A DNA stretch of 64,000 bases from Blastocatellia bacterium (lineage in GTDB: Bacteria > Acidobacteriota > Blastocatellia > UBA7656): contig CAVSKO010000002.1 in assembly GCA_963728545.1 (NCBI GenBank), forward strand, positions 1,580,477 through 1,644,476. The letters run 5' to 3'. Position 1 is the stretch's first letter. The number at the start of each line of letters is the position of its first letter. A program made the position numbers and the translations under genes. Shown here in pieces: positions 1 to 64,000 of this stretch. The notes beneath the pieces are model-generated. The model searched no databases. It saw only the letters and a list, made by a program, of their open reading frames with translations, and was not told the DNA's origin.

Positions 1-9620: not shown

Positions 9621-9851
9621 ATGAAAATAAGGAATTTACTCTTTGGTTTTGTGCTGGCGATGATGCTTTTGTGCGCCAGTGTTCCTGTTAATGAAACCAA
9701 AGCCGCCGGTTGCCCGACACTACCCTACAAAACCTATTACACAGATGCGACTTATACGGTCCCGTGCGGGTACTATAATTTTTGTGGTTATGATTATTAT
9801 GGGTGTCAAACACCGTATGTTATAAGCACCCGCAGACCTTGCTGTGAATAG
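9621..9851 (+). CDS. Small secreted Tyr/Cys-rich peptide, YYTD family paralog 2
   Basis: GGAGGAGG RBS. Signal peptide ...VPVNETKA. Core AGCPTLPYKTYYTDATYTVPCGYYNFCGYDYYGCQTPYVISTRRPCCE. It shares YYTD..TV.CGY...C....GC.TPY....PC with 6965-7222. Confidence 0.5.
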   Translation: MKIRNLLFGFVLAMMLLCASVPVNETKAAGCPTLPYKTYYTDATYTVPCGYYNFCGYDYYGCQTPYVISTRRPCCE

Positions 9852-9862
9852 TAGGGGCAGCC

Positions 9863-10288
9863 TTATAATTGGTTCAGTAGCTTGTTATAGGATATATCTT
9901 TGTCAAAAAAAGTATTCCACTTGTGGGCTTCAAGAGGATTCTTATGCCACCAGTTAATGTGATGGTGATAACAGGCGGCAATCATATTCTCCGGGTCAAA
10001 CTTGAAAGAGTGGTACACGCCTTCGGGGAAGATATGAGAGGCGGTTAATACTCCTCCGCATACTCGCCCGTCAGCGTAGGCCATAATACAACGCGCATCT
10101 CTGGCGCGAACATACGCCTTGGCAATTTCCAAGAGTTTCTTCTTGAGTTTTCCTAGTGAGAGTTTGGTAACTTTCCTAATCTTAGTCTTGCGGGCCTTCA
10201 AAGGCTTGCCTCGCTGCAACCGTTTCCAAGTAGATTTAGGTTTGAGAGCCGAGCGTTTCATTGGCAGTGGAGTATGCAGCCTCGACAT
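9863..10288 (-). CDS. Phage NinG/Rap-like protein
   Basis: ALKPKSTW, the basic K/R stretch, and ...RARDARCIMAYADGRVCGG...ASHIF...CYHHHINWWHKNP match the layout of lambda NinG as I recall it (ALKPRSYW ... IRERDRDLPCISCG ... DAGHY). Confidence 0.4.
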   Translation of the reverse strand: MSRLHTPLPMKRSALKPKSTWKRLQRGKPLKARKTKIRKVTKLSLGKLKKKLLEIAKAYVRARDARCIMAYADGRVCGGVLTASHIFPEGVYHSFKFDPENMIAACYHHHINWWHKNPLEAHKWNTFFDKDISYNKLLNQL

Positions 10289-10470
10289 TAGTCACAATGC
10301 CCGCAAAGATACTCCTCGCCTTCGTGGAATGTCAATCACCTTTTCAATCCTATAAATGGTTAGGGTAGAATAGCGGCGGCCACTCTCGCTCTAAGGTATA
10401 ATCGAATGCCTATATTCGGTTGTATAATTGGCCCCGAAAGCTGGACCACAGGCTAAGGTGGAAGTAGGCT

Positions 10471-10791
10471 ATGATCCACCGAGCCAGTGGAGGGTCAATC
10501 ATGTCCAGGATTCGCAAGCAATACAGCAGTAAGTTCAAGTTCCAGGTAGCGATAGAAGCAGTCAGAGAGACGAAAACGATTAATCAACTCGCCAGCGAAC
10601 ATGGCTTACACCCAAACTTGGTCAGCCTCTGGAAGCGCCAATTGCTCAATTCGGGGCCAGAGATTTTCAATCACTCTAGGACTGGTCATCAACAGCAACT
10701 ACAAACACGTGAGGCCGAATTGTTTGAGCAAATCGGGCGACTAAAGATGGAATTGGAGTGGCTGAAAAAAAAAGCTGCCCCGTTCAATTGA
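10471..10791 (+). CDS. IS3-family transposase OrfA (HTH). An A9 slippery run lies at its 3' end.
   Basis: The layout ...LWKRQLL...LEWLKKKAAPFN is typical of IS3 OrfA. The AAAAAAAAAG run at about 10766-10775 is a candidate -1 frameshift site into OrfB. Confidence 0.8.
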   Translation: MIHRASGGSIMSRIRKQYSSKFKFQVAIEAVRETKTINQLASEHGLHPNLVSLWKRQLLNSGPEIFNHSRTGHQQQLQTREAELFEQIGRLKMELEWLKKKAAPFN

Positions 10792-10804
10792 GATCAAACG
10801 GGGT

Positions 10805-11611
10805 ATGATTGAGCCGCAGCAGGCAGACATCAGTATGCGTCGGCAGTGTGAGTTGATCGGCCTGAGCCGTTCGACTTTCTACTACAGCCTGGCTACAGAG
10901 TCCGAGTTCAACTTGCAGATAATGCGACTGATTGATGAGCAATACACCAAGACTCCATTTTATGGTTGGCCACGCTTGACAGCTCACTTGCAGCGACTCG
11001 GTCACAAGGTCAACCACAAGCGGGTAAGGCGATTAATGGCGCTAATGGGCCTACAAGCCATCTTCCCTGGACCGAAGACGACTGTAGCTAATCGTGAGCA
11101 TAAGAAATATCCGTACTTACTGCGAGACTTCTCTATCAGCCGAGTGAATCAGGTTTGGAGCGCTGATATAACATACGTGCCAATGCGAGCGGGCTTCATG
11201 TATCTGATGGCAATCATTGATTGGTTCAGCAGGTATGTGGTCGCCTGGCAGTTGTCGAACACTCTGGATGGAGAATTTTGTCTACTGGCATTAAAGCGTG
11301 CGCTGTCGGGTGGGCAGCCTGAGATATTCAACACTGATCAAGGGGTTCAATTCACAGCACAGGCTTTCACCTCAACCTTGGAGGAGGCAGGCATTCGCGT
11401 CAGCATGGATGGGCGAGGCCGGGCATTGGACAATATATTTGTTGAGCGATTATGGCGAAGCGTGAAGTACGAGGACATTTATCTGAAAGAGTACGCCAGT
11501 GTTCCAGAGTTGGAGACAGGGCTCGATACTTACTTCTGGTTCTATAATCAAGAACGACCGCACCAGAGCCTAAGCTATCGTACCCCATCGGAGGTTCACT
11601 TTGGCAGCTAG
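10805..11611 (+). CDS. IS3-family transposase OrfB (DDE/rve integrase core)
   Basis: Motifs WSADITYV, DWFSRYVVAW, FNTDQGVQFT and YNQERPHQSL (rve-type DDE). Confidence 0.85.
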   Translation: MIEPQQADISMRRQCELIGLSRSTFYYSLATESEFNLQIMRLIDEQYTKTPFYGWPRLTAHLQRLGHKVNHKRVRRLMALMGLQAIFPGPKTTVANREHKKYPYLLRDFSISRVNQVWSADITYVPMRAGFMYLMAIIDWFSRYVVAWQLSNTLDGEFCLLALKRALSGGQPEIFNTDQGVQFTAQAFTSTLEEAGIRVSMDGRGRALDNIFVERLWRSVKYEDIYLKEYASVPELETGLDTYFWFYNQERPHQSLSYRTPSEVHFGS

Positions 11612-11686
11612 GAAATGTCCACTTTATTTTTCTTAATTCGTGGTCTAGACAATGGGGCCAACTATATATATTCGGTTGGATTCGTG

Positions 11687-12070
11687 ATGCAATTAGAAGG
11701 AAACACAAATACAGTTAGGAAAATAAATATTAAAGTTGTCTTGATTGCTGTAGTTGCTGCGATTGTAGTTATAGTGTCCACAGTTTTATTGCTGGTTAAA
11801 AATGAGAGAACATTAACTGGTAAGGTAAGAGACGCATCTACTAATACAGCCATTAGAGGTGCAAAAGTCTATTTGGAGAATGCACCTTCTGAAGTTGTTC
11901 TCACTGATTCAGAAGGTGTTTTCTCTATTGATGTAAAAGAAGAAACCGACACAGTGAAAGTCTTAGTAAGGGCAGAAGGGTTTAGATGGTACAATGGAGT
12001 AGCGCAGCTATCTCCAGGAACCACGATGATAGAGATACGTCTTAAACCAATCTACGAGCGGCCTTTTTAA
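11687..12070 (+). CDS. Small membrane-anchored protein with a carboxypeptidase-regulatory-like (CarboxypepD_reg) domain
   Basis: TM segment VVLIAVVAAIVVIVSTVLLLV, then GKVRDASTNTAIRGAKVYLENAPSEVVLTDSEGVFSI. IS3 copy 1 ends 20 nt upstream of its start. Confidence 0.35.
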   Translation: MQLEGNTNTVRKINIKVVLIAVVAAIVVIVSTVLLLVKNERTLTGKVRDASTNTAIRGAKVYLENAPSEVVLTDSEGVFSIDVKEETDTVKVLVRAEGFRWYNGVAQLSPGTTMIEIRLKPIYERPF

Positions 12071-12274
12071 ATAATAAATGCTTGCTAAGGCTCTCAGGAC
12101 AGCAAAATGGTGTTGGGGCAATTAGGACAAAGGACACCAAAGAAGAAGCCATAGTAAAAGATTTTGAGGAACTTCAAAAGATTACTGCTGCCTGTCTGAC
12201 GAACGCCCAAGATTTGATAAAGTCCGCAAAGGTTCTACTCGATCAGAACGTAGACTGTAATGGTCCTGAAAGTC

Positions 12275-13493
12275 TGGACAGCAGAATTGCAATTTAGAGT
12301 ATAGACGCCAGTTGCTGCTTGTGCCACTGCGTCTCGTACTCAGTTGGGGTCAAATAACCGAGTGCCGAATGAATTCGCTTGGTCAGATAGACCTCATCAA
12401 TAAAATGGCCAATCTGATTAAGGGCGTCTTCATAATCGCGGTACTCGCTCAGGTAGACTTCTTCCTCTTTTATGGTTCGGATGACTCGTTCGGCGTAGCC
12501 GTTCTGTTCGGCGTGTCCGACCTCGGCCATCGAGATTTGCACTTGCGCCGCCTGTAAGACTTGCACGTAAGCAGTCGCGGCGTATTGCAACCCCTGATCC
12601 GAGTGATGGATTTGCGGTTGGCCGTGCTGAAGTGCCCGGTGCAAGGCCCAAAGCGTCAATTCGACTCCGAGACCGTGCGACAGCGACCAGCCGCGAATGG
12701 CCCGCGTGAAGACATCCATCACAATGGCCAGGTAAACGAATTGGCCGCTGCCTACTGTGACATAAGTAATGTCACAGACCCAGACCTGATTGGGCCGAGT
12801 CACGATCAGATCCTTGACCAGATTGGGATAGCGCGGGAACGAATGCTGCGAGTTCGTCGTCTGTTTACGCGCTTTTTTGCGGCGCCTGGTGAGCCCCATC
12901 TCCCGCATGAGTCGCCGCACACGATGGCGACCGACGGCAGGCAGTTCCGGAGCGGCGCGCTTTATCTGCGCGGTGACGCGGCGTGAGCCGTAAGTCGGGA
13001 ACTGGGCCGCGACCGTTTCAATCGCGGCTTTCACGTCCGCTTCCTCGCGCTCGACTGCACCGTAATAATAGGAACTGCGCGGCAGCCCGACGATTTGACA
13101 GATGACTTGCACCGGATAAGCGGTTGACAGCATCGCGATCACTTCCCGTTTTTGCTGGTTTGATAGCTCGCAAGCTGCGAGGCTTTTTTTGCGACCTCCA
13201 ATTCCATGGTTAGGCGACCGACGAGGCGTTGGAGTTCGGCGATCTGCTCATCTTTTTCCGCGGCTTCACTCTCGCGCTCAAAGACGAGGGCGGCGTGGGT
13301 GAGCAGTTGCTGTTTCCAGCGACTCAGGAGGTTCTCATTAATACTCAGGTCGCGACAGACCTGGGCTGCGCTTTTCGTTCCGCTCAAGACTTGCAGAACG
13401 GCCTGAGCTTTTTGTTGCGGTTTGTAGCTGCGATTCTTTCTCATTGTGGTCTCCGATTTCTGAACAGTAGTTCTGGCTTAATCCACTGTCCAG
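12275..13493 (-). mobile_element. Second, unrelated IS3-family element (orfA 13139-13444, orfB 12294-13142, both minus strand)
   Basis: OrfA LSINENLLSRWKQQLL...; OrfB has a DDE core (WVCDITYV ... HHSDQGLQY ... TKRIHSALGY). OrfA and OrfB overlap as in a typical -1 frameshift arrangement. Approximate IRs CTGGACAGCAGAATT / CTGGACAGTGGATTA. Confidence 0.7.
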
Positions 13494-13802
13494 TTTTTCG
13501 AGAACCACTACAGACCATGTTTCTTATCACTTAGCTGCTCTCGCCTTAGAGGAGATTGGAAAAATTACTTTACTCAGGGCGAAGTTTGGCTCGAAAGCGG
13601 CGGGTAAGTCACGTTTAAAACTCCAGTTATAGACGACCATATCAAAAAACTGTTCTGGGCCTTATGGGGTCCTATGTTCGGGCAGGAAAAAATTACAACA
13701 GAACAAATGGATGCCTTTAAAGGCTTGGCTTCAAACATACACAATACTCGCTTGCGTACACTCTATGTTGATCCGGCAGCCGTTCTCTCTCCACAGGAGA
13801 AG

Positions 13803-15046
13803 TATAGTTGGCCCCATTGTCTAGACCACGAATTAAGAAAAATAAAGTGGACATTTCCTAGCTGCCAAAGTGAACCTCCGATGGGGTACGATAGCTTAGG
13901 CTCTGGTGCGGTCGTTCTTGATTATAGAACCAGAAGTAAGTATCGAGCCCTGTCTCCAACTCTGGAACACTGGCGTACTCTTTCAGATAAATGTCCTCGT
14001 ACTTCACGCTTCGCCATAATCGCTCAACAAATATATTGTCCAATGCCCGGCCTCGCCCATCCATGCTGACGCGAATGCCTGCCTCCTCCAAGGTTGAGGT
14101 GAAAGCCTGTGCTGTGAATTGAACCCCTTGATCAGTGTTGAATATCTCAGGCTGCCCACCCGACAGCGCACGCTTTAATGCCAGTAGACAAAATTCTCCA
14201 TCCAGAGTGTTCGACAACTGCCAGGCGACCACATACCTGCTGAACCAATCAATGATTGCCATCAGATACATGAAGCCCGCTCGCATTGGCACGTATGTTA
14301 TATCAGCGCTCCAAACCTGATTCACTCGGCTGATAGAGAAGTCTCGCAGTAAGTACGGATATTTCTTATGCTCACGATTAGCTACAGTCGTCTTCGGTCC
14401 AGGGAAGATGGCTTGTAGGCCCATTAGCGCCATTAATCGCCTTACCCGCTTGTGGTTGACCTTGTGACCGAGTCGCTGCAAGTGAGCTGTCAAGCGTGGC
14501 CAACCATAAAATGGAGTCTTGGTGTATTGCTCATCAATCAGTCGCATTATCTGCAAGTTGAACTCGGACTCTGTAGCCAGGCTGTAGTAGAAAGTCGAAC
14601 GGCTCAGGCCGATCAACTCACACTGCCGACGCATACTGATGTCTGCCTGCTGCGGCTCAATCATACCCCGTTTGATCTCAATTGAACGGGGCAGCTTTTT
14701 TTTTCAGCCACTCCAATTCCATCTTTAGTCGCCCGATTTGCTCAAACAATTCGGCCTCACGTGTTTGTAGTTGCTGTTGATGACCAGTCCTAGAGTGATT
14801 GAAAATCTCTGGCCCCGAATTGAGCAATTGGCGCTTCCAGAGGCTGACCAAGTTTGGGTGTAAGCCATGTTCGCTGGCGAGTTGATTAATCGTTTTCGTC
14901 TCTCTGACTGCTTCTATCGCTACCTGGAACTTGAACTTACTGCTGTATTGCTTGCGAATCCTGGACATGATTGACCCTCCACTGGCTCGGTGGATCATAG
15001 CCTACTTCCACCTTAGCCTGTGGTCCAGCTTTCGGGGCCAATTATA
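13803..15046 (-). mobile_element. IS3-family insertion sequence, copy 2, inverted and identical to copy 1 (orfA 14678-14998, orfB 13858-14664)
   Basis: The coordinate sum p+q=25469 holds at both ORF ends and at both element ends. Flanks GAGAAG / ACCAAC show no target duplication. Confidence 0.8.
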
Positions 15047-15105
15047 ACCAACAGCTTAGTTACTAGACCCACAGCCTGCGCTTGTGGTGAAAAAGGAGAA
15101 CAGTA

Positions 15106-16920
15106 ATGCCGAAACTCAACCCCAAATCTCTTGAACAGAAAGCCTTGGAAGCAATTTCAAGTCGTGAGAAAACCAAGGACCTGGTAATCGCCCATACTGA
15201 AACGGAAGATTTAAAATCCGCCAAAAAAACACTCTACAAGTTTGACGCGCAAAAAAAAGGCGCGTCGAACTCGCCACGTTTCACAATCGTACTTGATGAA
15301 TCCGGCGAAGTGGCGGACGTAAAAAAACTGAGCGAGGCGGAAGGACGGCAGTTGTTTACCACGCCCGTAAAGCGGATTGATCCGGCGGAAATTCCCCGCC
15401 CGAAGCCATTGCCCCTAATCACCGTTAATCCGACTATTAATGATTTGGTTCTCAATCAGGGGGACACCTTTAGCGAAACCATTACGGTGACCGTACCGCC
15501 AAAGTCGGGCGTTTCCAAAGCCGACGTTTATTTCCTGGCCGACAGGACGTATAGCATGGAACCTATCCTTGACGCCGTGAAGCGGGCGCCAATGACATCC
15601 TGAACGCGCTGAACAGCATGCCGGGGATAGATTTTGCATTCGGGGTCGGGAACTACGAGGACTTCCCTCAGACTGCGGCTGATCCCGCCTTCACTCACCA
15701 GCAGAGCCTGACTAAAGTCGAGGCTGACGTGACCAACGCGATCAATGCCTGGGTGCTTGGGGACGGTCAAGATGGCTCCGAGGGGCAGTTCTATGCGCTG
15801 ACCAAGCTTGCCGAGCAGCCGGGAGGGACCATCGGCTGGCGCAAGATGTCTAAGCGAATCATCGTCTGGTTCGGTGACGCGCCGGGACACGACCCCATCT
15901 GTACGCAGATTTCGGGCGAGGCTTCAGACATCACCGAGGCCACAACGACCTCCGCCCTGAGTAAGGAAAAGATTACTGTCCTCGCCATCAGCACCACTAC
16001 CAGCGCTGCATTCTACCCTGATGGTTTGGATGACGATCCCCAAAAAAGAGGTGTTTAGTTATGCCGTATGTTTCCCCGCGGGCGGATCGAAGGGCCAGGC
16101 AACACGCATCACGAACGCAACGGGAGGCGCCTTCGCCTCCGGGATTGATCCTGCTAAAATCGTCAACACGATCATCAACCTGATCACAACGGCGGTCAGC
16201 TCGATCAACAACATCAGCTTAGTTCCGACCGGCGCAACGACCCCCTTTGTCACCTCTATTTCCCCCGCCGGCGGCTACGGCCCGCTTTCCGGCGATAAAG
16301 AACACATCCTCAAATTTGACGTGACATTCAAAGGCATCGCCCCTTGCAGGACCGAAGACCAGGTCTTTAAGGGAACGCTCGACGTAGTGGCCGACGGCAC
16401 GGTCGTAGCAAGCAAGCCGGTGACAATCACTGTCCCAGCCTGCAAGATCATTTACAGCGTAAAATTCATCTGCGGCGTGCAGCCGGAATGTGATTGCGAA
16501 TGCGCCCCCGTAAGGCCCGGCGCTTACGCGACCGAGATCAACATCCTCAACGACAACGACAAGGAGGTCCAGCTTCAGAAACTTGTCATTCCGGTGGTAT
16601 TCGCCGGGGCGGCCGTGGGTCGAGAACCGAGATTCGCGGGACGAAAGGCCCTAGACAAGATAGTGCTGCCGCCGCACGCAGCGACTATGGATGACTGTTG
16701 TCGGATTGGGGAACTGCTGCTGGGCGCTCCGGCCTCCTCGCCGATACCGCTCACCATAGGTTTCTTGGAAATCATCAGCAACCGGGAAATCACCGTGACG
16801 GCGGTCTACACGGCCAGCGATTTGAAATCGGGCTCCGTCAGCATTGATGTCGAACAAATCACGGGCAGGGTCAAAAAAGGCGTGACGACAGCGCCTGACA
16901 CTCCGCTCTCTGCAAGTTAG
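15106..16920 (+). pseudogene. von Willebrand factor A (vWA) domain protein, broken into three ORFs by two frameshifts near 15575-15590 and 16045-16055
   Basis: DVYFLADRTYSM (MIDAS-like D.T.S), GVGNYEDFP, IIVWFGDAPGHD and ITNATGGAFASGIDPAKIVNTII (the vWA C-terminal motif) fall in three successive frames. A TGA lies just upstream of the second frame opening. The second shift is in a CCCCAAAAAAGAGG homopolymer run. Confidence 0.55.
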
Positions 16921-16930
16921 GATTTCGGCG

Positions 16931-16962
16931 CGGCGGCAGTCAGGTCTGACTGCCGCCGCCCG
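16931..16962 (+). terminator. Perfect GC-rich hairpin 11 nt after the vWA stop. There is no U-tract.
   Basis: GGCGGCAGTCAG-GT-CTGACTGCCGCC gives a 12-bp perfect inverted repeat. Confidence 0.3.
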
Positions 16963-17381
16963 ATGATACTCAGATGCGAGTGGCTTTCCGCGAGCTAGCA
17001 TCTTTTATTGAGTCGGCGCGATTTATCGCCGAATGCTTTTCTGCTTTCACATCACCAACTCACACAAATCCATCGCGGTGAAGTCAAGCAAGGCCCCGCA
17101 GCGACACTGCATGAATGGAACGACCCGAGCGTCAACAAACTGAGCGTTCATCTGCGAAGCTCTATCACGCGCCGCCTCCCATGCCGCCTGGTCAAAGTCA
17201 CTGCCGCCCGTGAAAACAATATAACGAGTTATACAGGTACAACGTAGACTTTGCTCAATAGGAGGCTTGTATGGCGGAAGGCCTGTTATTGCCATAACGA
17301 TCTTGCCTTAGAGTTCGCATCGCGGCGGCGTCTCGGCATTGAGCCAGGACCGATCAACACATACCCCGACTCAAGCGACAG

Positions 17382-17951
17382 GTGAAGCGAGGCGAAAAGG
17401 CGATTGAATTATGTATGCTGCTAACGCGCAAGATCACGGACGAAAGCACAGGAGAGAGCGCGACCATAGCAACAAACTTTGTGTGGAAGCCCCGTTGGTT
17501 TACCCTCAGTCAAACGGAAGGCGAGCCGATAGAACCAATCACATCGCCAGCCTGGAACAAAGAGCGAGCGTTATCCGCTTTGGGCATTACAGAAATATCC
17601 TTCACCCACACAGACGGTAATGTGCAAGGATTCGCGCAGAAAAGAGAAGTGGCAATAAGCCCACTGGCAGCGATGCCGCATAAAACTTTGTTCCACGAAC
17701 TTGCTCATGTCGAATTAGCGCATACTGTTGAATCAGATTTCAGCGATTCAGAGATAACGCCTAGAAACCTTAGAGAAGTGGAAGCCGAAGCGGTTGCGAT
17801 GCTTCTATGTGAATCGCTTGAACTGCCGGGAGTAGAGTATTGCAGAGGCTACCTGCAAAGCTGGCTAGGTAGTAATGTGATCCCTGAAAAGTCAGCGATG
17901 AAGATATTCGGTGCTGCTGATCGAATCCTTAAAGCAGGGCAAGGTGAGTAG
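17382..17951 (+). CDS. Putative zincin-like metallopeptidase (HEXXH), possibly ImmA/IrrE- or ArdC-like
   Basis: LFHELAHVELAH carries HEXXH. The gene lies in an AT-rich island. Confidence 0.3.
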   Translation: MKRGEKAIELCMLLTRKITDESTGESATIATNFVWKPRWFTLSQTEGEPIEPITSPAWNKERALSALGITEISFTHTDGNVQGFAQKREVAISPLAAMPHKTLFHELAHVELAHTVESDFSDSEITPRNLREVEAEAVAMLLCESLELPGVEYCRGYLQSWLGSNVIPEKSAMKIFGAADRILKAGQGE

Positions 17952-18004
17952 ATTTAAGAGCAGGGGCGCGGTTATTATCCAGCCGCGCCAAGTCAATTCG
18001 CTTC

Positions 18005-18032
18005 GCGGCCTCCGCTGCATGCGCTTGTTAGG
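18005..18032 (+). repeat. 28-bp dispersed repeat CGCGGCCTCCGCTGCATGCGCTTGTTAG, copy 1
   Basis: Identical 28-mers at 18005-18032, 51582-51609 and 53182-53209, all on the same strand. Copies 1 and 2 also share GGC(C/T)ACTACCC downstream. Confidence 0.7.
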
Positions 18033-18046
18033 CCACTACCCTGTTC

Positions 18047-18631
18047 TCACTTATTACAGTCTCTCCACTCATCCAAGCGTTGAAAAAATTGCAGTGTTTC
18101 TGGTGCTGAATTCTCTTTCATATAATCCTCGAATAGCTGTTTTCGTGGGCACATTCTCTTTGCTGCGTACCAACTCAAAGGAAACCGTACGTCTTCAATT
18201 TTGACGAGTTCGGATCTCACTGCTGATTCAAGCTGACTCACCAAGAAGAATGCTTGATCAAGCCGGTCAATAATATACCTGTCCTTGTCCGTACTCTCGC
18301 TTTTTTCCAGAGCGGCATACACAGCATTAGCGTTAACTTTCTCCTTACGTCCATTTATTTCGTATTCCCGCCCTTCATCATCCCAATCCATCATCTCCAT
18401 GGCCTTCCAACCCTCATCCTCCATCATCTTGGTTACCATTTCCCTCGCCAACTCTGCTTGTTTCCAACGTAACTCTCTCGCACTTTGAACATTGCTTTGG
18501 CCGAACTGGTAAATGCCTGTGAATACAGCTATCAATCCACCGATAATGCCTACTAATCTCGCGTAAGACTCTAAACGATTTGGCTTCCCCCTTTTCTCTT
18601 GCTGCTCTTCCTCATGTTCTTCGATCATCAT
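18047..18631 (-). CDS. Hypothetical single-pass membrane protein
   Basis: 194-aa ORF with TM segment LVGIIGGLIAVFTGIY; no family recognised. Confidence 0.3.
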   Translation of the reverse strand: MMIEEHEEEQQEKRGKPNRLESYARLVGIIGGLIAVFTGIYQFGQSNVQSARELRWKQAELAREMVTKMMEDEGWKAMEMMDWDDEGREYEINGRKEKVNANAVYAALEKSESTDKDRYIIDRLDQAFFLVSQLESAVRSELVKIEDVRFPLSWYAAKRMCPRKQLFEDYMKENSAPETLQFFQRLDEWRDCNK

Positions 18632-18985
18632 AGCCTTCCTTTAGCTTGATATACTTATAATAGTACAAATCATTATTTCTCCGTCGCGGTGGCCTAACGA
18701 TTAAATAGACCTACAAATTGATGGCTGATTCTATGTATAACGGGATACGTATTCAAGCAGCCAGACGCCCACAGATAAACCGCCGATTCGGTAGGGCGCG
18801 ACTGCTTACCAACGCGGGTTATTTGACATTCACTTTTTGTAGTGTAGAATACGCTCGTTTATTCTTAGGGAAATAGATACACATATATTAAGCCGCCAGA
18901 TGTCCCGGCGGTGAGTGGGAATAAACTAGTTGCCAAAACTAGGCTCTACCCTTTAGATACAGCAGTACAGCCACTAAGACTAAGC

Positions 18986-19448
18986 CTAGTTCAAAGTCAG
19001 GAGCCGACTTAGCTTAGTCATCACTGGCCTGACGCCATCCACCACTTTGAAATGATCCAGTATCAACCGTGCGTGTTCATCTGACATCGTAGTCAGCAGC
19101 ATATTCGCAACTCGGATGAAATCGGTGATTCTCTTTTCAGACTCAGGGTTGATGATGCGAGCAAGAGCAGGCTTGTTTATATCAAGCTCGCTTTCTATCT
19201 TTCCCAGACGTGAATCAAGCGATCTCATCGGAATACCAATTAACAAATTCTGGTTTCTCGAATACAACTTTTATAATGACCTTCTCACCTCCGCACACGT
19301 CGCATATATCTTCCTGTGCTTGCCCGGTTACTCGGTCAGCAGGCCACCACACGCGGCAGTCCTGCGCTCCACGAGGCCCACAGTGGCAGTTTTCACGATC
19401 ACCTAGCCTTAGTTCAATCCGATTCAACTTAGCATTACTGCTCATCAT
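18986..19448 (-). CDS. Hypothetical zinc-ribbon protein, apparently split over two overlapping frames
   Basis: 19215-19448 encodes CHCGPRGAQDCRVWW...CDVCGG (a C..C / C..C ribbon). 18986-19267 continues in another frame. This is very tentative. Confidence 0.15.
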
Positions 19449-19908
19449 TCCTTATCGTCTCATACGCTTCCCTTATTATCTTCTCCCAATCCTACATCTC
19501 ATACTGCAAGGCTTCCAGCAGCTTGACCGCATTAACCCTCTCCTGACGCTCCCGCCAGCCCTGATTATTCTTTCTATTTGAATTACTGCTTTTCATCTCA
19601 TGAGGAAATGTGTAGTTACCCTTTCGTTTGTCTTGGGTATAGCATAAATTCATTACAGCTACTTTCAACAGAATCCATAACACAGCCTGGTAGATTTGCT
19701 TATCTGAGAGGAAATAGCGTTGCCGACATTAGTATGATACACTGCGAAACTCAGTTTCCTCTGCTGATTCAGCCAAACACTCATAGATTGCGTGGCTTCA
19801 TGCCCTTTTTCAGACAATCAGCACTGACTCTGATCTTGCCGGCGGCGGTAGCTTGCGAACACTCAATTAGCGCTTCCGGCTGTATGTATATCGCGAAGAG
19901 AGCCGGTT

Positions 19909-22440
19909 ATGAATCCCCGATATGTACCTTATCCGCTGTTGCTGCTAATTGTTGCCGCTGCTTACTTCGGCGCTGCTGAGATCGGCTTATCACAAGCCTT
20001 CCTGCACGCCAACGTCTCGCCTGTGTGGCCGCCAACCGGTTTTGCAATAGCCGCTGTCTGGTGGCTGGGTTATAGGATTTCGCCTGCAATTCTGCTTGGG
20101 GCATTCCTGGCGAATCTGGCAACCGGGGTGCCCATTGCGACAGCCGGCGGTATCGCTGTGGGCAATATGTTGGAGGCAGTCACGGCTGTCTTCTTGCTTC
20201 ACCGCTTTGTCGGACTTCGCAGCCCTTTTTATCGCGCTCAGGATGCAGCAAAGTTCGTGCTCATTGCGGGCGCGCTCAGCACTACTGTGAGCGCCACGAT
20301 TGGCAATGTAAGCCTATGCCTCGGCGGGGCCGCAGCTTGGGCTAACTTTGGCCCACTTTGGCTGACCTGGTGGTTCGGAGATGGAGTTGGCGCACTGGTG
20401 GTAGCGCCATTGCTGCTTACGTGGATTGAAAAACCCTTTGAGCACTGGCCGTTGCGCCGGTTGGCCGAGGCCGCGCTGCTACTGGTATCACTATCCGTCG
20501 TTGCCTTTATCATTTTGGGAGGAGTTTCTACCTCCAAAACCGTCAATTATTTCTTATGGCGTTTGATCTATGTATTCCTCTTGTGGGCAGCTTTCAGGTT
20601 TGGGCCGCGTGGTGTGGCTACGACAATCGCTCTGTTTTCAGGCATCGCAGTCTGGGCCACAAAACAAGGGTTCGGGCCTTTCGTAGGAGATAGTCCCAAT
20701 GAGACGCTGCTGCTTTTACAAATATTCGTGGCTTCGATTGCAATCACGTTCTTACTGTTAGCCGCTATCGTTACCGAGCGCAAGAGCGCGCAACAGATGC
20801 TGGCAGATCGCCTCCATGAAATCGAGGCGATGATGGAGGTGTTGCCAGTCGGACTATTCGTTGCGCAGGACCGCACAGGCGCTCGGATTATAGGCAATCA
20901 CGCGGCGAGGGAGTTCCTGCGGATGGAGCGCGGCGCAGACGCCAACCTCTCGTTGAGCGCGCCGCCCGACGAGCCTCCGACGCACTTCAAAGTCTTCAAA
21001 GACGGTAAGGAACTTCTGCCCGAAGAGCTTCCCTTACAACGCGCTGCCGCAGAGGGTGTCGCAGTGCGCAATCTCGAACTCGACGTATTGTTCAGCGACG
21101 GTGCCGTGAAGCACGAACTGATTAGCACTCTCCCTCTGTTCGACCGGGATGGCGCTCCTCGTGGCGCTGTCGCTTCGATGATGGACATTACCGAGCGCAA
21201 GCGGGCAGAAGAAGAACGCGAGCACTTGCTTGTGCGAGAACAGAGTATGCGCGTTGAAGCTGAGAGAACTAATCGCCTGAAAGATGAGTTTCTGGCGACT
21301 ATCTCACATGAGCTTCGCACACCGCTCAATGCAATTCTTGGGTGGTCACATCTACTGCGGGGGGCCAAAATTGATGGGGCGACGGTATCTCGCGCATTAG
21401 AAACTATTGAGCGCAACGCCAAATCTCAGGCTCAGCTAATAGAAGACCTGTTGGATGTATCGCGGATCACTTCAGGCAAGCTGCGCCTCGATATCAAACC
21501 TATTGATCTTGCATCCGTCATCAAAGCAGCAATAGATTCTGTTCAGCACGCTGCCGACGCCAAAGAGATTCAACTACAAATGATCATAGACCCCGCTGCT
21601 AGCCACATTCGGGGGGATACGGCACGACTTCAACAGGTCGTGTGGAATCTCTTATCGAATGCGATTAAGTTTACCTCAACAGGCAAGCTGGTACAGGTCA
21701 GGCTTGATCGCACAGACTCAATGGCGCAGATAACAGTGAGCGACACGGGTGAAGGCATCAGCCCTGAGTTCTTGCCTTATGTTTTTGACCGGTTCCGACA
21801 AGCCGATGGGACAATCACTAGAGGATACGGCGGGCTTGGGTTGGGGCTCGCGATCGCGCGCCACCTTGTAGAGTTGCATGGCGGGTCAATCGAAGCACAG
21901 AGCGCAGGGTTAGGACAAGGAGCCAGCTTCACCGTGAGACTCCCGCTTGTGACTGTACTAGCGACAGCGTCTTTGCCAACCGTTCAATCATCAGAGGCCA
22001 CATCACAAGAGGAAACCTTAGCCGGCCCAAGCTTATTAATTCTCTATGGCTTGCGGATATTAGCAGTTGATGATGAACCCGATATGAGAGATATGCTGAA
22101 GTTAATGCTTGAGCAATGCGGCGCTGATGTTATTACTGCCGCCTCTGCTAGAGAGGCGTTCGAGGTGCTGCCAGGATTTAAGCCAGATGTGCTGGTATGC
22201 GACATAGGGATGCCGGAAGAGGATGGCTATAGCCTGATTCGTAAAGTTAGAGCCTTGGAACCGAGGCAAGGCGGGAATACTCCTGCCATTGCGCTAACGG
22301 GGTACGTCAGAGTTGAAGAGCGAATGCAAGCACTTGAAGCAGGCTATCAAATGTTTGTGCCCAAGCCTGTAGAGGTGAATGAACTGACATCAATGATTGC
22401 GAGTCTTGTTGGAAGAATTGAAAGGGGCACGGGGATATAG
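19909..22440 (+). CDS. Hybrid sensor histidine kinase: MASE1-like membrane domain, PAS, HisKA, HATPase and a C-terminal receiver
   Basis: N-terminal multi-TM region with WPPTGFAIAAVWWLG. H-box ISHELRTPLNAILGW. G-boxes DTGEGI and GGLGLGLAI. Receiver ILAVDDEPDMRDM...LVCDIGMPEEDG...K. Confidence 0.85.
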   Translation: MNPRYVPYPLLLLIVAAAYFGAAEIGLSQAFLHANVSPVWPPTGFAIAAVWWLGYRISPAILLGAFLANLATGVPIATAGGIAVGNMLEAVTAVFLLHRFVGLRSPFYRAQDAAKFVLIAGALSTTVSATIGNVSLCLGGAAAWANFGPLWLTWWFGDGVGALVVAPLLLTWIEKPFEHWPLRRLAEAALLLVSLSVVAFIILGGVSTSKTVNYFLWRLIYVFLLWAAFRFGPRGVATTIALFSGIAVWATKQGFGPFVGDSPNETLLLLQIFVASIAITFLLLAAIVTERKSAQQMLADRLHEIEAMMEVLPVGLFVAQDRTGARIIGNHAAREFLRMERGADANLSLSAPPDEPPTHFKVFKDGKELLPEELPLQRAAAEGVAVRNLELDVLFSDGAVKHELISTLPLFDRDGAPRGAVASMMDITERKRAEEEREHLLVREQSMRVEAERTNRLKDEFLATISHELRTPLNAILGWSHLLRGAKIDGATVSRALETIERNAKSQAQLIEDLLDVSRITSGKLRLDIKPIDLASVIKAAIDSVQHAADAKEIQLQMIIDPAASHIRGDTARLQQVVWNLLSNAIKFTSTGKLVQVRLDRTDSMAQITVSDTGEGISPEFLPYVFDRFRQADGTITRGYGGLGLGLAIARHLVELHGGSIEAQSAGLGQGASFTVRLPLVTVLATASLPTVQSSEATSQEETLAGPSLLILYGLRILAVDDEPDMRDMLKLMLEQCGADVITAASAREAFEVLPGFKPDVLVCDIGMPEEDGYSLIRKVRALEPRQGGNTPAIALTGYVRVEERMQALEAGYQMFVPKPVEVNELTSMIASLVGRIERGTGI

Positions 22441-23003
22441 TCAGAAATTGCGCTTTTACAAGAAGACGAAGTGACAAAAAGACTAGTTTAAAATTATCCG
22501 GAATAACTCAAAGCGATGATCTGCAAGCACAAAGTGCTTTGATTTATGTGCTTCTTTAGAATAGACCGAATAAGGTTTCTTCACTGTAAAGGCAAATCAT
22601 ATGGGGGCAGCCGTCACAGGCGATTGGACTAGCTGCCCCGCTTTGCCCCGTCTGGCAATCTCCCTCACGGTAATCACCATCAGGGGCAAACTTCATATCT
22701 TAATAGGGATTTCTCAATTCCCTTCCCTTTGATAATCAAACCTAAAGCGAATCTCTATGAATCACGATTTACGGATGTGGTATCGTCTGGGGTTCTTTTT
22801 CATAGCAGAACAAGATTACCAGACCTCGCTCATCCGTAACTGCATTTATGCAACAAAGCCATTAGCGCGTCTAACAACCACATTCAGTGGAGCGCGCGAA
22901 GCCCACTTTGTATGACTCCATCAGTGCCGCTCGCGCGCCCACTGATACGGAGCGTTATGCCGCAAAGTATACAGTCTTCACTAAAAAGAAGAGGGTGATA
23001 GTT

Positions 23004-23609
23004 ATGTTGAATCGTTCTACCAATTTCTTACTCGTTCTCATCGCGTTAGCCCTGTGGTGCATCGCGCTTCGCGATTTGCTAACGTTTTACCCGGTGCAGG
23101 CTCAATCATCCGCCCAACAGACATTCAGAGACAACGAGGAGTTAAAGCGTCTTTCGGATGAGGACCAGGCTGACCGCACCCCTCCAAGCGGGAAGGCTAT
23201 CGATTGGGCGGTCGTCGGCCCGCGTGACAGGGCGCGCTTAAAGCGGGTGAAGGAACTATACTCGCAGAACCTTTTACAAACCGCTAATGATTACGACCGC
23301 GCTGCTCTGATTCTTCAACACGGCGACGTGCCGGAAGATTTTCTGCTGGCGCACGAGTTCTGGGTGGTGGCCCTCGTCAAGGGCAAGAACGATCAGGATA
23401 CTAGGTCATTAGCAGCAGCCAGCGAAGACCGCTTCCTGATGAAGATAGGGCGCCCACAGCGCTTCGGAACGCAGCTCCACTCGATAGACGGCGGACCTAT
23501 CCAGCTTTATCCAGTCGACCCTGGGGTCACCGATGAATTGCGGCGCGTGATGGGGGTCCGTTCATTGTCAGAGATTAAAGCAAAGGTGACTGAAATGAAC
23601 AAGAAGTGA
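23004..23609 (+). CDS. Hypothetical secreted or membrane-anchored protein
   Basis: GAGGGTG RBS with the ATG at 23004. N-terminal hydrophobic segment LLVLIALALWCIAL. Confidence 0.35.
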   Translation: MLNRSTNFLLVLIALALWCIALRDLLTFYPVQAQSSAQQTFRDNEELKRLSDEDQADRTPPSGKAIDWAVVGPRDRARLKRVKELYSQNLLQTANDYDRAALILQHGDVPEDFLLAHEFWVVALVKGKNDQDTRSLAAASEDRFLMKIGRPQRFGTQLHSIDGGPIQLYPVDPGVTDELRRVMGVRSLSEIKAKVTEMNKK

Positions 23610-23929
23610 TTGTCCGGGCGGCATCACACGCGCATGCAGCGGAGGCCGCGTGCGCGAGTCTCGTATGAACCAGTGAGTGCCGCTCGCGGCCCCGCTGATG
23701 CGCGTGACCGGGCCAGATCGGATTGCCCCCCAGGCAAGCCCAAAACTTCTTCCAGACGTCAGCCAGGCTTGATGGACCACACCCGCTGCGGTAACACGTA
23801 CCGGCATTGAACCAGGGCTGCACGAACAGGTTGGACCCGTAGTCGTGCGCTGAATAAACCAGTTTGTTTTCGACGGGCGGACCTAGCGAGGTGGTGTCCC
23901 CGCCCTCCCTCTCTCTGCCGTATGCAGTG

Positions 23930-26900
23930 TCAGGCGAGAAGTGCCGCCGAAATGGCCCTGGCCGACTGGATTAAGAACTCACCCTGTGCCGGGGTCAGCC
24001 TCCCTCCTCGCACGAGCGCCTCCACCTGATTGATGAAGGCTTGAAGCTGGTTCGACGCGGCCCGCGCGTTGCCTCTATCCATCTGCTGCATCACCGCGCT
24101 CAGCTTCGCCGTTAAAGCGTTGCCATTGCCCGCGTTGATTGCCCCCTGCGCCACCAGCGCATTCACATGGTCGATGAGCTGTTGCGTCATCACGCGAGGC
24201 GTCACGACCATGACGCAGCGGCTGAACTCTGACGTGTTATTGCTCGGGTCTGTCGCCGTCGCGGTGATACTCTGGCCCGGCGGCCCTAACGCAGGGAGTG
24301 TCACCGCGAAGCTCGCCTGGCAGCTCGCGTCGGTCGTGACACTGAACGTGCCGAGCAGCCTTTGCCCCTCGCCGAATCCCGAAGGGTCGCAGGCGTTGTT
24401 GGCGAAGAACTGCAACCTGTAAGTGGTGTTCGCAGCGCCCATCATCACCCCCTGTACAATCCTCGAAGCGAGGCTTATCGAGGAGGTTAGCACCGGATAA
24501 TTCTGCAACCCGTTCTGGCCTTCGTCCGCGTCGCAGGGGTCATTCGCCGTCGGCCCATCGATGCCGAGATCAATGCCTAACCCGCCATTCGCAAAGATTG
24601 AATTCGACAGGATAGGGCTGTTGATGTTGAAGCCATCAAGCTCGACGCCATTGCCATTGTTAAAAGCGATGGTATTGCCTTCGCTCGCCAGCGGGCCGCC
24701 GATTCGATCTGCGGGGCCGCGCGAATGCACCCCCGCGCCGAGATTGCCTAGCCCGAGAGTGCCTCTCGAATTCGTGCCGATGAAGTTCCCTTGAATCTCA
24801 TTAGCTCCTTCGGAGAGCACGCCGTGGCTGCCGTTGGCGCAGATCGTGTTTCCCGTGACAGGAGCCACATCGAAACTGAGCGACACACCCTCCCGCGCAT
24901 TCCCCATCGGCAAAGTTCCGGTGACGTCTGTGCCGATAAGATTGTTCTCTATGAAGGCAGTCGAGATGAAACTGACTCGGACACCTCGACCTCCATTCGC
25001 AGAGATGACGTTGTTGCGCACTCTGTTGCCGGCCGTAAAGAGAAACACTGACACCCCGTCACCGCCATTGCCGAGCCTCTGGGCGCCAGTCACATCGGTA
25101 CCGATAAAGTTGTTTTCGACCGTAACGGGGCCAGAATCAAAGATACTGACGGCAGTTCCCTGGTTGCCCGAAATGATGTTGCGTGCGCCGGCGACCGGCC
25201 CGCCGACCGTGCTGCTGAAGGCGTTATCCATATTCACTCCGACCCCGTTCGGCAGTGCCTGAGTGCCTGTGATCTCCGTGCCGATGAAATTGCCCTGGAT
25301 CAGGTTTGTATTCGTGGCTTGAACGCCGAAATTGGAATTGCCGGAGATCAGGTTGCGGGCCATGCTGCTCGTTCCACCGATGACGGAGGAGCCGAAAACG
25401 CGAACGCCTATTCGATTAGGTATCGCCACCGTGCCCGTCCTGTCTGTGCCGATGAAGTTCCCCCGAATCACCGCGTTGCTTGTATCCACTAGAGTTTGGC
25501 CTAGGAAAATCCCCGCCCCCACATTCCCTGAAATAATGTTGCGCGCCGCCGGGACGGTCCCGCCGATCACGTTGTCTAACGAATTTAAGCCCCTGACGCC
25601 TGTAGTGTTACCAGGGCCGATCACGTTCGCCTCAATTATGTTGTTGCCGTCGTTTAAAAAGATGGCCCGGCCAAGCAACGGTTGGGGGGCCGGGTCTATG
25701 AAGTTTGCGAAATCAAGCGCGCGAACAGTGCTATTGCCGCTTGTAATGACCAGCCCGTCCATATCAACTTCGTTCCCGCGCAACCCGATGAGCGGCTCAC
25801 CTGCATAACCCGGCTGCGTTGTGCCGTCGATGACGACAGGGTCGGTGATGCCAGGTCGCGGCGTCGGACTACCCGGAGGAGTCGGTTCGATTATGTGAAG
25901 GCCGGGCCCCGGTATGTTGAAGGCGATCAGGTCCAGTCCCGGGTTCGCGTTAGCCTCGATGATAGCCTGCGTCAGCGAGCCGGGGCCGCTGCTGTTCGTG
26001 TTCGTCACGGTAAAGGTCATTCCCGTGACGGTCCTCATAACGACCGGCGCGCTTGCGCCTCTGCGTAGTACGACAAGGTCAGTCAAAGCATCCGCGTTGA
26101 GCCGCATTGGCAGGACCGCCGCTGCCGCGCTTTCGAGGCCGAGCTTGTTCAGCCGCTGATCGGCTGCCTCGCCTCGCAATGCGTCTAGCTTTACGACATC
26201 CAGGCGCGCGCCTGTCGAATCAATTATGATCAGGTCATCGGCGGGCTTACCCGAAAACCTGGCCTTAACCAGGCGGGCCGATTCGGTCCACGCGCTCTGC
26301 ATCACGGATTGGCCCTGCCACTCTTCAAGACTGCGGCTAACCCGGCGCAACGACTCCGCATCGTCTGGAATACTCAACGTATGAAGCGAGCCATCCTGCA
26401 ACAACAGGCTCAGGCAGGGGCGCTGAGTGCCGAGAAAATCTCCGACCGCAAGGGCGGTGATAGGCGATGGGAAAGCGCGCGTCTCGACTCTTGCGCGCGC
26501 GGCCGCTTGCGATTTATTGGCCGGTGTCAGGGCTTCTTCGTCATGGCCTTGGACCAACAACAGGTGCGGCCCCGCGGCTACTGCCACGTCCATCAGGTAA
26601 TCGTCACCCGCTTCGATGAGCGCCATAGCGGCCGCCTCTTCAGGGAGCGCGACGGTTTCCGCGCCAGTCTTCCAGGCGCCCGCCCCGCCCTGGAAGATGA
26701 GCAATCTCGGTCCTTCGGGTCCATTCACCGACACAGCGATGTCGGCCAATCCATCCACACAGTTGATTTCGCCCGTTTGCAGACTCGTGATATCTCCCGG
26801 CATCTCCAGTGCTCTGGCCCGGTTGAGCTTGCCCGAGCCGTTGCCCGCAAGCAGGTAAAGACGGCGGCCGCCGCGTCTGGCCGCAACTACATCCATGTGA

Positions 26901-27469
26901 CCGTCGGCATCGAAATCGCCCGCGCCGATAAAGTCAGGTGTGTCAGGGCAATCGAATACCGCCGTCGGTGGCAGGAAAGGCGACTCGCTGAATTTTCCTG
27001 CCGTCTCGCGTTGCCGCGCCTCCGGACTTTCGGGGAAGACCGCGTCCGCATTCCCTTTTGCCAGTGTGAGAATGCCGTGACCCGGTCCGGCGTATGCGCC
27101 GACCAGGTCCGGCATGCCGTCTTCGTCGAAGTCTGCGGCGGCGAGCGCGCGCGGCTCAGCGAGGTCATCTTCGAGCAGCTTTTTCAGTTCTGCCGGCCCG
27201 CGGTAAACCGGCCGCGTTTGCGCTTCAGCCTTCAGGTGAAATGACGTAGTCTCTTGCCCACCCACCTGTGAGGGGAGGCGGTTCATGAGGGCCATTCGCT
27301 TCGCAGGATTCGCGGAACTCCCGCTCGAATGTTTAATGACGTTTGCTTCGACTGCCGCCAGAAGGAACCAGCAGCAGGCGGCGGCTACAGCAGCTTGCGC
27401 CGGCAGACCCCAAGCGGCCTGGGGAGGCGCGAGGCTCTTGCGCTTATCATTGCGTCGTACACGGTTCAT
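23930..27469 (-). CDS. Large secreted protein with FG-GAP/VCBS-like repeats, a CSLREA-type motif, parallel beta-helix repeats and a FIMAH-like C-terminus
   Basis: Signal-like N-terminus. DFDEDGMPDLVG and DFDADGHMDVV. SGPGSLTQAIIEANANPGLDLIAFNI resembles the CSLREA domain. Repeated NNFIGTDVTGAQ / NLIGTDVTGT / GNFIGTNSRGT beta-helix units. The C-terminal ...NALTAKLSAVMQQMDRGNARAASNQLQAFINQVEAL resembles FIMAH. Confidence 0.6.
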   Translation of the reverse strand: MNRVRRNDKRKSLAPPQAAWGLPAQAAVAAACCWFLLAAVEANVIKHSSGSSANPAKRMALMNRLPSQVGGQETTSFHLKAEAQTRPVYRGPAELKKLLEDDLAEPRALAAADFDEDGMPDLVGAYAGPGHGILTLAKGNADAVFPESPEARQRETAGKFSESPFLPPTAVFDCPDTPDFIGAGDFDADGHMDVVAARRGGRRLYLLAGNGSGKLNRARALEMPGDITSLQTGEINCVDGLADIAVSVNGPEGPRLLIFQGGAGAWKTGAETVALPEEAAAMALIEAGDDYLMDVAVAAGPHLLLVQGHDEEALTPANKSQAAARARVETRAFPSPITALAVGDFLGTQRPCLSLLLQDGSLHTLSIPDDAESLRRVSRSLEEWQGQSVMQSAWTESARLVKARFSGKPADDLIIIDSTGARLDVVKLDALRGEAADQRLNKLGLESAAAAVLPMRLNADALTDLVVLRRGASAPVVMRTVTGMTFTVTNTNSSGPGSLTQAIIEANANPGLDLIAFNIPGPGLHIIEPTPPGSPTPRPGITDPVVIDGTTQPGYAGEPLIGLRGNEVDMDGLVITSGNSTVRALDFANFIDPAPQPLLGRAIFLNDGNNIIEANVIGPGNTTGVRGLNSLDNVIGGTVPAARNIISGNVGAGIFLGQTLVDTSNAVIRGNFIGTDRTGTVAIPNRIGVRVFGSSVIGGTSSMARNLISGNSNFGVQATNTNLIQGNFIGTEITGTQALPNGVGVNMDNAFSSTVGGPVAGARNIISGNQGTAVSIFDSGPVTVENNFIGTDVTGAQRLGNGGDGVSVFLFTAGNRVRNNVISANGGRGVRVSFISTAFIENNLIGTDVTGTLPMGNAREGVSLSFDVAPVTGNTICANGSHGVLSEGANEIQGNFIGTNSRGTLGLGNLGAGVHSRGPADRIGGPLASEGNTIAFNNGNGVELDGFNINSPILSNSIFANGGLGIDLGIDGPTANDPCDADEGQNGLQNYPVLTSSISLASRIVQGVMMGAANTTYRLQFFANNACDPSGFGEGQRLLGTFSVTTDASCQASFAVTLPALGPPGQSITATATDPSNNTSEFSRCVMVVTPRVMTQQLIDHVNALVAQGAINAGNGNALTAKLSAVMQQMDRGNARAASNQLQAFINQVEALVRGGRLTPAQGEFLIQSARAISAALLA

Positions 27470-27872
27470 ATTTTTAACTCCTTTTTGGGGACAGACCAGG
27501 CCTTACAAAAGCGCCGCTCATTGCTGAGCCGCCATTTCTGTAAACTGGGTGACGTCGGACGTGCAGCATACGCCTGGGGCGCGAAATGCTCGGACGTCTT
27601 TCAAAGGATCAATGGTGTTGAATGAATAGCCAGCTATTCATTGGCGCGCATCCCGGCCACGGGTTGTAGCCAGGAGAAGTATGAGGAAACAAGGGAGCGA
27701 CGCGGAACGCAGGACTTGCCAACCGGACGCACAATACAGTTAGCGATGTAGTCGATTACGATGCCTCATCGGCAGCCTCGCCCTTCGAGAGATAGCATTA
27801 CCAAAGAACCATAACCTTGCTCAGTAAGCTAGGGGAAAAGATACTATATCAAGACGGCTCTTATTGCAATTA

Positions 27873-28069
27873 AGAGCACATTGCGCAGGGCGAGAGCATC
27901 TAAATTCCCAACAAAAATGAGGGGTTCAACTTTTCGAGCAATTTTGCCAATTCAAATTACCGTCAAAAGTCGAAGGAATTTGCTCATATTTGTATCTGGT
28001 ATAGAAGTCTAAGAAACCAAAATCCTTATTCTCCTAGAAAATTAGATGCTCTCGCCCTAGCACATTGCG
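27873..28069. repeat. Inverted-repeat-bounded AT-rich element (MITE-like) of about 200 bp
   Basis: AGCACATTGCG+C+AGGGCGAGAGCATCTAAATT at 27876-27908, and AAATTAGATGCTCTCGCCCT+AGCACATTGCG at about 28035-28066. That is a 20-bp inverted repeat plus an 11-bp direct repeat. Confidence 0.45.
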
Positions 28070-28431
28070 TGAGTGGCGGTAAGTGGTTGAAGTCAAAAGC
28101 GAGGAGTTTTTCTACATAAGGCGCAGCGGCTTCAATTTGCCATTTTATTCGCCGCAAGCAAGCAGGTTTAGCATCAAAGCTTTTTTGTATTCTGCATTCG
28201 CCGCCCATCAAAACAAATAATTCTATATCTGCCCATAGCTTCACTTCATTAGGTGTACAACCTGCACGGTAATCTGCTTGAAGGTCATATGACCGCCGAG
28301 GATGCTGCCACGCACGATACTCAAAATCCTAGCCGCGTTATTGTTGTGGATGAATATGCCGGCTAGGCTCAAACCGCGCTAATACTCAGCTCTTTTCTTG
28401 ACTGTCCTGGCGGTTCAATTCGTCAACCGAT

Positions 28432-28761
28432 TCAGCTACAGCTACAGTCATTGTCCGACGTGTCTTTGTCAGTTATCGTGAAGGTTCTCTTTCTCCCGGA
28501 CTCTATCTGAATAACTGCCTGACCATTCTTATTACAAGCATTGACCTGCGCCCTAACTCGCAGCCCGGATTGTCTGTCCTCTAAGACATGCAGGCATCCG
28601 CGTTGAGCCAGAACACCTACGCCGGTCAATGTAACGCCGCCCGGACTACACTGCGTGTAGATGTATTCGCCCGTGCTTGTGTTGAATTGGAAAAGGCTCC
28701 CGTCGGCGGGCTTATTTTTCTCGAACTGAAGAAGGGAGTAGAAGCATTGCTTATCAGGCAC
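28432..28761 (-). CDS. Hypothetical protein
   Basis: 109-aa ORF in a locally AT-rich intergenic stretch; no motif recognised. Confidence 0.15.
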   Translation of the reverse strand: MPDKQCFYSLLQFEKNKPADGSLFQFNTSTGEYIYTQCSPGGVTLTGVGVLAQRGCLHVLEDRQSGLRVRAQVNACNKNGQAVIQIESGRKRTFTITDKDTSDNDCSCS

Positions 28762-29276
28762 GGCTACGTCGCTCGACGCGCACGGTGACCAAGCCTATCA
28801 TTTCACCCACTACTCAGAAGATTAGGTATTGGGAGCATCAATCTAAAGCTCAGAGCCCCGCCCCTACAGGTTATCTCACACCGCTATGAACTCTCGTCAT
28901 TCGCAGTTCAGGTAAGCAGATTCGCTACGTAGTCCCGCCGCTCCCCCCGTTATCGTTGTTCTTCGACTCCAGGTTCGCAATTAAATCCTGCTCCTGTCTC
29001 GGAGTCACGATATTGAAATTAGCCGGGAAGATATCCAGCAGGTCTAATATCGCTGTCACTATCGCCGGATTACCCGTTACTGTGATAGCGCCTGACTGGA
29101 CCGCCGCATTGAATGCCGCGCTCATGTCTTCGCTGCTCATTATCTTATTAAGCGTAATGCGGTCCGTTGACAGCGTGACATCTGCCTGCGGCAGTTCGCC
29201 CTGCGTGGCATACTGCGTGTAAGGCAGCGTGAAGTCTAACTGCTCAAGCGCGTAAAATTGAGTCGGGTTAGATACA

Positions 29277-31103
29277 CTATTGACGATCCAGTTGATCGTT
29301 CAACGACTGGAGGTTTTGCGCTTCGGCCTTCGGCGCGTTGAACCGCAAGCCCATGTAATCAAAGTACTGGTCGAGCGTCATCGCGCTCACTACATCTTCG
29401 CTGATCGGCTTCGACTTGAGAAGCGGCGACACGCCGTATCGTAGCTCGTGCGCGCCCACCAGATAAACGTTGCGCCACGGGCCGGACTCGGCTTGATAAC
29501 CTAACTGCTCCAGCGCATCAGCCTGAAGAAGTTTCGCTTCAAGCGTCACCGGGTCGGGTGGATTCGGATTGGAGCTGTCGGGCGCGGCAAAGACTACGTG
29601 ATTGACTACTTCTACGACCCATCGATAATCGCCTTCGTCGTATGCTTGGTGTGCGCGGTCCAGCACTGCTCGCGCGCCGCCCATGTACTCGACGTACTTC
29701 CTCGACGCTGATACAGGCGGCAGCGAATGAAGCGTCGCCGGGTTGGCGTCGTACCATCCCAGATACCTCTGATAAACAGCCTTCGAGTCGTGATTGACTG
29801 TGCCGTAGTAACCTCGGTTGTACCACTCGTACGAGAGGCTCTCTGGCAGGGCGAGCATCTCTGACAGCTCGATCATCGTGCGGCCGTGGTTCAACAGACG
29901 CAGCGACTGGTCGTGAATATACTTGTAGAGGTCGCGCTGCTTCTTGAGGAAGTACAAAATATCTGAAGTGTCTTTCCACATAGGCCAGTGGTGCTGCGCG
30001 AAAAGGACATCGGTCTTTTTGCCGAAGAGTTGAATCGCCGTGTTGATCGTTTTCCACCAGGCCGCCGCATTGCGAACTTGCGCGCCACGCAGCGAGTAGA
30101 GGTTGTGCAGGTTATGCGTCATGTCTTCGGCCGCGCACAGCGCGTTGAACTGCGGGAAATGGAAGAGCATCTCGGCAGGCGCTTCGGTGTCGGGCGCTAA
30201 CAGGAAGACGAACTGCACGCCGTCGATGGAGCGAGTGTCGAGGGTTTCAGTGATTACGCAGCCGCTCGTGGGAGCGATCAATCCGCTCTGGCCTAGCGAG
30301 GTGGTCTTACCTAAGCCGCAGTCGATCTGCCCCTTGTCGCCCTTGTGCAGTAACGAGCCGTACATATAGGTGGCTCGGCGTGCCATCGCACTGCCGGCAT
30401 AAACGTTCTCGCTGACAGCGTGATCGAGAAATCCGTCGGGCGCGTAGATTTGGACTTTGTTTCGTAGGACATCTTCTTCGCTCACCACTCCTCTCACTCC
30501 GCCGTAGTGGTCGATGTGGCTGTGCGTGTAGATGATCGCGCGTACCGGCGCATTCGCCGGGTTGATGTTAAGGGCAGTGTAATAAAGGTTCAACGCCGCA
30601 CTGGCCGTCTCAGACGAGATGAGCGGATCGATGACGATGATGCCGTTGTCCGATTCGACTATCGTCATGTTCGAGAGATCGAAAGCGCGCACCTGATATA
30701 TACTCTTCGGCTTGTCGGCGCGTGTCGTTACCTTGAACAATCCGTTGCTCATGTTGATCTGCGCCTGGCGCCATAGGCTCGGATTGGCCGAGTAGGGCGC
30801 CTGTTGCGGCGGCGTCCCTAACAAGAACTGGTACTCATGCAGGTTCCAGATCGGGATAGGTGGAGCGGGAGGATTGTTATTTTTGATTATGACTTCATCG
30901 ACAGGCTGAGTAGTCACACTACCGCTGGCCGTTAGTGTGGCAATGAACCCTCTCTGCGCGTCGGTGTAGTCTTTCGTGTTTGCGAAGTTCAGCTCTTGGG
31001 CTACTTTTCGATTAGCTTCAATCGTGTAGGGGGAAGGCTCCTTGGGCAACTTGTCGCCCTGCCTAGATGTTGCTTCATTCGGCTCGTGAGGATTCTTGTC
31101 CAT
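29277..31103 (-). CDS. Alkyl/aryl-sulfatase (metallo-beta-lactamase fold, SdsA1/BDS1 family)
   Basis: IIYTHSHIDHYGG (HxHxDH), QHHWPMW, and the C-terminal SCP2-like region typical of this family. Confidence 0.8.
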   Translation of the reverse strand: MDKNPHEPNEATSRQGDKLPKEPSPYTIEANRKVAQELNFANTKDYTDAQRGFIATLTASGSVTTQPVDEVIIKNNNPPAPPIPIWNLHEYQFLLGTPPQQAPYSANPSLWRQAQINMSNGLFKVTTRADKPKSIYQVRAFDLSNMTIVESDNGIIVIDPLISSETASAALNLYYTALNINPANAPVRAIIYTHSHIDHYGGVRGVVSEEDVLRNKVQIYAPDGFLDHAVSENVYAGSAMARRATYMYGSLLHKGDKGQIDCGLGKTTSLGQSGLIAPTSGCVITETLDTRSIDGVQFVFLLAPDTEAPAEMLFHFPQFNALCAAEDMTHNLHNLYSLRGAQVRNAAAWWKTINTAIQLFGKKTDVLFAQHHWPMWKDTSDILYFLKKQRDLYKYIHDQSLRLLNHGRTMIELSEMLALPESLSYEWYNRGYYGTVNHDSKAVYQRYLGWYDANPATLHSLPPVSASRKYVEYMGGARAVLDRAHQAYDEGDYRWVVEVVNHVVFAAPDSSNPNPPDPVTLEAKLLQADALEQLGYQAESGPWRNVYLVGAHELRYGVSPLLKSKPISEDVVSAMTLDQYFDYMGLRFNAPKAEAQNLQSLNDQLDRQ

Positions 31104-31535
31104 ATGTACTCTCCTGTATGTAGATTAGGTTTGTAACCGTCTATTGCAATTTGCGAATGAGTGATTCTCTACGGAAAAGGCCAAATAATTTATATCACAG
31201 GCGGTGTATTAAATATCACAAACCTTCTCGGCTATCAAGCGGTCGTAAATACTGTTAGCAAACAGAGCACGCTGTCGTGTTGTGAAGCTGGCAATTGGCG
31301 CCTGCCCTGGAGCCGAGCAAAATAGGAGGAAGAACTTTATGAGCGATGTACTGATGTTGCAGAAATTCGATCTCACTTCCCCTCAGAATGGGTGTTGCCG
31401 TTTATATAATCTTCAAGCGTCGCCGTTCGGTCGCTGTAGCCGGGCGCGCGCCAATCGGTCATATAAACCGCAAAACCTTGATTGAATGAAGCTCCGCGCA
31501 GCAAGCTGCGCGGTATCGCGCGCGTGCGCGAGTCG

Positions 31536-31982
31536 TCAGAATAGTTCGAGTTGTTGATTATGCAATTGCTTATACTCTTTTTCCCTGCCCTGCTGCTTTA
31601 TGTACTTGCTGATCATCTGCTCGTTGCCGTGCTGTCCAACCGTGCTGATGTAATAGCCGTCCGTCCAGAACTCTCCGCCCCACAGTCTCTTCTTTACCTC
31701 CGGACACGCTGCAAAGATCTCCCTGGCCGTAATGCTCTTGATGATTTGTACGATCTTCTTCGGGCTGTACATCGGCACCGACTGCACCAGGAAATGGACG
31801 TGGTCTGTGTCGGTGCCTATCTCCAGAAACGTTATCTCATACCGCTTACTAATCTCAACACAAACCTCTTTGAGCTTCTGATCTACTTCGGAGCTAAATA
31901 TCACTCTGCGATACTTCGCTGGACAAACTATGTGGTACAGCAGTACCGAAACGTTATGGCTCTTATGTATGAAGCGGCTCAC
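31536..31982 (-). CDS. tnpA: IS200/IS605-family transposase TnpA (Y1 HuH transposase)
   Basis: SVLLYHIVCPAKYRR ... HVHFLVQ (HuH) ... Y near the C-terminus; 148 aa. Confidence 0.85.
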   Translation of the reverse strand: MSRFIHKSHNVSVLLYHIVCPAKYRRVIFSSEVDQKLKEVCVEISKRYEITFLEIGTDTDHVHFLVQSVPMYSPKKIVQIIKSITAREIFAACPEVKKRLWGGEFWTDGYYISTVGQHGNEQMISKYIKQQGREKEYKQLHNQQLELF

Positions 31983-32222
31983 TCATCCAGTATACTGACG
32001 CAGCAAGCTGCGGGGAACTAACCCCCTAGAGATTAGATACTCGACGTGGCTTTGCCCAAAAAGTCTATTAGTTGTATAAGCATCTTGAAAGTAAACCCAA
32101 GATGTTGCGCTTCACGCCGACTTTTTGGGCAAAGCCCATCAGAGACAGCGACATAGGCATACTGCGGGCCAACGCGGACGCCTTCCCTGGCCTGCCGCTC
32201 ATCCGCGTGGCGCCGGCTGCGG

Positions 32223-32474
32223 GCGGTCTCTTCAGCCGCGCTCATAGGCTTGCCTGACGACGTGTGGGGCGAAGCGCCCGTAGCGGTGATCGTGGCTCGC
32301 GACGGCAAAATGATCACCGACGACGAGATTGTAGAATTCTGCTCGGGCAGGCTCGCCAGGTATAAGATTCCCAAGCGCGTCTACTTCGTCAACGCGTTTC
32401 CACTCTCAGGCTCGGGCAAAGTCGTCAAGCAGCTTCTCAAAGAAGAGATTCAATCACCCAGGCACGCTACGTAA
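32223..32474 (+). pseudogene. 3' remnant (about 80 codons) of an AMP-binding acyl-CoA synthetase/ligase gene
   Basis: ...AALIGLPDDVWGEAPVAVIV...ITDDEIVEFCSGRLARYKIPKRVYFVNAFPLSGSGKVVK is the AMP-binding C-terminal domain. The upstream frame is not AMP-binding-like. It sits next to the IS200 tnpA. Confidence 0.5.
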
Positions 32475-32480
32475 AAAGAG

Positions 32481-32687
32481 ATGTCGGATCGAGAAAAAGC
32501 CTTTTACGCGCTCGCCGTGTTGTTTGCTATCAACACGATGAATTTCTGTGACCGCCAGATACTCGGCGCGGTCACAGAGCCGATTAGAAAAGAGTATCGT
32601 CTTCGGGCTGGCGGGCATTCCGGGGCTGATCTTTGGCGGCATAATAGGCGACCGCGTGATGAAGCGGCGATCAGCCCGGGAATATAA
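32481..32687 (+). pseudogene. N-terminal fragment of an MFS transporter
   Basis: AVLFAINTMNFCDRQILGAV is a typical MFS N-terminal motif. The frame is lost after about 45 codons. Confidence 0.3.
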
Positions 32688-35600
32688 ATTCCGGCGACAG
32701 CGCACGGTCCCTATTCCTTATTTGTATTCTGTCGCCAGCCTTGATCTTCTTGCCCGCCTTCTTGCCAATCAACCTTGTCGCCGGGCTCTGTCCATCGTTG
32801 CTGGTCTTCTGCTCTATCCCATTAATTATTATTACAGCCTTCTCACCAAAGTCCTCCCCGGAAATGAGTAACTTCTTGCCGCTGACCGTCGCGCTTATGA
32901 TTTTAGGCGTGCTGCTAAAGTACCGCAGTAGGGCGAAATCCCGGCCTCTATTTGCATTGCCTGTAAATGTCTGTCCACCCACTACGATCTTACCGTCATC
33001 TTGGATAGCAATGGCCTGAGCATGTAAGTGTTCAGACTACCGATTTTTGTGCGGTCAAAATCTTCCGGCAGGATTCATAAAGATCGAGTTCCAGCAATCG
33101 CCACGTCCCAAATAGTGATGCCAATATGCTCTTGGTTTCACTCCCCTTTGCGGATCGTGTGCCTCCGCTTATCTTGCGACTCACTACTGGTTCTCGCAGA
33201 CTTCGTTCCGCTGCGTTGTTATCTGCCGGCACTCGCGGGTCGGTCACGAACATAAACAATTCTGGCAGGAATCGCTCTATCCTCTCACAAAGCCTGCTCA
33301 TTGCTTGCTTCTTCTTCAAGTGCGGCTTGCACAACGCAAGCAATTCTTGCTCATACTTGCGCTGTGCTTTCACCCGCTCTGCTTTCTGATCTACTGGTCC
33401 TAGTCGCCGGTTCGGTCCCTTATATGCCTTTGCCCGATCATATACATCTTTCACTGCTTGTGCCCACCACTGCACACTTTCATCCTTTTCGTGCTCCCGC
33501 TTCAACTCTCGCACATCGCGCAACAAGTGAGTCCAGCATCGCTGGTGTGCCCCCTTGTGTACGTTGTAGCCAGCATAGAAATCCGTCACCAGAACGCCAT
33601 CGAACTCCTCGCCCAGCACCTCTTTGACTACTGTTTGAGAGCGCGTCTTTCGATAGAGGAAATATCTCACCGAAGGTGTTGAGAAACTCCATAAGTATCC
33701 GTTTCGCCCGTCCTCTCGCCACCCTGTCTCATCTCCGTTTACTACAGGAGAGCCACGTATTTTATTGCCTAATGCTTCGTAATCTGATTTCCCTCGTTCT
33801 GCCACTCCACGAACCAGTCCCACCAACTCGCCCGTGCTTAAAGCTAATGCCCATCGTCGTCTGAGGTAATCTTGAATGACTCTGAAAGGCAAACGGCACT
33901 GCTCACGCAAGACCGTCACTTCGCTTTGTACAGATATGCCGAAGCGTTGCTTTCCAACTACCATTGCTGAGAAGTCAACTTCGGGTGCCCAGCTTTGGTG
34001 GCACTGCGGGCAAGTCCTCTCGACTACTATATGTTCTACCACCTCTACTGAGGTTGGTGGCAACTCGATGACTCGGCGCACAGTGCCAACCCGTCCACCA
34101 CTTAAAGCGATATTACATAGCGCACATTGCTCAAAGGCATGATGGACTCGTCGGGTGACTTTATCGAGTGGCCGAGCGTATCCTTTGTTGCGTTTCTTGC
34201 GCGGCTTCTTCTCACGTTCCCGGCGATTGGCTTTTACAAAGGAAGGGGGATTGTTATTAGCTGATTGCTGACGCAGTCGCTCATTTTCGGCTTCCAACTC
34301 TTTGTTACGTTCTTCCAAGGTTTGCAAACGGATCAGGAGTTGTAAGACGAATTCTTTCAATTCGTCACGATTCGCGTTTTCCAGATCCACATTCACAGTT
34401 GAAGTCTACAACCTTTGTCAACAGCCGGTTGCTGCGCCCAACGCTCACCTCGGATTCTCGTCTGAGAACCGAAGTCTGAACACTTACCTGAGCATCTTGA
34501 AATAGCCCGGACAAAGTGGTAGCAATTATGCCGTCGGAGCCGAACGTAGTGTTGAGGCTGCCTTCCGAATTGTAACGCGCCAGCGCAAATCTCGATTCGA
34601 AGGCTATACCTTCGTTAATTGTCTTCCCGGCCACTACGATCTTTCCATCGAACTGGATCGCGGCAGCGAAACCTAGATCCGTACTGCTAAATCGCCCATC
34701 AACATTCTTGAAGAGGTCACTACTGACCTTCCCCTCGGAGCCGAACGTAGTGTTGAGGCTTCCGTTCCTGTTGTACCGGGCCAGGGCGAAGTCCTTGCGT
34801 TCGAAAAGATTCTCGGCATACCCTGCTAAAACAATTCTCTCATCCGGCTGTATCATCATGCTGAAGGCGAAATCTTCTCTGCCAAAGAAGTCAGTAGTGA
34901 CCAAACCGCCGGAACCAAAACTGGAGTCCAGGCTGCCATCGCTGCGGTAGCGAGCAACGGCGAAATCAGTTGACGTGAGGGTGTTGGGGTTGTTTACCCG
35001 CCCTGCTACAACAATCCTCCTGTTAGAATCTATGGCGATTGCATGGATCGACTGGCCGCTGCCAAAGAAGTTAGTAACAACCTTACCGCCGGAGCCGAAC
35101 GTAGTGTTGAGGCTTCCGTCCGGGTTAAAACGGGCAAGGGCAAACCTCGCAAAACTCTGTCCGGCGACGACGATCTTGCCATCAGGCTGGATGGCGACAC
35201 TCGTAGCTATTTCAGGGAGTCCGCCGAAATCAGCAATGGCCGCGCCATTGGAGCCAAAAGTGGAATCAAAACTCCCATCGGGGTTGTAGCGTGCAACAAC
35301 GAAATCATTGCCTGTTGCGTCATTAAATATCCGCCCGGCAACGACGATCTTGCCATCGGGCTGGAGGGCCACAGCGTAAGGTTCGGTCAAAGTATTAAGG
35401 AACCTGATATTGACCTTGCCGCCGGAGCCAAAACTGAAGTCGGGCGCGCTATCAGTGTTGTAGCGCGCGAGCGCAAAATTCCCTGTCCCAAACCCTACCG
35501 CAATAATCTTACCGTCGGGTTGGATGGCTAGGGCCTTAAGTTCATCACCGTTGTTGAAGTCAGTATTGACCAGACCTCTATCACCGAAAGTGAAATCAAG

Positions 35601-35750
35601 ATCACCACCAGCAGCTTGCACAAGATTTTGCTGAGGCCAGCATAAAAGTAAGAAAAGAGTCAATACAAGAAGCAGCCGCGATATTCGCGCTACAGTGATA
35701 AGAAAGCGCCAGCGCTGAAATAATGATTTGCTCATATGATTCTTCACCAT
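32671..35750 (-). pseudogene. Delta-60-repeat beta-propeller protein gene, interrupted by IS66-A (N-part 35750->34496, C-part 33015->32671)
   Basis: The N-part carries repeated D(G)SLD.SFGSGG.V and FALARY motifs. Removing the IS and one copy of the 8-bp duplication restores the frame: ...GLFQDAQ|AIAIQDDGKIVVGGQTFTGNANRGRDFALLRY... Confidence 0.6.
33024..34487 (-). mobile_element. IS66-family element A (single transposase ORF 33032-34396) with a perfect 8-bp target duplication CTGAGCAT
   Basis: Ends GTAAGTGTTCAGACT / AGTCTGAACACTTAC (GTAA... termini). CTGAGCAT sits at 33016-33023 and 34488-34495. The transposase has GYLWSF and CWTHLLRD (IS66 TnpC-like). Confidence 0.75.
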
Positions 35751-35824
35751 CTAATGTGTTAACAGGGTTCGGGTAAGCAATCTTACCATACAATGAAATC
35801 AGCCTGCACTTTATTCATTGAAGA

Positions 35825-37267
35825 GTAACTGTTCAGACTCTGATGCGGGGATGAGGCTTGGGCTAGTTGACAACGGGTGTAAACTTCGTGCGTGATGCTC
35901 GACCTCCAACAGGCCACCCGCGAAGAACTGATCCATCTCAACTTGCAGTTGGTCGCTCAACTTCAACTCTTACAAGAGCGCGTCAAGCAATTGGAAGCAG
36001 AATTAGAGTCTTTGCGCGGCGGTGGCTCCAAAAGCAATCCTCCAAGCTTCGTTAAGGCAAACCGCCCTGTTCGTAGTAAGAAAAAGAAGCGCAAGAAACG
36101 TGCGCACGGCTTCGCACGCAAGCTTGATGCTGCTACTGCGCGTGTCGAGCACTCCCTTGAGCAATGCCCACAGTGTCAGGTATCGCTCAGGGGGCGACGA
36201 GTGATCAAGTCTCGCCAGGTTATTGAGCTTCCACCAGTTCAAGCCCAGGTCGTAGAGCACATCCTTATAGAGCGTGGTTGCCCGAACTGCCACAAGCGGT
36301 GGGCACCACCGATGGATTTATCAACAGTAGCTGTAGGCTCTCAGCGTTTCGGTATCAGTGTGCAAGCTGAGGTGACGCTACTGCGTGAGCAATGCAGGCT
36401 TCCTTTTAGAGTTATACAAGACTATCTCCGCCACAGATTCGGCCTCAGAATAAGTGTCGGCAAGTTGGTAGCTTTAGTTGAGGGGGTGGCCCGAAGTGGC
36501 AAAGCGATAGTGGAAGGTTTCAAGCAGCAGATTCGGGGTTCTCCCGTAGTAAATGGGGATGAAACGAGTTGGCGAGAAGATGGGCTAAACGGGTATGTGT
36601 GGAGTTTCTCGACCGACAAGATTAGGTACTACATTTACCGCAAGAGTCGTTCGGCAACAGTAGTGAAAGAAGTCTTGGGCGAGGAGTTCGATGGTGTTTT
36701 AGTGAGTGATTTCTATGGCGGGTACAACGCGCATTTGGGGCTACATCAGCGATGCTGGATACACCTGCTGAGAGATATACACGAACTGAAGGAAAAGCAT
36801 GCCGATGACAGGAAGTTGAAGAAGTGGGCACAAGCAGTCAAAGCAATCTATGAGGGAGCAAAGCAGTATAAGGGGCCAAGCGCGAGGCTCGATGCGGTAG
36901 AGCAGAAACAGCAGCGAGTAAAGCGGCAGCGAGAGTATGAGCAAGAGTTGATGAGAGTGTGCCGACCGCACCTAAAGAAGAAGAGACTACAGAGCAGGCT
37001 TTGCGAAAGAATAGAGCGGTTCCTACCAGAATTGTTTATGTTTGTGGCAGACGCAAGAGTGCCCTCAGACAATAATGCAGCAGAGCGGAGTGTGAGACAT
37101 CTAGTGGTGAGTCGCAAGATCAGCGGAGGGACGAGGTCGGAGAAAGGAAGTGAGACCAAGAGTATACTGGCATCACTGTTCGGCACATGGAGACTGCGAC
37201 AGGTCAATTTCTATCAATCCTGTCTGGATTTACTTACAGCAAACAATCCGACACTCTGAACAGTTAC
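35825..37267 (+). mobile_element. IS66-family element B (transposase 35892-37259, about 60% aa identical to A) with a perfect 8-bp target duplication ATTGAAGA
   Basis: Ends GTAACTGTTCAGA / TCTGAACAGTTAC. ATTGAAGA sits at 35817-35824 and 37268-37275. The transposase has GYVWSF and CWIHLLRD. Confidence 0.75.
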
Positions 37268-37448
37268 ATTGAAGAATATAACTCAAATTACGTTATCAGG
37301 CGCCACCTCAACCGCCGCGAGCCGGGAGCGAGTTGCGCGCCCATTATCTTGCATTCAACCGGCGCGCAAAAAGCTCAAACGGATCATTTCCGCTATCTTT
37401 GTTTTCAATCTCGAATAAAATTAAATCGGTGGACCGAAGGAGAATGCT

Positions 37449-40235
37449 ATGCCGCGAATAGAGCCATTGTGGAGAGCCGAAGATCAGGCCGAGCGGCTCC
37501 AGGAACTGACGAGCGATGACGCGCAGCTGAAAGAGATGCCGCTACGCCGCGACGTTCGCTCGCTCGGCCGCTTGCTGGGTGAAGTGATTAAAGAGCAAGC
37601 AGGCCACGAGCTTTTCGATGCTGTCGAACAGCTTAGGCTGCTCGCCATCAAGCATCGTGAGTTGCAAGACAATCAAAACCTGGAGCCGCCTGGCGAGTAT
37701 GAGTTGATGGGTTGCGCGAGGGAAATCGTCAGCCGTATGACGATAAAGCAGGCGTACCAAATGACCAAAGCCTTCGCGACTTACTTTGAATTGATTAACC
37801 TTGCCGAGACGAATCATCGCAAGCGCCGCCGCCGCGCGCACGAGCTAAAGCCTGATCGCCGGCCCGAGCCGGGCACCTTTCGCGGTACGCTCATTCGCGC
37901 GCGCGATGCGGGCATCGCAGCAGAAGAAGCTCTCGCATGGCTCGGTCGAATAAAAGTCACCCCTGTTTTCACCGCCCACCCGACAGAAGTCGCGAGGCGA
38001 ACGGTGCTGTTCAAGCGCGACCGCATCGCAAAAGAAATAGAGGGCCTCGACCGCCTCCCGCTTTCAGACGCCGAAGCCGCACGGCGCGAACAGTCAATCG
38101 CAGCGGAGATAACCGCGCTGTGGCAATCCGATGAAGTGCGCCGTCGCCAGCCGACCGTGAGCGACGAAATCAGAATGGGACTCGCTTATTATCCGGCGGT
38201 ACTGATCGCGACACTTCCGAAAATCTATGACGAGATGGCCGATGCGTTCCGGCAAGTCTACGGGTTACAAATATCTGCGGGCGATTTGCCGACGGTCGTA
38301 ACATTTGGCTCGTGGATTGGCGGCGACCGTGACGGCAATCCTTTTGTTACCGCCCGGTCAACCCGCGAGGCGCTTGAGATGGCGCGCCAGACAATCCTCG
38401 ATCATTACATAAAGGCCATGCAAGAGCTGGTGAGATTACTCAGCCCCTCCACGTTTCAAACCGGGGCGTCTGAACACCTAAAGCGCGCGCTCAATAATGC
38501 TCAAGCGCGCATATCTGTTAACCAGGCAGAGGTAGAGCGTCGCACGCAGGCGGAAGTCTATCGCCGCTTCCTGCTTTACTTGCATAGCCGCTTGCAGGCA
38601 ACGCGCGACGAGCCGCATCACGAGGACGCTTACCAGGACGCGGGTGAATTCGCTGCGGACGTAAAGTTAATCCGCGACAGCCTCACCGAAAATCGCGGCG
38701 AGCATCTCGCCCGTGCGCTGCTCGATCCCTTGCTCCGACAGGTCGAGACGTTCGGTTTTCATCTGCAAACGCTCGATATTCGACAGCACTCGCGCGAGCA
38801 TCGCAAAGCGGTCTCCGAGCTTGCGAGCGCAGCCTTGCTCAACAAAGACTCTAGCCTCGAATTACCCGCAACGCCGTCCGAGCAAACCACGGCGCTACTG
38901 GAGACGCTGCGCAGCGTTGCCGAACTGAAACGCCGATTCCCTCCACAGGCAATTCGTTATTACGTCATCAGCGGCGCGCAATCGGCAGAAGACATTTTGC
39001 AGACGGTATGGCTGTCGGGGGCCTGCGGCATTCGCGTGGCGGGATCGGCAAAGGACAAAAGCGCGGGCCTGATGCCGGTGCCGCTGTTTGAATCCATCGA
39101 AGACCTGCGTAACTGCCCCGAGATTTGCCGGAGACTTTGGACCTCGCCAGATTACGCGCGGCTGCTCGATTCGTGGGGCTGGCGGCAGGAAGTTATGCTC
39201 GGTTATTCGGATTCGAACAAAGACGGCGGGATGATGACGAGCACATGGGAGATCTACAAGGCGCACCGCGAACTGCACCGGGTGGCAGACGCATGCAAAG
39301 TGAAGCTGCGGATATTCCACGGTCGCGGCGGCACCGTCGGCCGCGGCGGCGGGCCTACACACCGCGCGATAGTTGCACAGCCCAAAGACGCGTTCAGCGG
39401 CGAGATAAGAATCACCGAGCAGGGCGAGGTGTTGAATTGGAAATACTCCGACGCTATCTTAGCCGAGCGCAATCTGGAATTGATAGTAGCCGCTTCGTTC
39501 GAAGCCCTTGTGCGGCCCGGCCAGTTGGGAAGAGATGAAAGCGAGTGGGAAACGGCGATGGATCAGATGTCTGAAGATGCGTTCCGATTCTATCGAGAGA
39601 AGGTAGCCGACAGCCCTGACACAATGCCGTACTTCGAGCAGGCGACGCCCGTGCTTGAATTTGATCAAGTGAAGATCGGCTCGCGCCCAGCGCGACGAAG
39701 CAGGCGTCGCGGGTTACAGGATTTGCGAGCAATCCCCTGGGTCTTCGGATGGATGCAGAGCCGTCACGTTCTGCCGGCGTGGTTCGGGGTAGGCTACGCG
39801 CTCGAACGCTTCAGAAGCAGCCGCGCAGATGGCGAGCGATTGCTTCAAGAGATGTTGCGCGATTTCCCGCTTTTTGAAGACCTGATTCGCAACGTCGAAT
39901 TAGGAATGGCGAAAGCCGATCTTACAATCGCGCGAGTGTATGCCGGGTTGGTGGAGGACAGCAGCATGCGTGACCGAGTGCTCGGGATGATTGCTGAAGA
40001 GTTCGAGCGAACGCGCCGTGAGATACTGCGCGTGAGCGGGCAACAGCAGCTACTTGAAGCCAGCCCGGTGCTGGCTCGCTCGATTCGTTTGCGCAATCCG
40101 TATGTTGATCCGATGAGCTTGATTCAAGTTGACTTGCTTCGCCGCAAGCGCGCCGGTGAAGAAAGCGATGAACTCAATTATGCGCTCGCGGCAACAATCA
40201 ACGGCATCGCTGCGGGCTTGCGCAATACAGGTTGA
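37449..40235 (+). CDS. ppc: Phosphoenolpyruvate carboxylase
   Basis: VFTAHPTE; C-terminal FHGRGGTVGRGGGP; 928 aa. Confidence 0.9.
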   Translation: MPRIEPLWRAEDQAERLQELTSDDAQLKEMPLRRDVRSLGRLLGEVIKEQAGHELFDAVEQLRLLAIKHRELQDNQNLEPPGEYELMGCAREIVSRMTIKQAYQMTKAFATYFELINLAETNHRKRRRRAHELKPDRRPEPGTFRGTLIRARDAGIAAEEALAWLGRIKVTPVFTAHPTEVARRTVLFKRDRIAKEIEGLDRLPLSDAEAARREQSIAAEITALWQSDEVRRRQPTVSDEIRMGLAYYPAVLIATLPKIYDEMADAFRQVYGLQISAGDLPTVVTFGSWIGGDRDGNPFVTARSTREALEMARQTILDHYIKAMQELVRLLSPSTFQTGASEHLKRALNNAQARISVNQAEVERRTQAEVYRRFLLYLHSRLQATRDEPHHEDAYQDAGEFAADVKLIRDSLTENRGEHLARALLDPLLRQVETFGFHLQTLDIRQHSREHRKAVSELASAALLNKDSSLELPATPSEQTTALLETLRSVAELKRRFPPQAIRYYVISGAQSAEDILQTVWLSGACGIRVAGSAKDKSAGLMPVPLFESIEDLRNCPEICRRLWTSPDYARLLDSWGWRQEVMLGYSDSNKDGGMMTSTWEIYKAHRELHRVADACKVKLRIFHGRGGTVGRGGGPTHRAIVAQPKDAFSGEIRITEQGEVLNWKYSDAILAERNLELIVAASFEALVRPGQLGRDESEWETAMDQMSEDAFRFYREKVADSPDTMPYFEQATPVLEFDQVKIGSRPARRSRRRGLQDLRAIPWVFGWMQSRHVLPAWFGVGYALERFRSSRADGERLLQEMLRDFPLFEDLIRNVELGMAKADLTIARVYAGLVEDSSMRDRVLGMIAEEFERTRREILRVSGQQQLLEASPVLARSIRLRNPYVDPMSLIQVDLLRRKRAGEESDELNYALAATINGIAAGLRNTG

Positions 40236-40439
40236 TGAGGCCTTATACCACTTGGCAAGCTTAAAGTAGTAATGCGTTCCGATCCCCGCGACTTTTCAGG
40301 ACGATAAAAGAAGATTCCCTAGACGCTTGGAAACAAAGGCGAGCAGGAAAGGGGCATGAAAGAGAAGCTACCGCGGGCTCGGGTTGAATAACTTGTTGGG
40401 CGCGGCGTGGTGGGCAATATAGCGCCTGGCAATTTATAC

Positions 40440-41882
<1,443 letters not shown>

Positions 41883-42204
41883 TCACTCTTTATGGATGAA
41901 TCTTTCACGTTAGAAAGCGCATTCATAATGTACACAATTATTCTATTGATGGTCGAGCTATAAAGGTGGTTGTGGCGCAAGCCTGGTGAGAGGAGCGAGG
42001 ATTCTTTAATTTGTGATCTGTCTTATGCTGCCAATACTGCCTCCCGCGGATCTAAGTCTCGGCGACTCTCCAGGATGTGTCTACCGTAAGATTGCACCAC
42101 AACCTCTCCATTAACCTGACAATACCAATCGAGAGGGAGATTTCCGGGGCGAGAAACTATTCCTCTAAAAGGTGATATAATCTGCGCGGCTTAAAGGTTC
42201 ATCT

Positions 42205-42807
42205 TTGTCTTATGAAGACGCTATGACGACACCTTCTGCAAATGAAGTCACTAAGCTGCTACTGGATTGGGGCAACGGTGATAAAGCTGCGCTGGACAAA
42301 TTATTTCCGGCGGTCTATCAGGAATTGCGGCGGCTGGCCCGTAACTATATGCGGAGAGAACGGGCGGAGCACACGCTTCAAACTTCGGCGCTGGTCAACG
42401 AGGCGTATCTTCGGCTGGTTGATTACAAGCAAGTGCGCTGGCAGAATCGCGCGCACTTTTATGCGGTAGCCGCACAGGCGATGCGCCGGATACTTGTTGA
42501 CTACGCGCGCGCTCATCGGGCAGCCAAGCGAGGAGCAGGCGGGCAGAAGGTATCATTGGATGAAGCGGCGATAATATCAGAGGAACGGGCTGAGGAGTTG
42601 CTGGCGTTGGATAATGCGCTAAGCAGGCTTGAGCAGTTGGATGAGCGGAAGTGCCGCATAGTGGAGATGCGATACATAAGCGGGCTGAGCGTGGAAGAGG
42701 TGGCAGAGGTGGTCGGCATTTCTGCGCGCACGGTGGAGCGCGAGTGGAGGGCGGCCAAAGCCTGGCTATACCGTGAGATCAGCAAGGGGAGCCGCGATGA
42801 AGCGTGA
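42205..42807 (+). CDS. ECF-type RNA polymerase sigma factor (TIGR02999-like)
   Basis: LLDWGNGDKAALDKLFPAVYQELRRLA...ALVNEAYLRLVD (region 2) and a region-4 HTH (ISGLSVEEVAEVVGISARTVEREW). Confidence 0.8.
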   Translation: MSYEDAMTTPSANEVTKLLLDWGNGDKAALDKLFPAVYQELRRLARNYMRRERAEHTLQTSALVNEAYLRLVDYKQVRWQNRAHFYAVAAQAMRRILVDYARAHRAAKRGAGGQKVSLDEAAIISEERAEELLALDNALSRLEQLDERKCRIVEMRYISGLSVEEVAEVVGISARTVEREWRAAKAWLYREISKGSRDEA

Positions 42808-45625
42808 ACGCTATCAGCAAGTTGATGAGGTGTTTCAAGCCGCGCTTGATTGCGACCCGACAGAGCGCGCAGCCTTCCTCGATCATGCCTGCAAGGGCGA
42901 CCTGGCTCTGCGCAACGAAGTCGAGTCTCTAATCAAATCGCACGAGCAAGCCCATAGCTTCATGCTATCTCCTATGCTTGAGCAGAGCATGGAAATACTT
43001 ACGAACGATGTAGTCCAATCCGTGGTGGGCCGCCTCATCGGACCATACAAGATCATACGCGAAATCGGCCATGGCGGAATGGGGACGGTCTACCTGGGCA
43101 TGCGCGCAGACGACCAGTACAAGAAGCGTGTCGCCATCAAGCTGGTCCGTCGCGGCATGGACACGGACAACATCCTCAGCCGCTTCCGCCACGAACGGCA
43201 GATACTTGCAAGCCTCGATCATCCCAACATCGCGCGGCTGCTTGAAGGCGGTACTACTGAAGATGGCTTGTCATACTTCGTGATGGAATACATCGAAGGG
43301 CAGACCATTGATGAGTATTGCGACGCGCAGAAGCTTTCGACTCATGAACGGTTGAATCTGTTTCGCACGGTTTGCTCGGCTGTTCATTACGCTCATCAGA
43401 GCCTGGTCGTACACCGCGACATCAAGCCTTCTAACATTCTGGTCACGGCTGGAGGCATTCCGAAGCTTCTGGACTTCGGCATCGCGAAGCTGCTCAGGCC
43501 AGAGATGTATGCGCAAACGATTGCGCCGACCGAGACTATGGTTCGCCCTATGACGCCCGACTATGCAAGCCCCGAACAGGTCAGAGGTCAGCCCATCACG
43601 ACTGCAAGCGATGTTTATTCACTGGGAGTGCTGCTCTACGAATTGCTGACGGGCCATCGCCCGTATCGGCTCAAGAACTCGTTGCCGCATGAGATTGAGC
43701 AAATCATCTGCGAGCAGGAGCCTGAAAGGCCCAGCACTGCAGTCAAACGCACCGAGGAAGTGCCAAGCTCGACGGGCGCGGGCAAGATCACACTGACGCC
43801 TGAGCTTGTAAGCAAAACACGGGAGGGTCAGCCTGACAAGCTGCGCCGACGGCTCGCGGGCGACCTCGACAATATAGTGCTGATGGCGATGCGCAAGGAG
43901 CCGCGTCGGCGCTTCGGCTCGGCCGAGCAGTTTTCCGAAGACATCCGTCGCCATCTTGAGGGACTGCCGGTAAAGGCGCGCAAAGACACATTCCCGTATC
44001 GCGCGTCGAAATTCATCCGGCGTCACAAGGCTGCGGTTGTTATCGCAGCGGCGTTTCTGATTCTCGTCTTCAGTTTCGTCGCCGTGACGATCAGTCAATC
44101 CATTCGAGCGAATCGAGAGCGAGAGAAAGCCGAGCGCGTCGCGGCATTCCTGGTGGAGTTGTTTCAAGTCTCAGACCCGAGTCAATCGAAAGGCAGCGAG
44201 ATAAAAGCGCGAGAGATTTTAGACAAAGGTGCGGAGCGAATTGAAAAAGAACTCGGCGATCAACCCGAAGTGGAAGCGAAATTGTTGGAGACGGTCGGGA
44301 CGGTGTACCGGACGCTTGATTTGTACAAGGAAGCCCGCCCGCTGCTCGAAAAATCTCTGGCAATCCGGCGCGGTTTGTTTGGCGAAGAGAATTTGGAGGT
44401 GGCGCAAAGCGAAAGAGAACTCGGATTTGTATACGAGCGTCAGGGCGAGATTGCGAAGGCGATTGAGTTATTTCGTCAATCGCTCGCCACGCGACGAAAA
44501 CTCTTACCTTCGCAGCACAAAGATATTGCCCAAACCATTAGCGACCTCGCCACAACTTTAGGTCAGTTAAGGCAGGCGAAGGAAGATGAAGAGGCCCTGC
44601 CGCTGTTTTATGAAGCGTTGAATATGCGCCGCAAGCTGTTCGGCAACGAACACGAGGACGTGGCGCAAAGCCTGAATAACTTCGCGCTGTTTTTGCAAGA
44701 AAGAGGCGACTACGCGGCAGCCGAGCCAATGTTGCGAGAGGCTATAGCGATTGACCGCAAAATCTATGATGGCGATGATCCCGCTTTTGCCACAAATCTG
44801 AATAACCTGGCCTTAGTGCTGAGTAACAAGGGCGACCAGGCGGGCGCAGAACAGTTTTACCGCGAATCGCTTCAGATGAACCGGAGATTGTTCGGCGCGG
44901 ATAGTTTCGGATTGGTCATCTCGTTGAACAATCTCGCAGAGGTGTTGCGCGAAGAAGAAAAGTTCGACGAGGCGGAACCGCTCTACCGCGAAGCTCTGGC
45001 AATCGCTCAAAAGCGCGTCGGAAAAGAGCATCCTTATTTTGCAATCTTCACAAATAATCTGGCGAGATTGCTGCACGACAAAGGCGACCTCGCCGCTGCG
45101 GAATCGCTTTACCGGGAGGCGCAGACGATGTACCGCAAAGCTTTCGGCGACGAGCATCCGCGCACAGCGAAAAATCTCGATAACCTTGCGGCATTGCAGT
45201 ACGACAAAGGCGACCGCACGGCGGCGGAAGCTATGTATCGCAACGCGCTTGAGATTCAACGAAAGAAATTGCCGAAAGATCATAAGGACATTGCACTGTC
45301 GCTCGTCGGGTTGGGCAAAGTTATAGTCAGCAAAGGCAAGGCGCAAGAGGCAGAATCGTTGCTGCGTGAAGGGCTTGAAATCTGCCGCAGCAAGTTGCTC
45401 AAAGAGCACCCTGCTATCGGCGACGCAGCCATCGCGCTCGGCAATTGTTTGACCGCGCTCGGAAAATATGACGAAGCCGAAGCCCTGCTTCTTGAAGGTT
45501 ACGAAATAAGCAAAGCCAAACGCGGCGATCAAGACAAACAAACCAGGCTCGCGCTGGCTCGCTTAATTAACCTCTACAAAGTTTGGGACAAGCCAGACAA
45601 GCTCGCCCTTTATCGCGACAAGTGA
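42797..45625 (+). CDS. Ser/Thr protein kinase with one TM segment and a long C-terminal TPR region. It overlaps the sigma-factor stop by 11 nt.
   Basis: Kinase motifs GHGGMGTVY, VAIK, HRDIKPSNIL, DFGIAK. TM segment AAVVIAAAFLILVFSFVAV. Many TPR-like repeats (LNNLA.L....G....AE.LYREAL). Confidence 0.8.
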   Translation: MKRERYQQVDEVFQAALDCDPTERAAFLDHACKGDLALRNEVESLIKSHEQAHSFMLSPMLEQSMEILTNDVVQSVVGRLIGPYKIIREIGHGGMGTVYLGMRADDQYKKRVAIKLVRRGMDTDNILSRFRHERQILASLDHPNIARLLEGGTTEDGLSYFVMEYIEGQTIDEYCDAQKLSTHERLNLFRTVCSAVHYAHQSLVVHRDIKPSNILVTAGGIPKLLDFGIAKLLRPEMYAQTIAPTETMVRPMTPDYASPEQVRGQPITTASDVYSLGVLLYELLTGHRPYRLKNSLPHEIEQIICEQEPERPSTAVKRTEEVPSSTGAGKITLTPELVSKTREGQPDKLRRRLAGDLDNIVLMAMRKEPRRRFGSAEQFSEDIRRHLEGLPVKARKDTFPYRASKFIRRHKAAVVIAAAFLILVFSFVAVTISQSIRANREREKAERVAAFLVELFQVSDPSQSKGSEIKAREILDKGAERIEKELGDQPEVEAKLLETVGTVYRTLDLYKEARPLLEKSLAIRRGLFGEENLEVAQSERELGFVYERQGEIAKAIELFRQSLATRRKLLPSQHKDIAQTISDLATTLGQLRQAKEDEEALPLFYEALNMRRKLFGNEHEDVAQSLNNFALFLQERGDYAAAEPMLREAIAIDRKIYDGDDPAFATNLNNLALVLSNKGDQAGAEQFYRESLQMNRRLFGADSFGLVISLNNLAEVLREEEKFDEAEPLYREALAIAQKRVGKEHPYFAIFTNNLARLLHDKGDLAAAESLYREAQTMYRKAFGDEHPRTAKNLDNLAALQYDKGDRTAAEAMYRNALEIQRKKLPKDHKDIALSLVGLGKVIVSKGKAQEAESLLREGLEICRSKLLKEHPAIGDAAIALGNCLTALGKYDEAEALLLEGYEISKAKRGDQDKQTRLALARLINLYKVWDKPDKLALYRDK

Positions 45626-45745
45626 CTTGAGCAGGGCCTCAAGCTCGGCCTAACACGCCTATTCATCTCAGCCGGCGCGTGACCCTAAGGCTAACAATAG
45701 CAGAGATGGGATTTCCATCTCTGCTATTGTACGCCACCTTGGAAG

Positions 45746-48010
45746 TCAAAAACGGCGGTAGAACTTGGTGACAAAGGCATCTTGACTGCCTTGTAGGGTT
45801 GAGCTGGTATTCTTGCGAGGGAAATTGCTGGATTTTGTATAGCCAGTTACATAAATGCCCGATGTCGAAGCTGCAATCCTTCGCCCATCTTCGTCGCCAC
45901 TGCCGCCCAGATATGTGGAATAGCGTCGAGAGCCGTCGTTGCTATCTAGAATCGTGACGAAGGCATCTCTGCCGCCACTATAGCCTGAAGTGTCCACGCC
46001 CGTTGTTGGGAAATCGCTTGAGTAGGTTTCCCCCGTCAGGTAGATAGAACTTCCAAAGCAAGCGATGCCATATCCTTTGTCTATATAGCTACCGCCGAGG
46101 TATCCCGAGAGAGTGTAAGTGGGAGGGGTTATCTTCATGACGAAAGCATCAGTGAGACCGTTTAGATTGTTGCTTAAATGGCCCCCTGTTGTTGGGAAGT
46201 CTGGTGAGCTAGTGGCTCCCGTTACATAGAAACCAGTATCAAATGGCGCCACAATCCTAAAACCATCCTCGACGTTGCTGCCGCCAAGATAAGCTGAAAA
46301 CTCTGCCGTTGTGCCGTCGATGCTCATTTTTGTAGCGAAAGCATCTCTAGAGCCACCCAAGTGTTGACCAAAAGTTGTCCCGCGAATAGGGAAATCAGGT
46401 GATTGGGTTGAGCCAATAACGTAGGCTTTGCCGTCATTGTCCACAGCAATGTCGACACCTGTATCATTAAGGCTGCCCCCTAGATAAGTTGAATACTCGA
46501 GGGCGGCTCCACCACCCGCTATCTTTGTCACAAAGGCGTCCTGGCCACCGCCATACCCATTTTGAAATGGGTTGACACGCGGGAAGTCGCCGGAATCAGT
46601 GTATCCGGTTACATAAGCTGATCCGCAAGGTTCAATAACTGGAGCCTGGCAGGCATCAACAGCGATCCCGTTAGCCGAGTCTACGCCGTTGCCACCAAGA
46701 TAAGTTGAAAACAACACTGAGCCGGAAGCATTCAACCTGGCTACAAAAGCGTCCGTAGTGCCGGAGAGATCATCATCCCATACACCCGATGGAGGCCAAG
46801 TAGGGAAATCCCCGGAAGAAGTTTGTCCCGTCACATAGGCCGTTTCGCCGTATTGAGCGTCAAAGCCTACTGCGATAGCATGACCTCGATCATTGCCGCC
46901 GCCTCCGAGAATTACTGAATAGAGGACTGAAGTGCCGGTAGGATTCAATTTCTTCACAAAAACGTCATTGCTTCCGTCGAAACTCGCGGAGGAAGTGACC
47001 CCGGCAACGTAAACATTGTCAGACGAGTCAACCGCGATCCCAAGGCCCATCTCCACACCGGACTCACCGAGATACCTTGAATAAATCACCGCATTGAGTA
47101 CGGGATCGATAACTAAGGGTTTGGTAATATCATACCCTGCTACCTGAAAACCGATCTCGCGTTTTCCTTTCACAATAAATCGGCAAGGGATTTCCTTCTT
47201 TATACCATCCACTTCCTGGTAAGCAATGGGCTTGTGCTGGCGAAGACATCCGCCCGATGTGTGCAGGAGCAAATCACCTTGCGAATCCACATACATCCTT
47301 CGCACGCCTTCAAAAGCCATCTTTATCGCGCGAGGATTCGCACCGGCAGCTACCAAGAAGTCATATTCAAGCTGCTGCTGATTGCCGTGGTAGATCAGAT
47401 CTACTCCCGGATAGACCTCCTCATACTTCACCCTGCCGAAATTCGGGATGTCCGTCCGCCACTTTGTAGCATCCGTACCTATGAAATAATTGCTCCTGGT
47501 CGGCAATTGATCTAGCCCTTCTGCCTGTGGTGAGCCGTTGGCTCCAACGAGCCTCATGTGAAACGCCGCCGGTTTTTGATTCCGGGTTTTGGTTTTCTGA
47601 TTTAGATCAGAAAATGCTACTACGGCTTCAGTTGGGGAGAGAGAGAGGCGGTAGCCATTGCAGCTTGAGGTAAAGTTTACCTGTGGATCAGCCTGCCCTT
47701 GATTGGCTTCAAAACTAAGTGGCAATTTCCCATAAGCTTGACTCAGTTTAACTTTATCCACAGAATTTGGCTCAGGCAGTGCGTTGCTAAAATAAGAATC
47801 ATCACCAATCGTATCGCTTCCTGATAGCGTCTGGTCTGAGCGATCCGAAGATCTTGCTTCAGCAAAAATAGATAACGGGGCGGCTTTAGCGACCGTGAGG
47901 GCCGATGGACAGACCATTTCAAAGTAAACTGAAAGGGTGCCGGTAATCAGCATAGCTATCAGCGCTGTTGTTAAGCCGAAAACGTGTGTGTCAGATTTTA
48001 TCCTTTTCAT
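45746..48010 (-). CDS. Secreted SBBP (beta-propeller) repeat protein
   Basis: Signal/TM N-terminus. Repeated ...YVTG.T.S.DFP......GG.DAFV.K(L/I) units at least six times. Confidence 0.6.
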   Translation of the reverse strand: MKRIKSDTHVFGLTTALIAMLITGTLSVYFEMVCPSALTVAKAAPLSIFAEARSSDRSDQTLSGSDTIGDDSYFSNALPEPNSVDKVKLSQAYGKLPLSFEANQGQADPQVNFTSSCNGYRLSLSPTEAVVAFSDLNQKTKTRNQKPAAFHMRLVGANGSPQAEGLDQLPTRSNYFIGTDATKWRTDIPNFGRVKYEEVYPGVDLIYHGNQQQLEYDFLVAAGANPRAIKMAFEGVRRMYVDSQGDLLLHTSGGCLRQHKPIAYQEVDGIKKEIPCRFIVKGKREIGFQVAGYDITKPLVIDPVLNAVIYSRYLGESGVEMGLGIAVDSSDNVYVAGVTSSASFDGSNDVFVKKLNPTGTSVLYSVILGGGGNDRGHAIAVGFDAQYGETAYVTGQTSSGDFPTWPPSGVWDDDLSGTTDAFVARLNASGSVLFSTYLGGNGVDSANGIAVDACQAPVIEPCGSAYVTGYTDSGDFPRVNPFQNGYGGGQDAFVTKIAGGGAALEYSTYLGGSLNDTGVDIAVDNDGKAYVIGSTQSPDFPIRGTTFGQHLGGSRDAFATKMSIDGTTAEFSAYLGGSNVEDGFRIVAPFDTGFYVTGATSSPDFPTTGGHLSNNLNGLTDAFVMKITPPTYTLSGYLGGSYIDKGYGIACFGSSIYLTGETYSSDFPTTGVDTSGYSGGRDAFVTILDSNDGSRRYSTYLGGSGDEDGRRIAASTSGIYVTGYTKSSNFPRKNTSSTLQGSQDAFVTKFYRRF

Positions 48011-48593
48011 TTCAATTCCTCCTTACGTTAAGCCCCATCAAGGTTTGGAGTACTGGTTTGATGAGGCGCAAAAACCAACGTCAATCAGAGCATGCTAGAG
48101 GCTCAAACTTGCTCAGCTTCTGATCAAGTTCAGGCCCTTCTTAGTGCCCTTAATTACTAAAGCGCAATTAGAGCCTGAAACCCGACATGCCCATGTCCGC
48201 ATTTTTTAGGAACTCTGAGAGGACTTTCACGGAAAAGACAAGAAGCTTTCGAATAGGGAGGTCAAGGCAATCAAGTTGATGAGGCGGGCCTTGAGTGTGA
48301 CACCGCCCAACTTTGGATGAGGATTGCGGCAATCTTTCTTAATTAAATCGATTGCAACTCTAACGGTCCTTTACGCATGTCTTGATTGCAAGCCAGGATT
48401 CCAGATCGGCAAGAAATTCAAAACTTGCTATTGAATCAATTTTACCTTTGGCATATTATAGGCCGCGTCCGATTCCACTGGGATCATCAGTCGCTCAAAT
48501 TCCTCTTTACCTGACATCCCAATCTGGTTAACTGCTTCGCAACTAGATATCCCTGGTCCCTGGCCCCGGATACCTCACTTAGGAGGTTACAAA

Positions 48594-50624
48594 ATGAGAA
48601 CTCGAAGAGATGCAAAGAGATTAGTGTTTCTAGTGTTGATTGTAATATGTCTTACGGTCTGTTCGACTATGTGGCTGAAATTGACGCCCGTGCGCGCCCA
48701 ATCTTCAACAGCCGATAGACTGCGAGAGGCCCGAGCGGCATTAGTGCAGGCCCAATCGAAAGAGAAATTTCTTAAAACCAAAAAAGCCGGTCATACTGCG
48801 GAAGCAATTCTAAGGGAATACAATGCAGCAGTCGAGGCGCGCGTTGCAGAGCTATTTGCAAGAGTGAAAGTACTCAGCGAATTAATGGGAGAAAATACAA
48901 CTTCTCCATTTGATGTTCGAGGCGAGAAGGGTAAAGCAAAAGAGAAAGGGCCGGACCCGGCGCTGGCCTCAGAGTACGAGGCTTTGCAATCCGAGCTTGC
49001 TGCTATCAACCCTGAGCCTTTATCTCCAGGGAACATAAATGCCCTGATGGAAAGTGAGCCGAACAACACGTTTGCGACTGCCAACCCACTCGGCCTGGAC
49101 GCTAACAATTGCCGCGTGGCTACAGGCGCGATCACTGCGGGCGACATAGATATTTGGTCATTCACGGCCCCCGCAGGCTCCAGAGTATGGGCCTATGTAG
49201 ATACGGGCGGAGGCCAATCTTCACCTGCAAATGACCGGGATACGTTCTTGACCCTTTTCAATTTTTCAACTCTCGAAGAGGATGATGATGACGGAACCGG
49301 CAACGGCTGTGACTCAGGCACCGAAACCGGTTTTTCCTCAACCATATCAGGCAGGTCGCTCGCGCTTGCAGGGACATACTTCCTTATCGTAGAAGGGTTC
49401 GACCCGTCAAGCGTTGCTAACCCGTACAGGCTGTTTGTCGTCGTAACGACAGGAGCCGGCTCTGCGGAAGTCGAGCCGAACAACACGGCTGCGACAGCAA
49501 ACCCGGGATTGGTGAGCGGAAATGTCGTGGTTAAGACCGGCTCGATCACGCCCGCCGGGGACGCGGATTTCTTCACGATAGTGGCGAATGCCGACGATGT
49601 CTTTTACATCAGCGGAGACGGCAACCCTGAGCGCGATGCGACGAACACGGACCTGGTCTTAGATATAACCCACCCAGATGGAAGGACCCTGATGCAGCCC
49701 CCCGCCGACAGCGGGATTGGCGGCAGCGCTACCAATCCCGAAGGCGAAAGCTTCTGTATAGCAACGCCGATGGACGGAATATACACTGTGAGTGTTTCTG
49801 GTTTTGGCACCTCGACCGGCACGTATGGTTTGATGGTTGCTAGGTGTAGCGCAAAATCTGTATGCCCCGTGACAATGTTTACGGGAGTACTCGGTCTAAA
49901 CAGCACGGAATATCCCGGCGTAAGCGGCACACAGAATGGTCGCCTCAATCGCTTCATAGATCAGACCGGCGCGTGCAACAACATCAGGACGTGTCCGGGC
50001 CTATTTACAATCGTGGGCGCTCGACCGTTTGATGCTTACTCGTTCACAAATGCGAGTGCTAACACAGTCTGTGTCACTGTAGATGTTGACGCTCAGGCTT
50101 GCGTAGGCAACAATTTCCTTGTAGTCGCCGCCTACCTGGGTTCTTATAATTCGGGCAACCAGTGTCTGAACTATCTGGCAGACATTGGCGGTAGCCCGAA
50201 TCCGGTCGGGTCGTTTTCGTTAAACGTTCAAGCGGGAACAATTTTCACGCTGGTTATCATTGCGGCGAACGCAAGCCCGACAGTCTGCACCACACCTTAC
50301 AAAGTGACGGTCGTCGGTTTGCCGACTTTCTCAAGAACCATAAGGGATGACACTACCGGCAACACGCTGCTATTCGACCCGCTCACTGGTAATTACAAGT
50401 TCACCTCTTGTTCAACCGGAATGATGGTGACCGGAACTGGCGGAGCATTTATGCCCCCCGGCTGCACCCTGTTCTTTGGGGGAGGCGGACCAAGCAGCAC
50501 TGTTTCTGCGATGATAGATCTTTGTACTGGCGTGGGCAGCGCGACGATAACTATCCCCTCGACGCCTCCACCTGTTAGCCTCAGCGATAGCAACGTCAAT
50601 AACAACACCTGCTTCTGCCCTTGA
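48594..50624 (+). CDS. Secreted protein with two pre-peptidase C-terminal (PPC)-like domains
   Basis: GGAGG RBS, signal peptide. EPNNTFATANPL...DIDIWSF.APAGSRVWAYVDTGG and EVEPNNTAATANPG...GDADFFTIVANADDVFYISGDGN. Confidence 0.5.
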   Translation: MRTRRDAKRLVFLVLIVICLTVCSTMWLKLTPVRAQSSTADRLREARAALVQAQSKEKFLKTKKAGHTAEAILREYNAAVEARVAELFARVKVLSELMGENTTSPFDVRGEKGKAKEKGPDPALASEYEALQSELAAINPEPLSPGNINALMESEPNNTFATANPLGLDANNCRVATGAITAGDIDIWSFTAPAGSRVWAYVDTGGGQSSPANDRDTFLTLFNFSTLEEDDDDGTGNGCDSGTETGFSSTISGRSLALAGTYFLIVEGFDPSSVANPYRLFVVVTTGAGSAEVEPNNTAATANPGLVSGNVVVKTGSITPAGDADFFTIVANADDVFYISGDGNPERDATNTDLVLDITHPDGRTLMQPPADSGIGGSATNPEGESFCIATPMDGIYTVSVSGFGTSTGTYGLMVARCSAKSVCPVTMFTGVLGLNSTEYPGVSGTQNGRLNRFIDQTGACNNIRTCPGLFTIVGARPFDAYSFTNASANTVCVTVDVDAQACVGNNFLVVAAYLGSYNSGNQCLNYLADIGGSPNPVGSFSLNVQAGTIFTLVIIAANASPTVCTTPYKVTVVGLPTFSRTIRDDTTGNTLLFDPLTGNYKFTSCSTGMMVTGTGGAFMPPGCTLFFGGGGPSSTVSAMIDLCTGVGSATITIPSTPPPVSLSDSNVNNNTCFCP

Positions 50625-51581
50625 GTTGAGGCTTAAGGTGTTGGAGCAGGCATGAAATGCATGTGGACCTGATAGCATTCGGTCTATACAAAGGCGACTT
50701 TGTTTATTTCGCCGGTAACGAGGAACCGGACCTCAAGCTAGACAGCTTGATCGAAGTCGCAAAGGAGAAATAACCATACGGGGCCGTGAGTGTGACGCGG
50801 CTCTATGTTTTATAATCGGAATTAACAGAGATGAATGTGCGATTTGTAGCATTAAACCAGATGACGCACCTGGGAATGCCTCAAAGCCCAACCATCTAAT
50901 GATACTTTGATCTGGGTGTATTCTTTGGCTGAATTACACGGCAACTTCGCTCTCAGTACATAGTTGATTCATCCGCTTTACCAAACGAGCTTGCTTGCTT
51001 GCAGCAAATCTGTTTATGAATACTGAATCGCGAGTCATCCAGCGCGAAACATCTGATGGTTTCACTCCAACAACGAGCGCCGTATACCTGACGCTACAAC
51101 CTGAAGCGAGCAGCGCAATGGCATTAACTTGTTCAACTGAGAGCATCTTTCCAATCTTTTTGTTCATATTCAATGCCTAGCCCGGTTTCAATTATTAATT
51201 GATGTGTTGCACCCATTCGGACACTTCCAGTAGCCTTTCGGCAACCTCAACCCTTTTGGCTTTATGGCCCAGGTCTTTGCACACCTTGAGCATCTGAGCG
51301 TCAATAATTCTGATTTAACAAGCTTGACTCCTACCTTCTTGAGCTGGTTGTTAGATGGTTCGTGAGGTATCAACATTGCAGTCCTTAATCTGAACCCCTC
51401 TATCGAGTAATATGTATAATATGAGCTTGATTCCCCTTATTCCTTTTTCAATAAGGCGCGAACGAAATGAGTTTCAAAAACATGCTTTCAATGTACACCG
51501 CCGCCTGGTCTTCCTGTGCGGGCTAACGGTTCGCATCAGCGGGGCCGTGAGCTGCGCTGATGTTTTATGCGAAACTCGCGC

Positions 51582-51609
51582 ACGCGGCCTCCGCTGCATG
51601 CGCTTGTTA
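51582..51609 (+). repeat. 28-bp dispersed repeat, copy 2
   Basis: See copy 1. The upstream GGGGCCGTGAG..ATGTTTTAT segment also recurs at about 50787-50830. Confidence 0.7.
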
Positions 51610-51642
51610 GATTGCGTCTTGGCTACTACCCGCTGTCGTTTA

Positions 51643-52893
51643 TCAATCCAGCAACCGAGAAAGCCAGTGTATTGTGTTGAGTGCCAATTGCCTATTGTCT
51701 GTGTTTGGATAATTCATTCCAAACGCGCGGCCTTTATTATCTATCTGTGCTGTTAGCATACCCGCTTCGCCCAAGACTATTACTCTACCTTTCCCATACT
51801 TCATTGCAATACCCTGCGCGCGACCAGCAGCAGAAACCGTCGTTTTATTTGGCGGGAAAGTATCAACCGCAGTATCAGGAAGCTTCAGCAATGCCACGCT
51901 GTCTTTGGGTCCATTAAGTGATTGTCCGGTGAACGTAACTACACGGCTGACTCGCTCACGCGAATCTTGACCGCGTGTAATCGCATGGTCGGCGAGAAGC
52001 TTGTTGTCGCGCGAGAATAGAATGTCCCCCAGCTCTTTATCTTGGCTGGATGGATCATCCGTATACCCTTTACTCATACCCACACCGAATCGCTTTGCTA
52101 GAATCTCAGCCGCCGCACCCATCGGGGCGTGATCGGCGATGAAAAGCAATGATCCGCCCGCGCGAACCCAATCGCGCACAGTATCAGATTCTTCATCAGT
52201 AAAGGCTGGACTGGTACGCTGCCCGCGAGGCCCCGCCGCATTGACGATCACAAGTATCTCATATTCAGTGAGCGTACTCTGCTGAAACTTCTCTTTGTTG
52301 GGAACAACGACGTAGCCGTCATTTGTGATGAGGTCAACAAACGGCTTGTAAAGACCGGATGCCGTGTGGACATTGTTATGAGCCTCGTCAAAAAGCACTT
52401 TGGGATGTTTCTTAGTATATGCGGGGTTGGAAACTCGCGCGTCGAAGTTCGGGTCGGCTTGCTGCGCTGGAATAATTTGCGCGCTGAAAGTTCCTTTCCA
52501 CATACCAACTAAATCACGCACGGTAGCAGATTCAGATCGAGTTAGACTCCATGTGCCTGTTGCGATCCTTTGACTTTTTTCTAATACCTCAAGCGTACCG
52601 CCAAGTTTGTTATCAGCCAGTTTCCCGACAAAGCGCACCTCCGCGCCGCCGATTTCTGTCGAGAAAGATATATCGCTGTCGCCCACTCTGATATTTCGCA
52701 CGGGATTTGAGAACTCCTGTCCGGCGGCATTGAATTTAGCTTCGGCTTTCCACTCTGTCGCTTCACGAGCCAATGTTAATTCCATTTTGACTGACGAGAA
52801 AGGCGACTGACCGAAGCCGGAAGTCACTGCTGTGAAAACCAGAGTAAAAAGAACTAAAACGGTAGAGAATAAAAGATTGAAATTCTTACGCAT
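51643..52893 (-). CDS. Secreted hypothetical protein (DUF4350-like; class-I glutamine-amidotransferase-like fold suspected)
   Basis: Signal peptide. KVLFDEAHNN...ILVIVNAAGP...GGSLLFIADHAPMGAA...RVIVLGEAGMLTAQ. Confidence 0.3.
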   Translation of the reverse strand: MRKNFNLLFSTVLVLFTLVFTAVTSGFGQSPFSSVKMELTLAREATEWKAEAKFNAAGQEFSNPVRNIRVGDSDISFSTEIGGAEVRFVGKLADNKLGGTLEVLEKSQRIATGTWSLTRSESATVRDLVGMWKGTFSAQIIPAQQADPNFDARVSNPAYTKKHPKVLFDEAHNNVHTASGLYKPFVDLITNDGYVVVPNKEKFQQSTLTEYEILVIVNAAGPRGQRTSPAFTDEESDTVRDWVRAGGSLLFIADHAPMGAAAEILAKRFGVGMSKGYTDDPSSQDKELGDILFSRDNKLLADHAITRGQDSRERVSRVVTFTGQSLNGPKDSVALLKLPDTAVDTFPPNKTTVSAAGRAQGIAMKYGKGRVIVLGEAGMLTAQIDNKGRAFGMNYPNTDNRQLALNTIHWLSRLLD

Positions 52894-53181
52894 GGATGCA
52901 CCTCATTTTAAACTCACCTGCGAATTTCACCGTGGCACTTGGTGTCGCCAGGTTAGCAATAATAGTAAGGCAAGGTGCCTCCTGCCAATTGAACTAACAC
53001 TTATAGCTTATCGGGGCATAGCTGCATCGTCAAACCTCGCCGCTGGAATTAGCGCAGTGCGAAAAAGGGCAACATGCAAATAAGTTGAAATCGCGCAAGA
53101 GTATAAGATTACCTGCGTCCAGTTTTAACGAAAGCAATCTAACGCGCGCATTGTGTTGATGGAATAATACGAAATCCGTTT

Positions 53182-53209
53182 CGCGGCCTCCGCTGCATGC
53201 GCTTGTTAG
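53182..53209 (+). repeat. 28-bp dispersed repeat, copy 3
   Basis: See copy 1. Copies 2 and 3 bracket the DUF4350-like gene. Confidence 0.7.
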
Positions 53210-53541
53210 ACCCCGGCCCATACGACTAGCTTGGGTATCATTCTTAGAAAGCTGCGGCAAATGAAAGAATTACCCGGAAACCAAACTCTATTAACTAGGA
53301 TTTTGTGCTATAACATCTTTTTCGATTGCCATTAGTGGTATGAATGAATCCAAAATAAGTTTAGCGAGCTTAATTGCTTCACTGGCAGCAGTCTTCTATT
53401 GCAGCAACTTCCACAACTACCTACCTCCTGGTCAATCCCGGTAGTGGGAGGGCATCCACTGGATAATGCTTCCCGGCGCATGCCCTCCCTGTTTCGACCT
53501 TCTAATCACTCATGCATAATGCGACATATCCACCGTCGCTA

Positions 53542-53946
53542 TCACCATCTCGAACCGCCACTGCGGTACCCCCGAACGTATCCCTGCGCGAATGCTTCCC
53601 GAAAGATTCGGCGGTACAGTTCCACGCTCCCTATTTGTCTGCGATAACCCAAGGTCGCTTCTCGGAAGATTTGCTCATCCCTGAAGTTAAAGCCTCTGTG
53701 ATATGACCTATCACGCCTGCCTGCTTGAATGCCTGTTCTGGTGCCAAAGCTTATGGCCCGGCGGCGAACCTCTCCAGGGTTCCGATCCCAGCGGTCATCA
53801 TCGTCGCGGTCGCGATAATTCGCTTGCACGTGTCCACGCCCGTTGTTACGATCAGGGCCAGCAAACGCAAGTGACGAAAAAGCAAATAAGAGAATAATTG
53901 TCAAAAGACTGATTCTTTTGTTCCTTCGATCAAGTAGGTTACTCAT
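53542..53946 (-). CDS. Hypothetical secreted Arg/Asp-rich protein
   Basis: Signal peptide ...SSLAFA|GPDR. Highly charged R/D-rich mature part. Confidence 0.25.
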   Translation of the reverse strand: MSNLLDRRNKRISLLTIILLFAFSSLAFAGPDRNNGRGHVQANYRDRDDDDRWDRNPGEVRRRAISFGTRTGIQAGRRDRSYHRGFNFRDEQIFREATLGYRRQIGSVELYRRIFREAFAQGYVRGYRSGGSRW

Positions 53947-54267
53947 AAGACAACTCCTTTATTCAATCAATAAGCACATAATGGCATCTCTGTGTTGACT
54001 GCCGTTAGTAGCTTCACGCAGAGCTACAGATCAAATGGTATGCCAAATTGATATGCGGGCTAAAGCGAGCATTTTCGTGGGATTTAATCGAAGAGGAATG
54101 GATTGCTTATACTAAAAGGTGCAGCAGTATTCTGGAAGGGGATAGATTCGTAAGGTGCATAGTAGGGTGACACGTGTGCCGGTATGAAGTGAGGTCCCTT
54201 TAATTTCGCCACCCTCAACCGCCGCGAGCTAGGAGCCACGTTTTGTGGTAGAAACTTTCAGGCAGGG

Positions 54268-54498
54268 ATGTGTATCCAACATCATATCTACTGGTGGCAC
54301 AAGAATCCTCTAGAGGCTCACAACTGGCTACAGAAACATATCGGCCAAGAGAGATATGAATACCTATTCAGGCTCCGAGATGCCTACAAAGAAAAGAAAT
54401 GGTTTGAGAAAGATGTGGCCGACCTTATAGCCTTAGCCAAAGCAGACCTTTCAAACTATGACAAGCACTATGAGCCGCATCAGCCACTTTTCAGTTAG
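54268..54498 (+). pseudogene. Fragment of a NinG/Rap-like gene, paralogous to the C-terminus of 9863-10288
   Basis: HHIYWWHKNPLEAHNWL matches HHINWWHKNPLEAHKWN. The gene is N-terminally truncated. Confidence 0.4.
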
Positions 54499-54737
54499 CA
54501 ATCATGGCCGTGACAGATAATCCTGCAACAATCGAAATCGTCCCGGCACTGATCTAAACAAGCAGGATCGCCAGCGCAAGAGTCTCTACAGGCTATGTAG
54601 TTATTAAAACAGACTGTAGCGCAACTGATGGATGGGGTTTCAGCACCTTTGGCAGCATTTCCAGATAAACTCATACTGCCGGCAAACAGAAACATCATTG
54701 CAAGCACAATGATAGTAAGTGAATTTCTTCTTCTCAT
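54495..54737 (-). CDS. Small secreted cysteine-rich peptide, CysB2 (10 Cys)
   Basis: GGAGG RBS in the reverse complement of 54742-54760. Signal peptide MRRRNSLTIIVLAMMFLFAGSMSLSGNAAKGA. Mature part ETPSISCATVCFNNYIACRDSCAGDPACLDQCRDDFDCCRIICHGHDC. Confidence 0.45.
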   Translation of the reverse strand: MRRRNSLTIIVLAMMFLFAGSMSLSGNAAKGAETPSISCATVCFNNYIACRDSCAGDPACLDQCRDDFDCCRIICHGHDC

Positions 54738-54777
54738 CTTTAGCCTCCTATGAACCAGATCTGAGAGCTTTTCCCCG

Positions 54778-55011
54778 TTACTGGCACGTACCACTGCCGT
54801 CGCACATAAATTTGCAGCATTCCCAGTCAACCCAGCACCAGTACTGGCAATTAGGGTCGCCGTTACATTCAATCATGCAGGCGTTGTAACCGTTAGCGCA
54901 GAATTGTGTACAACCAAACGCTTGAGCAGTATTGCCTGTAAAACTGAAGCTGCTTGCAAACAGAAACGTCATTGCCAGGACCATCACAATAAGTAGATTT
55001 CTTCTTTTCAT
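54778..55011 (-). CDS. Small secreted cysteine-rich peptide, CysA2 (10 Cys), tandem paralog of CysB2
   Basis: GGAGGAGG RBS in the reverse complement before the ATG at 55011. Signal peptide MKRRNLLIVMVLAMTFLFASSFSFTGNTAQA. Mature part FGCTQFCANGYNACMIECNGDPNCQYWCWVDWECCKFMCDGSGTCQ. Shared pattern: C..(N/G)Y.AC...C.GDP.C...C.....CC...C. Confidence 0.45.
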   Translation of the reverse strand: MKRRNLLIVMVLAMTFLFASSFSFTGNTAQAFGCTQFCANGYNACMIECNGDPNCQYWCWVDWECCKFMCDGSGTCQ

Positions 55012-55179
55012 TGTAACACCTCCTCCGCAGTTATAAGGTTTGTTCACATTTCATCAGAGGCTATCGGGGATTACAGCAAGGCTTGCGAACCCTTGTAGTG
55101 TAGTCTGTCCAACAGCCAGGGGCAGTACCCGCGCAAACATCCCAGGCCCCGCACGCAACCGTCATAGATGCATCTTTGA

Positions 55180-55446
55180 TTACAACGAACAAGGTTCGGT
55201 ATAAACTATCTTCCAGACAGTGATACACCCGCCCCCGGCTTGCTGCCCTCGACAGCCTACGTATCTATAACCACACTGCACCGTGTATGTGTTATCAGTG
55301 TAGTAGTACGTTTCAGTAATTACACTATTAGCAAGGGTCTTAGAGGTGGGAACTGAGAGCGCAATCATTGAAAAGAAGACCATTGCTATTGCAAAGCACG
55401 TTATCAGAAATCGGTTCTTCAGGATTCTTCCGAATGGCTTGAACAT
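55180..55446 (-). CDS. Small secreted Tyr/Cys-rich peptide, YYTD family paralog 3
   Basis: Signal/TM N-terminus ...ALSVPTSKTLA. Core NSVITETYYYTDNTYTVQCGYRYVGCRGQQAGGGCITVWKIVYTEPCSL. Confidence 0.45.
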   Translation of the reverse strand: MFKPFGRILKNRFLITCFAIAMVFFSMIALSVPTSKTLANSVITETYYYTDNTYTVQCGYRYVGCRGQQAGGGCITVWKIVYTEPCSL

Positions 55447-55823
55447 ACCAAGTCTCCTCTCATGTGGATTAGTTTTAAACCACTTCGCAATAATCGGGAC
55501 ATTGCGAAGCAGCTAACGTGATGGAGGCTACTTTAAATCAAAATCAATTCAATGTAAAGCAAACCACAATATGCTCAGCCTGATTAAAAGTTATAGCAGG
55601 TAGGATTTCAGCATATGAATCTTGGTTAAAGAGGCACGATGCCGCAGGCCCACAGCGCCTCGTTCAGCGTCCTGTCGCGCAGGAGAAGGCCTGTCTATCG
55701 CCTGCCCATAGCTCCGTGTGAATCGTTTGGGGTTACAGGTCAAACTCTTGTCATTGCTCCCGGCTGCAAGAGCAAACAGTGGGAGCCATCGAAGCAGAGC
55801 TTCGGATTCTTCTCGGGCACTAT

Positions 55824-57122
55824 TCATAATGCTAATGCGCGCGCCTGGCAAACCTCTTGAATCGCCAGTAGCAGCTTGTCCATCTGCGCCGCCTGGTCCT
55901 CATATCTTGCCAGGTAGCCTTCATTTTGCTCTACAAGAGGGCGGAAGCGGGCCGGTTGTTCCAGGTAATTGCTCAGCGCTTGAAAGACCGCTGCCGCATC
56001 ATCGTGTTGGACGAGAAGGCACCCGAACCCATTCGACCGCATCTCGCGGTACTCGGAGGTGTCGCTTATGACCGGCAACCCGCCAGAGGCTGCCGCCTGC
56101 AAGACGCTGGATGATCGCATATCGGCCATTCCGTTGAGCGAGACGAATGCGTCTGAAATCAACATCGCGTCTGCGCAATCGCTCAGCGCGATTTCTCCTC
56201 GCAGTAAGGCGAAGCGCGGCAACAGTCCATGCTCGTCAAGCAGTGCGTGCGCCTTCGACAGGTGGGGCTCCCCGCTTTCACCCCCAATCAGGATGAAGTG
56301 TGTATCCCTGTATTTCTTCGCAACCTCGATGAACGCTAACAGCGCGACGAAACACCCCCACTCCGGCTCGAATCTGCGGGCGTTCAGGAGGATGGTGGCA
56401 TGCGGATTGATGCCCCACCTCTCGCAAATCGCATGTCGGCGCCGCTCGCCGGCCCGCACAAATCGCCCCAGGTTGACGCCCCAAGAGATGGCTTTCACTT
56501 TAGAGTCGTCCACGCCGTACTGTTGAGAAATGAAACGCGCCGCTGCGCTTGAAGATGGCACCACCAGATCGACTGCATTGAGCGCGTAACGGGTCAAAGC
56601 TCGCATTACGGGAGACGTTTCCGCGTACAAATAAATGTCCGCGCCCCACGGGAAGAGTATTCGCGGAATGTTTCGGCACAGGGCCGTAGCGACTCCGTAG
56701 GTGTTCACTTCGTGCCCGAATACGAAGGCAGGCCGCAAAGAGTAGACCGTTCGCACCAGAGGCCGGGCGTTCAACACATGATAAACAAACCGCGGGTAGT
56801 ACAGATTCTCCAATGCCTCGCGGCCAAACCTGCGTGCGTACTGGGCCTGGTGTCGCCGGACGTAACGCCCCTCGGCCTTGTATAGTAACGGGCCCGCGGC
56901 GTTGATGAACCAGGTTTCAAAGCGGGTTTGATGATCCGTCGAGCGCCGGATGGGCGTCCCCGCCGAGGTCTCCGCATCCTGGCCCGGGCGGCGCGTTACG
57001 ATATAAGTCTCAAGCCCCCTTCGCCGCCACTGCTCGGCCAATTGCCGGGGGAACAAGATCGTAGGCTCGCCCAGCATAGCCGCGCGCCCTGCCTTGCAAA
57101 CGTATCGGTCAGTGGCAGACAT
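55824..57122 (-). CDS. Glycosyltransferase family 1 (GT4-like)
   Basis: C-terminal GT-B motifs (..ISDAFVSLNGMADMRSSSVLQAAASGGLPVISDTSEY..); 432 aa. Confidence 0.55.
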   Translation of the reverse strand: MSATDRYVCKAGRAAMLGEPTILFPRQLAEQWRRRGLETYIVTRRPGQDAETSAGTPIRRSTDHQTRFETWFINAAGPLLYKAEGRYVRRHQAQYARRFGREALENLYYPRFVYHVLNARPLVRTVYSLRPAFVFGHEVNTYGVATALCRNIPRILFPWGADIYLYAETSPVMRALTRYALNAVDLVVPSSSAAARFISQQYGVDDSKVKAISWGVNLGRFVRAGERRRHAICERWGINPHATILLNARRFEPEWGCFVALLAFIEVAKKYRDTHFILIGGESGEPHLSKAHALLDEHGLLPRFALLRGEIALSDCADAMLISDAFVSLNGMADMRSSSVLQAAASGGLPVISDTSEYREMRSNGFGCLLVQHDDAAAVFQALSNYLEQPARFRPLVEQNEGYLARYEDQAAQMDKLLLAIQEVCQARALAL

Positions 57123-57212
57123 TTGGCGTCACCTCAGAAAAATGCTGACAAGATTAAAAACAAGCGACTGGCTCGCGCCACGCTCGCTTCAGGTGCCGCT
57201 CGGGAGCACGGC

Positions 57213-58097
57213 CTACGCGCCACTCAAAGAGGCCAGGTCGGGGAAACACTTCCCCGTGTGTCTCGATATTGAAGCGAACGTAGACCCCATGCTCCCAAAG
57301 ACAATCTGAAATCTAGACATGGCCAGAAGGTCTATCATTGCATCGATCAAGCAGTCCAACGATCTGACGCACATCTTCAAATCCGGCCACACATCGTCGG
57401 CGGAGTCGAAGCAAATAGGCCGCGAGCAGGCCCTCGTATGTATTCGACTTCCATACGTGCTAACAGCCATTTCCGTCCGGTAGTTAGAATCCGAAAACCA
57501 CGCCACGGGCCCGTCGTGCCCCTGTAAGAATTGCACAAACGAATGCCAGCGGTCGTAGCACGCGTCGCTGTCTCTGAAATGTGCAGCATACTCCACGCCC
57601 TGAGACTTAATTCTTGCCGCGTAGCTTGATGCCTCATCTACGATCTCTGGCCGAATTTTTGGAATGCTCGTCTGAGCCTCCGCTGAAACCATACCGGTCA
57701 AAGTATAGTTGCTGTAAATAACCGGCAATCTTTCGAGCAGCTCTGCCACGTCCGAAAGCCGAGCCTCGTTCTCATTCAAGAACACGGACATTCTCGGCGC
57801 AACGTAATCATCATTGAACCCTTCTTGGCCGGGGGCGACGATGGCGAAGGGGCCGGGCGCCGTTTGCTCTGTGAGTGTCCCCGCGTGGTTCGAGTGGCCA
57901 TACCCGATCCTGTTCTCAACGACCTGGTAGGCGGGGGCGGAAAAAAGGGCCGTGAACGCGGCCTCAAACCACCGATGACGGACGTTCCATATCAGCGTCG
58001 GGCAACCCCCCAACGCCCGCGCGACGGCGATGCCGGCGAAGAGGGCGCCGAGCCGGTTGCCGAGACCCCCTTCGCAGTAGATGTAAAAAGTATTCAT
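57213..58097 (-). CDS. Putative GT11-like glycosyltransferase (alpha-1,2-fucosyltransferase-like)
   Basis: N-terminal FYIYCEGGLGNRLGALFAGIAVARALG resembles the GT11 GGLGNQ(M/L)F motif. Weak. Confidence 0.3.
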   Translation of the reverse strand: MNTFYIYCEGGLGNRLGALFAGIAVARALGGCPTLIWNVRHRWFEAAFTALFSAPAYQVVENRIGYGHSNHAGTLTEQTAPGPFAIVAPGQEGFNDDYVAPRMSVFLNENEARLSDVAELLERLPVIYSNYTLTGMVSAEAQTSIPKIRPEIVDEASSYAARIKSQGVEYAAHFRDSDACYDRWHSFVQFLQGHDGPVAWFSDSNYRTEMAVSTYGSRIHTRACSRPICFDSADDVWPDLKMCVRSLDCLIDAMIDLLAMSRFQIVFGSMGSTFASISRHTGKCFPDLASLSGA

Positions 58098-58127
58098 AGG
58101 CGATACGCCTCCCAAGCCTTCAAAGGA

Positions 58128-59840
58128 TCACTTATCGATGACGAAGTCACCGAGCGCCAGCGCATCGAGCCCGCTGGAATAAAAGGTCCTTATCGCGTCA
58201 GTCGGTGTACAGACGATGGGTTCCCCGTTGAGATTGAATGAGGTGTTTACCACCACGGGGACTCCGGTGATCCGGTCGAACTCCGCGATCAGCCGAAAGA
58301 AGCGCGGGCTGCCTTTTTCTTCGACGGTTTGCAGCCGCCCGCTCCCATCGACATGAATGGCTGCGGGGATCAGCGACCGCTTCTCGGGCCTCACCATATA
58401 AACACGTTCCATGAATGGGACATCCGGCGTGCCGACCACCTCGAAGAACTCTTCCACGCGAGAGCGCAGGATGGCTGGCGCGAAGGGCCGGAATGATTCG
58501 CGATTCTTGACCGAGGCGTTTAGCCTATCTTTCATCTCGGCCTGACGCGGGTCGGCCAGTATCGAACGGTTGCCCAAAGCGCGTTGTCCGAACTCCATTC
58601 GGCCTTGGAACCAGCCTATGATCTTGCCCTGGGCGATGAGGCCGGCAGCGTAGGCCGACACGTCTTCCACACGCCTGTGGCGGATTTTGTATCGCTCCAG
58701 GGTTTGCTTTATCTCTTCATCCGAGAAGGCCGGCCCGTGGAAATTGTGTTGCATGACGTCACGATTCTCTCCGCCTGCCATCTCATGATAAACATGCAGT
58801 GCGGCGCCGATTGACACGCCGCTATCGTCCGGGCACGGGGGGATGAATACCTCTTTGAAAGGCGTCAGCGCGGTGATCTTACCGTTAAACACCGAGTTCA
58901 TAAACGTGCCGCCCGATACCACGAGCCTGCGCTCGCCCGTCCGCTCGTGCAGGTGGTTGAGTACGTAGGCCAATGCTTCCTCTGTGACCAGTTGCAGCGC
59001 ATCGGCGATCTGGTAGTGCCGCTCCTCGAACGGTTCATCCTTCTTCCTGGGCGGGCCGAACTCCTCGACGAAGCGGTCGCTGTACCAGCGGCCAAAATCA
59101 TGCATGTAGTGAGTGAAGTAATTAAGGTTCAGCTCGAAACTCCCGCCGGGCCGGAACTCTATCAGCCGCCGAAGCCCCTCGTAGTATGGGTTGGGCCTGC
59201 CCGAGTTGAACGCGCCGAGCGCCATGACCTTCCATTCGTCGCAATCGCGCGCAAAGCCCAGGAATTGCGTCACAGCGCCGTAGAAGTGGCCCAGCGAATG
59301 AGGGGCGAGCTGACGCTGAAGCTCAGTAATTTTATTCCCTTCGGCCAGGCTTAGCGTAACGGTATTTTCTTCCCCCATCCCATCACAGGTCATGACGGCG
59401 GCCCGCTGAAAGGGCGAGAGGAAGTAAAGAGCGGCGTGCGACCGGTGATGATCAACGTAGACGACCCTGGCCTCTGCGTTTTGTGTGATGAAATGCTGGG
59501 TCACCTGGTGAACTCTTTGGTCGCCTTGCATAGAAAGCAGGAAGTTTGGGATCGCGTAAAGCTGCTCGGCCCGCCACCGAGTTACGGAAGAGAAGCGCGG
59601 GTTGAGGTGGTTGGCATGCACGCCCGGGTTCCACCCAACTGCGATGTAATCAACCTCGGCGAGATTGCAGTCTGCCTGCTCCAAGCAGTACCGGATCGCT
59701 CGGCGGGGGAATTCTTTAGTCAGCTTGACCCGGCTGAGCCGCTCTTCCGGGCAGGCGGCCAGTATCTTTCCGTCTTCGATCAGGCAGGCGCTGGTGATAT
59801 AAACGTCGAAAGATATCCCGAGTACGCGCAAGTGGTTCAT
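58128..59840 (-). CDS. Carbamoyltransferase (NodU/CmcH family)
   Basis: N-terminal LRVLGISFDVYITSACLIEDGKILAACPEERLSRVK is typical of NodU/CmcH; 570 aa. Confidence 0.8.
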   Translation of the reverse strand: MNHLRVLGISFDVYITSACLIEDGKILAACPEERLSRVKLTKEFPRRAIRYCLEQADCNLAEVDYIAVGWNPGVHANHLNPRFSSVTRWRAEQLYAIPNFLLSMQGDQRVHQVTQHFITQNAEARVVYVDHHRSHAALYFLSPFQRAAVMTCDGMGEENTVTLSLAEGNKITELQRQLAPHSLGHFYGAVTQFLGFARDCDEWKVMALGAFNSGRPNPYYEGLRRLIEFRPGGSFELNLNYFTHYMHDFGRWYSDRFVEEFGPPRKKDEPFEERHYQIADALQLVTEEALAYVLNHLHERTGERRLVVSGGTFMNSVFNGKITALTPFKEVFIPPCPDDSGVSIGAALHVYHEMAGGENRDVMQHNFHGPAFSDEEIKQTLERYKIRHRRVEDVSAYAAGLIAQGKIIGWFQGRMEFGQRALGNRSILADPRQAEMKDRLNASVKNRESFRPFAPAILRSRVEEFFEVVGTPDVPFMERVYMVRPEKRSLIPAAIHVDGSGRLQTVEEKGSPRFFRLIAEFDRITGVPVVVNTSFNLNGEPIVCTPTDAIRTFYSSGLDALALGDFVIDK

Positions 59841-59847
59841 TGGTCTT

Positions 59848-61071
59848 TCACTCCGAAGTTGAACTCTCGGCCAGGCCCGCCATTCTATGCCTGATTTCTA
59901 CGCCGTGAACGGCGACCAGCCGAATGATATTGCAAATCCGACGGATCTCATCCTCTGTGACTGTCGTGCCGGTCGGCAGCGCCACGACCTGGCGGGCGAC
60001 CTTCTCTGTCTTGGGGACCAGCAGACCTGCGTGCGGGTAGTACGACCTGTAAGGCTCCATGCGATGACAGCCGGGGTAGAAGTACCTGCGGGCGAGGACA
60101 TTCTCCGCGTGAAGCACCTTGATGAGGTCGTCGCGGTCGATGCCGAAGCTCGCCCAGTTGACGCGCAGGATAATGTACTGGTAGTTGCACCGCTCCGAAT
60201 CCGGGTAACTCATCAGCCCTATGCCGGGGATGCCTTCCATCTGACTGCGGTAGCTCTCATAATTGCGGCGGCCCGCTTCTACGAACTTGGCCAGGCTGTC
60301 GAGGCCGGTCAGTCCCATCGCGGCGGCAACTTCACTCATCTTGCCGTTGGTCCCGATGTAGATCACATTGTCGTAATCTGAGAATCCGAAATTTCTCATC
60401 AAGCGGATCTTTTCTGCCAGTTCGTCACTGTTGGTCGTCACCGCCCCGCCTTCGAAGGTGTTGAAGAACTTCGTGGCGTGGAAGCTGAATACTTCGGCCT
60501 CGCCGAACCCCCCGACCATCCTCCCCTTGTAGGAGCAGCCGAACGCGTGCGCCGCGTCGAACAGCACTTTCAAGCCGTGATTGTTAGCGACCTCTGACAG
60601 CGCGTCAATGTCACACGGCCTGCCCCACAGGTGCACGCCGATCACTCCGGTCGTGCGTGGCGTGATCATTTTCTCGACGCTCGCGGGGTCGGCTGTGTAG
60701 GTCTCCGGGTTGATGTCGCAGAAAATGGGCGTGATCCCTTGCCACTGTAACGCATGTGCGGTGGCTACAAACGTGAAGGAGGGGACGATCACCTCGCCTT
60801 GCAGGTCGAGGGCGCGGGTGGCGATTTCCAGCGCTATTGTGCCGTTGCACACGGCTACGCAGTGCTTGACGCGGGCGAAATCTTCTATTCGTCGTTCGAA
60901 CTCCTGTACGAAGGGGCCGTTGTTGGTCAGCCAGTTGCGGTCGAGCAGGTTCTCCGATCCGCTCCAGCAGTCGGTCGCGGTCGCCTATGTTTGGGCGGCC
61001 CACGTGCAGCGGGGTGGCGAACTCAGGGGGGCCGCCGAAAATGGCCAGGCTCGAAACGTCCTGCTTCATTG
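59848..61071 (-). CDS. DegT/DnrJ/EryC1/StrS-family PLP-dependent sugar aminotransferase. The 5' end carries a frameshift near 60955-60975.
   Basis: FHATKFFNTFEGGAVTTN (PLP-binding Lys). The N-terminal approx. 35 codons (MKQDVSSLAIFGGPPEFATPLHVGRPNIGDRDRLLERI...) are in another frame (60611-61168 ORF) and join to ...NLLDRNWLTNNGPFVQEFE...CNGTIALE after a 1-nt shift. Confidence 0.65.
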
Positions 61072-62246
61072 CCCCTCCAGCTCGGCGTCGCCTGCAAGCA
61101 GCCAATCGGGTGGTTCGATTGCGCCGGGCCCGGGGCGATGGGTAGTCAACAGTGTCTTGCGCCTGCACCGCTCGAATAGCTTCGCGTAAGCCGAGGCCAT
61201 TCTCTCGACGGAGTACGGCCCTTTGGCTATTGTGAGATACGCCTCCCGGCCTACGCGGCGGAGGAGGTCGCCGTCCGTAGCCAGGTTGACGAGCGTGTCG
61301 ACGAATCCTGAAATGTCCCCCACAGTGACACGGAATCCGTTTTCCCCCCGCCGGATGAGTCCCGGGATTCCGCTCTGGACATCAGAAACTACCGGCACAC
61401 ACCCGCGCGCCATTGCTTCAAGTAGGGCCAGCGGTAGACCTTCGTAATTTGATGTCAGTAGGATTACGTCGCCCGCGTACATGGCGTTATGCACGGCGTC
61501 GTTGGTCACGATCCCATGCATTGCCGCCTGTCCTTGCTTCAAGAACGTGGCAAGCCTCGCGCGCAAAGCGGTCGCCTCTGCCCCTCCACCATACAGCGCG
61601 ATGTGGAAATCGATCCCGCGCCGGCTCAGGCCTTCGGCGATCAGGGGGATGTCGTGTACGCGCTTCTGCCCTTGCTCCAGCCGGCCGGCGTAGATGATTC
61701 GCAGCGTTCGTGAGACGCGCTTTTTCGGGGCTCTTCGGGTGCCGAAACGCCGTACGCAATCGTAGTAACACGGTCAGCGAGACAAGGGAACCGCTTACGA
61801 ATAGTGTCGGAGATGTAATCATCCACGCCCACGGTCACATTAAAGTATTCGCCAAGCCTGCCGATGTGTTCGTAGTGCTCGGAGTCATCACTGTGGGCCA
61901 CGCCTATGACCGTCACGCCCGGCGAGAGCGCCGCGCTGATGCAGGAGTAAGAGTAATCATGATTAGGAATGTACACGCAGGGGGCGTGTTCTTCCAGCAT
62001 GCTTATAATGCGCTTCCAGCGGCCCGACCAGGTTGAGCCCGGGTCCGATTCACACTGCCAGATGGGCACATCTGGCGACTGCGGGAGCGGCTTCAGATCA
62101 GGGCGCGAGTTAGTAACCAGCAGGCGCGCGTCCCATCCCAGGGCGCGCAGACCCCGGGCGAGGTTCACGGCAAAAACGCTCACGCCATTCAAACTTAAAT
62201 TCGGCAGCCCGATGAAAACCGGCTCACTCATATTCGCACCAGCCAC
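61066..62246 (-). CDS. Glycosyltransferase family 1, split by a frameshift near 61725-61745
   Basis: The N-part 62246->61641 and the C-part 61566->61066 (EGLPLALLEAMARGCVPVVSD) are joined by a third frame reading TRRAPKKRVSRTLRIIYAGRLEQGQKRVHDIPLIAEGLSRRGIDFHIALYGGGAEATALR. The shift lies in a TTTTTCGGGG run. Confidence 0.55.
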
Positions 62247-62312
62247 TGAGGCTACACGGCTCGGAGTTATTCGGTCGCGCTATCGAGTCAAGCCCGAAGC
62301 GACGCCCTTACT

Positions 62313-63404
62313 TCAAAACAGCGGCCTGCCCGGCAGCGGGCGAGGCAGCCAGCTCTTCTGCGGGTGTCTGGCGGCAGCCCGTGCGACCATTTGTATTGCC
62401 TCTTCGTACTGCGGGCCGCACACGTCGGCGGAGAAGCTCCTGACGATCCGCTCTCTACAAGTTTCACTTTTCTGATGAAGCGCCTGCCTATCTACGACCA
62501 GCTCGCTCAGAATTGCTCGAAACCCTTCGATGTCCCTGACATCGACCACGTACCCGTCACTGTCATCCACCACGTCCGTCACTCCGCTGCGGACCCGGCT
62601 TACGACTGGGACACAGCCGAACGACATCGCCTCGAGCAAGCTGAGCGGAAGCCCCTCGTAGTCGCTCGGGAGAATGAACACGTCCGACAGAGCGTATAGG
62701 CTCTCGACCTCGGGCCGGCCGAGCAGGCCATGATAAATGTGCTCGACGCCAGCCGCCCTCAATCCCGAAACTAACAGGTCCGCCTCCTCTCCCCGGCCGG
62801 CGAAATGAAATTCGAGGTTGGGGATTCCGCGAAGGATCTCAGGCAGATCGAGGACTTGCTTTGCTTCCTGGACCAGTCGTCCTGTGTATAGTACGTTCAG
62901 CTTCCCGCGATAAGACCTCAACCGCGCCGCCGCAGGGTTGATGTGGACGAAGTTCGGTATGTAATAGCCCGGGCAAAGGGCTTGTGGCAGTAGCTGCTCT
63001 TTTAAGAAGCCGCTTACGAAAATAAATGCGTCTGCGAGCCCATTCACGTGCCGGAGTTTTTCATACCAGCTCTGGTGATCTGAGTGAATGATCTGAAGCA
63101 CCTTCGTTCCCCTCGGGAACCGGTGCATGTAGATATACTCGTAGGCGCTGAATCCAGGTATAAAGACTGCCGGCGCCCAGTCGTTGATGATCTCGTACAG
63201 GCGGAGTGCTTTGAATAAAGGACGGCCCGAAACAACCGCGCATTTGACGCCGAGCCGCTCGAACTCAGAAATGTAATAGCCCCTTTCGTCGCCGACCACC
63301 AAGATTTGGTAGCCGCCACGCGCGACCAGGAACTTGACCAAATTGTATGTAGCTGTCACGACGCCGCTCAGGCCGAAGTGCGACGCCGATATTAGCAATC
63401 TCAT
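62313..63404 (-). CDS. Glycosyltransferase family 1
   Basis: EGLPLSLLEAMSFGCVPVVSRVRSG and GT-B fold features. Confidence 0.65.
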   Translation of the reverse strand: MRLLISASHFGLSGVVTATYNLVKFLVARGGYQILVVGDERGYYISEFERLGVKCAVVSGRPLFKALRLYEIINDWAPAVFIPGFSAYEYIYMHRFPRGTKVLQIIHSDHQSWYEKLRHVNGLADAFIFVSGFLKEQLLPQALCPGYYIPNFVHINPAAARLRSYRGKLNVLYTGRLVQEAKQVLDLPEILRGIPNLEFHFAGRGEEADLLVSGLRAAGVEHIYHGLLGRPEVESLYALSDVFILPSDYEGLPLSLLEAMSFGCVPVVSRVRSGVTDVVDDSDGYVVDVRDIEGFRAILSELVVDRQALHQKSETCRERIVRSFSADVCGPQYEEAIQMVARAAARHPQKSWLPRPLPGRPLF

Positions 63405-63519
63405 CAGTCTTATTCTTCTCCTGTACGGGAAGCCTCACCCTATCCCCAGGGGTCTGTTAGGCCAAGTCAGCAACTGCTTCACGCTCGACCCGCTATCGCG
63501 TGGTTGTAAAAACTGCGTA

Positions 63520-64000: not shown

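Follow-up and report, generated by a model that had tools for sequence, protein, structure and literature searches.

A perfectly repeated 28-mer in a Blastocatellia contig, read as one arm of an integron attC site

Integron attC sites and their acidobacterial relatives

In integrons, cassettes made up of an open reading frame (ORF) plus an attC site are excised by attC x attC recombination and inserted by attC x attI recombination. Known attC sites (59-base elements) range in length from 57 to 141 nt and carry canonical RYYYAAC/GTTRRRY boxes. In the hairpin into which their bottom strand folds, an unpaired central spacer separates the R-box stem from the L-box stem, and a variable loop closes the structure. 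Extrahelical bases in the L-box stem set the strand polarity, the bottom strand being the recombinogenic one. This hairpin is bound by the integron integrase IntI, a tyrosine recombinase that cuts between the A and the C of the 5' RYYYAAC box.

Groups of such sites have also been described apart from an integrase. A CALIN (2016, PMC4889954), by the definition relayed in PMC7923331, comprises at least two close attC sites without an integron integrase nearby, and off-platform insertion of cassettes outside attI has been reported as well (bioRxiv 10.1101/2022.09.11.507474). For Acidobacteria, an attC covariance model is available from Ghaly et al. 2021 (Commun Biol, PMC8352920), with a CLEN of 106 and 120 training sites; in top-strand orientation it consists of a 7-bp R'', a 5-nt spacer, a 3-bp L box, a bulged g, 5 bp, and an unpaired GA.

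The window analyzed here is a 64-kb stretch (64,000 nt) of a Blastocatellia contig in which a 28-mer recurs. This 28-mer is very probably the R''-L'' arm, in bottom-strand reading, of an integron attC belonging to a ~90-nt family in chromosomal integrons of Blastocatellia (Acidobacteriota). The assignment draws on hairpin anatomy, strand asymmetry, covariation, array organization, an IntI gene that accompanies the family in a related genome, and the ends of duplicated segments at the predicted crossover. Its likeness to integron attC sites such as attCaadA7 and the Vibrio cholerae repeats extends to the R''/R' boxes, the 4-5 nt unpaired spacer, the inner L stem, the variable loop, two extrahelical bases on the bottom-strand R''-L'' arm, and the length of ~90 nt, as well as to the ORF located upstream on the top strand, the one-directional arrays, and the divergent intI. 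On the other hand, the second extrahelical base on the bottom strand is C here and G in attCaadA7, the canonical AAC/GTT is replaced by CAC/GTG in one of the window copies, and no sequence similarity to plasmid-borne attCs was found (blastn of the attC sequence against 72,556 plasmids, no match).

Because acidobacterial attC sites have already been modeled in the literature, the Blastocatellia element belongs to a known kind. It shares with the model of Ghaly et al. the phylum and the architecture, including the bulge positions, and the CLEN values are close (106 versus 107 here, with flanks). When the two models are compared by layout and consensus, the inner-stem consensus differs (GUU-g-AAGCg in the published model versus CAT-G-CAGCGG here), and the Blastocatellia family may therefore constitute a distinct sub-family or be represented by only a minority of the 120 training sites.

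The 28-mer, its hairpin, and the sites in the window

A search of the 64-kb window recovered three exact copies of the 28-mer, all on the plus strand, at 18004-18031, 51583-51610, and 53182-53209, and 100 dinucleotide shuffles yielded 0 matches. The earlier note had reported this triple direct repeat correctly, with the first two coordinates one base off, and it had rightly placed the copies in AT-rich islands (GC 0.45-0.49 per kb at the sites versus 0.58-0.60 at the window ends). A fourth copy with three mismatches is present on the minus strand at 23623-23650. Together with a partner arm 50-60 nt upstream of it, the 28-mer makes up an imperfect palindrome of ~90 nt. This hairpin, the minus-strand fourth copy, and a diverged fifth copy had escaped the earlier note. 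Sites in the window were located with a covariance model built here (CM R1) and scored on both strands; these sites and the features associated with them are as follows.

51522..51612, top strand minus (plus is the folding bottom strand): attC-D (copy 2), intact; R' CTAAC 51523-51527, R'' GTTAGAT 51606-51612, 28-mer 51583-51610
53137..53211, minus: attC-E (copy 3); R' ATCTAAC 53137-53143, R'' GTTAGAC 53205-53211
17952..18033, minus: attC-A (copy 1), a lone site; R'' GTTAGGC 18027-18033
22869..22960, top strand plus: attC-B, a new copy; R'' GTCTAAC 22869-22875, R' GTTATGC 22954-22960
23621..23710, top strand plus: attC-C, containing the minus-strand 28-mer with three mismatches
50770..50812, minus: probable attC remnant; ATAAC followed by CGGGGCCGTGAG...ATGTTTTAT, equivalent to the bottom-strand 5' arm and loop, 28-mer arm missing
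51527..53142, minus: 1616-bp cassette bounded by the predicted attC-E and attC-D crossovers, that of attC-E between A53142 and C53143
51643-52893, minus: cassette ORF, 416 aa, weak DUF4350 / IFT52-GIFT similarity
22955..23704, plus: 750-bp cassette between the predicted attC-B and attC-C crossovers, at G22954|T22955 and 23704|23705
23004-23609, plus: cassette ORF, ~201 aa from the ATG at 23004, weak DUF6624 match
18047..18631, minus: ORF, 194 aa, no family match, ending 14 nt before attC-A
53542..53946, minus: ORF, 134 aa, upstream of attC-E on the top strand
50934..51173, minus: ORF, 79 aa, weak HTH_38 match, between attC-D and the remnant

The attC family consensus reads GYCTAAC-(4-5 nt)-GCAT-CAGCGG-GGCCGCG...loop...CGCGGCC-T-CCGCTG-C-ATGC-GCTT-GTTAGRC, and per-column counts indicate that its outer boxes, GYCTAAC/GTTAGRC, fit RYYYAAC/GTTRRRY. 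Among 104 family copies not selected by the search pattern, AAC and GTT are retained in 98-100%, and the 28-mer arm carries two single-base bulges, a T in 100% and a C in 84%. The inner stem GCAT/ATGC is set off from CTAAC/GTTAG by an unpaired spacer, 5 nt long in one arm and 4 nt long in its partner, which appears as an internal loop in the fold. As single-stranded DNA, intact copies fold with -25 to -35 kcal/mol (z -4.1 to -4.7), and the covariance model scores are strongly asymmetric between the strands of the window (93 vs 23, 82 vs 28, and 71 vs 18 bits). Covariation was assessed on an alignment that was fitted to the model and includes ~22 reverse-strand rows; 94.6% of cells are paired in it, compared with 30-39% for slid partners, and double changes occur in 20 of the 24 pairs. 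Across the family, the 28-mer arm is not conserved above its partner arm, so the perfect match among its window copies signifies nothing more than a recent common origin.

The five sites differ considerably in their state of preservation. Canonical R boxes are found in attC-D, attC-E, and attC-B, and neither in attC-C (CAC/GTG) nor in attC-A, where no canonical R' box is present. attC-D, with a predicted crossover between A51526 and C51527, scores 93.4 bits on the plus strand and 22.8 on the minus strand, and its DNA fold (-29.6 kcal/mol, z = -4.7) contains the R stem, the internal loop, and a stem with the single-base bulges C and T. attC-B is diverged, with the compensatory changes CAGTGG/CCACTG and GCGCGCG/CGCGCGC; its match spans 22864-22970 on the minus (bottom) strand (71.2 bits, E = 8e-22), and it folds with -25.3 kcal/mol (z = -4.2). 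The stem of attC-C is likewise intact (82.1 bits; -34.8 kcal/mol, z = -4.65), with CAC/GTG R boxes replacing the otherwise invariant AAC/GTT. In attC-E the 28-mer arm is whole and the partner arm has lost ~18 nt (CAGCGGGGCCGCG...) by deletion; the score is 45.6 bits, many inner-stem positions are unpaired, the fold reaches only z = -1.3, and the site is probably recombination-defective. attC-A combines a perfect 28-mer arm with a degenerate partner arm (ATTTAAG-AGCAGGGGCGCGG), a variant that recurs in related contig L026; it scores 22.6 bits, and the two arms are unpaired in the fold (z = -1.0).

The earlier note had also described a recurrence near 50787, and 50778-50812 indeed matches CGGGGCCGTGAG...ATGTTTTAT of copy 2. 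The longer segment at 50770..50812, found by local alignment to attC-D, gives no covariance model match at E <= 10, and its sequence suggests a probable remnant of a further attC. As had been noted, the motif GGC(C/T)ACTACCC does lie downstream of copies 1 and 2, its position differing by 11 nt between them; it is absent elsewhere among 123 family flanks and, being confined to these two places, was rejected as part of the element.

Copies 2 and 3 bracket the DUF4350-like gene as previously described, at a distance of 1599 rather than 1600 bp. The suggestion that the repeats might be att-like sites of a small mobile cassette is also supported: the sites are integron attCs, and these two copies delimit the 1616-bp cassette, whose sole ORF (51643-52893) ends 31 nt before attC-D. 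In the 750-bp cassette, GAGGGTGA precedes the ATG at 23004. The ORF at 18047..18631 is that of the cassette terminated by attC-A, and the ORF at 53542..53946 presumably belongs to the cassette that attC-E closes, for which no far boundary was found. The interval 50774-51526, with the ORF at 50934..51173, is possibly a third cassette. Every window ORF that adjoins a site lies on the predicted top strand. At 53.9-55.8 kb, where small ORFs share one orientation, the search turned up no further attC. The cassette ORFs of the window lack homologs in the related arrays that were fetched.

The sites fall into two oppositely oriented clusters of two, one at 22869-23710 and the other, to which the remnant at 50770 is added, at 51522-53211; the degenerate site at 17952-18033 stands alone. 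Neither an integron integrase nor an attI was found in the 64-kb window (tblastn with IntI1, best E 2.6), and Pfam scans of the window ORFs detected only IS3 and IS66 transposases and no intI, so a complete integron, with intI, attI, and cassette array in a single locus, is not present there. Given that no integrase lies within the 64 kb, the clusters are two CALINs, each with two co-oriented attCs (0.75 and 1.6 kb apart), accompanied by a single orphan site. As CALINs they are minimal, with two sites each and some sites damaged, and the 18-kb site is a lone orphan.

The clusters adjoin ordinary chromosomal genes, namely a hybrid histidine kinase and a glycosyltransferase. An exact-protein look-up of the cassette protein and of the neighboring histidine kinase returned nothing on record, and a metagenome scan with the kinase produced mainly paralogs. 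The best match, a 77% identical fragment in L029, loses similarity where the kinase gene ends and contains no attC.

Arrays and an integrase gene in related contigs

In related Blastocatellia contigs (L003-L027), the same family forms arrays with 103 same-strand intervals between attCs and a median spacing of 587 bp. The arrays are one-directional within each locus, apart from one inversion in L007, and the intervals usually contain one ORF on the predicted strand. Where the longest ORF of an interval has at least 80 aa, it lies on the predicted top strand in 68 cases and on the other strand in 8. The polarity predicted from the bulges agrees with this orientation and with the divergent intI of L011. 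In addition, the ends of duplicated segments in the arrays (>=95% identity) fall within 10 nt of the predicted crossover between AA and C in 35 of 114 cases, versus ~3.6% expected.

An associated tyrosine recombinase, a point raised in the earlier note, is represented by the integron-integrase gene of L011; the window itself has no recombinase. In that contig, six attCs on the plus strand are followed by an intI gene on the plus strand at 4733-5675, divergent from the cassettes. A distance of 140 nt separates it from the first cassette ORF, and a candidate box, ATCTAAC, is located at ~4546-4552. Three frames of the gene match TIGR02249 'integron integrase' (98 + 44 + 216 bits, 358 summed), covering positions 1-306 of the 315 in the profile; identity to IntI1 is 47-54%, and the nearest database relatives carry an integron integrase label. 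The gene contains two frameshifts and is the sole integrase found adjoining exactly this attC family. The search for an intact integrase beside the family further covered L110, with one weak family attC match (28 bits) in the same geometry, and L108 and L109, with no attC of this family. A tyrosine-recombinase fragment in L021 was rejected as an IntI since it is generic rather than IntI-specific, and 21-mer matches in L001, L002, and L020 were rejected as attCs since they are partial matches within unrelated sequence.

A 1.8-kb IS110-family element (DEDD_Tnp_IS110 + Transposase_20) was found inside attCs at three places in a related MAG. Such attC targeting is typical of the IS1111-attC group within the IS110 family, a group of insertion sequences reportedly treated by Tetu and Holmes in 2008. 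The likeness to that group concerns the related MAG; the element is not present in the window.

Alternative readings, mobility, and meaning

If the window sites behave as other attCs do, their bottom strands would fold and IntI would recombine them as folded single strands. attC-B and attC-D appear still to be recombination-competent, the CAC/GTG R boxes of attC-C may impair that site, and attC-A and attC-E are best regarded as putative disabled relics. Slightly short of an even chance, in our estimate, is a reading in which the sites are attC in origin and all window copies are immobile fossils, either array fragments scattered by IS-mediated rearrangement or leftovers after integrase loss. 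The absence of IntI from the window, the damaged partner arms of attC-A and attC-E, the remnant at 50770-50812, the CAC/GTG boxes of attC-C, the nearby IS3 and IS66 copies, and the frameshifted intI in L011 all fit this reading; however, attC-D and attC-B are structurally intact with high scores, the perfect identity of the 28-mer argues for a recent origin, and the sites could be served in trans by an integrase encoded elsewhere in the genome. A further, unlikely proposal is that the small, oppositely oriented clusters far from an integrase arose by integrase-mediated cassette insertion outside attI and that, in addition, attC-C with its compensatory CAC/GTG is functional. If true, the Blastocatellia IntI would tolerate a changed cleavage triplet.

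A primary role of the hairpin in regulation or termination, as an RNA motif downstream of genes, is highly improbable. Each site does lie 10-330 nt 3' of an ORF, on the sense strand of that ORF, and the hairpin is stable; nevertheless, no T-run follows it on either strand, Rfam gave no match in the window, conserved outer AAC/GTT boxes and one-strand single-base bulges are not terminator features, and the array structure and the IntI association would be left unexplained. The related idea of a dispersed regulatory motif, put forward in the earlier note, found no support. Least credible of all are REP/BIME-like or MITE-like palindromes spread by a RAYT or other transposase without any relation to integrons. 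REP/BIME elements are short palindromes that accompany a RAYT (Y1 transposase) and are not organized as cassettes. Even though the window shows dispersed intergenic imperfect palindromes in both orientations, the copies share with attC the RYYYAAC/GTTRRRY boxes, the spacer, and conserved bulges specific to one strand, they form one-directional arrays elsewhere in which a unit usually carries a single ORF on the strand predicted for it, an integron-integrase gene adjoins in canonical divergent geometry, and no RAYT or Y1 transposase gene was present among the window ORFs scanned.

With the 28-mer read as an attC arm, the repeat is explained completely. It lies within a longer known repeat family, an outcome that the earlier note had named as refuting its observation, the family being attC and not an IS end; the observation is accordingly explained rather than novel. 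The understanding of integrons is unchanged, this type of element being well understood. The host can be described as a soil acidobacterium with the ends of mobile cassettes marked by attC sites, as hairpins of ~90 bases. At the level of annotation, five genes in the window can be labeled as integron cassette genes, that is, accessory and potentially mobile, and a specific covariance model for the Blastocatellia attC family is now at hand. The very large arrays of this family in related MAGs make it useful for assigning cassettes from soil metagenomes to their host lineage.

The 28-mer as one arm of a hairpin

An exact search recovered three copies of the 28-mer CGCGGCCTCCGCTGCATGCGCTTGTTAG, all on the + strand (18004-18031, 51583-51610 and 53182-53209) and at sites of 45-49% G+C (the window ends have 58-60%), which bears out the earlier note's description of identical direct repeats in AT-rich islands. 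Its coordinates held for the third copy and were one base off for the other two; the spacing between copies 2 and 3, given there as 1600 bp, measures 1599 bp. The GGC(C/T)ACTACCC motif downstream and the recurrence near 50787 that it reported are both present in the sequence. Matches to the 28-mer appeared in 0/100 dinucleotide-preserving shuffles of the window. The minus strand carries a fourth copy (23623-23650) that differs at three positions and aligns with copy 2 across ~85 nt.

The 28-mer forms one arm of a hairpin: its imperfect reverse complement, CTAACGGTTCGCATCAGCGGGGCCGTG, is situated approximately 55 nt upstream of copy 2. Single-stranded DNA folding gave -29.6 kcal/mol for copy 2 (z = -4.7) and, for the copy at 23.6 kb, -34.8 kcal/mol (z = -4.65). 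Both folds comprise an outer stem of 5-7 bp (CTAAC/GTTAG), an internal loop, and a long inner stem with single-base bulges C and T, both on the 28-mer arm, and a variable loop. In copies 1 and 3 the 28-mer is perfect, with the partner arm degenerate in copy 1 and missing ~18 nt in copy 3, and neither gives a significant fold.

An attC family and its covariance model

Integron cassette recombination sites (attC) are 57-141 nt long. Their outer boxes, RYYYAAC and GTTRRRY, are set off from an inner L stem by an unpaired central spacer, the loop is variable, and some bases of the R''-L'' arm are extrahelical on the bottom (folding) strand. The cassette ORF lies upstream of attC on the top strand, with crossover at G|TT of R'. 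Every canonical sequence feature was found in the present family, and the 28-mer elements are integron attC sites.

Scanning one genome per species with a 21-nt core yielded 27 loci, nearly all from Blastocatellia or Pyrinomonadaceae MAGs, with a single 2.9-Mb contig supplying 11 of them. The aligned consensus is GYCTAAC-(5 nt)-GCAT-CAGCGG-GGCCGCG...loop...CGCGGCC-T-CCGCTG-C-ATGC-GCTT-GTTAGRC. A covariance model trained on 26 copies matched ~130 more sites in the fetched loci. In the window it matched five, each of these five scoring far lower on the opposite strand.

Window sites matched by the covariance model
51511-51617, +, attC-D (copy 2), 93 bits
23616-23723, -, attC-C, 82 bits
22864-22970, -, attC-B (new, diverged), 71 bits
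53113-53216, +, attC-E (copy 3), 46 bits
17929-18038, +, attC-A (copy 1), 23 bits

attC-B carries compensatory changes (CAGTGG/CCACTG and GCGCGCG/CGCGCGC). In the alignment of fetched-locus sites, which is model-fitted and includes some reverse-strand rows, paired cells amounted to 94.6%, compared with 30-39% with slid partners, and both-side changes occurred in 20 of the 24 pairs. Among 104 copies without the search pattern, conservation was about equal on both arms, the bulged T was invariant, and the bulged C was present in 84%.

Complete attCs that contain the exact 21-nt core were also present in a MAG labelled Bacteroidota (L014 6043-6141) and in a gp2 Acidobacteria MAG (L022 3472-3572); cassettes may have passed from one lineage to another, or the sequences may be mis-binned.

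Cassettes, insertion sequences and other repeats in the window

The bulges place the bottom strand of copies 1-3 on +, so that cassette genes would be expected on the minus strand, ending just before the site. The predicted strand and placement hold in all window cases.

Cassette ORFs
18047-18631, -, ends before attC-A
51643-52893, -, ends before attC-D
53542-53946, -, before attC-E
23004-23609, +, ends before attC-C

No integron integrase was found in the 64-kb window, and the sites therefore form two clusters and one lone site without an integrase of their own. This is a CALIN, a term from PMC4889954, by the definition quoted in PMC7923331. Searches for a strain-level comparison that would reveal gain or loss of the cassettes found none.

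Site clusters
22869-22960 (attC-B) and 23621-23710 (attC-C), +, enclosing a 750-bp cassette
53137-53211 (attC-E) and 51522-51612 (attC-D), -, enclosing a 1616-bp cassette with the DUF4350-like gene
50770-50812, probable attC remnant with the minus-strand cluster
17952-18033, lone degenerate site attC-A

attC-D and attC-B look intact and, judging by sequence, may be active; attC-E and attC-A are probably disabled, and continued activity of any window site is something we infer. In attC-C both R boxes depart from the otherwise invariant AAC/GTT and read CAC/GTG, a compensatory change that also modifies the predicted cleavage triplet. IS3- and IS66-family elements lie near the window sites and may have dispersed pieces of arrays.

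A perfect 1244-nt inverted repeat (10423-11666 and 13803-15046) represents two IS3-family copies (HTH_Tnp_1 and rve ORFs). Between them, over 2.1 kb, lie a CarboxypepD_reg-domain ORF and another IS3-like gene pair, the third (12294-13444, minus); a composite transposon or nested insertions could explain this arrangement. Two inverted IS66-family transposase genes (33022-34396 and 35892-37269), ~70-73% identical, flank an ORF (34365-35750, minus) with internal repeats of ~175-200 nt. Close to either edge of the window's low-GC part are inverted paralogous stretches, 71-82% identical (6986-7216 and 9598-9967 on + versus 54277-55316 on -), whose small protein products have hydrophobic N-terminal segments; no attC was found beside these stretches. 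Five tandem 126-nt units (44676-45248; 62-74% identical to the reference unit) within a 950-aa ORF (42773-45625) probably encode TPR-like protein repeats and would then not be a DNA element.

Related arrays, an integrase and published models

One-directional attC arrays in the related loci comprise 103 intervals (median spacing 587 bp). In intervals whose longest ORF reached at least 80 aa, that ORF was on the predicted strand 68 times and on the other strand 8 times. Within arrays, 35 of 114 ends of duplicated segments (at least 95% identity) lay no more than 10 nt from the predicted AA|C crossover, where ~3.6% would be expected.

On the Blastocatellia MAG contig CAVSDJ010000007.1, at least four chromosomal regions have arrays of the family, with 29 sites in a contiguous 24 kb at 464 to 488 kb; the contig's cassette complement may be very large.

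Arrays on CAVSDJ010000007.1
448-488 kb, L005, L023, L010, L007
624-648 kb, L003, L004
2200-2312 kb, L009, L019, L016, L017
2736 kb, L027

In L007, array orientation flips at two truncated, facing attCs (4072-4145, +; 4235-4308, -), an inversion junction within the array. A second, low-scoring subtype of ~110 nt occurs in the same arrays (L019, for example 3526-3636, 3833-3943 and 6867-6975; L023, L009, L016, L017, L010 and L005). The site that follows is often 250-310 bp away, and the gap lacks any ORF of at least 30 aa; these intervals may be ORF-less cassettes.

In the related locus L011, a gene on + (4733-5675) comes after six attC sites on +, the canonical divergent integron arrangement. 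Matches to TIGR02249 'integron integrase' are spread over three frames of this gene (98 + 44 + 216 bits) and cover positions 1-306 of the 315 in the profile. The gene is 47-54% identical to an IntI1 reference sequence and has closest database relatives labelled integron integrase. It carries two frameshifts and, unless these are assembly errors, is presumably a pseudogene; an intact integrase adjoining this exact attC family was not found among the contigs examined. Together with the attC anatomy, ORF placement and arrays, this integrase gene supports one of the readings offered in the earlier note, that the repeats are recombination or att-like sites belonging to a small mobile cassette.

A 1.8-kb IS110-family element (transposase 464 aa; copies 98.7-98.8% identical) begins inside attCs at three places (L003 3851-5666, L010 5944-7759, L027 3076-4885). 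In this it resembles the IS1111-attC group, which habitually inserts inside attCs; like the positions of the duplicated-segment ends, this accords with the identification as attC.

No match came from Rfam or from plasmid sequences. Ghaly et al. 2021 (PMC8352920) described a taxon-specific Acidobacteria attC covariance model from 120 chromosomal sites. Over the part compared, that model (R'' GCCUAAC, 5-nt spacer, 3-bp L box, bulged g, 5 bp, unpaired GA) has the same layout, in top-strand orientation, and differs from the Blastocatellia family in inner-stem sequence. The 28-mer finding thus correctly picked out an element of a known type; the sequence sub-family to which it belongs may not yet have a description of its own.
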